The translations under genes and the position numbers were made by a program. Shown here piece by piece: positions 1 to 64,000 of a stretch of 64,000 nt of DNA (the first letter of the stretch is position 1; each line of letters begins with the position of its first letter). The stretch covers positions 9,362,001 through 9,426,000 of the forward strand of contig CM119382.1 of the NCBI GenBank assembly GCA_051294905.1, in the 5' to 3' direction. The DNA comes from Botryllus schlosseri (taxonomy: Eukaryota). The notes beneath the pieces are model-generated. The model saw only the letters and a list, made by a program, of their open reading frames with translations, had not been told where the DNA came from and searched no databases.

Positions 1-627
1 GGTTACCTCAACGTTCTCAATATCAAGAACAAATTACCATTTGTAGTAGGGTTTGAGTACTTCAATCAGAAACTACCATTAATTATAATGGCTTCAGTCA
101 ATTAATGAGATACAATAGCAGTTATATTACGATTGATAATTATAATTTCGATGCTTCTTCTCCATCCTGGCGCCTTGAACCTCGAATATTATCACAGTAT
201 ACAAAACATATAGCACTAACCAAAGCATGTGGTGACTTTTCTGTGAAGATATGATCAACTCACAGTATTGTCACAATGTGTAATATCATATGTATCATAA
301 AAAAATATCAAATTATCTTGAATGCGATGCAATATTCTCTTTAAAGTCGCCTAAAACGTACATATTCGAACTTTCCACATCATCCGTACTGTTGTGATAT
401 CATAAAGCGAGATATTGCAACACTCGTACGGAAGCCTACCCTGAATTAGGAATCAAATCACTAAGATGTTGGATTTTGCAAGCCTTTATATGTAGTGGTC
501 TGCAATGAAACACTAAAATCTCATACCGATCACCACACATAGACTTAAATATCACTCGTTTACTTGTCACTCTGCGCAATTTGATTAAGCCCGAACTTAC
601 AATCCCACATGGTGATCTTATACTTAC

Positions 628-930
628 ATTGATAGATATCTTGTTGCTTGAATTCAGAACAACACCACCTTTCTCCCACATCACTTTCGGTGCCGGATTT
701 CCCTTGAAATACGCTTTCAACGTAACCGAATGCCCAGATCGCACGGATATCACATCTCTGTAGTCGGCGTCGACAAACACACGTGCCGGAATAACGTCGT
801 CCTTCACCAAGACGGCATCGGTAGATTCTGACGGCATGCTTACACTACCCGCTGCGTTTACGGCGACAACGCGAAACTCGTATTCGTTGTTTTCCGTGAG
901 ATTGCCAATATCATATTCGCAATGGATAAC
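628..930 (-). CDS. TTN: titin exon 103 (Fn79 C, Ig80 N)
   Basis: VIHCEYDI..KISIN; strong AAT|GTAAGT donor; next exon not identified in window. Confidence 0.82.
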
Positions 931-3900
931 CTGGAATGTGAGAAACCAAGTTGGTAAATTAAATCACATTTGATCATGGTGGTTTGATATCGTTCATTTT
1001 CCATAGCGGGAAAATTGAAAAGAGCGTATAGTTATTCATTCTATATGTAAGCAGAGTAGAATTATCCATTTATCAGATTTTTATACATTCAATAACTAAT
1101 ATTAGAACACGTCGTCCAATATTCAATGATTTTTATGTATTCTATGTTGCGGGAGCAGCAACCAGCGTACTTTAAATGAATCTGTCCAGCATGCCAGTGA
1201 TTCCGGTAACAAGCGCACCTAAATCTGCTATTATTTACGCAAAACAAAGCCTTTTAGTTATCCTGAAAGAATAGAAACTGATTCCAATTTTGCAAATTTT
1301 CACTCTTTGATTTTATACAATACAATGTGACAGCAACTTGAACAATAAAGTGACATTGAAATATAGTGGCTGCTATAACCTGTGGTTATAAGTAGTGAAG
1401 TACTTTCTACTCTTGTCACATACTCAAGTAAGTTTTGCCATACTCACTCAAGGTTTCGATGTTAGACTATTTCAACTATGCGTTATTTGAGCAAAACTAG
1501 GCCTAGAATAGTAACTTTGAAATAGTTACATCTATTTGAGTACCAAGGGTGACTAAGTTTACCACCAGGTTCACTACATGGTTTTATTCGCCGCACCTTA
1601 TTGAAATTAGCTTTCATCCAGTGCCCATCTGGAAGATCCAGTTTCTCCACAAAATATCCGGTAATTTTGGCACCGCCGTCATATTCTGGTTTTGTCCACT
1701 GTAGAGTTACGCTGGAATTGGTAATTTTCGTCGGCACAACGTCTCTTGGCGGTTCAATCGGATCTCGAGTCATCACCGGGTCCGACATCTTGCTTTTCTT
1801 GCTGAGACCTGCATGATAACAATCAAGGCATCGGGCAAAAAGCAACAGCCATTTAGTGTTTCAATAGTGCAAATCGAAATAAGCGCAAGATAGAATGTTT
1901 TAACAAAGTTGAAGGAAAATTGAAAATGATGCACAATATCATCCCTGTAGTGCATGAGATATATCAACTTTAGAGTCGGTATTGTAAGAGAAATTCAAAA
2001 TATTTTCATCAAAGGGATGAATAATATCGTACTTGAGTACTGCAGTTATATATATCAATTTCAACGTTAGCATCAATCTGAACCATTTTAATCAAATGAC
2101 TCGAATGAAAATTGTGGTCCCGCAATTTAGGTCGCTGAATTATATAGTGTGTAATCATAAACTTAATAAATTAATCGATTTGGCGTAATTGATGCCATCA
2201 CGGTCAATATGGTTTTCAGGGTTGAATAATAGGTTGCTTTGAGACCAATGGAATTCACAGTCGATTTTATTGTTAGAATTATTTTCAACCATTCTAAACC
2301 AACTCCCAAACAGACTTCATTAGAATTTTGATACAGCGCAATGAAATCTAGTGAATTGTGTAGGATGCAGGCATTAGTTCAGTTGTGGGTTTAACAGATT
2401 TGGTATGGTAAGTGATAGCATGGTCACATTGGTCAGTGTGGCTTCTGGGTAAAATAAGTGTTTTGTGGCAAATGGACGTCGTTTTAGATTTCAAATTTCA
2501 GTTTTCTGGCACCCATTATAATCGACTCCACGATTGACTTGAAATATTCACAGCGCAATGTAATTTGTTAAGTTATCATCGATGCACAGTTGCACACATT
2601 ACTTCAGTTGCACGAGTAACCAATTCGGTGTAATCGATGATCAATATTGTATTGAGTGTAATTGAGCGTAATACGGTGTTTTCATACAACAGACTATTAT
2701 ATTTATTTACCTGCAATATTCTCAGCCATAACTCGAAACTCATAACACAGACAAGGCGTCAGATTCTTCACCGTAAACGTATTTTCTTTTACAAGATAGC
2801 AATTCGCTTTCGTCCAAGAAATGGCGCTTGTGTCTTTGTATTCGACATGATAACCCAAGATCTCAGAACCGCCATCGCTAGTTGGTTCCTGCCAAGTCAA
2901 ACGCGCTGATTCCTTGGTAACTGCAGTGGCTTTCGGAGTGCCGGGAATGCTCGGCCGTTTGAAAGGATGATTCGCGACGACACGTTTCGATTCTAAAGCG
3001 TCACTGATGCCGAACCGATTACAGGCTCGCACTCGGAACGTGTATTCACTTCCTTTTTGTAGTCTTGTTACTTTGTATGTCGTAGCGGCCACAAAACAAG
3101 ACACCTCAACCCAAACGTTGCTAGAATCTCGCTTGTCGACCACATAGTGAGAAATTGATGCGCCACCGTCTTCTTCGGGTGGAGACCACAAAAGAACCGC
3201 GTGTCTGGATGAAATCTCGGATATTACAAGCGGACCGGTGGGCATAGAAGGTCTCTCCATAACAATGATTGAAAAGTTGGTGATCTTGGAACCGACACAG
3301 TTTTCAGCCTTGATGCTATATACGCCGGCGTCCTTTCTTACGAGATTCTTTAATGTTAATTTGGCGACATCATCTGAAAATAACGCGAGATATGAGGAAT
3401 GTTGATATGTTACCTTTAAAACAGACAAGGGTTCCTAAATTTTTGTAGCAAGGACCCTTAAATGGTATTGGTGGTTGCGTGAACATCTGTTGTGACCTGG
3501 TTTGAGATAAATTTTGAACCGCATGACCATGGTTAACGAGGATTAAATTTTGAGTAGGTTAACTGTAAAATATGGACATATTAGGACCAAAAATAGGTCA
3601 TCAATCACGTCCAATACCAATCCTAATGATAGACTCATTACCATCTAGGTCCAAAAAATTAAAAAAAAGTTCATCATTTTGGCCTAGCCCTTGTCAAAGA
3701 CTGAATACAAGTTGAAGTACAATCAATAACTGTTAATGTTTGTAACGTCCGTTTGGATATTGTGACCCGTCAAGAGCACTGGAAATAAGACAAAATATTG
3801 ACATATGTCAAAAATCAGGACATATCTTATGAACAAGCTAGTTTTAAAGTTTATGGTTTGTACTTTCAACATAGGTTATTTATGGACCCCTTAAAACTAA

Positions 3901-6900
3901 TGCACGAGCCCTCAGGTTAAGAACCCCAGTGGCAAAAGAGAAATTACCTGAGATAGATGTGTTGACACGGCTTGTCTCCTTCAGTATATCATCGTTACGA
4001 CTGAAGCTGACCACTGGCAATGGAGTACCAGAGAATGGAAATTCGATTGTGACGTCACTTCCGACCTTACAAGCAAGAAGAATGAATATTACGATTCACA
4101 ATGCACTTTTGTATTGACATGAAAATAACATGCATTTTTACAGGCTTTTACGTCGGAAAGCAAGCACATATAATAATCGAGTGGAATTAAAGAGTAATGG
4201 CATACAGACAGAGCATTGTCTTACCTTCTGAACTATCGAACCACCAATTTTGCTTGTGTTGATATGTGGCGGGATCAGTACTTCTTTGATATTGACCATG
4301 TCACTTTCGCATGGATGTGATAGCCCGATTTCATTCTAATTCCGTGAAGAGCATATAAAATTACAGAACACACATAAGAACTAACTGTACATTCTCATAT
4401 AACTATCCACTGACCTGTGCCCGAACTCTGAACACATAATCTTTTCCAGTGGGCAGTTTGTTCACAACGTACCTCGTTGATTTAGTGGAACCCGCCACTT
4501 TCCACGCCTCAAACCCGCCTTTCTGTGACATTTCCACCACGTATCCTGTTATTTGATTACTACCATCATGCCCCGGCTTGGTCCACGACACAGTGGCCGA
4601 CGAGTCTGTGACATTTGTCACTGCAATCGATTCCGGGGTCCCGGGGACTTCTGAAATTCGGACGGCTTGCTTCGTCTCGCAAGGAGCACCGAGTCCGTAC
4701 TCGTTCTCAGCCATGACTCGGAATAAGTACGAAGCCCCTTCCGATAGCCCTTCTATTTTTGCTGACGTACGGTATGTAGCGACAGTTGCGATTTGCCACG
4801 ATTTCCTGGTGGCTTCACGTTTTTCGACGACACACTGTGATATCACAGAGCCTCCGTTGTTAGCAGGCGGTTCCCAAGAGATTGTGACGTGTTGCAGCGT
4901 GATATCTTTTACTGAAATGGCGAGACAAGGTCCAGGTGTGTCCAATATTTTCACATTTATCGAAACCGAAGTGGAGCCTGAATCGTTGGTGGCTGTAACT
5001 GAGTACCTGAGTACAAGAACAGAAGTCAAAACCTGATCAGTTATTGAAGTATTACTGTTAAAAACCCGATTTCAAAATAATTGTATGTTATTCGATATTG
5101 ATTCTGTCCCGTCCAAATTCCAGGAATCCTAATCCAAAATCTACTAAATGCTCAACTTCAAGTAAAATTCGGCATGGCAAAGTGCATTACCAACTGCACC
5201 AACATCATTCCAATGGATACATGAATATCCCAGATCATCCATCCATAAGTAATTCATATCAGAACTGAATCCAAATACATGGTCTATCAATACTCATAAT
5301 ACAAGTTTATAAGACGCGAAGTCACACTTACGTTCCGGTATCATTTCTTGAAGAATCTTTTATAACAAGTGATGTGGTGTCATCAAAATTTTCAACCATC
5401 GCCGACTCATTGATATCTCCTTCCACTTTTTCCCATTTAACCTCGGGAACAGGACGTCCGCGTACTGATCCCGCCAATTTAACCTGCGACCCCGCTCTAA
5501 CAGTAACATACTGTCCGACTTCGGAATCAATATCGATCTCAGGCCCGATTTTAATATCTCTCGGTTTGCAAGATTCGGAGAGTTGCAAAGGGTCTCCGAT
5601 TCCAGCCTCGTTGATAGCTGAAATTCTGATGCTATAATCGATGTCGTGCAGTCCTTCCAAGGTGTGCACTAAGCCTTTGACGCCTTGTGGCGGAGTGACG
5701 GCTACCCAGTCTTGTTCCGCGTCTTCGGTGGAAACATCCAATATCTCAATTACATACCCGGTTACCTGTTGCATGAAGATAAAAAATTATTATGACAAAA
5801 CAAAATCATAACTTGGCCTATTTTGCGGTATTGGACATACTTTAAAGACAATTATAGATCATTTCTTAACAATAGATGATACGATCAGAAAATAGGTTCA
5901 TTTCATTGAATTTACATGCCTCACCACAGCGGGATTATTGAATTTTATCAATGACACCATGAAACAGCAGTTAGCCTATAATAGTATTAAAATGAACAAC
6001 AGTGACAATTTCTAAATTCACTATTGCCGCTGTTGTAGACTCATCAGCTAAAAGTTCATACCATCCTAAGACGACATCATATCACACAAGCAGAAAAGCA
6101 ATCATGGATAATTGAAATTGTTAATACACAAAGCATATTCCAGTTACCTCACTGCCGCCATCCGACAGCGGTGGCGTCCATTGCAGAGTGATGGAATTAT
6201 TGGTGGTGTCGAGAACTTTGATCGATTTTGGTTCGTCAGGTGTGAAAATTTCGTCGAGCGCTTTCACTCTATCGGATATTTCGCTGGGCTTTCCGGTACC
6301 CTCAACATTTTCCGCAAATACCTGAAAGGTCAAATGGAAATATTATCTGCCGATATGGTTGGAACAGTCACGGACTCAACTGGTAGTAGAATTAATTTGT
6401 GTAAAATCAACCACATGTAATGTACAGGTAGAAATATTAATTTCAAAGGCAAGGAGAAACTATTTAAAAAAAAGCAAGGAAGGGTCGGAAAATTACTGAA
6501 GAAAGTATCCTTAAATAGAGCACTCTGCATCCAGAGGTGGTCAGTAATGAAATACTTCTACTATTTTGTGTACTGAAGAAAGCTTTGCCTACTTTCACCG
6601 CGTTCTCAAGTAGTTGCGACATATGACTAATTCCACTGCTACCTGAAAGTTTTCAGTTTTTTAGGCAGAACTAGGTGATATTTATATTTTTTTACTTTGT
6701 ACGAAATGACTGTTTCTACTGGCCCTTGAGTAAAAATGTAAATTGTTACTAATACTTCTACTTGAGTACCAATAATGAATACTTTGACATTCCATATTTT
6801 TATAATACAAATCGTAAGATACTTTCTACATAAAAAAATGTAAGAATTGAATCATTTAGCTTTAGAAATTGTCAAACTGGAAGTATTATACAGCCAAACT

Positions 6901-9900
6901 ACTAGATTTAGTGGTACAAATACATAAACGTGGTAGAGTACTCTGCTAACTACGATATTACAAGGCATGAAACACCCAAAAAATCTCACCCTAAACTCAT
7001 ATTCTTGATTATGGTGCAGACCAGTAACTCTAAACTTGGTGTCAACAATCGATTTAGCTGTAGCCCGAATCCAACGTGATCCGCTTGTATCTTTCCTCTC
7101 GATAACATAATTGGTGACGGGCATTCCTCCGCTGCGCTTTGGCGGTTGCCATACCAACAATACCGCATTCTTCGTGACGTCGCAAGGCTCCGGTTTACCG
7201 GGAGCGTCGGGTACCGTAAACGGATTAACCAATGCTATCGGTTCAGTCACGGATGGGTCTCCAAGCCCAAACTTGTTCTCAGCTCGAACCCTGCATGAAG
7301 AGCATACAATAACAGTAATATAATCAGAATAATTGAAATAGAAATATGACAGAATCAGTATTATGTAGAGGTGCAGCATTGGTACTCTGGTAAAGTACAA
7401 TTATTGGCAAAAATTTATACTCAATTAGAACTATAGTAGCAAAGTCCACGGCATCACATAACTGCTTTAATTGAGAGTACAATATAAAAACCTGAAAAGT
7501 ACTGAAATAAATAGCTTAAAAAGTAGATTTGGTCATGGGTTTGCCTACTTTTCGCAGTTTATCGGAGATGGCCACTTCCGAAATTGTACGATATACCTTT
7601 GTGACAAAAGCTTAATGAATCATGACACTAAAAATAGGTTCAATAAAAAAATATAATTTTGTTACCGTGATGCAGGCAAGTTTTTTGAGATTTCCACTCA
7701 TAATAGTAATGAAAACATGTCTCAGAATGATATCTACGATATAAAATACATATTGTGAAAAGTAAGCAGTCTTGTCTACAGGGTTGTAACCAAGTCACAA
7801 GGTTCTGAGGCATAAGTCAATCTCCCTTTTACAGTCGTGACTCGAGTCGAGTTGAGTCATTTTAAATTCACCACCGATTCAAGTCCGAGTTTAAGTTATT
7901 GAGCAGAGGGTTGAGTATGAGTCATATTGTTGTGACTCAAGTCCGAGTCCAAGTCATTGTGTTTACTGTTCAGTTTTAAATTCAATCAGATTCAACCCAC
8001 TTTATTCAAATCTGCTGAATGGCTCGCATTCATAAAATCGCAATTTTCGTCAGTCCTAACACTTTCTGGCCCTATTTTCCAAGTATCGGGACTGATAGAC
8101 GAAATACCAATAATGTGGTGACTTAATTCTTCGAACTTACAATGAAATGTCTGTCTTGGCCGTCCTAGTCTCGAGTCACATGACTTGGTTCACGCACAAT
8201 GAATACACAAACTGACTCGAGTCGAGCCATATTAGGCATTTAAAAAAATGACTCGAGTCAAGATGAGTCACCATAAAACGTGACTCGAGTCATTACATCC
8301 CTGAGTGCAAGTAAGCAAAATCTACTGGAGTACTTCATTACTGACCACCTCTGGTATTATGATACATACCTGAATACGTAGTCTTCATTTTTCATCAGGT
8401 GATTAATTCTGATAAACCTTTCGGTTAAATCTGCGTTTACTTGCGTCCAATTAACGAGATTGGACTGTCTTTTGTCAACGACATAATTTGTGATTTCACA
8501 GCCTCCGTCGTTTCCAGGGGCGCCCCAATGTAACGTGCATGCGTCAGCCGATATATCTTCCACAGTCAGATACCGGACTTTTGAAGCTACGTCAAGCACC
8601 TTGACATTTACCGTTAACGATCTTTCCCCGGCTTCATTACACGCTCGTAGAATATATTGACCTGGGGTACAAAGTAATAAACATCCAGTACAATGGTAAT
8701 AGGGAATAGATGCAAAACGACAATATATAAAGTACACATAATTGCTCTTTGTGACAGACTTCGTTTTACCAGTGAGTTTCCACTGGGATAACACCTCCTG
8801 TATCTAATTGGATGTCCAATGATAGAGATCAATTTGAAATGAATTCATTGTTGATATACAATGTTCTTTCCAATTCTCTACTAGTTAACGATTACTCCTA
8901 ACAGTATCAGCCGAAAATATTTGGGTTCCTTTCAATATGAATATACCATTCAATTGTATATTGATGTTTTGTACCTCCAAGAAGATCTTGAAATGAAATA
9001 TCATGAAATAGTCAATTGTTGATATAGAAAACTATAGTAAACATGTGTTCATTCATGGAATATAAGAACATGAAATTATTTCGAGGATGACACAAGAGTG
9101 ATTACTGACTCGCGATATGTCAAGCGGCTTCCTATAGTTTCCTAAGAAAACAATGTAGGTCTTTATCTGGTGTTAATGTCAGCATTTCCGAGATTGTTCA
9201 CCATATTATACCGACTTCAACATTGTATGCTAATTTGACCTAATGCTACCCCCCACTGTGAAGGTCCTACTTCAACGATAGGCATACACAAAATATGTTT
9301 GCTACTCTGGCCAATCTAGAAATAAAAGATAACGAGAAAACAATCTGAACGAATAGAGCTATCTGAAACAAAAATAGAATGAGATATAATATTTACCAGG
9401 GCTGTAACTAAGTAACAGGTCTCCGAGTCACAAGTCAATCTCACTTTTATAGTTTTGACTTGAGTCAAGTCGAGTCATTTTTAATTCACCACGGAGTTGA
9501 GTCCAAGTCAGCGAGCAGAGGATCGAGACCAAGTCATTACATTAACTGCTCAGCTTCGAGTTAAAGTCTCGGCAAAAGCACTTTTCATAACTTTGTTTGG
9601 CGATATCGAATGGTTCGTAATTTAATTATACTAATTCCTTCACTTTTAACAGTTTTAGGTCGCATTTTCCAAGTACCAGTACCAATAGGCGAAATACCAA
9701 CAGTGAGAATACTTTACTGTTCTTCGAAATTACAATGAAATGTCGGTCTTGGCCGTCTGAGACTCGAGTCACATGACTTGGTACGAGTCATGCGCACTGA
9801 CTCGGGTCCATGTCGAGTCAATACACAGATTGACTCGAGTCGAGTCGTTTCCATATTTTGAGAAGATGACTCGAGTCAAGTTGAGCCATTACAACCTTGA

Positions 9901-12900
9901 TATATACATCCGATAAATGTACTTTTCCAAATATAAATGCAAAAATTTTGGTGATTTTCAAAGTGAAGGATTATCAACATGGAAACATTTCATACATTGA
10001 GATCCAACCTACCAGTGTCGTATCTCGAACTGTCTCCAATAGCAACAGAAGTATAGTTTGACGTTGTCTCAATCTTCATTTTCTTAGACGCTGGTAGCAC
10101 AACGCTGTCCTTGCACCAAGATATTTTAGGCGCAGGCTTTCCGAAAAACGAGGCAGAGAACTTGATTGTGTCACCAGAATGGACGACCAGTACGTCAGTC
10201 AGCGAAGAGTCATATTCAATGGAGGGAGGTTCTTGATCGTTTCTACACACAACAGGTGATGTTGGGTCACTCGGATCAGAGATGGAGCCTTGAAGAGAAA
10301 TGGAAAAGTTGGATAAAATCAGTGAAAAATGTCACTATTAGCTAAACTGCAAAATTATCCGCAAACATCATAAAATCAATGGAGTTACATTCTGAGCAGG
10401 ATTTAAACAGACATATTAAGATGAATTTGATACAGGTTTAAATTATAATGCTCACAAGTAGGGTAACGAATTTGCATTCAGAAAAAATATCATTGAATAG
10501 TATATTCATATTGAAATGAACCCGAATATTTTCGGCACACGCTCGTCAGTTTTAATCGTCAGTGACTATAGATTAACAATCATATCACAAAGTATTGTAT
10601 ACAATGTTCTTTCCAATTCTCTACTAGTTGCTGACGATTACCCCTGACAAGTGTCAGCCAAAAATATTCGGGTTCATTTCAATATGAATATACTAGACAA
10701 TTATACATTGTAGTTATGTAACTCCAAGAGATCCAGAAAAAACAGCGCATCTGCATCTTATTTGTCTAATTTTTCAACCCAAATTCTAGGAAAGAGCCCA
10801 AATACTGCACCCCAAATAAGATATACACAATTAAATATCATAGCACCAACAGAAAGGAAAAATTGAATCAGCTAATTTTTATTTTGACAAACAATTTTAC
10901 ATATTCTTTAACATATGCAAGCGTATACACAGTGCATATAGGCTACAGCAAAATTACATGCGATAATGTTGGAAATTAAACTGAAATGACAATCATCAAC
11001 TGTAGTATGAATATATTGCAAACAACTTGATTGCAAATGCAGTATTAACATAAGCTTACCAATCATATTTTTTGCGCTGACGCGAAACTCATATTCCGAA
11101 CCTTCCTTCAGGCCGTCCACCGTAAACACAGTTTCAATGACGTTACAAAAATTACACCTCTGCCAACGGCCGGTGAAATTCTCCAGCTTTTCAATTATAT
11201 ACCCTGTGATATTACTGCCCCCATCATATTCCGGCTTCATCCACGTCAAAGTAACAAATGTGCTTCCAATCTGATGGACTTGAACCTCCTCCGGTGAATC
11301 CACGGGATCGCAACACAAAGCAGGATCTGAGCATCTGCTAGGCCGGCCTATTCCGGCTTCGTTGACGGCATAAATTCTGAACTCGTACTCCAAACCTTGC
11401 TCGAGACCGGTGACTTTGTAGGAAGTGTCTGGAATTGTGACTTTGCTAGATTTCTGCAAAAAAATTCAGTAATGCATCTCAGATTTGAGAAGAAAGATAC
11501 CCAGTGGCTGTTAACCGGGCATGGTTATTTTTGGCGTTTCGGGAGTCAAATTCCAAAACTGCCAAGAATAAAATTTGGAGAAAGCCAAAAAAAATCTTTT
11601 TGCAAATATAGATTTTCATGAAAATTTCGATCGAAATGTCAACAAGAATTGACAGCAGTTTATATGAACTGGCAAAAAAGTATGTAAAGCAGAATTCTTA
11701 AATTAGAGTCCGTGAATCATTCGGGGGTTCGCAGAATACTACCCAGGAGATACATGAAAGTACAACTGAAGAGTTTGACATGGTTAATTCGAGTTTATGA
11801 ATCCGAATTTATGGCGATGCTAAAATTGCCAAAAACAAGCTAATTTCGTTATTTTTGCCATGTGGCTGACCGTAAACTGACATTTCTGAAGCCGTTGTTG
11901 CAGGAAATAGTCTCAACGACAGAAAAATGACTTTTGGGAAAAATAACCGTGCCTGCTGTTAACTATAAGCATAATACGATAAATTGATCATTCCAAATCA
12001 CAGGTGTACCATAATCTTCCTTATCTGCTATCTAAATAGTACCATGGTAAATATGTTTTTACAGTATATACTTCTGAGGAAATATTGCCAGACTAGATAA
12101 TATTGATATGTGCCTTCAACATACTCACTTTCCATATTGTAGAGGCCTTGTCTTTGTGTTCGATAACATATCCGATCACCGCAGAACCACCATCTTTGAC
12201 AGGTTCATTCCATTTGACATCGGCAGAATACTTGGTCACGTGTGTCACAACGGGCTGTCCGGGAGGGCCAGGAATATTAAACGGATGCTTGATGGATATG
12301 GAGCTCGACGTCAAAGCCGGACCGGTACCGAATCTGTTTTGCGCGCGAATCCTGAAAATGTATTCATTGCCCGTTGTCAGCCTGTCGGCTTTAATTGACG
12401 GATGGACACAATCTTGTGACACGTTCATCCAGACCTGTGGGAAAATAAAGATCATTGTGTGAATCAATCATTCAAATTCCACTTTCTGCATGTCATATGG
12501 TATAAATGGGAGATGTAGTCGATAGTATATCACAGAATCATCACTAAATGCAACAATGCAACAATATCACAACCAGACTACATTGAAAATGTTATGTAGC
12601 GTCGCTTAAGGACGGTTATTGTTACATATACCACTGTTAAAACTGATTTCCATGATAAGTAGTAATGGATACTCATAGCATGAACACATTTTATACAAAG
12701 CATTCGCAAAATATCAAAAATTCGGTGAAGTATCTGGAAATTGATGCCAAATTTCGTATAGCTAGCATGATTCTTGAATTCATATTAAAATTGATGTACA
12801 GTATAATGCTATTCCAGAAGTTGCCAAATCGAATCTGAGAGCATGTAATTTTGCCATGACCCAATTATAGTTGGAAGACACAAATATCAAATGAATGGGA

Positions 12901-15900
12901 GAAGACAAAACATTCCTTGGCCATATACCATTTAACTTTTCGGTAACCTAGTTTAAAAGTTACTAGGAAATAAGTAACAAACCCGACCTCACCTGGCTGA
13001 CAGCTTCTCGTTTCTCAATTATGTACCCAGTCACCGGCAACCCTCCATAATCAGTGGGAGGAGACCAAGAAAGTATCACAGAGTTGGCAGTGACGCTGTC
13101 AAAGCTCACAGGACCAAGCGGAGGGCAAGGCTTGGCGAAAACGATAACTTTGATTACGATATCCGCACATCCTCCAACATTGGTCAGGGATAATTTGTAA
13201 GACCCTCCATCATCCACGTTACAATCTACAGGATAAGTATGCAGTATAGGTTGATTGGACGGACTTCTTCATTTGTGCATGAAAATTTGACGTTATATAT
13301 CAGGAAAGGAATTTCAGGTAAATCTGTAACTACTGGTGGATGAATCATTACAATATTGGCAGTGGTGGAGGATTGTAGCTATTTTCTCAAGCAAAATCTT
13401 GTCAAATTTACTATACCTTTTACTGTCAACAGGCAAAAGTCTTCGTGAGTATCAGTGAACACTCTGCTGCTTTGAGGTAATTCATGTCCATTATGATGCC
13501 ACACAACGTCCGGTATTGGTTGCGCGCTGAAATACACTTTGGCTGTCAAATCTTGGCCTTGCTTCACGTAGTTCCACAAGCTTGGTTGATTGAATTCACT
13601 AATCTCAGGCGCTGTCACCTAAATCACAAAGAGTAACCAGTGAAACACCATAAATGAAGACATGATGATAATGAGTATACCTCTTCTTTCACAAGGACAG
13701 GTTGCACCATTTCGCACGCATCACCCAATCCATTTCCATTCAGAGCTTTGATGCGAAAGTAATATTCCTTGTTTTCGACCAAGCGTTTCACTTCAGTACA
13801 AGTATCGTTAACTTGGCAAGACTGCTTCCATTGATCGGTTCCGGACTCTCGGAACTCAACCAAATACCCTGCAAAAGCATCGAGAATTGGTACTGTAACA
13901 TAGCATTCTTAGTCTGTTTTAAACATCCAGATGAATACTGATTTGTCAAAGTGTTAAAATTACATTTCCATACATCATACACTGACAAATTTGGGGTTCA
14001 CGAAACTTCTTCAAGTTAAATAAATTAAGATAAAATGAATGCAGTCCGGAAGGCAATATACAATGGTAATCACAGTGAAAACTGATATCTCACCTGTTAC
14101 TTTACTTCCTCCGTCTGATTGCGGCTTTTTCCAAGACAAAGAAACAGATTTCGAGGTTGTGGTAACGACTGTGAGATTCAACGGTTCTGTTGGCAGTTCG
14201 GAGGCGATGACCGATTTTCTCAGCTCGCAAGGCACACTGCAGCCATGCTCGTTGACCGCTATCACACGGAAGTAATAGCTCAAGCCTTCGTTCAAATTGT
14301 AAACCTTCAATAAAATTTGTGCTGTATTAGAATAGCATCATTTACGGCAGTACAGATAGATGTCAATTTTCACAGAAAAAGTAACATGCAAACTATGAAT
14401 AGGCATATCAGTAGATAAAATATTGTATTTAGAAGTATATTTTGTGCAAATTTGCATGTACTAATGTCATATTGCTGCGAAAGCTGACTCTGTCGCCGGA
14501 ACGAACACCTCTACAGTCTTGGAAAATCTCACTAATATTCAGCATACTGATTTATAACTGAATATGTGCTAGTTAATCTTTGCTGTGTACCATACCATGC
14601 TGTCTAGTTGTTAGTTTTCGATATTATTATGACACATAGAGACTACTCCAAGTCGCTTTGGCGTTTTGATTTGTCAAAAGAATTTTTTAGAATGATGATG
14701 ACGTCTGCAAAATAATTCCTATATTTCAAATTAAATTCACCGCATTACTGACACTTTCTATATTAGTCACTAAATTAACAATATGAAGTTATTGTTTTAT
14801 GTAGTGTAAAAATGCTCTGACGATACAAATAATGGTCACACTAGGATGGAAACTACTAAAGGAGGAGTGAACATCTCTTACCTTGAATGTATTCTGCACA
14901 CACGAGCTAGTCACAGGCACCCATGACTTTTTAGTAGATTCCTTCTTTTCGATCACATATCCCGTGATAGGACTCCCTCCGTTGCATAGCGGAGAATCCC
15001 AGCTCAAAACAACGGAATCCTTCATCAAATCTTTGGCGGAAAGCTTCAAAGGAGCAGACGGAACGTCTAAGATGACCACGTCTATTTCGGCGCTCTTTGA
15101 ACCCGAAATATTGGAGACGGTGATGGAGTATCTTCCAGAATCCGACCTAATCACAAACAGAAGGCTTTAGATTAAGTAAATCCTATGTGATACTCAAAGA
15201 GATGGAATGACTTGCCGTATTATATATTATCACATAGAAAATCGTCAGAAACTAGTAGAGAATTGGAAAGAACATTGTATATCAGCAATCGTGCCACAAA
15301 ATATGACGATTATCAGCACCAAAATTCTACGCTGGGGATGTAATATTTTAAAGAAAGAAATATTGCACTAAAGAAATATTTTCAATAAAATTAGGCAGTT
15401 GTGCTCGACTGGTGAGCATTTGAAAAATATGAAGTATCATCCTTATAAAATAAATTACCACACACAAAATCATGAGTCCTACTTCTCCACTATGATGTAA
15501 ATATGTGTTATCCCAGTTCAAAGTCAAACAAATGTTGGCTAAAGTTGACTTGATATCTTTTACAACCAATGAATTATATCACCTGTTTGCTCCATTAATA
15601 ATAATCGACGTGCTGGTTTTTGACATCTCAGTATGGATTTCATCCGGTAACTGGCCATTATTTTTCAACCACGAGACTTCGGGAGTTGGCTTGCCCAAAT
15701 ACCGGCATGATATCTTGGCTGTGGTGCCTGCTTTGATCTGTGAAAAATGCAAGACCATAATAGCAACAAGATACTCTATCAATTTCATTTCCAAACGGAC
15801 AAAGATTGTATCTACAGCCAATAACCTCATAAATATTTAGTTCTAACAACTCTAACTCGGACAACATACCTTCAGTGCTTTGTGTGTGCTGACATCCATT

Positions 15901-18900
15901 TCAAGATCAGGAGCTACCACGATGTCTTGGGTCGTCACAGTACCAGAGACGTACGAAAATTCACTGGCACCTGCTTCATTGAGTGCTGATATTCTGAATA
16001 TTGGCAAATAGATATACCTACACTAGCTATTACAGATAATAAAAATATCTAATGTACCTTATTCTATACTCTGTATCTTCTTTCAAATCTCTGATAGGGT
16101 AAGATAATTTATTTTCCTCTGCCGTCACAACGCATCTCGTCCACGAGACATCGATATCATCGTTCTCATTATCAATTTCCGTAGACGTATATTCAATGAT
16201 ATATTGTTCAACTAATTGCGGGTCCTCGGCGTCCATCTTCCATGACAAAATCACTGAATCTTTTGAAATCTCAACTACTTTGGGATCGATCGGAGGTTCT
16301 GAATTGGTAGAAGAAAAAGGAGTGATTTTTCGAAAATCATATTTTTGTGAGAAAACACATGAAAATAATATATTGTACCAATTATAAGGCTCACGACAAA
16401 ATTTTATTGATATAATTACACAATGTCCCGACATGGAACTTGGTGCCCTTTTTATACATAAACAATTAAACTTGCTACATCAAGGATGTCAAACATCTGG
16501 CACGCCAGACGATTTCATCCGACCCAATGAATTTTTAGTATATTGAAAAATACTTGAATTATCTAGCATATTTGTAACAATTTTTAGGAAGAACACTGTC
16601 ATTAAATGACACCCCAGTACAGAAAACGTGGAGAATGTTCAGTTCATATGCCAATTTATAATCCCCCGTCAGCGGTTGTTCTGATTTTACTCAAGCCACC
16701 ATCGGGAACAAGCCGCTGACATTGACCCCCAATTTCGAGAAGGCAAAAATGTGCGTACTCAGCTTAGAGCTTATGCAAAAATGGGCAAAAAACTAGTTAT
16801 TCACAGAAGCGAAATTGCAAAACGAAACCGTTGGTACAAAAAATATAATCCAAATATCCTTGATCGCACTACTGTATCAGTTCTGACCCAAAAAGTTCCA
16901 ACCCCCCAGAGCAACCCTAATCGAGATTTAATATTGAACCAAATTTCTACGTCCGCGTTTACAGTTACATATCTTGTAGTCCTCACAAAGCATACGCACG
17001 ACTGAAACAAACTGAGCATTGATAAATGCAGACATATATCGTCTTTAGAGCCACTGTTTTAGCAGATTATAACTATTCGAACAACGCAGTTTTGCCAATT
17101 TCATTGTTGCGAATAAACCTTTGCTAAAACAAAACCCGTAATCCGTAGTACAACGTAATAAACTATTACGTATATCAAGTGAAAAATAGGGGTATGGATT
17201 TTGAGGTAACATTTTGGAATCATTAGACTTGTTCGGCCCGCGACGCAATTTCAGTTTGACACCCCTGTACTACACAGTTTATGAGTAATATCCAACATAA
17301 ATACATACCTGGAGGGTAAGCAGGATTCTTAATTTCCACAAGCCCACTTGATTCCGTGGGTTGACTGATTCCGGCAGCATTTTCAGCCAGTATCCTAAAC
17401 TCCATGAAGGAGCCTTCTCTCAAATCATTCAACAGACATTGATTATCGGAAGTCTTTGCCGCTAGCAGCCATCTGTTAGAATGCCTGAACGGAATTGTGA
17501 ATATCAGTATCGCATATGTAACATATCAACCAAAATTTCATTACTTGTATCGATGCTGGATGATGTAATTGGTAATTTGAGATCCACCGTTATTTAAAGG
17601 CGCTTTCCATTGAATTTCACACGAATCGTATGACACCGTTAAAATTTCAAGGTTTTTCGGACGGTCCGGTATTGTGAAGGAATTTTGGGCAGTCACGGAA
17701 TCACTATCTGTAGCATCGCTGATGCCGTAGTTGTTTACGGCATAGACACGGAATTCATACTCGTTGTATTCTATCAGATTTGTCACAAACAGCATAGTCT
17801 CCATACATTCGCCGTCGACCAAGGACCAGGCTAATTTGCCAACTTCTCTCTTGTAAATCTTGTAATGTGACACGGTATCACCGCCGTTATTTAACGGAGC
17901 ACGCCATGATATTTTAGCAGTGTTGGCAGATACTTCGGATATGGAAACTTTACCGACTGGTCCAGGGCGGTCTAGCACATTCACGCTGATTGTAGAAGAT
18001 TTAGACCCGCCTACGTTAGTCACAGTTGCTTTGTATATTCCGGCGTCTTGAACTTTGATATTTCTCAACTGTACAGAGCTTTGCAAATCCGTCGAAACGA
18101 TGCATAAGTTGTTTTTGGGAGCCAGCCTGCAATCGTCTTTCGTCCAAGACACTGTCGGGACTGGATTTCCCGTGATAAACGCGCTGAACTTGATGTTTTC
18201 TCCGGCTTTTACGTAAAGGCCCTTTTTGTATATCGGGTCGAATTGAACGTTGGGAATAACACAGTTGTTTTGACACACTGCCGGTTCAGATTCTTCTGAA
18301 TATTCTGACTGACATCCTGCAGCGTTTTTGGCTGATACTCTGAAAATTAACAGCATATTTTACATCCATAAGCATTGACAGCAACTACTAAAGTCCATCA
18401 CATCAGATAATGTAAATATTCAGGATTTTCTCAAACCATATTCTGAAATCATTCCATATCAAGACCAACTGTAACACCATATCAGCAAAAGACTCATCCA
18501 TGAATATTTATAAATTATAAATAGATTTTTCATGTCCAAATCTGGTAAATCCCTCCAAATCCAAAATTTTCAACTTCAAATCTAAACCTACACTGATATT
18601 TGCAGACAATGAGTTAATTCGTCATATTTTGTGATACGATTGTTGATATACAATGTTCTTTCCAATTCTCTACTAGTTGCTGACGATTACCCCTGACGAG
18701 TGTTAGCCGAAAATATTCGGGTTCATTTCAATATGAATATACTACAATGAGTTGAATGAGCTGACTTGAAAAGTCAATGATCAGAGACGAGTGTAGCTGA
18801 TTAGCCACAATAATATAATTTCGTAGGTAGTATTTGTATTCTGCCATTCCACTTCACTTTATAAGTCACGACAATTCGAAGAAATCATGAACTACCTGAA

Positions 18901-21900
18901 TATATATTCACAATTTTCAGTGAGATCCACGACGTTATACGAAAGGTCGACAACATTGCTGAAGTTGCATTTGGTCCAACGCCCGGTGGGAAGCTCCCTT
19001 CTCTCAATAACATATCCTGGATCATTGAATGGAAAATTGTATAAACTACAACATAACTCTCATATAATAGTTCGTGCCTATGATTTTGGAGCCTCCATCG
19101 TATCCTGGCTTTTCCCACGTTATCTCCACGTGATTTTTCCCGATGGTCATAACTTCAGGTTGTCCGGGACACTCGATATTGTCCCGGCACAGCACCGACT
19201 CGGACGGCCTACTAAACTTTCCGTTTCCTGCCAAGTTCTCGGCGCACACGCGGAACACATACTCCAGACTCTCGGTGAGACCGAAAATCTGAGAATACAG
19301 AAGTAACTTTCATAGCCTCTTCCAAAGTATTGCTACTAAGGTGGATAGCTTTGACTTGTACATATTCTCCTTTATATTTTACGATTGCTCAAGAACATGA
19401 AATATCAAATTCAATCTGCTAGAGCAGATTCATGCGTAACAAAATTTTCTGGATCAGATTAACACTCTACAAAGTGACATTTTATTCTGTTATTCTTCAA
19501 GTTTGAAGAAATTTTACTATTAAAAAGTAAAATATAATTATGAAATTAGCAGCTTATTAAACTTCCACTTACAAGTTATAGTTTTATTCATTGCATGAGA
19601 TTTCAGAAAGCTAGAAAAGCTAAGAATATTGCAACTTTGCATTTATTAATTAAATACCATGATAAATGATAAAACTGAAATGCAAAAGATTAGTGGCATT
19701 GACTAGCCTAATCTCTATTACGCCAACAACTCATACGACGCGGGCGCTATTTGTACATACGCACAATGAAAAGAGCAAGAAGAAGACGAGATGGGTATCC
19801 GCTCATCCGTTAAAGGAAGACATTAGAGAGAGAGAGAGAGGTGTTATCAAGAGATAATCACACAAAGACCTTAATTTTATCAAGAATACCTGCTTTCAGA
19901 AAAACAATTAAATAAAAATAAGAAATATACCTTGACAAAATTGCTTTTAATTGTCCCTCTCATGGCTGGACTCCACAACAAGGCATTGCGGTCTCTCTTT
20001 TCGACATGATACCCAACGATAGGTGACCCTTCAGAAATATTAATATCACAAGTCATTCATGATATAAATATATTTCTCCGTCCTACTGTATACCTCCATC
20101 ATTGGTCGGTTCCCTCCACGTCAGCTCGACCGAGTCTCTGGTGCATCGGACGATTTCTGGTTCTGGCGGCGGCCCGGGTCGTTTGAACGGGTACCGGACC
20201 ACCACGGACCTGGACACAGCCGGTTCCGAGCGGCCAAATCTGTTCTCGGCAAAGACTCGGAAGACGTAACGTTGGTCGCGTCCAAGTTGAGTAACCTGTG
20301 TGGCGTTTATAGGTAGCAATAAATGGGATATACACTGCATGCAATACACATGATCCAAATCCAGGAGCTGTACAATCGATTTATTAGCGATGGCGAGAGT
20401 TCTAAAATATTAGGCCAAACTGAAAAACCTCTCACTGAATCTAATGAAACGCCAGGATTCTGGAACAATTCTAATGATTGCTTACACATAAAACTGAATT
20501 GTGATGGAAATTCATAGCTTATAATATCTTCATTTTGTATTAGTGACACTCACCACTGATGTGATTCAAACAAAATCTTCTAGTGAATAAATGAACAATA
20601 CAGAGACATTGTTTTGCGTAATTTTGAAGTCCTGAACCATGAATGGCTAGCTTAAATTTATAGCTTGAGGCAAGAAGTGTCTGATAAGACGACATCTATA
20701 CACCGTACATTGGGTGGCAATGGTACTATGATGAAGTGCAAGTTTGAATTAGTGGAATTGTGAGTTTTCCTGGAAGAGAAATATCAACAAACTAGGAAAT
20801 TGGTGCTTCCAGCAGTGTCACCAGTAGAATTTATACATATCACATATAAATCACAAATATTCAGGAATGCATTGATAATTATATTGTGTTACCTTCAATG
20901 TTGTTCTGAGAACAGAGGTAGCAACATCGCTCCATTGGTCTTCCTCTTTCAATTTCTTTTGAACAACGTAGTTGCTGATCTGTGCCGAACCGTCATGTGA
21001 TGGCGGCTTCCAGTTGATAACCAGGGAATTCACGCTCACGTTCGCGAATTCGATATCCCTAGGCTGGCTAGGTCGATCAAAAACAATAACCTGAACACGC
21101 AATGAGCATTGGATTCCACGATTTTGTGACTGGATTCTCTCCATCGTTACCTTGACAGGTGAGCTTGTGGTTCCGATGTCATTCTTGGCGATAACTTCAT
21201 AGACGCCAGCGTCCTCTCGGACGCATTCCTTGATGTTGAGGATAGCATCATTATTTTTACATTTGGAATTGATGCGTCGAGTCTCTGGCAAAGGGGTATC
21301 GCCTGTTTTCCACTCCACCGTTGGCTGGGGCATTCCTAAAAATTTAATCCGGAAATGTATACTTAAAAATGGTTAAGGTTCCCAGAGATGATAATATCAA
21401 ATTTTGCTATAAAAGAGGCAGTGATGACCAAAATGTTCTGAAACCCATATGAATTGCAAAAGTGCAAGGAGCTATGAAGTATTTGCGGCAATTTTCCAAG
21501 TTAAAACGGTATAGTGATGACATAAAGAAAAGTCATGAATATTCCATGTCGTGACAATAGGATAGACTTCCATCCTTTCATGACTGTGACTATCTTCATA
21601 AGTCATTAGATTCAATCAGTAAATCTAGTACACACATTCTGTAAATTTGACTTTTTAGGGAATGGCCAGTTTTATGTAACATGTTTTCAATGATTAATTC
21701 CGGATTGTTCATCTGAAATAGTTTACTGTCAATAGATAGTTTAGTGACAACAGGCATTAACACTCTTACACTTGAATTAAGCGTTCAAGTTACTGGGGTA
21801 TATATGCCCATATATTTTATGTTTGTAGCTACGAATTTCATGTTTGATGGAAACACGCCTTACCAGATACTGGTAACACAATCCTGATATCTTCTCCAGC

Positions 21901-24900
21901 CTTGGCAGAAATAGTCCCCATGTACAAGGCTTTGGTGTCAATAGCCGGCAGAGCGACATTGTCTTTCACCTCAACAGGACGATCGGTACAAGTCGCTTTG
22001 CCAGGTCCCGACGCATTCTTTGCATAGACGCGGAATAGATAGGAAACTCCTTCATTTAAGTCTTTCACTTCTCCACTGAAACATTGAAATATTCATCAAT
22101 ATGATACCATGAACCATATATAGCCGAAAATTACGTCAAATTTGGAGTTGAATATTTTGCAATCCAGGCTTCCATTCCTTCTCTTTGCATCTCCACGACG
22201 TAAAGTGAGATGGGACTTCCTCCATCAGTTTCGGGTTTTGTCCATGATAAGGTCACCGAGGATTTGCTAACAGCTGAAATTTCAACTGATTGAGGTGGCC
22301 CTGGAGTCTGAAAGATAGCGAGTACAATTAATAAAATGAGTGAACAATCTGAAATAAATGTTTTATCATAACTACTGACATGGCTGTCACGCTTGAATAT
22401 GCTCTTTATAAACAATAAATTTTTCAGATACGTGGCAATGGTGATCATTCCTCTCTAATTGATATCACGTGGACATGCACAATTATACAGCAGTGGTTCT
22501 AAACCCCCTGTCTCCTAAATATAAGACTATTTCATATCCTAATGAAAAATGAAAGAAGCTGAACACTCGTCCATTAATTAGCAAAATGAAACCTCAAATT
22601 TTATGTTGAACGTATCTGAATATAGAGTTAATGGTCAGTTTTGGAATTGGTATAAGTTATAATGCTGCAAGTGACCAACCAAATTGTTCAAAAGTACCAA
22701 ATAAAACTCTTCAGGCATTATGTGAAAGTTATATATAAAAACTAAAATGACTTTAGGAACAAAATCCATTAAATCCCGTAGGTACAAGATAGCAACATAT
22801 GGAAGGCGCTAGCGAACAGGAAAGTCACAGTTCGTTCAAAATAAACCAAACAATCAAAGTTAGTGGTTTTTAACAGAAAACCCCCTTGAATAAACAATAG
22901 AATCATGTATAACATACATGATATCAAAACGCAGCAACAAATGCTCGTTGAATTGAAGCTTCCAAGTTGCACGTATATGTCATAATTGGGTTTTGCGTTA
23001 ATTTTGATTTTCATCGGTCCACAAACTTTGTTTTGGAATTTTGCTGGTTCCCAAACTAAAAAGCTTGAGAGCGATATTTTCTAAAGTTGGCAACTACTAG
23101 ATGCCCTTTCTTTTGGTCGTCGGTAATTAATGTGCATCACACCTCACCTCCGAAGCCCTGACCGGTTGCTTTGTCTCAGCCGGCGTCCCGATACCGAATT
23201 TATTTTCCGCCATCACACGGAAGAAATACTCTTCGCCTTGCACCAGACCTGTGACGCGGTACAATTCACGCGTCACGTCAGTAGCAACAACAGACCAAGA
23301 CTTCCTAGTGGCCAGTCTTCTTTCAACGATATAATTCGATACGCAAGCGCCGCCATCGTGTGTAGGCTTGTCCCATTGAAGAAACGCAGCATTCTTGGTG
23401 ATATCAACTACTTTCAGGTCACCCACAAGGCTCGGAGAATCAAGTACTTTCACAACAATATTGAGCTCCTTGGATCCAGCCACGTTTTGCAATGCAAGAG
23501 TGTACTTTCCACTGTCATCACGGCAACAATTATTGACGATCAGTAATGTGTACGATGGTGTAGTTTCAATAGAACATCGCTCAGTTGGTAGTCCTTCTTC
23601 CTTTCCCCATGTAGCAACTGGCGTTGGCCGCCCTTTCATTGTAACAAACAACCTGGTAGAACCACCAGCCCGCACTGTGACAGTTTGCCTCAAGTCTGCA
23701 TCCAGCTTGAAGTCGGGTTCGTTCAAAATATCTACAGGTTGCAAAACATCGCTCACGTCACCAGGTTCAGACATTCCAGCCTCGTTAAGGGCAATGACTT
23801 GGAATCTGTAACCTCGTTTTTCCATTAAATTCTTAACCTCATGTTGTGTGGCTGTGATCTTGGTTTCTGTTAGAATCGTGACATAGTCTTCACTATCTTC
23901 AACCATCATTTGCAATAGATATTCTGATACGGGTGATCCACCATCGTACGACGGCTTTGGCCAAGATAGGGTGATGCTGGAATTTGTAGTATCAACAGAC
24001 ACGGGTTTGCCAGGCGGTTCGGGAACATCTGTAAATGATCAGGATATTAACAGGTTTCAGATATAGGTGTTCCAAATCAGTGATTCCCAATGTATGGGTT
24101 GTGATCGAATCTTGGGTCGCCTGATTCTATCTGCTTCGCTTGTCTTCAGGCATATCGTATATGAGGCGTGAAGAGATTACAAAACTTTAAAAAAGATACA
24201 CAATGGGCCCAGTATTAAAGAAACATTGCTCAGTCATCTAACTCATTTCGCATCAAATCGGTATTACATCTATTTGTTCGGATCACAAAATTTTGATGTT
24301 CTATATTTGTTGAATAACTCGCGTTTGGAACTGCTGTTCTGAGTCATCAATGATATCACTATGGTATCAGTAAAGGTACTGCTCTGCAATAACTTGAAAT
24401 ATTGCCACACCATTGGTACTTGATCACCTCGAGTAGAAAGCCTGAGATATGTAAATCAATTATATATAAACTAGCTGTATGTATAAATCATTGTCTATCT
24501 TGTGGTGGGTTTGAATCGATGAAACTATCAATACACAATCACATTGGAAGTTATATGCTACATCTCCATGGCTAATGCAGGACGGGAGATTGCAGGTTCT
24601 ACATTCCTCTACTTGCTGTACACTACCAGGCTGTAATAACTATCCAACTGATTTAATTAAAAAATACATGTACTCCCACCGAACACCATTAGGCCCTTGA
24701 AGAGACATTACAAGACAAAAAGATGGAAAGATACTTATTCATATCCACTGGAATACAGAAAACACATACAGTCATCTGACGTAAAAATGCATAAAAATAA
24801 CTCACCAATAGGATCCCTGATTTTAATAGGTCCAGTTGATTCACTCGCCAATCCAGTCCCGACACGGTTCTCAGCAGCTACCCGGAACTCATATTCCTTA

Positions 24901-27900
24901 TTCTCCAAGATATCAGTAACGGTGAAATGACAATCGGTAATTTTTACCCGGTTACACCTGTTTCAAGAGAAACCAGTTGATGATAGCAAACAATAATTCA
25001 CATTCAGAAAAATACCTCATCCATTTCAGACTCTTTCTTGCTCTTTTCTCAACCCTATACCCGGATATTATATCTCCGCCGTCTGTTGTCGGTTTTTTCC
25101 ACATGAGGCATACTGCATTCTTTGTAACATCAACCACTTCCAATTCCAGAGGCTCTCCCGGTGTTGCTAGATATAATGTAGGAATTTTTTATCATGGAAA
25201 GTGTTGATGAAGAATGAATTCTCACAGATTTTATCTTCTGCCGCGACAACTGACGAATTAATGGCTTTTCCGATACCAAATTTATTCTGGGCCGACACCC
25301 GGAAGATGTACTTGATCCCTGCAATCAGTCTCGGGCACCGATACCAGCATTTAATCCCAGATTCACCAACCTAAATAAACAAGAGATCAGAGCTACATAT
25401 CAATGTCCACGGACATTTCATTGTACCTTCGAAGACGCAAAGTTACCACATTATTGGTATCTCATCTATCAGCCCTGATACTTGGAAAATAGGGCCAGAA
25501 ACTGTTAAGACTGAGGAAAATTACTATATTATGAATGCGAGCCATTCTATCACTGGAGCAGAGTAGAAAAAAAGTAGGTTGGACCGGTATGATTTCGAAA
25601 CTGAATAGTGAACATGACTCGGACTCGACCCTCTACTAGCTCACTTGGACTCGGATTTGACTCGGTATTGAATTAGAAATGCCTCGACTTGACTCGAGTC
25701 AAAACTATGAAAGTAAGATTGTCTGGTGACTCGGAATCTTGTGACTTGGTTGTAAGCTCGTTTTGGGTTAGGGATATTATGGTTAGGTTAAGGGTTAGTG
25801 ATATTATCCCTCACAACAACCCTAATATATCTCATCTCAACCCTAATGTTGCAAACTCTCAACCTCAACCTAGCCGTAACGGTCATCACCCCCAACCCTA
25901 ATATGTCTAACCCCCAATCCTACTATGCCTACCCTCAACCCAAAACACTATAAATTTTGGCGTTGTGTAAGTGTTCATGGAAAAAATTGATTGTACATGG
26001 GACTTATATCGAAGAAGAGCCCTATTTTTACCATTGAATATAACCATAGCTGTATCTCAGCTTACCATTGTCCACATCAATCTATCAGCCTCGCGTCTTT
26101 CGATGATATAGTTGGTGATGTCACTACATCCGTCATTCTTGGGCGCATCCCATTCTAGTTTGCATCCATCGATGCTAATGTCGCTTATTTTTATTGGGCC
26201 GGATATAACATCTGGCTTGTCTAAAATAATATTTCAAACATAACACTAAAGTACTCTAATAGGAAATTGAAAGAACTCTACCTAACACTCCAATTTTACA
26301 CTTCGCGACTTTGATCCCGTAATGATTAGAAACAGTGACACGGTACTCTCCAGAACTTTCCATATCAATGTCTTTGATCGTCAGGCAGGCGTGAACTCCG
26401 TTCCGAGTCATTTTATAATCCTGCCCGTGCTTCAAGTCTTTCTCGTCAAGACACCATGAGACTTGGCGAAAAAGAAATAATGAACAGAGTGCTGGCAATT
26501 GATATTGCAATAAGGATGCCAATTTTTCTTACCTTTCGGAGCAGGCTTTCCAGATACAACAGCCTGTATTTGGATATCTTCGCCGGCGCGTACTGTGACG
26601 CCATGTGCCAATGTTTGATCAATCACAACATCAGGAGGTTCTTGAAAGAATCAAAACTTGAAATAACGGTCAAACAGAGATTTTTTTAGTCAACCTATCA
26701 ATATCAGCAGCAATATTTCCAAATTTTCTGTAATAATGAGTGCTACTTCATCTTTTGTAAAAGCTACTTTTTACGAGTGAAATTGTCATGAGAACGGGGT
26801 GAAATAGCTGCCGTTTTTCATAACTGAATATCTTTTCGAAGATTGTACCAACTTCATATTACATTTTGCATTCTTACTAAAGATAAATGTTGTAATTTCA
26901 AAAATAGCATCCTCTGATTATATCTAGTAAAAGTATGCAAACCCAAACCAAATCTTATTTTTAAAAGCACCTATTTAAGTAGCAATTAGATTTTCTATTT
27001 CCATGTGCAATAGTCCTGGAAATGGCTGCTTCACCTTGAGTAGCAATGCTGACTACTTCAACCCCTCATGTAGTTGAAACGTCCCACATGTAATAAACCT
27101 ACCGTATTCCTCTTGGCAGATGATCTGTTCTGTGCATTCGGAAGGCAGGGAAACGCAACCGGCAGAATTCTTTGCTCGCACTCGGAACATGTACCGACCC
27201 CCAGGATTTAAATTAACGGCCTGTGACGTGACAAATAGATTGTTGAATAAAAAAAGAACTACATAAAATATTAGGTTAGAGTGCCTTGTATTCAGTGTCT
27301 GATATGTTGACGTTGTTGATAGTGGTCCAAAGTTTTGACGGTAGACTCAACATTTCTACGTTGTACCCGGTTATTTTGTGGCCGCCGTCGAAGTCCGGTT
27401 CCTCCCATTTCAAACTTACAGACGTATCCGTGAATTCGTACGCTGATACCTCAGTGGGTGGATCTGCATTCAGCATAAAACAGTTAGTTAGACAGACTCT
27501 ACATTTAAGATGTGCATAATAATATTGGAATCAAAGCTAGGTCAGTTAAAAGCAATACCTATCTGGTCAAGTGCAAATATGGGCACAGTTGCTTCCGACG
27601 GAATAGACATCCCAGCCTTATTGACAGCTTTGACTCGAAATTGATATTGCAGTCCTTCCGACAATCCTTCGATGACCGTGTCTGCAATATTCATACTATT
27701 AAAAGTTACATCAAGGTTAAGATTTATTTAAAACACGAGATATACCATTGCGCGGCGTTTCGGCGACATTCTTCCAAATGTTGGAATTGACTTCCTTCAT
27801 TTCGATCACATATCCTGACACGGGAGAGCCACCATCGCGCCTGGGCGGATTCCAATTTAAAGCTACTGAATTTCGTTTCACTGATACTAGTGCTGGAATA

Positions 27901-30900
27901 GCCGGTGCGTACGGGACTTCTGCATCAGAAAAGGGCTGGTCAGAAATTAGTATTTCCAGAAAATACAATGTTACTTCTAGTTCTGCCTTAATAGCAACTT
28001 TTGAAACCCCATTTCCTACTCTTTACAATACAAATATAATACAAGAAAGAAAAAAAAAACTTACTGAAAGGATATTTGGCAACGATAACTTGCGACTCCA
28101 CAGGAGAGCTGACTCCATATCTGTTTTCACTCATTACCCGGAACTTATACTCATTATTTCTGATGAGTCCTTTCGCGAGACATTTATGCTCCGTGACCGA
28201 CGAAGAAACCAGATTCCAAACACCGTTACGGATATCGAACTTCTCGACTATGTAGTTTGAGATCTGCGAACCTGCAAAAAATGTGGCTATAATTCATAAT
28301 GTCATGTCAAATAGAGTGGTGAAGTAAGAAAACAGTTCTTCCCTGTTTGGAAAAGCTGAAAATGAACCAACATAAGATATGGTTTAATATACAGCAGCAT
28401 TGTAAACTCTATCAGTGTCCGTATGAAGTGAGTTAAATTAAAACATGAATAGAGTGATAATTCAGTATTCCATCTAGTTTATTATTCGAATTTTCCTATG
28501 CATGCCCCGGAGTCGAACTAGTTTTTACCAACATTAGTTCACCTATAATCTTAAATCTGCCTTGATTATCCAAATTTTCATGACGATGATATCATATTTA
28601 GTGATATGATTGTTGATATACAAAGTTCTTTTCAAACATCCACTAGTTTTTGATGATTACCTGACGAGTGTCAGCCAAAATGCTTTATTTCAATATGAAT
28701 ATAGCATTCGATAGAATACACAAATGAAATAAACAACCATACCGCCATCCTCTTTTGGAGATGTCCACGAGATTACGGCCGACTCGGCGGATATGTCCGT
28801 GACGTGAACGTGTCCGTAAACCGGCCCCGGTTTGCCGACCACTATGACTTTGATGGACGAACATTTCTTTCCAGCCATATTTGTTGCCGTGACGACATAT
28901 TTTCCCGAATCCTCACGGCCAACCTCCCTGATCACTATACTTGTCGATATTTTTGTAGTGACTACCGACACGTGGTCATTTTCCACGATATCGTCGTCTC
29001 CTTTTGCCCAAGTGATCTCTGGCATTGGGGAAGCCGTCATTGGTATTTTCAATTTCATAGGCACGCCTTCGCGAGCAATAAACGTTAGATTCGGAAATTC
29101 AGACAGGTCAAACTGCGGCTCAATTAGCTGAACAAAGATTGTGAATTTTTAGCTGTAAACAGATGTAAAAATAATAATACACCTACTTGTTCCATTGCCG
29201 TAAACGTCTTTTCACGACATGGGCCGATTCCGGCTTCGTTTCTTGCAGATACACGTACGCTGTATTCCATATCTTCTCTTAAACCCGTGAGCTGCAAATA
29301 TTTGAGTGTGTACGATGAGCATTATATGACATATAAAAACACAGGTGCCAAAATAATTTGGCTCAAATTTAAAACAACAAAATTTAAATTAGTAATTCTT
29401 TCAATTGGTTTCCTTTGTATATAAACTAAATATAATGTGTTTTTTTTTCACAAAATGTACCATTGTCTTCATCTCTGTGGTACCGAGCAAACTCTTATGT
29501 CATCGCTTCTTAAGTATATGTGAAATTTCAGTTACTTAAGTCATCTTGGTGTTTCAGAATCTCAATGTCCTTTTTACTCCAAATAAATTATTTCATATGC
29601 ATTGCTGTAAGTGAATACTTGTGTGAAGAGTCACCGATGGACATCTCTGAGGCATGAAGAGTCAGCAATTACTACTCCACTCTTCCCATGATACCTAGGT
29701 ACCGGAAACTGCATTCAGAAACAATAAATGACAATGATAGTTATATTTATGAATCGGGAATCACTACTAGCAACGTTTGAAAAAAATTAGAAAATATACC
29801 TTGTAAGACAACGCCTTAGTCTCGCCGAGATCCTCAAATTCATCCGAATCTTCACAGCACAATTGCACATCATATCCAACAATCCTACTCCCTCCATCGT
29901 GTATCGGTTTCTCCCAAGCTACGACCGCACTTGATTTTGTAACGCAAGCCACCTCAAATCGGAAAACCTGTCCAGGCTCTTTCGTGATTTTTATCGCGTC
30001 CTTCGTCACGCTAGCAACACCGACACCATATTCATTTTGAGCCATCACTCGGAACATGTACAGCTTCCCGGTGTCGAGTTTCGACACGGTCCAGGACGGT
30101 ACTTTGCAAGTGGAGCTGACCAATGACCACGACGTTCGGTCGTCCTCTCTCTTTTCGATGACGTAATTTGTAATTTCCGAGCCTCCGTCGTTGAGAGGCT
30201 CTGACCAATCGAGCTGGACTGATTCGAGGGTGACGTCTTTCACCGATAATGGTCCTGGCTGTCCTGGCGTGTCTAGAATTTGGACTGACACGGTGGCAGA
30301 CTTTCTTCCGCATTTGTTAGCGACACACATCATGTACTGGTCTAAAGTGAAATGATCCATATCAATGGTAATCAACCTTGATAATATTTTTAATCCTGAA
30401 AAGATTATCTACAACAGGGTTGATGCCTCTATTGAGTTAACCACATGTAGTGATAAAAAACGTATTGGCAACACTTTGACCCCAAAATTATCTATTGTTA
30501 CTGGAACACTCTTCCAGTAGATTTCAGAAATTGAAACAACAGCGGAACAGAAATATATCTTAGATAACTAGATACCGATGTCGCCTTCTTTTGTCATGAA
30601 ATGCTCATCGGTATGTACTGCACTCAAAAGGCATGGTACTGTATTTATGTTCCAATATGTTTATCAGTTGCATATATCTTGTTTTGTATCCTGTTTGAAA
30701 TTATTTTTGAATTGCCTTAATATTTACATGTTATATCCAAGTTCTGTAACACATATCCATCTCTTGAAGCCTTTCTGTGTTTCGCAGTTTTTTACAGACA
30801 GGTTTATACAATATACGACGTAACTAACAATGTGGATTACTTCTTTCTGGGCAGAGCCTTACCTGTGTCATCTCTTGAGCAATTTCGTACAGTCAGCACG

Positions 30901-33900
30901 GTGTCCCAGTCTGAACATTTGACCTCGACAGAGCTTGACAAGTCTCCGTTCAGTCTGCTCCAACTTGCCCGAGGGACCGGACGCCCACTGACAGGAATTC
31001 GGAGAACAACGGTGCTCCCGGCATGAGCCACCACGCCATCTTTCAAATCAGAGTCCAGTTCAAAACTCGGGGACACTGAAATTATGACATTCACATCAAA
31101 ATTTTAGTAATTTACAAAATTCAAGTTCCGACAATAACATATGTTGTTGTTTTAGTATTTACACTGTTTCAATATCTATGGCATTCATAACGATATTCTT
31201 ATTTCGATTCCTTATAGTGTGGCCCATTTTAGTTCTGGGATTTTGCAGGGTTGTAATGACCCAAGTCACAATTTTTTGCTGACTTGACTTAACTCGGGTC
31301 ATTCTCCTAAAAATGGAAAATGACTTGAATCAACACGAGTCAATTTGTGTATTAACTTGACTTGTATACAAGTCATTGCGCATGACTCGGGTCGTTACAA
31401 CCCTGGTAAAAGTTGTACGAAATTTCACAAGATTTGCTAAGGAGGCAAAGATTTGAGATAAAGATAGGAAAATACATTATACAAACATAACATTCATGTA
31501 TCCAAAGTTTACATACAGCACAGATAGGAGACATAAACTTACCCAGAACTTCTTTGGGTACTGCCGGTTCCAGTAAAGCTAGAGGTTCCGATTCCCCAAC
31601 AGCGTTCACAGCCTTCACCCGAACGCTGTATTCCTTTCCTTCCTCTAAACTTGTAATCGTAAACTTGCAAGCGGCAGTGGCACCCACTCTATGGAATTTC
31701 TCATTTCCCGCATCGGCCATTTCGACCAAATACTGACTGATGTCACTTCCGCCGTTATATTCCGGTTTTTTCCACAACAGATCCACTGTGCTACTACCCG
31801 TGTCCGTCACCCGCAAATTTCGAGGTGAGCTGGGCGGATCTATAGAAAAAGGGATTAATCATTACTACACGTACAAATAAGTAGATCGATTATTATTATA
31901 TACACATTAGAGTCCAATTGTGCTCATCATATCCAAAAATCGGCAAAATTGTCTCATGAATCCACTGGCTCGCACCACAATTTGGATGCTCGAGTCTTTG
32001 TTGAACATAAACCATAAACAGAGCAACTTAAATAGTAAAAGGATTAGGGAGTTACATATTTTTGTCCTCGATGTCTTTGTGTCATATTCATCAACTCATG
32101 ATAAACATACACATGATCTGTGCATATGCATACCACGAGTGCATGATACTCTTATGCCGCTGGACAAGGAAGGTCAAAAAATAGCCTTGTTAGGCTTTCC
32201 AAGTCTTGCAACACTTCTCCATGCTATCTCGGAATAGCTGACAGCTATGATAGGAAGCCACAGATACCATTTTTACTGATCAGGTCTGAACCGACCGGGG
32301 ATTGAACCCGTGATCAGCAACCAGATTGCAATTTTTTGTAGAAAATATACTGCAACAATCTTCTCAATCCGAGTAAATTTTCGTCTAATTAATTGCAGTT
32401 GTAGAAATTTGGTGATTTTATCAACATGAATGGACCAACATCAATTTTTACGAATTTAGTGGGCCATGAGTAACCCAGGTTGAAAATCCCTGGACTAGAT
32501 CATCAAATTAAAAATATCTCTTCAAGTCGTTATTAAGAATACAACTTACACTTGGGATCTTGTGAAACTTGCGGCTTCGACGGGACGCTTGGCTCACTGA
32601 TACCGACGCTATTCTCCACCAAAACACGAAATTCATATTCAATCCCTTCCGAAAGCCCCGTCACCGTCATTTCCGTTTCGTTCATGGACTTTCTGTTCAG
32701 CTTATGCCAATGTGTAGTGTTTGTTTCTCTCCTCTCCAGGAAATATCCGAGTATCGGCTTTCCGCCGGTGTTTTTCGGTGGCTTCCAAGCGACCGTCATT
32801 CCTTCCTTGTTGTATTTTACAACAACAGGGGACTCTGGCGGATCAGGGATGTCTGCAAGTAATTTATTGTTAGGGTGAGTTGAAAGATGTGATACAATTA
32901 ATTTATGTGGTTGATTCTTTTAAGGTCATGCTATGGTATACTTTTATTTAGAAAGCTTCTTGGGCGTACAGAACTTCAATATACAATTGTATAGTATATT
33001 CATATTGAACTGAGCCCGAATGTTTTCGGCTGACACTCGTCAGGGATAATAGTCAGCAAGTAGTAGAGAATTGGAAAGAACATTGTGTATCAACAATCAT
33101 ACCACATAATATGACATATGAAATCTCATATACTCAGGGCAACCAAGTCTGTCTCTGCAGGAGTTCTTGTAACATTTAAAAATTGTGCATTAAGCTTAAG
33201 CTCTCTCTTTGCCCCGATTATTCGCGATTTCATGCCGGTGACCATTGCTCCCTCTAATTTTTTAGGAGTTTGCGCGCACTCACCAACTCACAGCGTGGTC
33301 CCTTGGACAACAGTGCGTAACGACACTTCGGATTTTTTGAGCGTAGCCTAGATTTTCTGTGCGCAGAGACCGTGTCAGCAATGCGCAATTGCGCACGTGC
33401 GCAGCTTAAAGGGAACATTGCCGATGGCTTCATATTTTGTGATACGAATGTTGATATACAATGTTCTTTCTAATTCTCTACAACTTGCTGACGATTACCC
33501 TGGACGAGTGTCGCCCGGAAATATTCGGGTTCATTTCAATATGAATATATTATTCAGTTGTATACCGTATTTAAGTTCTGAACGCCCAAGAAGCTATTTT
33601 ATTTTAGTATATTCACATGCTGTAAAGTGCATTTATAAGTTCTTCACAAATTTTCGTGTCGAAAACCACAAATGATCTTACTGTACGGGCTTTTGACGGT
33701 GACAGCGTCAGTAACAATGCCGGCTCCAATCCCGAATTTGTTTTCCGCCGATATTCTGAATACGTAGTCTTTGTTTGCAACAAGACTGCCTACAGTCAAC
33801 TCACATCCGATGACATTTCCACTGACCAAAATCCAAGTTACGTTAGAAGATTCGCGTCTGCCAAATAATAATTCACTGCTTAGATGGCGTAATAAATAGT

Positions 33901-36900
33901 ATTAGCATACAACAGGACAGTAATTTTTTTCAATTCAATATTTCCAATGCAAATTGGTCAAATCATTCAACAAATAAACCATAACTCAACTTACTTTTCA
34001 ATAACGTAGTTGGACACCGGGGCGCCACCATCTTCACACGGAGCTTTCCAAGATACAGTCACCCTGTCCGCCATTACATTTGAAAACACGCATGGACCTT
34101 CTGGCATTCCAGGTGCGTCCAAGACTTTGCACATCACCGACAGAGATGCAGAGCCACTGCAATTTTCAGCACCGATTGTATACACGCCGGCATCCACTTT
34201 TCTGCACAACCTGAGAACATATGGATTCGGATTATCAAAGTATCACTACTTTTGGTAAAAAACAGCTGACCTTTTAGACAGCGTGCTTCTCGTTCTTGTC
34301 GTGTCAATCTGAACAGTTCCGTCTGAAGTATTTTTCAATGAGCTATCGCCCAGTCTCCAAGTAACTTTTGGTTTTGGTTTTCCAGTAATGAAAGCATCTA
34401 TCGTGAAATCGAGTCCCGACCGAACCTCAATTCCATTGGCGACAATCGGGTCCAGCATAATACTGGGTGCAACTGTAATAAGAGATTAACGGGTAGGTCA
34501 AGACAGAGTGAACAGAATGTATAAATTGTTGAAGGCAAGCAGACAGATTCATTATTAGTTCAATGCATGTTGGCACAAAAACCTGAAACAGACAATCACA
34601 GTAATACAACCTCATTCAAGAGATATGATCATCGAGCCAGTTGTAGTCATAGCGTACTTAAAGATGCATGTATACCATATAACTGATGGACACATTCAAC
34701 ATACTTCTATGCTTGAGGAACAGAAGAAAATAAATGCTTAAAAAATTCACAATTACTAATCCTATGTAGAAGCTGCATCCATTCAATCAAAACATGTGAT
34801 AGCTTGCAACAATGGTAATATAAAACTATAGGGAATAACTATAAAGACTACAATGAAGAAAGTGCCATACCTAGTTCCTGTTTGATGAGGATTGCTTCTG
34901 TAGGTTCTGAAGGCTTGGAAGTAACAATGTCTGTCTTAGCCTGCACTCTGAAACAGTAGCTATGACCCTCTTCCAAATTCAGCAGAGTGACGCTATTGTC
35001 AGAATTTCTAAACACGGAAATAGTCATCGTGCTGACAAGAGAATCCGCATTATTATCGAACTCACCTTGTGGACACCACTCGAGTCCAGCGCGTGTCGGG
35101 TAGGTTTTGTTTTTCGATGATATAACCGAGTATCTTGTAGCCACCGCTACTTCTTGGAGGCTGCCATTTTAATTCCACGGAACAGTTTGTTACTTCAACG
35201 ACTTCGGGTTTGCCAGGAGGATCTGAGAAATAAAAAGAAAAATCACTGGTTTTAATCAGTCGATATCTAAATATAAGTTTTCGACCTCGGACATCAAACA
35301 CATACATCGGTACTCATAATAATTTTCAATTGAATAGTATATTCATATTGAAATTAACCCGAATATTTTCAGCTGACACTTGTCAGGGGTAATCGTCAGC
35401 AACTAATAGAGAATTTGAAAGTACATTGTACATCAACAATCGTATCACAAAATATTACCATTTCCAGCACCGAAATTTCATGCCGGTGACATCATATTTT
35501 GTGATAAGATTGTTGATATACGATGTTCTTTCCAATTAAATGTGTATATGGAAACATAATCATGCCATAAATCCAGTACGTTATCACATACTATCCGAGC
35601 ACACTCTTACAGACTAAGTTTTTACAAAATTATGATCAATGTATATATAACATCTCGTGTCATCACGGAAACGCGCCATAAATAAGATATTTACAATACT
35701 TCATTATGAAAACCAACGTTTCGATGCAGTCTATAAACTAAGCTTTACAAATGGAACCACAGTAAAATTGATTCATTCGATGCATCAAACTCTTGACCTA
35801 CCGCATTGTTCCCTTGCGATCGCAGCCTCTGTAGGTTGGCAGTAGGGGCCTAATCCGGCAGCGTTGACCGCTTGCACTCTGAACTGGTACTCGGTGCCTT
35901 CCAGTAGACTGCTGTCCGTAAATTCTCTCCGTTTCACAAGAGACTGTTACAAACACAAATTAAGCTCAATTCTGCATCATTGTTCTCAAAAGATTTACTC
36001 GAAAACATACAGTATGGTTATTTTTGCAAAAACATCAACATGAGCGTGTGTACCTTATTGATCTTTGTCCAAATGAGACTATTCGTTTCCTTTCTCTCAA
36101 CGTGATAACCTCTCACCGGATTGCCACCATCGTTTGGCGGTGTTTCCCAAACCAAAGTCGCGGAATCTCGGCCGATTTTCATTAACTTCATATCTACCGG
36201 CGCTACAGGGGTGGCTGCGTAAAATAGTGTGATATACGTCATCGGCCGTCATCTCATCGAAATTTATTACGCAAGTACCAAAAGGATGGGTCGCTTTCAC
36301 CGGTTTTGAAACCAGATACTGACTAGACCCGAATTTATTTTCGGCTCGCACTCGGAAGACATATACACCGTTTTTGGTCAAGTCAGAGACACGTAATTTG
36401 GTCCGGGAGACATTGCCGTTGAGCACCTGCGAAGAGAATGGAGCCTTTGATATATTTTAAACGTTTTTCACTTCACTAATTTACCTTGAATCCTTGATGA
36501 TTGGACTCTGAAATCTCTACAATGTACTTTGATACAGGCACACCGCCGCTATCGTCAGGCGGATTCCATTTTAGAGTGACGGTGTCAACATTGATGTCTT
36601 TGAATTCGATAGGCCCCACTGGTATTGAAGGATGGCCTGAAAAGTGCATGAACACAATAAGAAGCATACCAAAGACATGTCCGATTGTGGGAAGTAACTT
36701 TGGAAAAATTAATTAGGGAGGAAAGGTACCATTTTGTTAGGAAAAACTACAGATTCTAGCTACTCTGACATGCCTTTAATCTCTATATTAAGTAAATTTC
36801 AGCCTTTCTCAATAATTCATTGAGCAAAATGGGGTTGGAACACTATCAAGCACACGGTTAGTACGGGGAGAAGCCTGTGTCATCATGGAATGCTTGATTT

Positions 36901-39900
36901 AAAAAAATTCTAGGAACGGGGTCCAGGGGCCTCTAAGCATACGGTAGAATGCTGGAAATTTCCAATTATACAAAAAAATTCACTTCAGCTAAGCAGAAAC
37001 AGCTCTCTGAACCCAACCGTTAGAGGTAAAATTCTTGTGTGATATATCACAATACACTTGCGACAACAAGACTTCAAATTGTATCTCAGCGGTGTCACAG
37101 TTTGTGTATAAATACTAAAGCAGTGGTTCTCAACCATTTGGTCTTCGCGGACCCATTTTGGACTGTCACTGGTCTTGCGCAAATATTAAATGTAGGTTAG
37201 TGATAAACAGGGAAAAAAGACTTTTCTTGAAAATAACATCATGCTATTGTTCTTCTGGAATAGTGGTTATGTATATCACAGGACAAAATGGATCTTTCTT
37301 AACATTTCGAAGATTGACCTCACTATTCTTCACACCCCAAGAAAACATCTCTAAACAGCAATATGTTTGCATGAGTGGGCTATTGGCAATTCAAAGAAGT
37401 TTGCACAGTAGGATATTCCATCTCAGACGGCCGTTTCGTTGATGTGAGTCATGAAGTTTTAGCAGCAATGAAGCGTAACCGCCTTGTAATAAAAGTTAGG
37501 ATATCAACGATCTTGCAAATTTCAAGGTTTCGTGGACCCACTGAAAATACTGGACCCACTGAGAACCGCTCTACTAGAGTGTCTCGTTTGTTCACTTACT
37601 TAGTACTTCCACTTGCACTTTATCCTGAGCCTTTCCATGCTGGTTTTCCGCTCTCAAGACATATTCGCCACCGTCTTCCCTTAGCGGTCTCTTGATCGTA
37701 AGAACGCTGCCTGACGCCGTGTTTTGTATGATGGTCTTCTCGCTGTCTTCAATTTTAACCTTTTCTCGCATCCAGTAACATTTCGGCGTGGGCTTCGCTT
37801 GAATGCTGCCTTCAATTCGCAGTTTGTCTCCGGCCGCGATTTTCAATTCTTTCGGCAGTTTCACAGTCGGGGATTCTGGAGAAGTTGGATTCAAGTAAAG
37901 TAATAAAACAACGAATATGTAATCAAGCGTTAAATTATGAATTCAATACCTATTTGCTCCTGAACCGTCACTGGGTCCGTTTCCCTACCAGGGCCGGTGC
38001 ATTCTTCATTTTTAGCTTTGATGCAAAATTCATATTCCAAATCGGTTGACAAATTTACGACTGTTACTCTTGGCTCTGTCACCGTCCGGAATAACAGCCA
38101 GTCATCCATTGATTCGCTCTGGAGAAAGTCATTTTCGATTAAAAAACATTGATACCATCACTGTAGCAGTTATGATCACAACTTCATTGATATAATACGG
38201 AAGAAAAGACAGCTGAATAAAATTTTAGACGTATCGGGATAGTGCTTAAAATTGCTGATGGCGCAAGAAATTAGTAAACTGAAGACTAAAAACCGTCCTA
38301 ATCACGGCCTCGTTGCCGAAAATAAGGACTAACAAGCCTCAAAGATGGACAAAATAAGGATACAAGTCAAAAATAATATATAATCTCATTAATAAGGCAA
38401 TGTAGAGTTATCAGTAGGGCAATTTTTATTGACATGTCAAAAAAGTTGAAATTTTGTCAAATTTGTAGCGTTAGGTCAAAAAATTGTCAAATTGGTTTAT
38501 AAAGTAAAAAACATTTGCAACCCGCATTTTGTTTGTATGTCGTTAAAACAAAGTTTTTTTAAGTAAAAGTTTGTCAGTTTCTAAGTGAAAAAGTTTTTTT
38601 CAGGTCAAACTTCTTCGTAAGGACAGACAGTTCCAGGATCATGTATCATCTGGGAAATAACGATGGTATAGCAACCCTGTAAGTATGAATATCATTACTT
38701 TGTATTCAACAGAATATCCGGTGATCTTTGCGCCTCCGTTGCGTTCCGGTAGGCCCCACGCTAGAGAAACCGATGACTTTGTAATGTCTATAACTTTCAG
38801 TTTGTTCACAGGACCTGGTTCGGCTGGAAATCAACACACTATAGTAACTTCAATATATAAGCATGCCACCATTAAACTCACTGATAGGCTGCCTGGCTTT
38901 TGCCGGCTTCACGGTAGAAACAGCCGGGCCAGTTCCGAATTTATTTTCAGCCATCACCCGAAAATAATATTCCTTCCCTTCCAGCAACTTTGGTACACGG
39001 AATGACGGAGTCTCGCACAGAGTCGATGCATTCGACCAGGTCTTCATGTCCGATTCCTTTTTCTCGATAACGTAATTGAAGACCTCTGAACCCCCGTTAT
39101 TATCAACAGGCTCCCATTCCAGTAACGCCGACACTGCATTTATTGATTTCACTATCAGGTTTTTCACTGGGCTGGGAGTATCTGCCAAGGAATGTTGTAT
39201 GAAGCATACTCCAGTAATGTATCATTGTAGATTTTCTACCTAATACTTTCACATTGAAGTCGACAGACTTGCAGCCTGTCGGATTGGAAACAGTCAAGGA
39301 ATACAACCCGGTATCATATCTGTTGACTTCAGGAATCAGCAAAGTTGCTATGTCACCGGTGACGTCCACATTTGCACGGAGCAGCAGTACAGAACCCTAT
39401 CGCAGCAAATGACAAATGAACAGTTAAACAAGCGACAAGGAACTGGTAATCTTCATAAAATGGAGTCCACCAGAGCATTGCTTTTTAAAAGGATGATGAT
39501 AAGGGGAGACGGCTGCACATTTTATATTTGCCAAAAATATCAAACTATGGAAAACAGAAACAGTCTTGTTACAATATTGCTTACAAGTTAAATCTTTCAT
39601 GAACTCAGAGTCATATTAATTCACACTTGTCCTGATAATGCTATAAAGATGGTGGATTCATATGAAAACCACTTTTACTAAATAATATATCATAGATAGG
39701 CAAGATGGTTGATTAATGGTATCTGTACATCAAAGTAGTTCGAGTTACAAAATTACAAATTAAGATCCAAGCACATGATAATCATAATAAAATTTAATAA
39801 TAGGTGGTTATACTATTTTATACGATCATGACAAACAATGTAGGGACAATACAACACTTCAGACACAATAGATTGAGAGCAATCTCTTCCAAGTATATTA

Positions 39901-42900
39901 TTGACATTGCCTCTGATTGATATGAAATAAATTCTATTCAGTAAAGTAGCATCATTCCATAACATTTTGATATTCAGTACTATGCATGAGTTGTGCCAAC
40001 AATGACGCATCACGATTAGCATCACACAACCTACCTGCTTCGTCCATTTTATTTTTGGCAGTGGCTTTCCTTTCACGGTAGCCACCAACTTCAGCGCCGA
40101 ACCCGCCTTGATTTCCAGAACATCCTCTCCAAAACTTCCATCCGGAATAATTTCCACATCTTCCAAGATATCTTCCGGTTTAACGCAACCAGGAACGTTA
40201 CTGGCTGTTCCAGTACCGGTCTCGTTGCACGCGGAAACACGGAATAAGTACACCAGTTTCTTGCTCAAGTTATTGATGGTAGCCGACGTAGTTCTGAGTG
40301 GGCCAATTCCTGTGCTTTGTTTCTTCCACTCGTTTAGACCTTCAACGCAAGACTCGACAATATATCCGATAATGCGACTTCCCCCATTGGTTTCAGGAAC
40401 GTCCCAAGTTAATGTTACCGTGGATCTGCAAAGAAATGTTAGTATCCATATGTCAGAGTGCTGTGGTTGTGCTTTGTAGCGACATTCATTCATTAAGTTG
40501 TAGTAACCACTAAAACAACATTCATTCAAAGAAGGAAGTGATCACTAAACTATAATTTTTCTTCATCATTCAAACGTGGAAGCATATACCCATAATTCTC
40601 TAAATTTTAAAGTGGCCTACAAGTACGCAATCATAGGTATGATGCATTGCAATTGAATTCAATTTATATATCTTCCAATCAATATTATCACCAGAATATA
40701 GACACAGATTCGAGCTACATACTTCAATATGGAATATTTCCGCACACCATTCAACTCTACACGATTTCATTTATGGCGGCCTTGCTGAGCGTTATTCAAC
40801 TTGAAAACCTTTCAGTAACAGCAGATCAACTCTCTTACCCTGTAATTTCAGTCACACGAGCGTTCCTAGGCTCGCTCGGAGTCACTAGGGGTCGCTTTGC
40901 GACAATGACTTCAGATGGTGGACTTGGCTTGCTTCTACCGGCAGCATTTTCCGCAATCACGCGGAACTCATACGCGAATCCATAGGAAAGCTGATTTACT
41001 CGGATACTGAAGAAAATTTCATGTAAATCGTGTGCTGAGTATTTTGCAAGTAGCTAAATAAATTCAAAATCCCCGATCAGGAAAGGATAACCAAATGAGA
41101 TATGGTAAAGAACTAATAGTTTATTCGGCAACTATACAAACATATGAAACCAAATCCAAATTTCAAGAAAAGCTACATTCAAATTCAATCAATTATAATC
41201 CTCCTCATATTTAGTTGTAGAAAATCCAGTAGCATAACAAGGAAAGGCAAATAAACATAGCAAATATGGTACGTTACATTTGAAGCAAAATTGTATATTC
41301 CAGAAAATCTGTATACCTCGTGTCTTTACAAGGCGTTGTGTTACAAACAGTCCAATTAGTTCCAGAATGTGTTTCTCTCTTTTCCACATAATATCCAGAT
41401 ATATCGTGCTTTGGTAATTCGTCCGCAATGGACCACGACACAACAGCAAAATCATCGCCGACTGTTTCTACTCTTGGTTTAGCCAACTGTGATGGTATAT
41501 CTGCAAGGAATATGACAAATAGACGTTAAAGATTAGATCTCAAATTTGTATGATAAGTTTCACGTACTTATGCAACTTTTAGCGGTTATTACTTCCGATT
41601 CAATACCGACTCCCACACCCATTTTGTTTTGAGCGCTGACACGAAATTTGTATTGGTTTTCTTCAAGCAGTCTAGGAACCGTGTAATTTGTATCCAGCGC
41701 TGCGTTGGTCACCACCGACCAAATCTGTTTGTAACACATTATGATTATAAGAGACTCCAATGTACATTGTTTACATCAACATACCATTTTGGTAGCTTCA
41801 CATTTTTCTACAATGTAATTGGATACGGGCACTCCTCCATTGTCTTTCGGCGGCAACCAACTTATCACACATCTTGAGCCACTCACAGAGATTATGTCGA
41901 TTTTTCCAGCACAAGGACCAGGTTTGTCTTGAAAATGAAATATAACTATTGTTGACTGTGTTTAAATAAATCTTTTCAATATCGCGTGATTTAAGACATG
42001 GCGTATTTTGAGCCTTTCAAACACTATCTCCTAATCTCTATTACTTACTGCTTACCTATTACAGTCACGTTGACAATTTTCTCACAAACGCCATGCGCAT
42101 TTGTTGCTGTCAACATATAACCGCCACTGTCGTTTCTCTTTGAAAATTTTATAACCAGCTGTGAAGCATTCTCGCCCCAGTTAATGGTGGATCGGTCAGA
42201 CATCGTATCCCCGTCAATCAAGGACCACTTTGCCTCCGGTACCGGCTGGCCAGTAATCTACAATATTAACAATGGCTATGTATGATCGCATGTACAAATA
42301 TATTGCATTATTTACATAAATCTGTATAATGGATATCAAACTTCAGAACTGATATGTAATGTATAAGAGAAAATGTGTAAAATCACTTGGGCACCATAAC
42401 ATTAGGGGAAAATATGAGAAATAAGGTATAAAACATAAAAGATACAGTAAACTATCTAGGAATCACATCACAGTTTAAATTTGAAGGATAAGAACCATTG
42501 TATACTGAAATACTAGCATGAATACGAAACAATTAATTTTGGAAATTACATATTTGAAATATGATATTTTCATAGAATATAGAATTTCTCATTTTCAAGA
42601 CAACAGCAATCTTACACAAGCAGATATGGAAATGTCTTCCCCGGCGTTAACAACTATGTCCTCAACGGCATTCGTCATTTGTATGTCGGGCCCAGCTTTA
42701 GTTTCTGTGGCTGTTATATACTGTGGAAACACCGCCGGTGGACTGACGCCTACTTTATTTTTTGCCATGACGCCGATCCTGTATTCACAGTTCTCCTCCA
42801 AGTCCGTCAATCTGATTAAGGATAGTTGGAATCAGTTGAAAGCAGTCGTTGAAAATTTGAAGACTTACTTGTAAAAGCAATCCAAATCTTGCAGTGTGTG

Positions 42901-45900
42901 TTCCTTCCACTCCTTTGTGCCCCTTTTCATGACCACGACTTGGTATCCAGTTATTTTGGTGCCACCATTGTCTTTAGGTTTAGTCCAGCCAATGTCAATT
43001 GACGAGGCAGTGCTTGACAACACGTTGATATCTTGTGGAGGTTGCGGTTTCTGTAAGCAGTCAAAAAATTTCTTTCAAGTCATTGCTGCAATTCTGCATG
43101 GCCTTGATCAAACCTTGAAGTAGCAAGTGTATTTCCGTATGATAGTGATTATGCTAGGTACTTAAAGGCATTCACAACAAAATTATTAACACAAGTGGAC
43201 AAAATCATCCTCATCCTTTCTATAACATCAAATATTACTCAATGAGTCTGATGTTAATTTACTCTCACAGGAAAATGACTGAGGACAAATCAAATGGTTG
43301 AACTAAGCTAAAAGGTTTCTGCTGTGCTAAGGACACAGCAATTCATGGATTACCCCTACCGTAATTTCCAGTCACATAGGGTATAATTCTACTATACAAA
43401 TAAATTGATATTCTAGTAACGGGATTGTGGTCACAATGTTGATCAGTAAATAGGATAATGGAAATGGTGTGATTACCGTTGAATTAAACTGAGATGCTCT
43501 GCAATAATATTGGATATAAGCATCTAAAATACTGTGTGATATCATAAGTTGGGAAGGACACAATGGACTCTATTCCTACCATCAATTTTTCAACTATTAG
43601 TCAATCTGATTCCGAAATTATTCTAATTGGGTCAAGATCCTGTTACTAAAATTAGATTAATAAAAACCTTTGCCGGATCCACGGCTAGCACTGTAGATGG
43701 TATCATTGTCGGATCACTCAGCCCACAACGATTTTCTGCCGACACTCGAAAGATATACTCGTGATCTTCACACAGCGGCACGCGAATCATTTTTTTAGTT
43801 CCTGAAGAGACATAGTCGGAAATGCCATAACAACATAATGCCGATTATTGTCAGTTGTACCTCCGGGTCCAACGATGGTCCATCCAAGAGAGGGTATGGC
43901 GTGCTTGCTAGGTTCACGCATTTCGAGTATGTAATTTGAGATATCTATTCCTCCATTGTCAAATGGAGCTTCCCACGAAATGATGCATGACTTTCGTGTG
44001 ATGTAGCTGGCTTTTAGATTTCGGCATTGTCCCGGTTTGTCTGAGTGCACAAAGGCAAGCATTAAAAGATGATTCTATTAAACTAGGATGTCACTCAGAA
44101 GGGAAAATACATGTAAAATTCTACCAACGTACAAATACAAGTTCGACTTGCCAAAATAGGATTCATGGAAATGTGATCCAAATAGGTAGTTTATTACAAT
44201 TTGTTCCTGTATCAGTTAATTGCGGTGACAAGCTTAATATAACTACCAGCGCTACTAATTACTATAGCAGCTGTATTGTGTTGTGGGGTTGTGCAAATTC
44301 CATCCTAGACAAAAGTTAGAGCGCAAGTGATTTTTCCCAAGCAGGAGCAGAAGTGTCGAGTAAATACCACAAGCAGGTCCAACTAAATTTACAACACGAA
44401 ATTGTTCCGTCACCTAAACTTACCCAAGACACAGACTTCTACTTTGGCAGTGGTATCCCCAGCCTTGTTGCTGGCCTTGATAGTGTAATACCCGGTATGA
44501 TCCCTTTGTACATCCTTCAGTATCAATCTGGAATACGTTCCATCGTGTGATATCGTATATACGTTCTCATCCACAGGACTGCCCGATCTCATCCACGTTA
44601 TTTCAGGTGCCGGCTTGCCATCTACCCTGACTTTCAATTTCAAGGTCTGGCCGACGCGGAATTTTACTTTTTCCGCCATGTAGCCGTCGAGATGTAAGGC
44701 TGGCTTCTCCACTTGATCTTTGATGATGACGCTTTCCGGTATTTCTCTAGATTCACCTTCTCCGATGTCGTTGACAGCTAATACACGGAATCTGCATATT
44801 CAAAAGACTGTTATCGTCATGAATGTTACTGGTAAGGTGGTTCTGGGTTATAAGTCGAGTAACTTGAAAATTTTGAATCTAATCATACCGGTCTAGTTCT
44901 ACGAAAATATATTAAGATACTGTGATGAAGTTATCAATCCACACGGTTCTTATGAATATTCCACTCCACTCACAAAACTAAGTTCTAATATTCAAAATTT
45001 AAACCCCAAGTAGTCTTGTCTAAAATCTGATCAAGTAGAAGTGAATGTAGAAAAAAACAGACACTTGAGTAAGTATTGCCAGAAGACATTTATAACCTAC
45101 TTCAGTAATCTGAAAAGGTAGACATACTTCGTTACTAACTAATCTTGTCCACACACTACTTAGATTATAAATACATAGTGCCGATTATTATCTTTAGGAG
45201 TAACTTATAGCATCAAAACTTACAAACCTGTACTCGAAATCCTCTCTCAAGCCAGGAGCTTTGAAATGACATTGCTGTATCAGTTTCTGATTAACGCGAG
45301 CCCACTTGGGTTTGGTGTTCGCCGACAATCTGCCAGGAGTCTTCAAGCATTCCACGAAATATCCCAGGATCGCCGTGCCACCGTCTTTTAACGGGGCTTG
45401 CCATGACAGAGTGGCCGATACCCTGTCGTAGTCCATGATCTTGGTGTTGACAGGGCAGCTTGGCACCGCTAAAATTCAAAGACATCCCATGATATTATGT
45501 AACGATGTACATGTGACAGCAAATTGTGAGTGTAGTTTATTTGGTAGCGTACCTAATGGTCTCGAAATCTCTGCAATGTCAGAACATTCAGACACATCTC
45601 CAATTCCAGCAGAATTAACGGCCGAAACTCGGAAAGCATAGCTTCTCCCTTGGAAGAGACCTTTGACCCTCAGATTCAAAGCCAGCATTGGCTCAGAGGT
45701 GATCTTCGCCCATCTTCCGCTGTCTTTATCGAATCTCTCCACGATATAGCTACAAGGCATAAGAAAATCTTTGCCAGGCAGAAGTTTGTGTACAAACAAA
45801 ACCATAAATTAATGACTGCATTGTTAACTATGACAAATGTTAGATTACCGATGATGATATTTTTCCAATGAAGATTTGAACATTGAGGTTGAAGATTTTC

Positions 45901-48900
45901 ACCGAATGCTAAAACAGGCCTACCTAATTTAGTGGTTCCCAAACTTATTCAGTTTGTGGCACTCTAGAAAAATCATAAACTCTCATAGCACTCTAGGGCG
46001 AGATAATATGCTTTAAAAATGATCAATGTTTTCTCTCGTTTGCAGCTTTTAATTTCATTCAAAACAGAAAAGTCATGTTCACGTAACCACGAGCATGCAA
46101 ATTTCAACACAATTTTGATTGCTTTTGTACCAATCATGGAATAGGATTTGGAAGCAGACAGCGAAAATCATTCAATCTCTTTTGGAGAAACAGCTATTTT
46201 TAATGGGCATTTTCGTGAGTCAATTATCTGTTCTTCTGAAAAAATTTTCTTGATTTATTATGATGACCTAATTGGTCTCATTGTGACATGTGCTTCTTTA
46301 TCAGCTGTTGAAGAAGTGAAAGCGCTTTCAAGTCGCATATGCTAGACTTGAGGCTTTTTTCAAAATATTTATACAGTTCTTTTCCAAAAATCCAAATATA
46401 TTCGTGCCACACCTGAGAATCTGTGGCGGCACACTAATCTGCCACGGCGCACAGTTTTGGAATTACAGCCCTAAGCAGTAAATATTTGGATTTGGTGAAC
46501 TAACAAAAGGTATACACATGACACGACAATATTAATAGTAATGTTGATATGCATAGATATAATTCAAAATTCAAAAGTTATCAGTATGCAGCACGGACAT
46601 CCTGATCAAAAGATTACTACCAATCCACTCACCCAGTAACAGCGCTACCTCCGTTACTTTCAGGCTCTTTCCAATGGACGGTACACGCAGATTCCGTCAT
46701 CTCCATGACACGTGGCTTTCCTGGTGCAGATGGTATGTCTACAAAAATAAAATACACTACACCACGGCCGAAGGCCTTCTATATTTACAAAACTCGTCCT
46801 ACCGAACGCATGCTTTGCGATTTCCGGCACCGACTCCAACGCGTCGCTAAACCCGTATTTATTCTCGGCTCTAACTCGGAATTTGTACTCTCTGCCTTTT
46901 GCAAGCCTCGGAACCTTGCAAGTGGTTCTCTTTCCGTTCAAGCTAACAAGACCCCAGCTCTGTCGACACAGGAGATTGAAAGTTTAACATATTCGAACGT
47001 GTTTAAGCAAACTAACAAAATCCATTCATCAATGTGTCACTGATTCCACATAATTGTTTAAAGACAATGCTTCCCAAAGTCGGCAATATTGCCTCTTGGG
47101 TGGCGATTTTCAGGGACAGGGAGTAAAGAAAATGACGGCCTTGATAGCGGGCGAAAAGGTTGAAACATTCAGTCATTTTATATTTAAGGTACTGTTTATT
47201 TCCTAGCCAAGTTCAATTTAGCATCAATGAATTATGATAGAAATGCAGCTCAATTCTTGACTAATCCCAGCCCGTGCGTAGATTAGGGAAATTTCCTTCA
47301 AATTAACACCAATCGGACTAGTTTATGAACTACTGAAGTGACACAGAAAAGGAAACGTTCTTTGTTACTGATTAAAGTCAAGCTTTTAAGGGTGCAATAA
47401 AGACATATCGACCTTGGTAAGTGGGTGATAAGCCAAAAAAATATGGAAACCACTGTTTCGAAACATCACAAGATGAGAATAAGTGCAAGAAATCAGTGGG
47501 AAGATGAAGACCATCGATCGGACACCAATAAAATCATTGCATGCTCTTGTATCGAATAATCATTCAGTAGGGCACTCTCGCATCTTGTCCTGTATTTTCA
47601 TATTGACTTGATGACTAACAGATACCTCTGTATCCGTGTCTTTCTTCTCGACGACATAATTTTGTATGAGCATTCCTCCGTCATCTCTGGGTGGCCTCCA
47701 CGAAAGCACCGCATACTCAGGCGTTATTTCCTCTATGTTCAAAGGCCCGGTCGGCGCAGACGGACGGTCTGAGATGTGCCACAATTGAAAAGTATGTCGA
47801 TACATTACAAACAGTACCAACAAACCTAATACGGTAATATACAGCGGAGCGGACTTGGTGCCCGAAGAATTTTTCGCCACTATCGTGTACTCCTGCGAAT
47901 CGCTACGTTTTACATTTGATATCTTCAGAATACAGATCGGACCTTTTCTTTCCAACAGAAGCCGGTCGTTTGATTGCAGCTCTGCGCCGTCAACTGACAA
48001 CCATTTCTCTTCTGGTTGTGGCAGTCCGTGCAAAGTCACAGAGACAGAGACACTTTCACCAGATCGAACTAAATAAAAACAGGAACATTTTCCGTGGTTA
48101 TTGCAATAAGTCCATCAGAGGTAATCTATCAGTAATGAATTATTTTTATCTGCTTGCCATACTTACTCAATTAAATGACATTTTTAAGCAAAACTACCTA
48201 CTGATGACACTGTGAAAGTAGTTTTCGGACAGAGTCTATCATAGAAGAACAATATACCGGCCTTGATACTGAATGCATAATTCGGTATTCAAACACAAAT
48301 AACACAAATACCAATTATACATCAAAATTGACGCATTTTTACAGGTGAAATATGGTAACAAATTACGTTACATGGCATAATGTCAGTTGGTGGCGTGGAG
48401 CTGAAGTCATTCGGTAAATTCTGTACCTCGAAGACCTTCAAGGGCCTTGACATCCACTTCAATCGAAGGCGGAATTAGTTTTTCTTGCGTTTTGATTGAC
48501 GAGATAACTTCCGGGTTGCTTTTTCCCGCTTCGTTTACGGCAGATATCGTTACTTTGTATAAGGAATCCGTTTTCAAATCTGAAACGAAATATAAATGCT
48601 ACCTACCGCTTAAAAATTCAAGAAATATAAATAGTAGATGGATATCTATTTCATTTTCCTATCCCAGTAGCCTACCTCGAGAAAGTATTGAAAATCAACA
48701 GACCATTAATACTAAACAAGGTAAGCGTATAAAACACAAACAACTTACTGGTGATGTTACAATGATTATCCATGACATCAAAAGAATTCCAGTTCAAATC
48801 AGAGCTGCCGTCATCAACTACTTCTGCGTATGCAACGCAATACCCTGAATATAGTAATTCAAGCATTCAAAATATGCAATGTCGTAATGACGCAATAATA

Positions 48901-51900
48901 GTCTACCAGTGATTGGAGAGCCGCCGTGACTCGGTGGTTTCAACCAGGTAAGAGAGATAAAATCTTTTCCTGTATCGGATATTTCTATCAGTCTCGGAGA
49001 ACTTGGCGGGTTGGCTGGGTTTACGGCTGTGATAACATCAGTCTCGACAAAATCACTGCATCCAAACTGGTTTTCTGCCCAAATTCTGAATTTATAGTGG
49101 TTCCCCTCGATCAAATAATTCACCATGAAGCTATTTTTCTTGGCCGCCAGGCAAACCGATTTCCACTTCCCACTCTCAACGCTGCATTTTTCGATCCTAA
49201 AAAGCCAAAAATCATGAATCTATACAGCCTACATTATTAACGCTCGCATACTTGTAATGCGATATCACAACTCCGCCGGTATCTGCCGGAGGAGACCATT
49301 TCATGTAGCATGAGTCGGCAGTAATTTCTGAAATTGTCACGTCACGCGGCGGCTGCGGAATATCCACTACTGTGATGGTGGTGGAGACAGCTTTGCGGCC
49401 GAGAGAATTTTTAGCGATCAATGTGTATTTTCCACTGTCTGCACGACACTGTCATAATAATACATGTTAGAATGCTACAATGAACAACAGCATGTGATAA
49501 AACAGAGGTTCATATAGTTCAGATTATTACCTGGAAATTTGAGGAACAAATATAAACTGGAAGAAATGTGAACCTAAATACTATATTGTATAATTCATAT
49601 GAGAAGATGTTTTGACTTTAAAGTTTATGGTATAGAGATTTGGGCCAACGTCTAACAGGGCTAACTTTCTCATTCTGCGCAGGCCCCACAATGAGAAGGT
49701 ATGATGGTCACAAAATTTGAAAAGTATGTTGGAAGCAATTGAGATTGACTTACGGCATTTTTCAAAACAAGCACTGCTTTCCCTTTAGTAGAATCCCAAG
49801 ACGCAGTCATCCTCTCACTGTCAATAGCAGAGGCATTTTTAATCCAAGACACTGTAGGAGCAGGTTTTCCGGAAACAGTCGCGCTAAGATGTACTGAAGC
49901 CGTAGCCTTAACGATTTGTTCACGTGCAAGACTTGCGTCAGGGTGGATCTCAGGATAGTCTAAAAAGTAAAGATGAAAAGGTCAAGCAATTGGAATCCGG
50001 CATAGAATGCAGAAATAAGACGACAATTGCTCCAATTCTCAAGATTGCTTGAGCTTTATACTGTTCGCGCCAGCCGCATCAGTCTCATTATCATTGTTGT
50101 AAAAATGCAGAATCATTTACGTTTTATTATTCAGGCATGGGACGGAGTCAGAGGGCGCCGGTACTCAATTCACTGTCTAGGGGGGTGCCAGATCAAAAAA
50201 GTTTGGGAAACACTGATATACTAGAATAACAACTCAATAAATAATGCTTTACCATTACAAATATTCCTTCGAGATCAATAAATCTTAGGATGCATATTAT
50301 ACTTGGCACTTGAGTTGAGATTATTGTATACCTGAGCTCAGTTCAAGCATCTTCGTGATAGATAGATACGATTGTCAAATAATGACTCGCAATTATTAAC
50401 TTCATTTGTCTTTTCTATTATTTCTGAGCTACCATTTCACTATATTAGCGATGGCTTTCCCACAACAAGTTTTTGAAGGTACAAATTCGTAGTCCTTACG
50501 AAATGAGCTTGAACATCTGAAAAATGGTTACTTTCACTTACTATCGTTCACTTTGATAAGCAACGCCTTCTTGATACAGGCCGTTTCGCTAGAGCCGGCT
50601 TTATTCACGGCAGATACGCGGAAAAAATACTCCGTGTTGGTCTTCAGGCTACAAACGGTGCAAGTGGTTTCTTTTTTGTCGTTGAGCGTACACGCCACCT
50701 CCCATGTTTCGCTGGCATTTTCCAACATTTCAACCACGTATCCGCTAATTTCGGCGCCGCCATCATGTCTAGGCACGGTCCAACTTATCGTGACGTCACT
50801 TTCGTTGTAATCCACGATTATCGGATTGACAGGCACTGTCGGCGGTGACACAGGGTTCAAAGCTTGAATGGTTTCAGACGGCTGGGAACGTCCACCCAGA
50901 CCAATGCTGTTTTCGGCGCACACTCGAAATTGATACTCATGCCCTTCGTACAATCCAGTCACAACAAATCTGGTTTCATTGATAAGATCCTGCAAAGATT
51001 TACTTCCATCATCACGATATCCATATCAAGAATACATTTGTTATATCTCGAAGACTCTTTGGGTGCCTCTCATTGAGAATAATTAGCATACCAAGTTGAT
51101 TCAAACAGACTCAAAAGTGAAACCTATATGGAAAAGTACGTTGTAACAACCAGAATTACAGACAATGAATTTCGCATTGTAACACTGCCAACAACAAAAT
51201 TTGACATATGCTGTATAACAGCGGCACACAACCGTCATAATGGGAATTGCCATCAACATATATCATAAATTAAGGACATCGAAATACTGAGCATCATATG
51301 AAGCTATTGACTAAAAAAGGACATGAGCATGGCAATGAGCCGTGATTAAAGTCAGGAAGAAAGTGATGACCTTCTCTATTAGTCAGTACCATCATCATCT
51401 AGAGCAGATTTGTAATATGAGCCATGAAAGTCTGGGTTGATACGAGCATTTTTCCTAGTTATGAGCTTCCTGAATACCACACCCGAGATATCCAAATTGA
51501 TAGAGTCCCACTATTTATCCCTTTCAGGGGGCTGTCAAAATTGTTGAGAACGACCGTGGTACAATAATAGCAACATAAACGATAAAAACAACATACACAA
51601 AACAAAGAAAACTAACGGGAGATTCCTAAGTTAAACAGTCATACTTTTTATTCACATGAACTGGGATCGGGAAACCGAGTTATTGTTGTTTCAACTTTTG
51701 CAATGACAGTGAACGTGTCATCCTTGTTCATTATATTCTTATTAAAATAAACCTGAATATATTGAATATATATATATAGACATGATGCATATTGAATTGT
51801 ATATTGAAGTTCTGGACCTCCAAAAGTCTCTTTATTTCATCATTCTAGATTATTTTATATCACTACAAAACAGACAAATTAAAACACTGATTAATCTAAC

Positions 51901-54900
51901 CTTTGTAACCCTAGCCCATCTATCTTCCGTTACATCTTTCTTCTCGACGACGTAGTTGAAAATGGCTTTGCCGCCGCTGTCCGGCTCGTTCCACGATAAA
52001 TTGACCGAGTCTTTGCGTACTTCTTTCACGACCGGGGCATCGGGTGGGTTAGGTGCGCAGTACCGGTCTTTGATTGTTACGGTCGGCGTCTCGGCCGGGT
52101 CGGAGAATCCCTGCGCGTTTTCAGCCATGACTCTGAAGACGTATTGCGCTCCTTCCTCCACCTTGCTGATTCGAATCTCGGTCTTTTGTGACGTGGAATT
52201 CACCGTACTCCACATCATGCGTGAGGCATCTAAAATAAAATCATGTAGCAATGAATATGATCGAGTGGAAGTCAGCAGAGTCATACAGGCAGACAGGTAG
52301 AAGATCGGTGCTTACAGTTAAGCACATATTACATGCGTATAAGTGAATAGATCTCTGGAGAAATAACTCTTGAGCCAAATCTCAATCATGGATTTGCACA
52401 TTTAGTATGCTATAATGTCGTTTTGTTGATGAACGATACTGAGCTACACAAGACTTACAGAAACATCAAACGTTGGGTGACTTTGGTGAAATATCAGGAG
52501 TATCAAATTTCAATAAAACATTCGTAAAATAAACAAAATTGAGAAGCATTTTTTCAAATACCGCATTTGGTCGTTAATATGTCTAGAGTTTCAAACAACC
52601 AATATTTTCTCTAACAATTAAAAACTTGCAGTAACGTGTCATTGAATTAGACCCAACACGTAGCATACCGGACACAGTCCATTGTTAGTAATGTAAGGCA
52701 ATATTTCACCAAAATTGTGTTTATCACACCAGCGCGTTACCTCTTTTTTCAATCACATAGTTGGTGATGTCGCTACCGCCATTTTCAATGGGAGCGCTCC
52801 ACGAAAGTATCACAAACGATTTACTCTTTTCCTTAACGTGAAGGTCTTGGGGCGGGTATGGCTTGTCTGAGAAAGTAATTTGTCAAAATCTGCTAGCTCA
52901 AATGTGATTCACAGAAAGCACTTACCAACGATTAATAGGTGAAATTTGGAGTCGCGGATTCCCCCCGCATTTTGTACCGTTACCTTGTACACGCCAGAGT
53001 CTGAACGCTTGCCACCTTTAACCACAATGCTGCTGGATTCCGCCGTGCTTTTTATCTTGGGACGAAGGAACAAGTCATGAACAATACTGTGACTTGGACT
53101 CGAGCCGTTGAACCCTGACTTGGACTCACTCGAGTCAAACTATATAAATACAATTGACTGGTGACTAAGGACCTTGTGATTTGTTTACAACTCTATTGCA
53201 CACAAAATGATTCCAGAAACCACACAATATCATAAAAGTCACCTTAAATCGACTTTCATCGTTGGGCATGCTTCCACCAATCCGTTCCCACGTAACCTTG
53301 GGCCTGGGCCTGCCTGTGAACTTCGCCAACACCATAAACCTCTCCCCAACTCTCACGACGATTTTTTCGCGAGCTTCCAAAGTCAGACTGGGCGGTTCAA
53401 TAGTGTCGTGGCAAACCACCGGCTTGCTCGGTATCGACGGCGGGCCGGTGCCTTTTTCGTTTTTGGCGGCGATACGGAACTCGTAGTTGTCGCCTTCGTT
53501 GAACCCGGTCAGAGTGAACTTGTTCTCTCGTACCATTTTATCGGTCGCCGGCAGGTAGCGGTCTTGTCCTATGAGACGTTTTTCGATGAAATACTCTGAG
53601 ATTTCAAGCCCGCCGTCCGAGGCCGGTGGCTTCCATTGAAGAGTGACCGAATCCTTTGTGACATCGATGGCTCGGATTTCTTCAGGTCGTCCTGGCGTCG
53701 CTGTGGAAAGCACAGTGTGTCAAAGCACTATAAATTCACGAGGAGAAAGCAATCAAGTCTTTATTCATCATTCTTTTTTACTTATATGTAGTTACATATA
53801 CATATTTCATCTAGTCTGATTGACAGCAGTAAATATACCAAAATATAGATATATATACAATTGAATAGTACATTAATATTGGAATGACCACAATATTTTC
53901 TGCTGACACTCGTCAGGGGTAATGGTCAGCAACTAGTAGAGAATTGGAAAACATTGCAATTCGTCTATCATATCACAAAATATCTCATATCATGTGATAC
54001 GATTTTTGATATACAATGTTCTTTCCAATTCTCAACGATGACCAGTGTCAGCCAAAAATATTCGGGTTTATTCAATAGTATATTGAAGTTCTTTACCCTA
54101 CAGAAGCTCATTAAATGTACATATACAATATGCGTATTACATTCACATATATTGTTAAACATATTATTCCATTATAACAGTGGTTCTCAACCTTTTTTTA
54201 GACACGCCCCCTTTATGATGATGAAAAATTTCGCGCCCCCTTATCGCCATATCACAAAATCCAACCGGGATGCTAGCAACCCCAACAGATTGTTTGATGG
54301 CATGGAAGGTTATGACTAGGGCAAGTTTTTGCCAACTTTTGCAACTTTTTTTTTACAGCTTCCGGCAGCTTCCTAAATACTCGTAAGATATGTAGAATGC
54401 TGTTTCAAGCTGTTTGAAGAAATCTTATAGTGCATCTTTTGCCCATTTTTTACATTCAACTTTTTGCAACATTTTGCAACGTTCTCGAATTTTCATCAAA
54501 GTATTTTCGATTCCGTTGAAATACACGGTCAAATTCGACTGAAACACCGTAAATCAGCACCGAAGTTAGGCTTTTACGGGTATTTCGGGAGCTGAGCCGG
54601 AAAATTGGCCTTTGTTTAGTCAATCTGGGAAGTTGACCATTTTTCAGTCAACCGAGCAAAATGTGGTCAAAATGCAACTTTTGCAACTTTTTCAAAAATA
54701 AATGCAACTTTCCACGGATTTAACCGCAACAAAAACTTGCCCTAGTTATGACTGTTGATGAGAGAATTCAAAAATATGAAATTCGGTCTATATATATTTC
54801 GTTTTTGCAGACACATAAAGTTGGGAACAATGCCAGGGCTGAGTATGGTAACAGTGTCCATATTACGATAACAGGTAATGAAGTAAATAATTGTAAATCT

Positions 54901-57900
54901 ATCACACGGCAATTTGTGGATATGTTGCGGTACATCTTTTAGCTTGCTTACTATTAGCGTAGATATTTCCTTTTGAGGAGGATCTTGTATAACGAGAATG
55001 AACATCATTATCAGGTAGGAAAATGTTATCGAACACACGAGTTAAACTCTTGGAAAATATACATAAGATTAGACACTAAGGTTCCATAGTGTTCATTAAC
55101 TTCATCTTCAAAACATGAGTTCACTTACAAACGGGATCTCGTGTGGTGAGGGGCAGACCAGATTCCAGCGGGGTACCAACGCCAATGATGTTTTCAGCAG
55201 ATACGCGGAACATGTAGGATTCGTTTTCAATCAGACCCTGTAGAGATAATGTATCTTGTGTTGACCAGTGACCACAAATCAATAATTTCAACACATTGAG
55301 TTTAAAAATTTTTAAATACATATCGTCACGTTTTAAAGCCGACAATTGCGACTAAATATTTAGTAATTCATCACAGCACATCAATACAGACAGCAAACCT
55401 GCACTACAGCCGATGTCCTAGTGGCAATCATCGGCACTTTGGTCCAAGAGCGTCTCGAAGACTCCCGCTTCTCAATGACAAAATTTGTAATGGTGCAACC
55501 GCCATCGTCTTCCGGTAGATTCCATGATAACGTCACAGAGTGCTTAGTGATGTCATAACAGGACAGCGGCCCGACACAAGAACCCGGCACGTCTAGATTT
55601 GAGAAGAAATAAACAGGCATATTGAATTAAGAAACGTGGATTGATATGTTACTGAGATGCTACAAAAAAACATTTTGTTTCTGAACAACGATAACTTACC
55701 GTGAACTGTAATGTTAGCGTCAACTGAGGCATCACCGGCAAGGTTCTTCACAGTGAGACCATAATTTCCATTGTGGGATCTTAGACAGTTTCTAATGATC
55801 AATCCCTCACTATGCAAGCGCGCTTCTTCTGGTAAGTTGTCTCCTAAAAGGGGTTGTAGTGGAAATGAGATGTATGAACATATCAGCATATTGATTTATA
55901 AACATATTCCAACCATTGATTGCTCTTTGGTAAAACATTTCATTATTAGATCTTAACAAAACTCGTAATCAACATCTCGTAATCACCTTCATTTGAAAGG
56001 CATAAGATGCATGGATAAATGTAGTCAAATCGAGAAAACCACATAATAATTATATCAGAGAAATCACATGTTGAAAAATATCATCACATTCTCTTACCGT
56101 CTTTTGTCCAGACAATCTCTGGTGTCGGACAACCCGTGATTACAGTATTTATCCTGATGGTTTCACCGGCTCTTACCACGAGCGAATTCTTTTTGACTGG
56201 TGGCAAAAACTTGGCTTGGGGTAGTTCTGTCGACAATATCAGGCTTAGCAAGGCAATCACGGCGCTGACCAAATCAACGATTACCTAACGTTATACCAAC
56301 GCATACGGCGCTGGGAAGAACTCCCGGTATCCCGCGGCCTGCAGAATTGATTGCGGACACACGAAACAGGTAAGACTTTCCCTCGCACAGGTCTCCGACA
56401 GTGATTTTCTTCCAGCGATGCTCATGCCCGCTGACTTTAATCCAATCCTCCTCACCTGTGTGTCGCATTTGACGGATTACCTTCTATTATTATCATTTGA
56501 AGTACATAAAATCTTATAGCTAGAATAAATGTGTTATGGTAGTGCACATTGATTCACACAATATGTGAGTTGCTATTCTCTCAAAGCTGCAAGAGACTTG
56601 ATGACTAACTGGCTCTTTTGGTGTAGAAAGTCCATTGCTGCCCATATTTTATTCAGCATTTCATGTTTCACTTTGCTATTCATTGTCATTGTCACTGACT
56701 TAATTGAGAAGTAAAATTCCACCCAGCAGAGGATGTTAGTAACGAATTAATTCTATTTAACCACTAAGAAGCAGGAGTGCTAATAAGGTAAAAGTTATTC
56801 CTGGTCGATTTCAAAGCCTTGTCGCTAGATTGGATGGACCTTCTGGTATACCAAGCAATTTATAACCAGTGATATTGATACTAAATTAACGAAATTTGAG
56901 TCAAAGCATATTCCAAACTATCAGTAGAGAAGCCATAATGTGGAGTAATTGAGTACTAGCTCAGTATGAACCTTTCTTTTTAGTCAGCATGTTATTAGAT
57001 AACGGTAGCGTCCGCATCTGAAGAGCAGATCGCATTTTGCCTAATAGTGAGCACCCCTGATCTATAGAAACGGAATAAATGCACACGCCTGATCCACAAT
57101 CTTGAGAAATGGTCCGAACAACACAGAAACATTAATACTAAAATCGAATTCCTGGAGCAAACAGTATCTTTTACCTAAAATTGATGCAAATCTTACGCTA
57201 CCTTCAAGCTGCTTTTCCACGAAATAGCTTGAAATTTTGGAACCTCCATCATCTTCGGGCGCTGTCCACTCTAGAGTGACCGAAGTCTTCCCAACTTCGG
57301 TCACAACAGGAACGGGAGCACCGGGACAGTTAACGGCCAGCACTGCAAACACCGGCAAACTCGTCTGGCTGAAATCTCCCTGACCGACTTGATTGACGGC
57401 AGCCACTCGAAAAACATATTCCTGCCCCTCTTGCAGACAGCTGGCCCGGAATTGCGTGCCGAAGATTTTTTCCGTTGTTGCTTTTCTCCAGCTTCTATTT
57501 AAGCGCGACCTCTTCTCCAAAATGTAAGATGTGACGATGGCGCCGCCATTTTCTTCGGGCGGGTCCCAGTATACTGTCATGGAATCTCGGGTGGCGCCTT
57601 TTATCTGTGGCCTGTCGGGACGGCCGGGACGAGTCCACGGCTCTTTCGCTGCCATTGGCGGGCTCAAAAGCCACTCGCTCGAGCCGTAGTCATTCACGGC
57701 TCTGGAAAATTCATTATTTGCAGATTAGAAAATAGTAATTTCTGGTAGATGTTTGAAAACAGCATAAGTTAATCAGCCCATGTGATAAATTCCCTGTACA
57801 TACATTTCTCTAATATACGTGAGTCAGTTAAAGTCAGTTGAATCATGGACAAATCCTATTCCCCTAAATGGATTTTGTCGTCAACATTGTTCATTTATGA

Positions 57901-60900
57901 AATATTTTGTCACTACTCGAATATTAATCTCAATACTGCTGTTCGCAACACGGCTGCTCAAATCTTTAAAAGCTTCTACAAACTGAACGTTGGACTAGTC
58001 ACAACAAGTAATTCAAACGCTACTCAATTCATTCTTGCTTTCTGGACAACATTCATTGCAATATAATATATTCCACCCAAAGAATCTTGTGTGTTCCATA
58101 TCTAGAATTACCAGTACAATAACAAGAATATAAACTGAGAATAAAATGAAAATGAATTCGGCAAAGAAACTGACGTAACTGAAATTATTCTTGCCTCAAT
58201 GCAGCATAATTTATTGAACACAAAAACTTTTCCAGTACCCCATATCGGGTGTCAACGGCAGTCACAATAGCAAGCATATGCAAGGATATGCAAATGAAAA
58301 CCAATTTGGTATAGTACAACATAACAATGTGATTTTGAAAATATGGCTAGAGAAAATAACATTGCTACATCACACTCCGCCAAATTGATTTTCATTAGAA
58401 TCGCTTTGAATATGCTGCTAAATCTTCAAGTAAAAAAAAAATTTAGTATCGTTAGCCACTTATTCAACAGAGGTTAGTCATTGTTGATACCCAACTATAG
58501 AAATAACAATTTCCAGGAAAAAGAATATACTGGGCCCAGTTTGATCTAAAAAGCTGATAACTATGGAGTAGAACCAGAAGTCGCCTAAAACCACTTTGAG
58601 GCAGTAGAGCAAGTGGGGAAAACAACTTGAGTACCCTGTTATACTTCTTTACTGACCGCTAGGTTTATTCAAAAAGAACTAGTGAAGACACAGGAGTTCG
58701 AAAAATTTGACGCGATTCCAACCCGTAGAAGAGATGTTCTTTGAGTTTTTCATGAATAATTCCGTGATTACCCACATGGACTTCGCTTCTACCAGTTGGT
58801 AAACATCGTTTTTTTGACAACTCAATAATTTCAAGGGTTTGACAGTGAAAATTTTATAAATTTTGTTTCAATTTTTTCATAATAAATGCAAAATATTCCC
58901 CTTCTTATACCTTGACATCTACCATTTGGAATTGAGCCAAATTTTCTGTGCAACGTTTTTTCACCCAACCTAACAATTCAGCTATTCAATTTATTCTGTA
59001 CAAAATAACCACATATTCCGCACCTTATTCGATACACGTACTCCTTTCCGGCTTTCAGATCAGTGGCGCACACAGATAAATCCTTGACTTCGGCCACAAC
59101 GTGCCAAGAGTCCCGGTCAGTCTCGCGTTTCTCCACGGCGTAATGTTTCACCCGGCATCCGCCGTCGTCCAGCGTGGGGTTCCAGAAAAACGACATGAGA
59201 CTCGAAGAAATTCTCGTGAACTCGAACGGATTGCAAGGTGGGCCCGGGACGCCTGAATATTGCACGAGATGTTACAATGTGGGCAGACCAATTCGTACCT
59301 ACTACCTTCTTCAAGTCAGGGTTGTAATGACTCGAGTCATGACTCGACTCAAGTCTCAATTTTTTATTGACTCGACTTGACTCGAGACTTTTTTTTTAAT
59401 GGAAAATTACTCCACTCGAATCAATTTGTGTATTGCAGGGCACATCTTAACGACTAGCCCCAAATTACTAATACCACTGCAGATAGGTGCTATTTTTTTG
59501 AAATACCATTTAATTACCATGATATACATTCGTTATGACAATTTACCTCATAAACACGGTGGAAAGAAATCCCCTAACTACTTTGTAATTTACAAGATCC
59601 TAATTCTACAAAGTGATAAGTTTTACCAGAAAAACTGGTAACTAAAAGTGGACATAGGGAAAAAACATAACACTTTAAGTACTCTGTAAAAGTTGGACTA
59701 CTTTGTTACTGACCACCCTCCGTACGGACGTACCTATTACTTCCACCTTTATGTCTTTCGTGGCTTGTCCCGTTGAATTTTTGACGATAACGGTGTAAAC
59801 GCCCGTGTCTGATCTTGCCGCATTCGAAATCAATAGCTCCGTGGTTGTCGACGTCGATTTGATAGAAGATCTTGAAAAAGTTGATAGCACACTCAGGCGA
59901 GAGTAAAGAAGATTAATTGGGTGCCGGCCGCAATCAGCTTGAATAGGCCTTTAGAAGTACGGAACTTCAATATTCCAACAAACAATATGTTCATTGTTCA
60001 ATGCTCATATAACGAAATTTATAGTGCTCGAAGCTTTTCGACTGACCGGGTCACACCAGAGACCTGAGCAGTAACACTGGTATCCGTGACTTCCCCGCTT
60101 GGTGCTTACCATCACCATAGCATGGTGGGATGGTGCAAGACTTCAACAGGCTTACAATTCTGTATCTGCACCTTCCATTTCCAGCTGCATATGCGCATCA
60201 CGCACTCATGGTATGCATACGCACAGACAGGGTGAACATCAAGGACAAAAACATACAACGTCCTATTTGTCCTATTCCTACACCAAAATATTGTTAGAAA
60301 TATAGTTCCTAACTGTAAAACACACCCTAGCACATTTGAATAATATATTCACACACCTATCCGAGTTCTTCAATTCTTTATCAAATCGGAACCATCCAAT
60401 TAACGGCTTCGGCGTGCCTAAATACGTTGCCAAAATCGCTATATTATTCCCCGATTCAACCGACTGAAAATCAACGGCGTCGATAGTTGGAAACACTGTA
60501 AAAAACGTGTCATGGATATCAAAAGTTTCGCTTTGAGGAATATCGATTTACCAATGTCATCTTTGCACTCGACTGGGCCGACAACGTTCGAAGGAGGGCT
60601 CATGCCAACGATGTTCACTGACAACACGCGGAAACACGGTCTGTACCCCTTTTTTATCGTTTTCACGGTATGCTCCAACGAGGTAGTTTCATCGCATCTG
60701 GATTATGAAAAAATTTGGAAATGGAAAATTTGGGATTGGAAAAGTCCTTTATAATGAGCGGGGAGAGAATTGATCAACAAGGAGATTAAATAAACATAGA
60801 TTTTCACAACAAATAACATATATTCTACGGCAAGCTTTCAATAGATTCTCATCAGGAATGTATGTGGCCTGAATACGACAAACCACTTTCGAAATATAGA

Positions 60901-63900
60901 CATAATTTTGTCGGTGCGACGTAATATTGACAAGTAATCAGACTAGTGAACTGTAAATAACAACACACGGTCATGGTACAACGACGACAATTTCGGCTGT
61001 AACAACTTGACACTAACGAAAAATTCCAAGGCAATAGAAATGTTCTTTCTGGCGACAAAGTGTCGTTTGATGCAGTTTTGCGATAGTTGATCCATAATTT
61101 CAAGTTTAAATGAAAAAGAGAGCGACCACAACTACAGAAAATTGGTTGTTATCATAGGCATTACAATATTTGGTATATTCAGGATGTTTCTCGAGCTGTT
61201 GTCGAATGGTAGATTTCTCATACTATACGACTTTAAATCATATAATTTTAATGTCGCACAGCTTACTATTTCACAGTACTTCACAATTCCAGTTTTCCAA
61301 TTTGCTTTACAAATGTATTAGTAGTTTCCCACATTTAGCAGCGTTTCCGAGTGTTTGAAGTTTACTGAGCATAAATTTAGGTGGATTTCAACCAATTGAA
61401 AAACCTCAAGAGTCAAATTCCAGGTTCAACTCCACAAAGAATGATTTACAATGATTTACATTTACAATGATGGTGACACACGACAATTTTTGGCTGGCGA
61501 ATTTTCTAATTTTAAGAACATTCTTATTTGAATGCTATTGACTTGGTTATTGATACCTTTGAGCATAGTATTCACCAATACCACAAAAAATTAATGTGAT
61601 ACAATATCGCACTGAGGTAAGTTGTGTAAAATTGATCGATACAGTTGGTAACAACATAACGTTACTTACTTAATCCATTCTGCCTTTTCTCCGTCGACGA
61701 GCATTTCCACGAGATAAGAAGTAGCCGGATGACATCCGTATAGCTCAGGAGCGGTCCATTTCAAAGATACGCTAGAAGCCGACACTTCGGATATGCGCAA
61801 TCGCGACGGGGCGAAGGGCGTGCAAGCCGGGTCATCGATGTAGACAGGTTTTGTGGTAGATGCCCATGGCCCTTGTCCGATGGCATTGACAGCACATATG
61901 CGAAAGTCATATTCATCACCTTGCAAAAGCCCCACCACCACGCACTCCGTAATGGAAAGAGTGGTTTCCACCTAAATACCAGCAAGGAGTCAGAAAGTAG
62001 TGTTTTAGTCTTGAGACTTGAAGAATCAGGATTGCGTCTCCCATCTAAATTTTTACCTGGTGGAAATTTATGTCAAAATATTACTGTATCATTCACATTT
62101 AGATGAACACTAGAAATAGCAAGTACCATGAGTAAAAAATGAGCCATATTATACCTGATTCACGTATAATTGTACAATTGGGCTGTTCAGAAAAATTTTT
62201 AAGTACTGCTGGCCTAAGCATTGAATCGTTAACTTGCCTATAAAACGCAAAAAATCAAATTCAGATCAATTTCAACCAGTAAAGTCTGAGTCATAACTAG
62301 GCCAAGTTTTTGTTGCAGTTAAATCCGTGGAAAGTTGCATTTATTTTTGACAAAAGTTGCAGTAAAAAGTTGCATTTCTTTTTCCACAAAAGTTACACTA
62401 AAAGACCACATTTTGCTCGGTTGACTAAAAAAAAAAGGTCAACTTTCCGGCTCAGCTCCCGAAATACCTGTAAGAGCGTTACTTCAGTGGTGATTTACGG
62501 TGTTTCAGTCGAATTTGGCCGTGAATTTCACCAAAATCAAAAATACTTTCATGAAAAATCGAAAAAGTTGCAAAATGTTGCATAAAGTTGCATGAAAAAA
62601 AATGGCTAAAAGTTGCAAAAAGATGCACTAGAAGATTCCTTCAAACAGCTTAAAACAGCATTCTACATATCTTACGAGTATTTAGGAAGCTGCCGGAAGC
62701 TGTAAAAAGTTGCAAGAGAAGTTGCGAAAGTTGCAAAAACTTGCCCTAGTCATAACAGTCTAGAAATTTGATAATTTTTTGAAATAATAGTATTTACGGT
62801 AGCAAATACCGTCTGGATAAATATATCCGGTAAATTGGCTAACAGTGCTTGGATAGTTATGTTAAAGAAACGGTCATACAACTCAAAAACAAAATACTTT
62901 CATCGTCGCAATAGACAACTGTATCAATTAATACCTTTCTCCATGCTCTGCCGTCGATTTTCCTTTTTTCAACTATATAATTCCGTATTTTCGACCCGCC
63001 AGCGTTATCAGGATGCCTCCAGTGCAGCGTGACTGATCTTTTCGTCACGTGCGACACTTCCAAACTGGCCGGGGCGCCCGGCGTGTCGATCACTTGCACT
63101 CTGCAGGAACAGAATCTCATCCCCGCCACGTTGGTGGACACGACGGTGTACGTCCCGCTGTGAACTCGGTTGCAGTTTTCCACAGTCACAAAATATCGGC
63201 CGTCCTTCACGTTGATCAAAACTGATTCGCTAGCGATAAGCGCGTCTTGGTCTTTTTTCCAGGATATCTGAAAAGCATTATGGTAAATCCCATCGGAACA
63301 GGCACGGGTATACAAAATAACATTTCTGTTCAAATGCAGGTGAAAGTAAGGATTTTAACACATCAAAACTACTAAAGTAGAAGTAGAAAATGAATGGCTT
63401 GAAAACAGCTCAAGTAAGTAATTTCAAACTCGAATCCGACTCTAGTGATTCGACTTTCCTTGAGACTTTTTTCAAATTGTAAAATGACTCGACTGACTCG
63501 AGTAAATTTGTGCATTGACTCTATCCAAGTCATAACTCGAGACTAGAACAGCCAAGATCGACATTTCATTGTAACTTCACAGAATAGTTAAGTCACCACA
63601 TTATTGGTCTTTTGTCTATCAGTCCTGAAACTTGGAAAATAGGGCCAGGAACTGTTAAGACTGAGGAGAATTACACTATTATGGATGTGGGACATTCTAT
63701 GTCACTGGAGCAGAGTCGAACGAAGTCGGTCGAAACGGATTACACTCAAAACTCCGACATACATAATGACTTGGATTCGGACTCGAGTCTTAACACTATG
63801 ATTGTGAGTTGGTTACAACCCTGGAACGAGTTGTATTAAGAATGTGACACCGTACTCACCTCAGGTGTCGGCGTACCCGAAATGTCTGCAGACACGCGTA

Positions 63901-63966
63901 ACGTCGCCCCAGCTCTTACTTCCAGATAATTTCTCAGCCCGACATCCATGTGGATTGAAGGCGGAT
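628..63966 (-). CDS. TTN: Titin/connectin orthologue, A-band segment (partial gene; 103 exons, 80 Ig/FN3 domains, D-zone to C-zone transition)
   Basis: Minus-strand ORF fragments carry FN3 motifs (W..P..DGG..I..Y.VEK, L.EG.EY.FRV.A.N..G) and I-set Ig motifs (G.P.P.V.W, D.G.Y...A.N..G). Exons join via GT/GC-AG with matching phases into one open frame. The order Ig-Fn2-Ig-Fn3 x4 then Ig-Fn2-Ig-Fn3-Ig-Fn3 matches vertebrate titin A-band super-repeats. Confidence 0.93.
1597..1808 (-). CDS. TTN: titin exon 102 (Fn78 end, Fn79 N)
   Basis: GLSKKSKM..ANFNK; phase 1-0. Confidence 0.9.
2711..3373 (-). CDS. TTN: titin exon 101 (Ig76 C, Fn77, Fn78)
   Basis: DDVAKLTL..AENIA; phase 1-1. Confidence 0.93.
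3426..3929. mobile_element. degenerate Charlie-like MITE
   Basis: Ends CAAGGGTTCCTAAAT / GGTTAAGAACCCCAG with internal GGACCC motifs; no TSD seen. Confidence 0.4.
3948..4065 (-). CDS. TTN: titin exon 100 (Ig76 middle)
   Basis: VGSDVTIE..NTSIS; phase 0-1. Confidence 0.87.
4225..4335 (-). CDS. TTN: titin exon 99 (Fn75 end, Ig76 start)
   Basis: NEIGLSHP..SIVQK; phase 0-0. Confidence 0.87.
4415..5006 (-). CDS. TTN: titin exon 98 (Ig73 end, Fn74, Fn75)
   Basis: YSVTATND..RVRAQ; phase 2-0. Confidence 0.92.
5332..5765 (-). CDS. TTN: titin exon 97 (Fn72 C, Ig73)
   Basis: VTGYVIEI..NDTGT; phase 0-2. Confidence 0.92.
6148..6321 (-). CDS. TTN: titin exon 96 (Fn71 end, Fn72 N)
   Basis: VFAENVEG..DGGSE; phase 0-0. 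Confidence 0.9.
6532..6790 (+). repeat. family E interspersed repeat (CAGAGGTGGTCAGTAA terminus)
   Basis: Terminal 20-mer recurs reverse-complemented at 8331-8353 and partly near 59705-59720; TACTT/GAGTA-rich interior. Confidence 0.5.
6990..7290 (-). CDS. TTN: titin exon 95 (Fn70 end, Fn71)
   Basis: VRAENKFG..EYEFR; phase 2-0. Confidence 0.92.
7779..8303 (+). mobile_element. family B MITE (GACTCGAGTC-rich)
   Basis: TIRs CAGGGTTGTAA / TTACATCCCTG; many TGACTCGAGTC palindromes; homologous to 9397-9899. Confidence 0.8.
8370..8661 (-). CDS. TTN: titin exon 94 (Ig69 end, Fn70)
   Basis: GQYILRAC..DYVFR; phase 1-2. Confidence 0.9.
8847..8956 (+). repeat. family A solo arm
   Basis: TTGTTGATATACAATGTTCTTTCCAATTCTCTACTAGTT..TTCAATATGAATATACCATTCAATTG then TA. 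Confidence 0.8.
9397..9899 (+). mobile_element. family B MITE with 8-bp TSD (hAT-type)
   Basis: TIRs CAGGGCTGTAA / TTACAACCTTG; flanks ATATTTAC / ATATATAC (7 of 8 match). Confidence 0.82.
10013..10288 (-). CDS. TTN: titin exon 93 (Fn68 end, Ig69)
   Basis: GSISDPSD..SRYDT; phase 1-1. Confidence 0.9.
10491..10703. mobile_element. family A MITE, paired inverted arms
   Basis: CATTGAATAGTATATTCATATTGAAATGAACCCGAATATTTTC and its reverse complement ~100 nt downstream. Confidence 0.75.
11060..11453 (-). CDS. TTN: titin exon 92 (Fn67 C, Fn68)
   Basis: KSSKVTIP..AKNMI; phase 0-1. Confidence 0.92.
11516..11955. mobile_element. hAT-type MITE (family D)
   Basis: TIR C(G/A)GGCA(T/C)GGTTATTTTT at both ends; perfect 8-bp TSD CTGTTAAC. 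Confidence 0.85.
12129..12434 (-). CDS. TTN: titin exon 91 (Fn66 C, Fn67 N)
   Basis: VWMNVSQD..STIWK; phase 0-0. Confidence 0.92.
12993..13225 (-). CDS. TTN: titin exon 90 (Ig65 C, Fn66 N)
   Basis: DCNVDDGG..EAVSQ; phase 1-0. Confidence 0.9.
13417..13618 (-). CDS. TTN: titin exon 89 (Ig65 N)
   Basis: VTAPEISE..LLTVK; phase 0-1. Confidence 0.88.
13681..13868 (-). CDS. TTN: titin exon 88 (Fn64 C)
   Basis: GYLVEFRE..LVKEE; phase 1-0. Confidence 0.9.
14094..14304 (-). CDS. TTN: titin exon 87 (Fn63 C, Fn64 N)
   Basis: VYNLNEGL..GSKVT; phase 0-1. Confidence 0.9.
14882..15146 (-). CDS. TTN: titin exon 86 (Ig62 C, Fn63 N)
   Basis: SDSGRYSI..QNTFK; phase 2-0. Confidence 0.92.
15243..15305 (-). 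repeat. family A solo arm fragment
   Basis: CGTCAGAAACTAGTAGAGAATTGGAAAGAACATTGTATATCAGCAATCG. Confidence 0.75.
15583..15737 (-). CDS. TTN: titin exon 85 (Ig62 middle)
   Basis: IKAGTTAK..NGANR; phase 0-2. Confidence 0.9.
15870..15993 (-). CDS. TTN: titin exon 84 (Fn61 end, Ig62 start)
   Basis: ISALNEAG..HKALK; phase 2-0. Confidence 0.88.
16058..16298 (-). CDS. TTN: titin exon 83 (Fn61, atypical)
   Basis: EPPIDPKV..EYRIR; phase 1-2. Confidence 0.88.
16481..17267. mobile_element. hAT/Charlie-like non-autonomous element
   Basis: Ends CAAGGATGTCAAAC / GTTTGACACCCCTG; flanks TGCTACAT / TACTACAC (6 of 8 match). Confidence 0.7.
17309..17484 (-). CDS. TTN: titin exon 82 (Fn60 C)
   Basis: HSNRWLLA..PAYPP; phase 2-1. 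Confidence 0.9.
17545..18339 (-). CDS. TTN: titin exon 81 (Fn57 end, Ig58, Fn59, Fn60 N)
   Basis: VSAKNAAG..QHRYK; phase 2-2. Confidence 0.93.
18623..18748 (+). repeat. family A solo arm
   Basis: Near-consensus arm CATATTTTGTGATACGATTGTTGATATAC..GAATATACTAC. Confidence 0.85.
18896..19016 (-). CDS. TTN: titin exon 80 (Fn57 middle)
   Basis: GYVIERRE..EYIFR; phase 1-2. Confidence 0.9.
19078..19288 (-). CDS. TTN: titin exon 79 (Fn56 C, Fn57 N), GC donor
   Basis: IFGLTESL..GSKII; phase 0-1, donor ATAG|GCACGA. Confidence 0.85.
19825..19840. repeat. (AG)8 microsatellite
   Basis: Direct inspection. Confidence 0.8.
19931..20028 (-). CDS. TTN: titin exon 78 (Fn56 middle)
   Basis: GSPIVGYH..SNFVK; phase 1-0. 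Confidence 0.88.
20094..20295 (-). CDS. TTN: titin exon 77 (Fn55 C, Fn56 N)
   Basis: VTQLGRDQ..PTNDG; phase 0-1. Confidence 0.9.
20893..21090 (-). CDS. TTN: titin exon 76 (Ig54 end, Fn55 N)
   Basis: VIVFDRPS..RTTLK; phase 0-0. Confidence 0.9.
21151..21335 (-). CDS. TTN: titin exon 75 (Ig54)
   Basis: GMPQPTVE..SSPVK; phase 1-0. Confidence 0.9.
21864..22075 (-). CDS. TTN: titin exon 74 (Fn53 C, Ig54 N)
   Basis: GEVKDLNE..VLPVS; phase 2-1. Confidence 0.9.
22135..22307 (-). CDS. TTN: titin exon 73 (Fn53 N)
   Basis: TPGPPQSV..TPNLT; phase 0-2. Confidence 0.88.
23148..24028 (-). CDS. TTN: titin exon 72 (Fn50, Ig51, Fn52; longest exon, 881 nt)
   Basis: DVPEPPGK..EPDFKLDADLRQTVTVRAGG..VRASE; phase 1-0. 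Confidence 0.93.
24806..24957 (-). CDS. TTN: titin exon 71 (Fn49 C)
   Basis: CNRVKITD..IRDPI; phase 2-1. Confidence 0.9.
25016..25166 (-). CDS. TTN: titin exon 70 (Fn49 N)
   Basis: STPGEPLE..LKWMR; phase 1-2. Confidence 0.9.
25226..25370 (-). CDS. TTN: titin exon 69 (Fn48 C)
   Basis: VGESGIKC..AEDKI; phase 0-1. Confidence 0.88.
25440..25757 (-). mobile_element. family B MITE, truncated, reverse orientation
   Basis: Reverse-complement match to the 7779 copy (e.g. CTTGGAAAATAGGGCCAGAA, CTTGTGACTTGG). Confidence 0.7.
25763..25945. repeat. degenerate telomere-like (TTAGGG/CCCTAA) tract
   Basis: GGGTTAGGG..GGTTAGGTTAAGGGTTAG followed by repeated AACCCTAA/AACCTCAA units. Confidence 0.6.
26066..26220 (-). 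CDS. TTN: titin exon 68 (Fn48 N)
   Basis: DKPDVISG..LMWTM; phase 1-0. Confidence 0.9.
26282..26461 (-). CDS. TTN: titin exon 67 (Ig47 C)
   Basis: VSWCLDEK..KIGVL; phase 1-1. Confidence 0.88.
26533..26640 (-). CDS. TTN: titin exon 66 (Ig47 N)
   Basis: EPPDVVID..KPAPK; phase 1-1. Confidence 0.88.
27103..27220 (-). CDS. TTN: titin exon 65 (Fn46 C)
   Basis: AVNLNPGG..CQEEY; phase 0-1. Confidence 0.88.
27285..27463 (-). CDS. TTN: titin exon 64 (Fn46 N), GC donor
   Basis: DPPTEVSA..DTEYK; phase 1-0, donor AAG|GCACTC. Confidence 0.85.
27559..27681 (-). CDS. TTN: titin exon 63 (Fn45 C)
   Basis: DTVIEGLS..ALDQI; phase 1-1. Confidence 0.9.
   Translation of the reverse strand, partial: TRSSKDCRKDCNINFESKLSIRLGCLFRRKQLCPYLHLTR
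27746..27919 (-). CDS. TTN: titin exon 62 (Fn45 N)
   Basis: KVPYAPAI..ETPRN; phase 1-1. Confidence 0.9.
28065..28271 (-). CDS. TTN: titin exon 61 (Fn44 C)
   Basis: GSQISNYI..AKYPF; phase 1-1. Confidence 0.9.
28593..28707 (+). repeat. family A solo arm, diverged
   Basis: CATATTTAGTGATATGATTGTTGATATACAAAG..GACGAGTGTCAGCC..TTTCAATATGAATATAG. Confidence 0.75.
28743..29127 (-). CDS. TTN: titin exon 60 (Ig43, Fn44 N)
   Basis: LIEPQFDL..PKEDG; phase 0-1. Confidence 0.9.
29187..29291 (-). CDS. TTN: titin exon 59 (Fn42 C)
   Basis: LTGLREDM..TAMEQ; phase 0-0 using donor CAA|GTAGGT. Confidence 0.87.
29800..30341 (-). CDS. TTN: titin exon 58 (Ig40 C, Fn41, Fn42 N)
   Basis: DQYMMCVA..KALSYK; phase 1-0. 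Confidence 0.92.
30863..31075 (-). CDS. TTN: titin exon 57 (Ig40 N)
   Basis: VSPSFELD..SRDDT; phase 1-1. Confidence 0.9.
31246..31405. mobile_element. family B MITE, internally deleted
   Basis: Perfect TIRs CAGGGTTGTAA / TTACAACCCTG around GACTC/GAGTC motifs. Confidence 0.75.
31543..31839 (-). CDS. TTN: titin exon 56 (Fn39, whole domain)
   Basis: YPPSSPRN..PKEVL; phase 1-1. Confidence 0.92.
32117..32310 (-). mobile_element. putative tRNA-derived SINE, copy 1
   Basis: Minus-strand B-box-like GGGTTCAATCCCCGG followed by ~180 nt homologous to 60030-60228; A-box not seen. Confidence 0.6.
32550..32852 (-). CDS. TTN: titin exon 55 (Fn38, whole domain)
   Basis: NIPDPPES..SQDPK; phase 1-1. Confidence 0.92.
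32984..33560. mobile_element. family A long-TIR MITE (full-length, ~130-bp inverted arms)
   Basis: Left arm 32984-33115 is the reverse complement of right arm 33432-33560; TA flanks at both ends. Confidence 0.8.
33243..33420. mobile_element. small hAT-type MITE nested in a family A element
   Basis: TIRs CATTGCTCCCTCTAA / TTAAAGGGAACATTG; flanks CCGGTGAC / CCGATGGC; empty site CCGGTGAC at 35483-35490. Confidence 0.8.
33682..33857 (-). CDS. TTN: titin exon 54 (Fn37 C)
   Basis: RESSNVTW..VKSPY; phase 2-1. Confidence 0.9.
33995..34210 (-). CDS. TTN: titin exon 53 (Ig36 C, Fn37 N)
   Basis: LCRKVDAG..NYVIEK; phase 2-2. Confidence 0.9.
34271..34472 (-). CDS. TTN: titin exon 52 (Ig36 N)
   Basis: VAPSIMLD..STLSKR; phase 1-2. 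Confidence 0.88.
34871..35007 (-). CDS. TTN: titin exon 51 (Fn35 C)
   Basis: NSDNSVTL..IKQEL; phase 2-1. Confidence 0.88.
35066..35222 (-). CDS. TTN: titin exon 50 (Fn35 N)
   Basis: DPPGKPEV..RVVSTR; phase 1-2. Confidence 0.9.
35327..35538. mobile_element. family A MITE, paired arms, right arm truncated
   Basis: Full left arm, spacer containing CATGCCGGTGAC, partial right arm. Confidence 0.75.
35802..35943 (-). CDS. TTN: titin exon 49 (Fn34 C)
   Basis: SLVKRREF..AREQC; phase 0-1. Confidence 0.88.
36054..36214 (-). CDS. TTN: titin exon 48 (Fn34 N)
   Basis: ATPVAPVD..WTKINK; phase 1-0. Confidence 0.9.
36279..36426 (-). CDS. TTN: titin exon 47 (Fn33 C)
   Basis: VLNGNVSR..ATHPF; phase 0-1. 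Confidence 0.9.
36485..36636 (-). CDS. TTN: titin exon 46 (Fn33 N)
   Basis: SHPSIPVGP..NHQGFK; phase 1-0. Confidence 0.9.
37121..37571. mobile_element. hAT/Charlie-like MITE
   Basis: Ends CAGTGGTTCTCA / TGAGAACCGCTC; flanks TACTAAAG / TACTAGAG (7 of 8 match). Confidence 0.8.
37600..37875 (-). CDS. TTN: titin exon 45 (Ig32)
   Basis: ESPTVKLP..QVEVL; phase 1-1. Confidence 0.9.
37950..38118 (-). CDS. TTN: titin exon 44 (Fn31 C)
   Basis: SESMDDW..VQEQI; phase 0-1. Confidence 0.88.
38699..38823 (-). CDS. TTN: titin exon 43 (Fn31 N)
   Basis: TEPGPVNK..SVEYK; phase 1-0. Confidence 0.88.
38882..39181 (-). CDS. TTN: titin exon 42 (Fn30, whole domain)
   Basis: DTPSPVKN..ARQPI; phase 1-1. Confidence 0.92.
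39240..39396 (-). CDS. TTN: titin exon 41 (Ig29 C)
   Basis: GSVLLLRA..NVKVL; phase 0-1. Confidence 0.85.
40035..40425 (-). CDS. TTN: titin exon 40 (Fn28, Ig29 N; D/C-zone boundary)
   Basis: STVTLTWD..IKWTKQ; phase 2-0. Confidence 0.9.
40839..41006 (-). CDS. TTN: titin exon 39 (Fn27 C, Fn28 start)
   Basis: IRVNQLSY..VTEITG; phase 2-2. Confidence 0.88.
41317..41500 (-). CDS. TTN: titin exon 38 (Fn27 N)
   Basis: NIPSQLAKP..PCKDT; phase 1-2. Confidence 0.88.
41568..41724 (-). CDS. TTN: titin exon 37 (Fn26 C)
   Basis: IWSVVTNA..AKSCI; phase 0-1. Confidence 0.9.
41785..41927 (-). CDS. TTN: titin exon 36 (Fn26 N)
   Basis: DKPGPCAG..CEATKM; phase 1-0. Confidence 0.9.
42056..42257 (-). CDS. TTN: titin exon 35 (Ig25 C)
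   Basis: ITGQPVPE..VNVTVI; phase 0-1. Confidence 0.9.
42616..42811 (-). CDS. TTN: titin exon 34 (Fn24 C, Ig25 N)
   Basis: LTDLEENC..ISISAC; phase 2-0. Confidence 0.88.
42869..43050 (-). CDS. TTN: titin exon 33 (Fn24 N)
   Basis: KPQPPQDI..LDCFYK; phase 0-2. Confidence 0.88.
43668..43801 (-). CDS. TTN: titin exon 32 (Fn23 C)
   Basis: GTKKMIRVP..VDPAK; phase 1-0. Confidence 0.85.
43861..44040 (-). CDS. TTN: titin exon 31 (Fn23 N)
   Basis: DKPGQCRN..TIVGPG; phase 1-1. Confidence 0.88.
44424..44791 (-). CDS. TTN: titin exon 30 (Fn21 end, Ig22)
   Basis: FRVLAVND..VEVCVL; phase 2-1. Confidence 0.9.
45228..45468 (-). CDS. TTN: titin exon 29 (Fn21)
   Basis: AVPSCPVN..EDFEYR; phase 1-2. Confidence 0.9.
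45553..45749 (-). CDS. TTN: titin exon 28 (Fn20 C)
   Basis: YIVERFD..ISRPL; phase 2-1. Confidence 0.9.
45930..46468. mobile_element. degenerate Charlie-like MITE
   Basis: Left end TAGTGGTTCCCAAACT; right end GCGGCACACTAATCTGCCACGGCGCACAGTTTTGGAATTACAG; TSD not clear. Confidence 0.5.
46633..46738 (-). CDS. TTN: titin exon 27 (Fn20 N)
   Basis: DIPSAPGKP..GSAVTG; phase 1-2. Confidence 0.9.
46803..46959 (-). CDS. TTN: titin exon 26 (Fn19 C)
   Basis: SWGLVSL..AKHAF; phase 0-1. Confidence 0.9.
47065..47455. mobile_element. degenerate Charlie-like MITE
   Basis: Ends CAATGCTTCCCAAAGT / ATATGGAAACCACTG; TSD not clear. Confidence 0.45.
47626..47768 (-). CDS. TTN: titin exon 25 (Fn19 N)
   Basis: DRPSAPTGP..KDTDTE; phase 1-0. 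Confidence 0.9.
47826..48068 (-). CDS. TTN: titin exon 24 (Ig18)
   Basis: VRSGESV..YITVL; phase 1-1. Confidence 0.9.
48427..48579 (-). CDS. TTN: titin exon 23 (Fn17 C, Ig18 start)
   Basis: NLKTDSLY..LEGLR; phase 1-1. Confidence 0.87.
48749..48844 (-). CDS. TTN: titin exon 22 (Fn17 middle)
   Basis: GYCVAYAE..HCNIT; phase 1-1. Confidence 0.82.
48907..49196 (-). CDS. TTN: titin exon 21 (Fn16 C, Fn17 N)
   Basis: IEKCSVES..GGSPIT; phase 2-1. Confidence 0.9.
49252..49448 (-). CDS. TTN: titin exon 20 (Ig15 C, Fn16 N)
   Basis: CRADSGKY..VISHYK; phase 0-2. Confidence 0.9.
49754..49959 (-). CDS. TTN: titin exon 19 (Ig15 N)
   Basis: NYPEIHP..VLKNA; phase 1-0. Confidence 0.88.
50542..50989 (-). CDS. 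TTN: titin exon 18 (Fn13 C, Fn14)
   Basis: DLINETRF..IKVND; phase 0-1. Confidence 0.92.
51901..52229 (-). CDS. TTN: titin exon 17 (Fn12 C, Fn13 N)
   Basis: DASRMMW..WARVTK; phase 1-0. Confidence 0.9.
52741..52866 (-). CDS. TTN: titin exon 16 (Fn12 N)
   Basis: DKPYPPQD..YVIEKR; phase 1-1. Confidence 0.9.
52926..53055 (-). CDS. TTN: titin exon 15 (Ig11 C)
   Basis: IKSTAESS..HLLIV; phase 0-1. Confidence 0.88.
53085..53193. mobile_element. family B fragment
   Basis: GACTTGGACTCGAGCC..CTCGAGTC..TTACAACTCT inside a 187-nt intron. Confidence 0.55.
53243..53700 (-). CDS. TTN: titin exon 14 (Fn10, Ig11 N)
   Basis: STPGRPEE..ESRFK; phase 1-0. Confidence 0.92.
53858..54085. mobile_element. family A MITE, paired inverted arms
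   Basis: CAATTGAATAGTAC.. left arm; ..CAATGTTCTTTCCAATTCTC..AATATTCGGG right arm. Confidence 0.75.
54317..54744 (+). mobile_element. hAT-type MITE, family C copy 1
   Basis: TIRs TAGGGCAAGTTTTTG / CAAAAACTTGCCCTA; perfect 8-bp TSD GTTATGAC on both sides; no ORF. Confidence 0.9.
55129..55237 (-). CDS. TTN: titin exon 13 (Fn9 C)
   Basis: GLIENESY..TRDPV; phase 0-1. Confidence 0.9.
55399..55592 (-). CDS. TTN: titin exon 12 (Fn9 N)
   Basis: DVPGSCVGP..RTSAVVQ; phase 1-0. Confidence 0.9.
55700..55843 (-). CDS. TTN: titin exon 11 (Ig8 C)
   Basis: GDNLPEE..ANITVH; phase 1-1. Confidence 0.85.
56098..56226 (-). CDS. TTN: titin exon 10 (Ig8 N)
   Basis: ELPQAKF..IVWTKD; phase 1-1. Confidence 0.88.
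56285..56455 (-). CDS. TTN: titin exon 9 (Fn7 C); acceptor position uncertain
   Basis: GEEDWIKV..VCVGITL; preferred acceptor cacacag, alternative at 56483. Confidence 0.7.
57202..57701 (-). CDS. TTN: titin exon 8 (Fn5 end, Fn6, Fn7 N); donor position uncertain
   Basis: AVNDYGSSE..VEKQLE; preferred donor G|GTAGCG, alternatives give exon ends at 57197 or 57175. Confidence 0.7.
59024..59252 (-). CDS. TTN: titin exon 7 (Fn5)
   Basis: GVPGPPCNP..EYVYRIR; phase 1-2. Confidence 0.9.
59317..59435. mobile_element. family B fragment (one end)
   Basis: CAGGGTTGTAATGACTCGAGTCATGACTCGACTC..GACTCGACTTGACTCGAG. Confidence 0.7.
59734..59870 (-). CDS. TTN: titin exon 6 (Ig4 C)
   Basis: SSIKSTSTT..IKVEVI; phase 2-1. 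Confidence 0.88.
60030..60228 (+). mobile_element. putative tRNA-derived SINE, copy 2
   Basis: Shares AGACCTGA.CAGTAA..TGGTATC.GTG.CTTCC, TGCAAGACTT and ATCA.GCACTC.TGGTATGCATA.GCACAGA with copy 1. Confidence 0.6.
60357..60495 (-). CDS. TTN: titin exon 5 (Ig4 N)
   Basis: VFPTIDAV..ELKNSDR; phase 1-2. Confidence 0.87.
60552..60697 (-). CDS. TTN: titin exon 4 (Fn3 C)
   Basis: CDETTSLEH..ECKDDI; phase 2-1. Confidence 0.88.
61670..61971 (-). CDS. TTN: titin exon 3 (Fn2 C, Fn3 N)
   Basis: VETTLSITE..EKAEWIK; phase 0-2. Confidence 0.9.
62298..62748 (-). mobile_element. hAT-type MITE, family C copy 2 (inverted relative to copy 1)
   Basis: Reverse-complement homology to 54317-54744 along its length; perfect 8-bp TSD GTCATAAC. 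Confidence 0.9.
62935..63267 (-). CDS. TTN: titin exon 2 (Ig1 C-half, Fn2 N-half)
   Basis: ISWKKDQ..DGRAWRK; phase 0-0. Confidence 0.9.
63421..63823 (-). mobile_element. family B MITE, reverse orientation
   Basis: Ends TTACAACCCTG; internal CTTGGAAAATAGGGCCAGGAACTGTTAAGACTGAGG shared with the 25440 copy. Confidence 0.75.
63860..63966 (-). CDS. TTN: titin exon 1 of window (Ig1 N-half)
   Basis: DPPSIHMDVG..GTPTPE; AG acceptor, GTGAGT donor. Confidence 0.85.
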
Positions 63967-64000
63967 CTTAAGAGACACCACGATCCATTTTGAACAGAGA

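What the first reader, a model, noticed from the sequence alone, without database searches (positions are those of the whole stretch)
628..63966. Vertebrate-style titin A-band architecture (D-zone 7-mers to C-zone 11-mers) in an apparently non-vertebrate genome
Seen: the 80 domains parse with no leftover into 7-domain repeats at 63966-56285, 56226-50542, 49959-44710 and 44710-40165, then 11-domain repeats at 40165-31543, 31075-23725, 23725-15920, 15920-5550 and a partial one at 5550-628. Established: vertebrate titin has 7-domain D-zone and 11-domain C-zone super-repeats, the latter matching the thick-filament/MyBP-C periodicity, whereas twitchin and projectin repeat Fn-Fn-Ig only. Inference: this is a true titin orthologue from an invertebrate chordate that retains the thick-filament ruler design despite very divergent sequences.
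Basis: partly seen in the sequence, partly recalled or inferred. Interest (0 to 1): 0.7.

Follow-up and report, generated by a model that had tools for sequence, protein, structure and literature searches.

The report
Sea-squirt titin thick-filament ruler segment

Summary
The minus strand encodes 80 Ig/Fn3 domains that parse without remainder into four Ig-Fn-Fn-Ig-Fn-Fn-Fn blocks, four Ig-Fn-Fn-Ig-Fn-Fn-Fn-Ig-Fn-Fn-Fn blocks and eight domains of a fifth.

With 100 kb fetched on each side, the gene shows the full chordate titin layout:
- tandem I-band Ig domains
- an A/I junction of 11 Fn3 and 2 Ig
- six D-zone repeats (the window holds D3-D6)
- ten full C-zone repeats and a truncated eleventh
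- Fn-Ig-Ig-Fn, then the kinase, then M-band Ig domains

C-zone domains match a vertebrate titin position for position: 70 of 80 Fn3 best hits fall on the same super-repeat position. The genome is a tunicate, closest to Styela clava among named sequences.

It is not new in kind. Ascidian and amphioxus connectin with a vertebrate-type A-band were published in 2011-2012.

Two details may be new:
- Seven consecutive domains next to the kinase are missing relative to Styela, a Ciona-like ascidian and amphioxus.
- About 1.2 introns per domain break up a stretch that Ciona-like ascidians and vertebrates encode as single giant exons.

RNA reads gave no coverage, so expression is unshown. The scan had no earlier titin finding.

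The parts
56310..63955 (-). D-zone super-repeat D3 (Ig-Fn-Fn-Ig-Fn-Fn-Fn), third of six in the gene
   Evidence: HMM hit chain; the numbering comes from the upstream flank, where D1 and D2 lie at window coordinates +77378 to +65094.
50555..56197 (-). D-zone super-repeat D4
   Evidence: It is the one-to-one orthologue of repeat 1 of Ciona-like P0005: 54.9% identity, against about 32% to the other repeats.
44715..49945 (-). D-zone super-repeat D5
   Evidence: 47.9% identity to P0005 repeat 2. The lower bound is approximate: the tail of the seventh domain lies in open piece 44799-44413.
40191..44697 (-). D-zone super-repeat D6, last 7-domain repeat
   Evidence: 44.4% identity to P0005 repeat 3.
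31559..40121 (-). C-zone super-repeat C1 (Ig-Fn-Fn-Ig-Fn-Fn-Fn-Ig-Fn-Fn-Fn)
   Evidence: position-specific matches to vertebrate P0001.
23739..31064 (-). C-zone super-repeat C2
   Evidence: A relative at 67% amino-acid identity (L033) has the same domain order and the same exon breaks.
15936..23714 (-). C-zone super-repeat C3
   Evidence: The single exon 24038-23130 encodes C2p11-C3p1-C3p2 (Pfam fn3, I-set, fn3).
5568..15743 (-). C-zone super-repeat C4
628..5537 (-). First eight domains of C-zone super-repeat C5; the repeat is completed just beyond the window start
   Evidence: C5 is the one-to-one orthologue of repeat 1 of Ciona-like P0003 (47.1% identity).

Best explanation
The window is an internal segment of the single titin (connectin) gene of a tunicate, probably a stolidobranch ascidian. 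It is transcribed from the minus strand and covers D-zone super-repeats 3-6 and C-zone super-repeats 1-4 plus most of the fifth.

Inferred mechanism, from established knowledge of vertebrate titin: the Ig/Fn3 chain lies along the myosin thick filament. Each 11-domain C-zone repeat spans about 43 nm, one three-crown myosin period. It offers position-specific surfaces for myosin and for MyBP-C, so the protein acts as a template or ruler for the filament.

Shown here:
- the domain order and an open, spliceable frame
- the whole-gene layout up to the kinase and M-band Ig domains
- orthology of each super-repeat position with vertebrate titin

Inferred only: expression in muscle, binding to myosin or MyBP-C, and ruler function.
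For: Domain identity:
- Domain order is established.
- The 17,816-codon chain has no stop and is bridged by 234 GT-AG introns.
- The same domain order and exon breaks occur in a relative at 67% amino-acid identity.

Whole-gene layout: 10 Ig, then FFF-I-FF-I-FFFFFF, then 6 x 7 domains, then 10 x 11 domains, then IFFIFFF, then F-I-I-F, then the kinase and at least four Ig domains. PMC12241362 describes the vertebrate layout as a junction of 2 Ig + 11 Fn3, 6 D repeats, 11 C repeats and a P-zone with kinase.

Kinase region:
- The kinase is Pfam Pkinase and scores best against titin kinase.
- The Ig-Ig-Fn piece is colinear with human A168-A170.

Position orthology with a vertebrate titin:
- 70 of 80 ascidian C-zone Fn3 domains have their best hit in vertebrate titin P0001 at the same super-repeat position.
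- The reverse comparison gives 34 of 40.
- On a joint tree the position label needs 15 changes, against about 84 when shuffled (0 of 500 shuffles as low). For Ig the figures are 8 against 22.
- P0001 is a vertebrate titin: 60% identical to salmon titin and colinear with the human titin chain of 8G4L.

A candidate partner exists. A MyBP-C-like gene in the same genome has a tri-helix-bundle motif (53 bits) followed by Ig domains and Fn-Fn-Ig-Fn-Ig.
Against: There is no expression evidence. Four bulk RNA-seq runs labelled with this species, sampled at 6-13%, put no reads on exons of 38000-43999.

The exon chain is computational. A few junctions deviate from the expected domain length by more than 6 residues, so small exons may be missed.

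The eleventh C-zone repeat and the P-zone are not vertebrate-like: seven domains are absent.

Continuity with the upstream I-band Ig domains rests only on shared strand and order.
Confidence: 0.9

Rival explanations
1. It is a twitchin/projectin-type paralogue, the A-band-only giant kinase of invertebrates, and not the titin orthologue.
For: Tunicates do carry such a gene. Ciona savignyi proteins labelled 'Titin' have the (IFF)n ... IFFIFFF-IIFFIIF-kinase pattern of twitchin. This genome has a second giant Ig/Fn3 locus on C5 at 3.65-3.78 Mb.
Against: The window's gene has six 7-mers and ten to eleven 11-mers, which Anopheles twitchin and the Ciona twitchin-type proteins lack. Its named best hits are vertebrate titins. 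Its kinase and Ig-Ig-Fn score higher against titin than against twitchin. Its C-zone positions are orthologous to those of vertebrate titin.
Confidence: 0.03
2. The 7- and 11-domain periodicities arose independently in this lineage, with no common descent from the vertebrate super-repeats.
For: Correspondence with amphioxus is weak. Only 34-45% of ascidian Fn3 best hits fall on the same position in Branchiostoma titin-like proteins, with p6/p10 and p5/p9 interchanged. Some remodelling of repeats has therefore occurred within chordates.
Against: Reciprocal same-position best hits with a vertebrate titin run at 85-87.5%, against 12.5% expected by chance. Mixed-species position clusters appear on the tree. 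The A/I junction formula and the number of D repeats are identical.
Confidence: 0.03
3. The locus is a decaying or unexpressed copy, for example a pseudogene, and not the working titin gene.
For: No RNA-seq reads were found on the exons tested. Seven domains are missing before the kinase.
Against: 17,816 codons stay open across 234 introns. Exon sequence and exon breaks are conserved in a relative at 67% identity. The missing block is an exact whole-domain, in-frame loss. No better titin locus turned up in the genome search.
Confidence: 0.04

Closest known systems
Vertebrate titin/connectin (TTN) A-band: D-zone and C-zone super-repeats
   Same: The A/I junction formula is the same (11 Fn3 + 2 Ig). 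There are six Ig-Fn-Fn-Ig-Fn-Fn-Fn repeats, followed by Ig-Fn-Fn-Ig-Fn-Fn-Fn-Ig-Fn-Fn-Fn repeats. Ig-Ig-Fn-kinase and M-band Ig domains follow. Individual super-repeat positions are orthologous.
   Different: Identity at matching positions is only about 40%. There are ten full C repeats plus a 7-domain eleventh, and a P-zone cut to Fn-Ig-Ig-Fn. That makes 121 domains between the D-zone and the kinase, against 128. The region is split into short exons, where vertebrates have an uninterrupted open frame of about 5,700 codons (P0001).
Ascidian connectin (Ciona; Hanashima et al. 2012, Methods 56:18) and unnamed Ciona-like ascidian titin proteins P0005, P0003, P0243, P0014
   Same: It is the same gene. 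Repeats are one-to-one orthologues: D4-D6 at 44-55% and C5-C9 at 46-50%, against 32-41% off the diagonal. The A/I junction matches that of C. savignyi H2YLF7.
   Different: The Ciona-like genomes encode D4-C1 and C4p11-C10p3 as single open frames of 3,571 and about 5,760 codons. Here the second stretch carries 67 introns. P0014 has a complete C11 and IIFFIIF, and this genome does not. I could not read the 2012 paper, so its domain counts are not compared.
Styela clava titin-like (UniParc UPI001939DF2B, P0287)
   Same: It is the closest named relative: 62% identity over Ig-Ig-Fn. C11 p1-p7, P-zone domains 4-7 and M1-M4 are orthologous domain by domain.
   Different: Styela has the seven domains (its residues 3814-4494) that are absent here. 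Its upstream gene model is irregular and probably mis-spliced.
Amphioxus connectin (Ohtsuka et al. 2011, J Mol Biol 409:415; Branchiostoma lanceolatum XP_066264227, XP_066263902)
   Same: It shows the D-to-C transition and C repeats followed by IIFFIIF-kinase.
   Different: Identity is lower (33-37%) and position correspondence weaker (34-60%).
Twitchin / projectin / UNC-22
   Same: It is built of Ig and Fn3, and the module before the kinase resembles Ig-Ig-Fn-Fn-Ig-Ig-Fn.
   Different: Twitchin is mostly (Ig-Fn-Fn)n with two 7-mers and no 11-mers. Its kinase and Ig-Ig-Fn score lower against this gene.

Membership tests
Chordate titin/connectin | Chain of I-set Ig and Fn3 domains on one strand in one open frame | tested here: met
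   Pfam hits; 80 domains in the window and 190 in 264 kb; no stop in 17,816 spliced codons.
Chordate titin/connectin | D-zone: six copies of Ig-Fn-Fn-Ig-Fn-Fn-Fn | tested here: met
   Six copies, four of them in the window; the vertebrate count is from PMC12241362.
Chordate titin/connectin | C-zone: eleven copies of Ig-Fn-Fn-Ig-Fn-Fn-Fn-Ig-Fn-Fn-Fn | tested here: inconclusive
   There are ten full copies. The eleventh holds only positions 1-7, which are orthologous to Styela and Ciona-like C11 p1-p7. The pattern is met; the count is short by four domains.
Chordate titin/connectin | A/I junction of 11 Fn3 and 2 Ig preceded by tandem I-band Ig domains | tested here: met
   FFF-I-FF-I-FFFFFF, preceded by 10 Ig hits, in the upstream flank.
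Chordate titin/connectin | P-zone Ig-Ig-Fn-Fn-Ig-Ig-Fn followed by a titin-type kinase and M-band Ig domains | tested here: inconclusive
   The kinase and at least four M-band Ig domains are present. The last four P-zone domains are present and colinear with human A168-A170. The first three are absent.
Chordate titin/connectin | Super-repeat positions orthologous to those of vertebrate titin | tested here: met
   Same-position best hits are 87.5% and 85% in the two directions; on the tree the position label needs 15 changes against 84 when shuffled.
Chordate titin/connectin | Z-disc repeats, PEVK or other elastic I-band elements in the same transcript | not tested
   Only 100 kb upstream was fetched, and only Ig hits were looked for.
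Chordate titin/connectin | Expressed in striated muscle and bound along the thick filament | not testable with these tools
   RNA runs gave no coverage; localisation needs experiments.
Twitchin/projectin | Long (Ig-Fn-Fn)n array without 11-domain repeats | tested here: not met
   Compare with Anopheles twitchin P0006 and the C. savignyi twitchin-type proteins.
Obscurin | Mostly Ig domains with RhoGEF and two kinases | tested here: not met
   About two thirds of the domains are Fn3. There is one kinase, and it scores 106.7 bits against the obscurin kinase versus 152.7 against titin kinase. RhoGEF was not searched for.

The most novel reading that the evidence does not exclude
In this ascidian lineage the titin A-band has been remodelled in two ways that I did not find described.

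(a) An exact in-frame loss of seven consecutive domains next to the kinase. These are C11 positions 8-11 plus the first Ig-Ig-Fn of the P-zone, all present in Styela clava, a Ciona-like ascidian and amphioxus. If titin is a ruler, this predicts roughly 28 nm less template per half filament.

(b) Break-up of the giant A-band exons, which Ciona-like ascidians and vertebrates keep as open frames of about 3,600 and 5,700 codons, into short exons. There are 67 introns in the second stretch, many inside domains, in all three phases, and at positions not shared between equivalent domains. That pattern points to large-scale intron gain and away from ancestral introns.
Probability: 0.5. Interest if true: 0.5.

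Novelty: new member of a known kind. Interest (0 to 1): 0.3.

Why it matters
The main point is confirmatory. The thick-filament template design of titin, with six 7-domain and about eleven 11-domain repeats, predates the split of tunicates and vertebrates down to the identity of each position in the repeat. That agrees with published work on Ciona and amphioxus connectin.

The two lineage-specific changes could be useful if they hold.
- A natural seven-domain deletion at the M-ward end of the C-zone is a comparative test of the ruler idea: measure thick-filament length here against Styela.
- The contrast between giant exons and about 1.2 introns per domain in orthologous sequence is a clean case for studying intron gain or loss in tunicates.

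Tried and rejected
RNA evidence. One run search and one read-laying run were allowed. Four bulk RNA-seq runs of the same species label gave no reads on the exons of 38000-43999, only a short repeat at 38449-38481. This says nothing either way about expression in muscle.

Sources I could not reach.
- The full texts of Hanashima 2012 and Ohtsuka 2011 are not held.
- P0003 was too long for the contig look-up.
- The species is only coded as 'organism A'.

Origin of the unnamed giant-exon proteins. I first considered that P0003, P0005 and P0014 might be vertebrate or cyclostome. I rejected this for four reasons:
- 38% identity to salmon titin
- GC3 of 0.30
- 67% identity to Ciona savignyi H2YLF7
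- one-to-one repeat orthology with this ascidian

Introner hypothesis, that the introns are copies of one mobile element. All-against-all BLAST of 234 introns found three repeat families (25, 8 and 7 introns). The copies sit inside the introns in both orientations and do not span them. One intron outside the window is the exception. The hypothesis is not supported as a general explanation.

Repeat-by-repeat orthology with vertebrate P0001 showed no diagonal, because P0001's own repeats are 51-59% alike. I therefore cannot say which vertebrate repeat equals which ascidian repeat.

Full report
**What is in the window.** Open reading pieces on the minus strand are full of Fn3 and I-set Ig motifs. 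Pfam scans of the ten longest pieces gave fn3 and I-set hits, with E-values between 1e-28 and 1e-5. I built Fn3 and Ig HMMs from single-exon domains of the window and searched all stop-to-stop pieces of both strands. All 129 hits lay on the minus strand and none on the plus strand.

Chaining partial hits by their model coordinates gives 80 domains:
- four Ig-Fn-Fn-Ig-Fn-Fn-Fn blocks, 63955-40191
- four Ig-Fn-Fn-Ig-Fn-Fn-Fn-Ig-Fn-Fn-Fn blocks, 40121-5568
- eight domains of a fifth block, 5537-628

**Is it one intact gene?** Every pair of neighbouring coding pieces can be joined by a GT-AG intron that keeps the frame: 234 introns, median 302 nt. The spliced chain from the A/I junction to the M-band is 17,816 codons without a stop, with domains about 100 aa apart. 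The window holds 99 whole exons, median 194 nt.

RNA-seq gave no help. Four runs of the same species label put no reads on the exons tested. Support for the exon map comes instead from a relative. A 10.9-kb contig encoding a protein 67% identical (L033) shows the same fifteen domains in the same order, broken at the same model positions.

**Whole-gene context.** The window is G000:C12:9362001-9426000 in a 495.5-Mb assembly. With 100 kb fetched on each side, the domain string reads, 5' to 3':
- ten Ig
- FFF-I-FF-I-FFFFFF
- six 7-mers
- ten 11-mers
- IFFIFFF, then F-I-I-F
- a 3.3-kb stretch
- four Ig

The 3.3-kb stretch encodes a protein kinase (Pfam Pkinase; best solved match titin kinase 1TKI at 152.7 bits, twitchin at 141.6). 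The Ig-Ig-Fn before it is colinear with human titin A168-A170 (2NZI, 243 bits).

PMC12241362 gives the vertebrate formula as an A-I segment of 2 Ig + 11 Fn3, six D repeats, eleven C repeats, a P-zone of 4 Ig + 3 Fn3 + kinase, and M-band Ig domains. The junction and D-zone match exactly. The window therefore holds D3-D6, C1-C4 and most of C5.

**Which organism?** Earlier scan notes called this a sea-squirt genome. I checked this three ways.
- The genome has a spliced GH6-like domain. By established knowledge, this occurs among animals only in the tunicate cellulose synthase.
- The Ig-Ig-Fn piece is 62% identical to Styela clava titin-like and 51% to a Ciona-like protein.
- Unnamed proteins whose nearest named relative is Ciona savignyi (67%) are one-to-one orthologues of individual repeats here.

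The named best hits of a window exon are vertebrate titins at only 37-44% identity. A tunicate, closer to Styela than to Ciona, fits all of this.

**Homology of the super-repeats.** Within the gene, Fn3 domains at the same C-zone position are 34.5-44.3% identical, against 29-36% for different positions.

I then compared them with P0001, an uninterrupted open frame of 5,743 codons. P0001 is 60% identical to salmon titin and colinear with the human titin chain in 8G4L.
- 70 of 80 ascidian Fn3 domains find their best match at the same position.
- 34 of 40 vertebrate domains do so in the reverse direction.
- For Ig domains the figures are 20 of 30 and 13 of 15.
- On a joint tree the position label needs 15 changes, with a minimum of 7 and a shuffled mean of 84. 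For Ig it needs 8 against 22.

The 11-domain unit, with each position already distinct, was therefore present before tunicates and vertebrates split. Amphioxus proteins show the same pattern of domains but weaker position correspondence, 34-60%.

**What differs.** Domain-by-domain comparison of the last eleven domains before the kinase was made with Styela clava titin-like and with Ciona-like P0014.
- The first seven equal C11 positions 1-7: 44-64% identity to Styela, with the next-best match at or below 43%.
- The last four equal P-zone domains 4-7: 48-72%.

The seven domains in between, Styela residues 3814-4494, have no orthologue-level match in the locus or elsewhere in the genome. The best matches are 42% to a second giant Ig/Fn3 gene on C5. 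Only about 125 bp separate the flanking exons, and there are no assembly gaps. This is an exact seven-domain loss in this lineage or in this assembly.

Second, the Ciona-like genomes encode D4-C1 and C4p11-C10p3 as single open frames of 3,571 and about 5,760 codons, much like the vertebrate giant exon. Here the second stretch has 67 introns. The introns fall into two classes:
- a phase-1 class at domain boundaries
- a larger class inside domains, in all phases, and mostly not shared between equivalent domains

That pattern suggests gain, but the direction is not settled without amphioxus and Styela exon maps.

**How it probably works.** By analogy with vertebrate titin (established knowledge, not tested here), the chain lies along the thick filament. 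The 11-domain period matches the 43-nm myosin repeat and presents fixed surfaces to myosin and MyBP-C. A MyBP-C-like gene is present in this genome, with a tri-helix-bundle motif at 53 bits followed by Ig domains and Fn-Fn-Ig-Fn-Ig. PMC11203038 lists tunicate MYBPC orthologues.

**Novelty.** PMC12198301 states that urochordate and cephalochordate connectins have an I-band and an A-band region like vertebrates, citing Ohtsuka 2011, whose title says amphioxus has the vertebrate type of A-band region, and Hanashima 2012 on Ciona. RefSeq amphioxus proteins show the D-to-C transition. The finding is thus a correct reading of a known kind of gene in another species. The seven-domain loss and the exon fragmentation are the only parts I did not find described. 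I could not read the two key papers.

Noticed in passing
G000:C12, window coordinates about -45178 to -45304 (locus L007): Seven consecutive titin domains (C11 positions 8-11 and the first Ig-Ig-Fn of the P-zone) that Styela clava, a Ciona-like ascidian and amphioxus have are absent here. The flanking exons lie about 125 bp apart.
   Followed up: yes
window 628-63955 and flanks, compared with P0003, P0243 and P0005: Orthologous A-band sequence is encoded by single open frames of 3,571 and about 5,760 codons in Ciona-like ascidian genomes. Here it is split by about 1.2 introns per domain, many inside domains. Internal positions recur (model position 61 phase 0, 74 phase 2, 49) in Fn3 domains that are not equivalent.
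   Followed up: partly
L003:1817-2133 (window coordinates -7867 to -8183): A 317-bp intron inside Ig domain C6p8 is about 90% one copy of a repeat that carries a tRNA-like T-arm motif (GGTTCAATCC). The repeat starts 2-3 bases after the donor site. Other copies lie within larger introns of the gene.
   Followed up: partly
introns across the gene, e.g. window 30584-30720: Three repeat families are shared by 25, 8 and 7 introns of the gene, in both orientations, and have further copies on other contigs.
   Followed up: partly
G000:C5:3654399-3784219 (minus strand): A second giant Ig/Fn3 gene spans about 130 kb and gives the best genome-wide match (42%) to the P-zone Ig-Ig-Fn segment missing from titin. 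It may be the twitchin-type paralogue seen in Ciona savignyi.
   Followed up: no
G000:C2:10789183-10816724 (L029-L031); also C4:29146937 and C5:3830727: A MyBP-C-like gene has a tri-helix-bundle (THB) motif at 53 bits, followed by Ig domains and Fn-Fn-Ig-Fn-Ig. Two further THB hits above cut-off lie on other contigs.
   Followed up: partly
proteins P0227, P0228, P0231, P0282, P0283 (Ciona savignyi H2YLF1, H2YLE9, H2YFD1, H2YFC9, H2YFD0): The four database entries here named 'Titin' (H2YLF1, H2YLE9, H2YFD1, H2YFD0) and H2YFC9 (named only 'non-specific serine/threonine protein kinase') have the twitchin domain pattern, (IFF)n ... IIFFIIF-kinase. The true titin fragment of that species (H2YLF7) is labelled uncharacterised.
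   Followed up: partly
proteins P0002 and P0004 (Branchiostoma lanceolatum titin-like): Amphioxus 11-domain repeats correspond only weakly to tunicate and vertebrate positions, with p6/p10 and p5/p9 interchanged. Amphioxus repeats may have been remodelled or homogenised separately.
   Followed up: partly
G000:C9:15068570-15068854 and 15025585-15025875: Two GH6-like domain matches lie about 43 kb apart, split over exons. This fits the tunicate cellulose synthase, possibly in two copies.
   Followed up: partly
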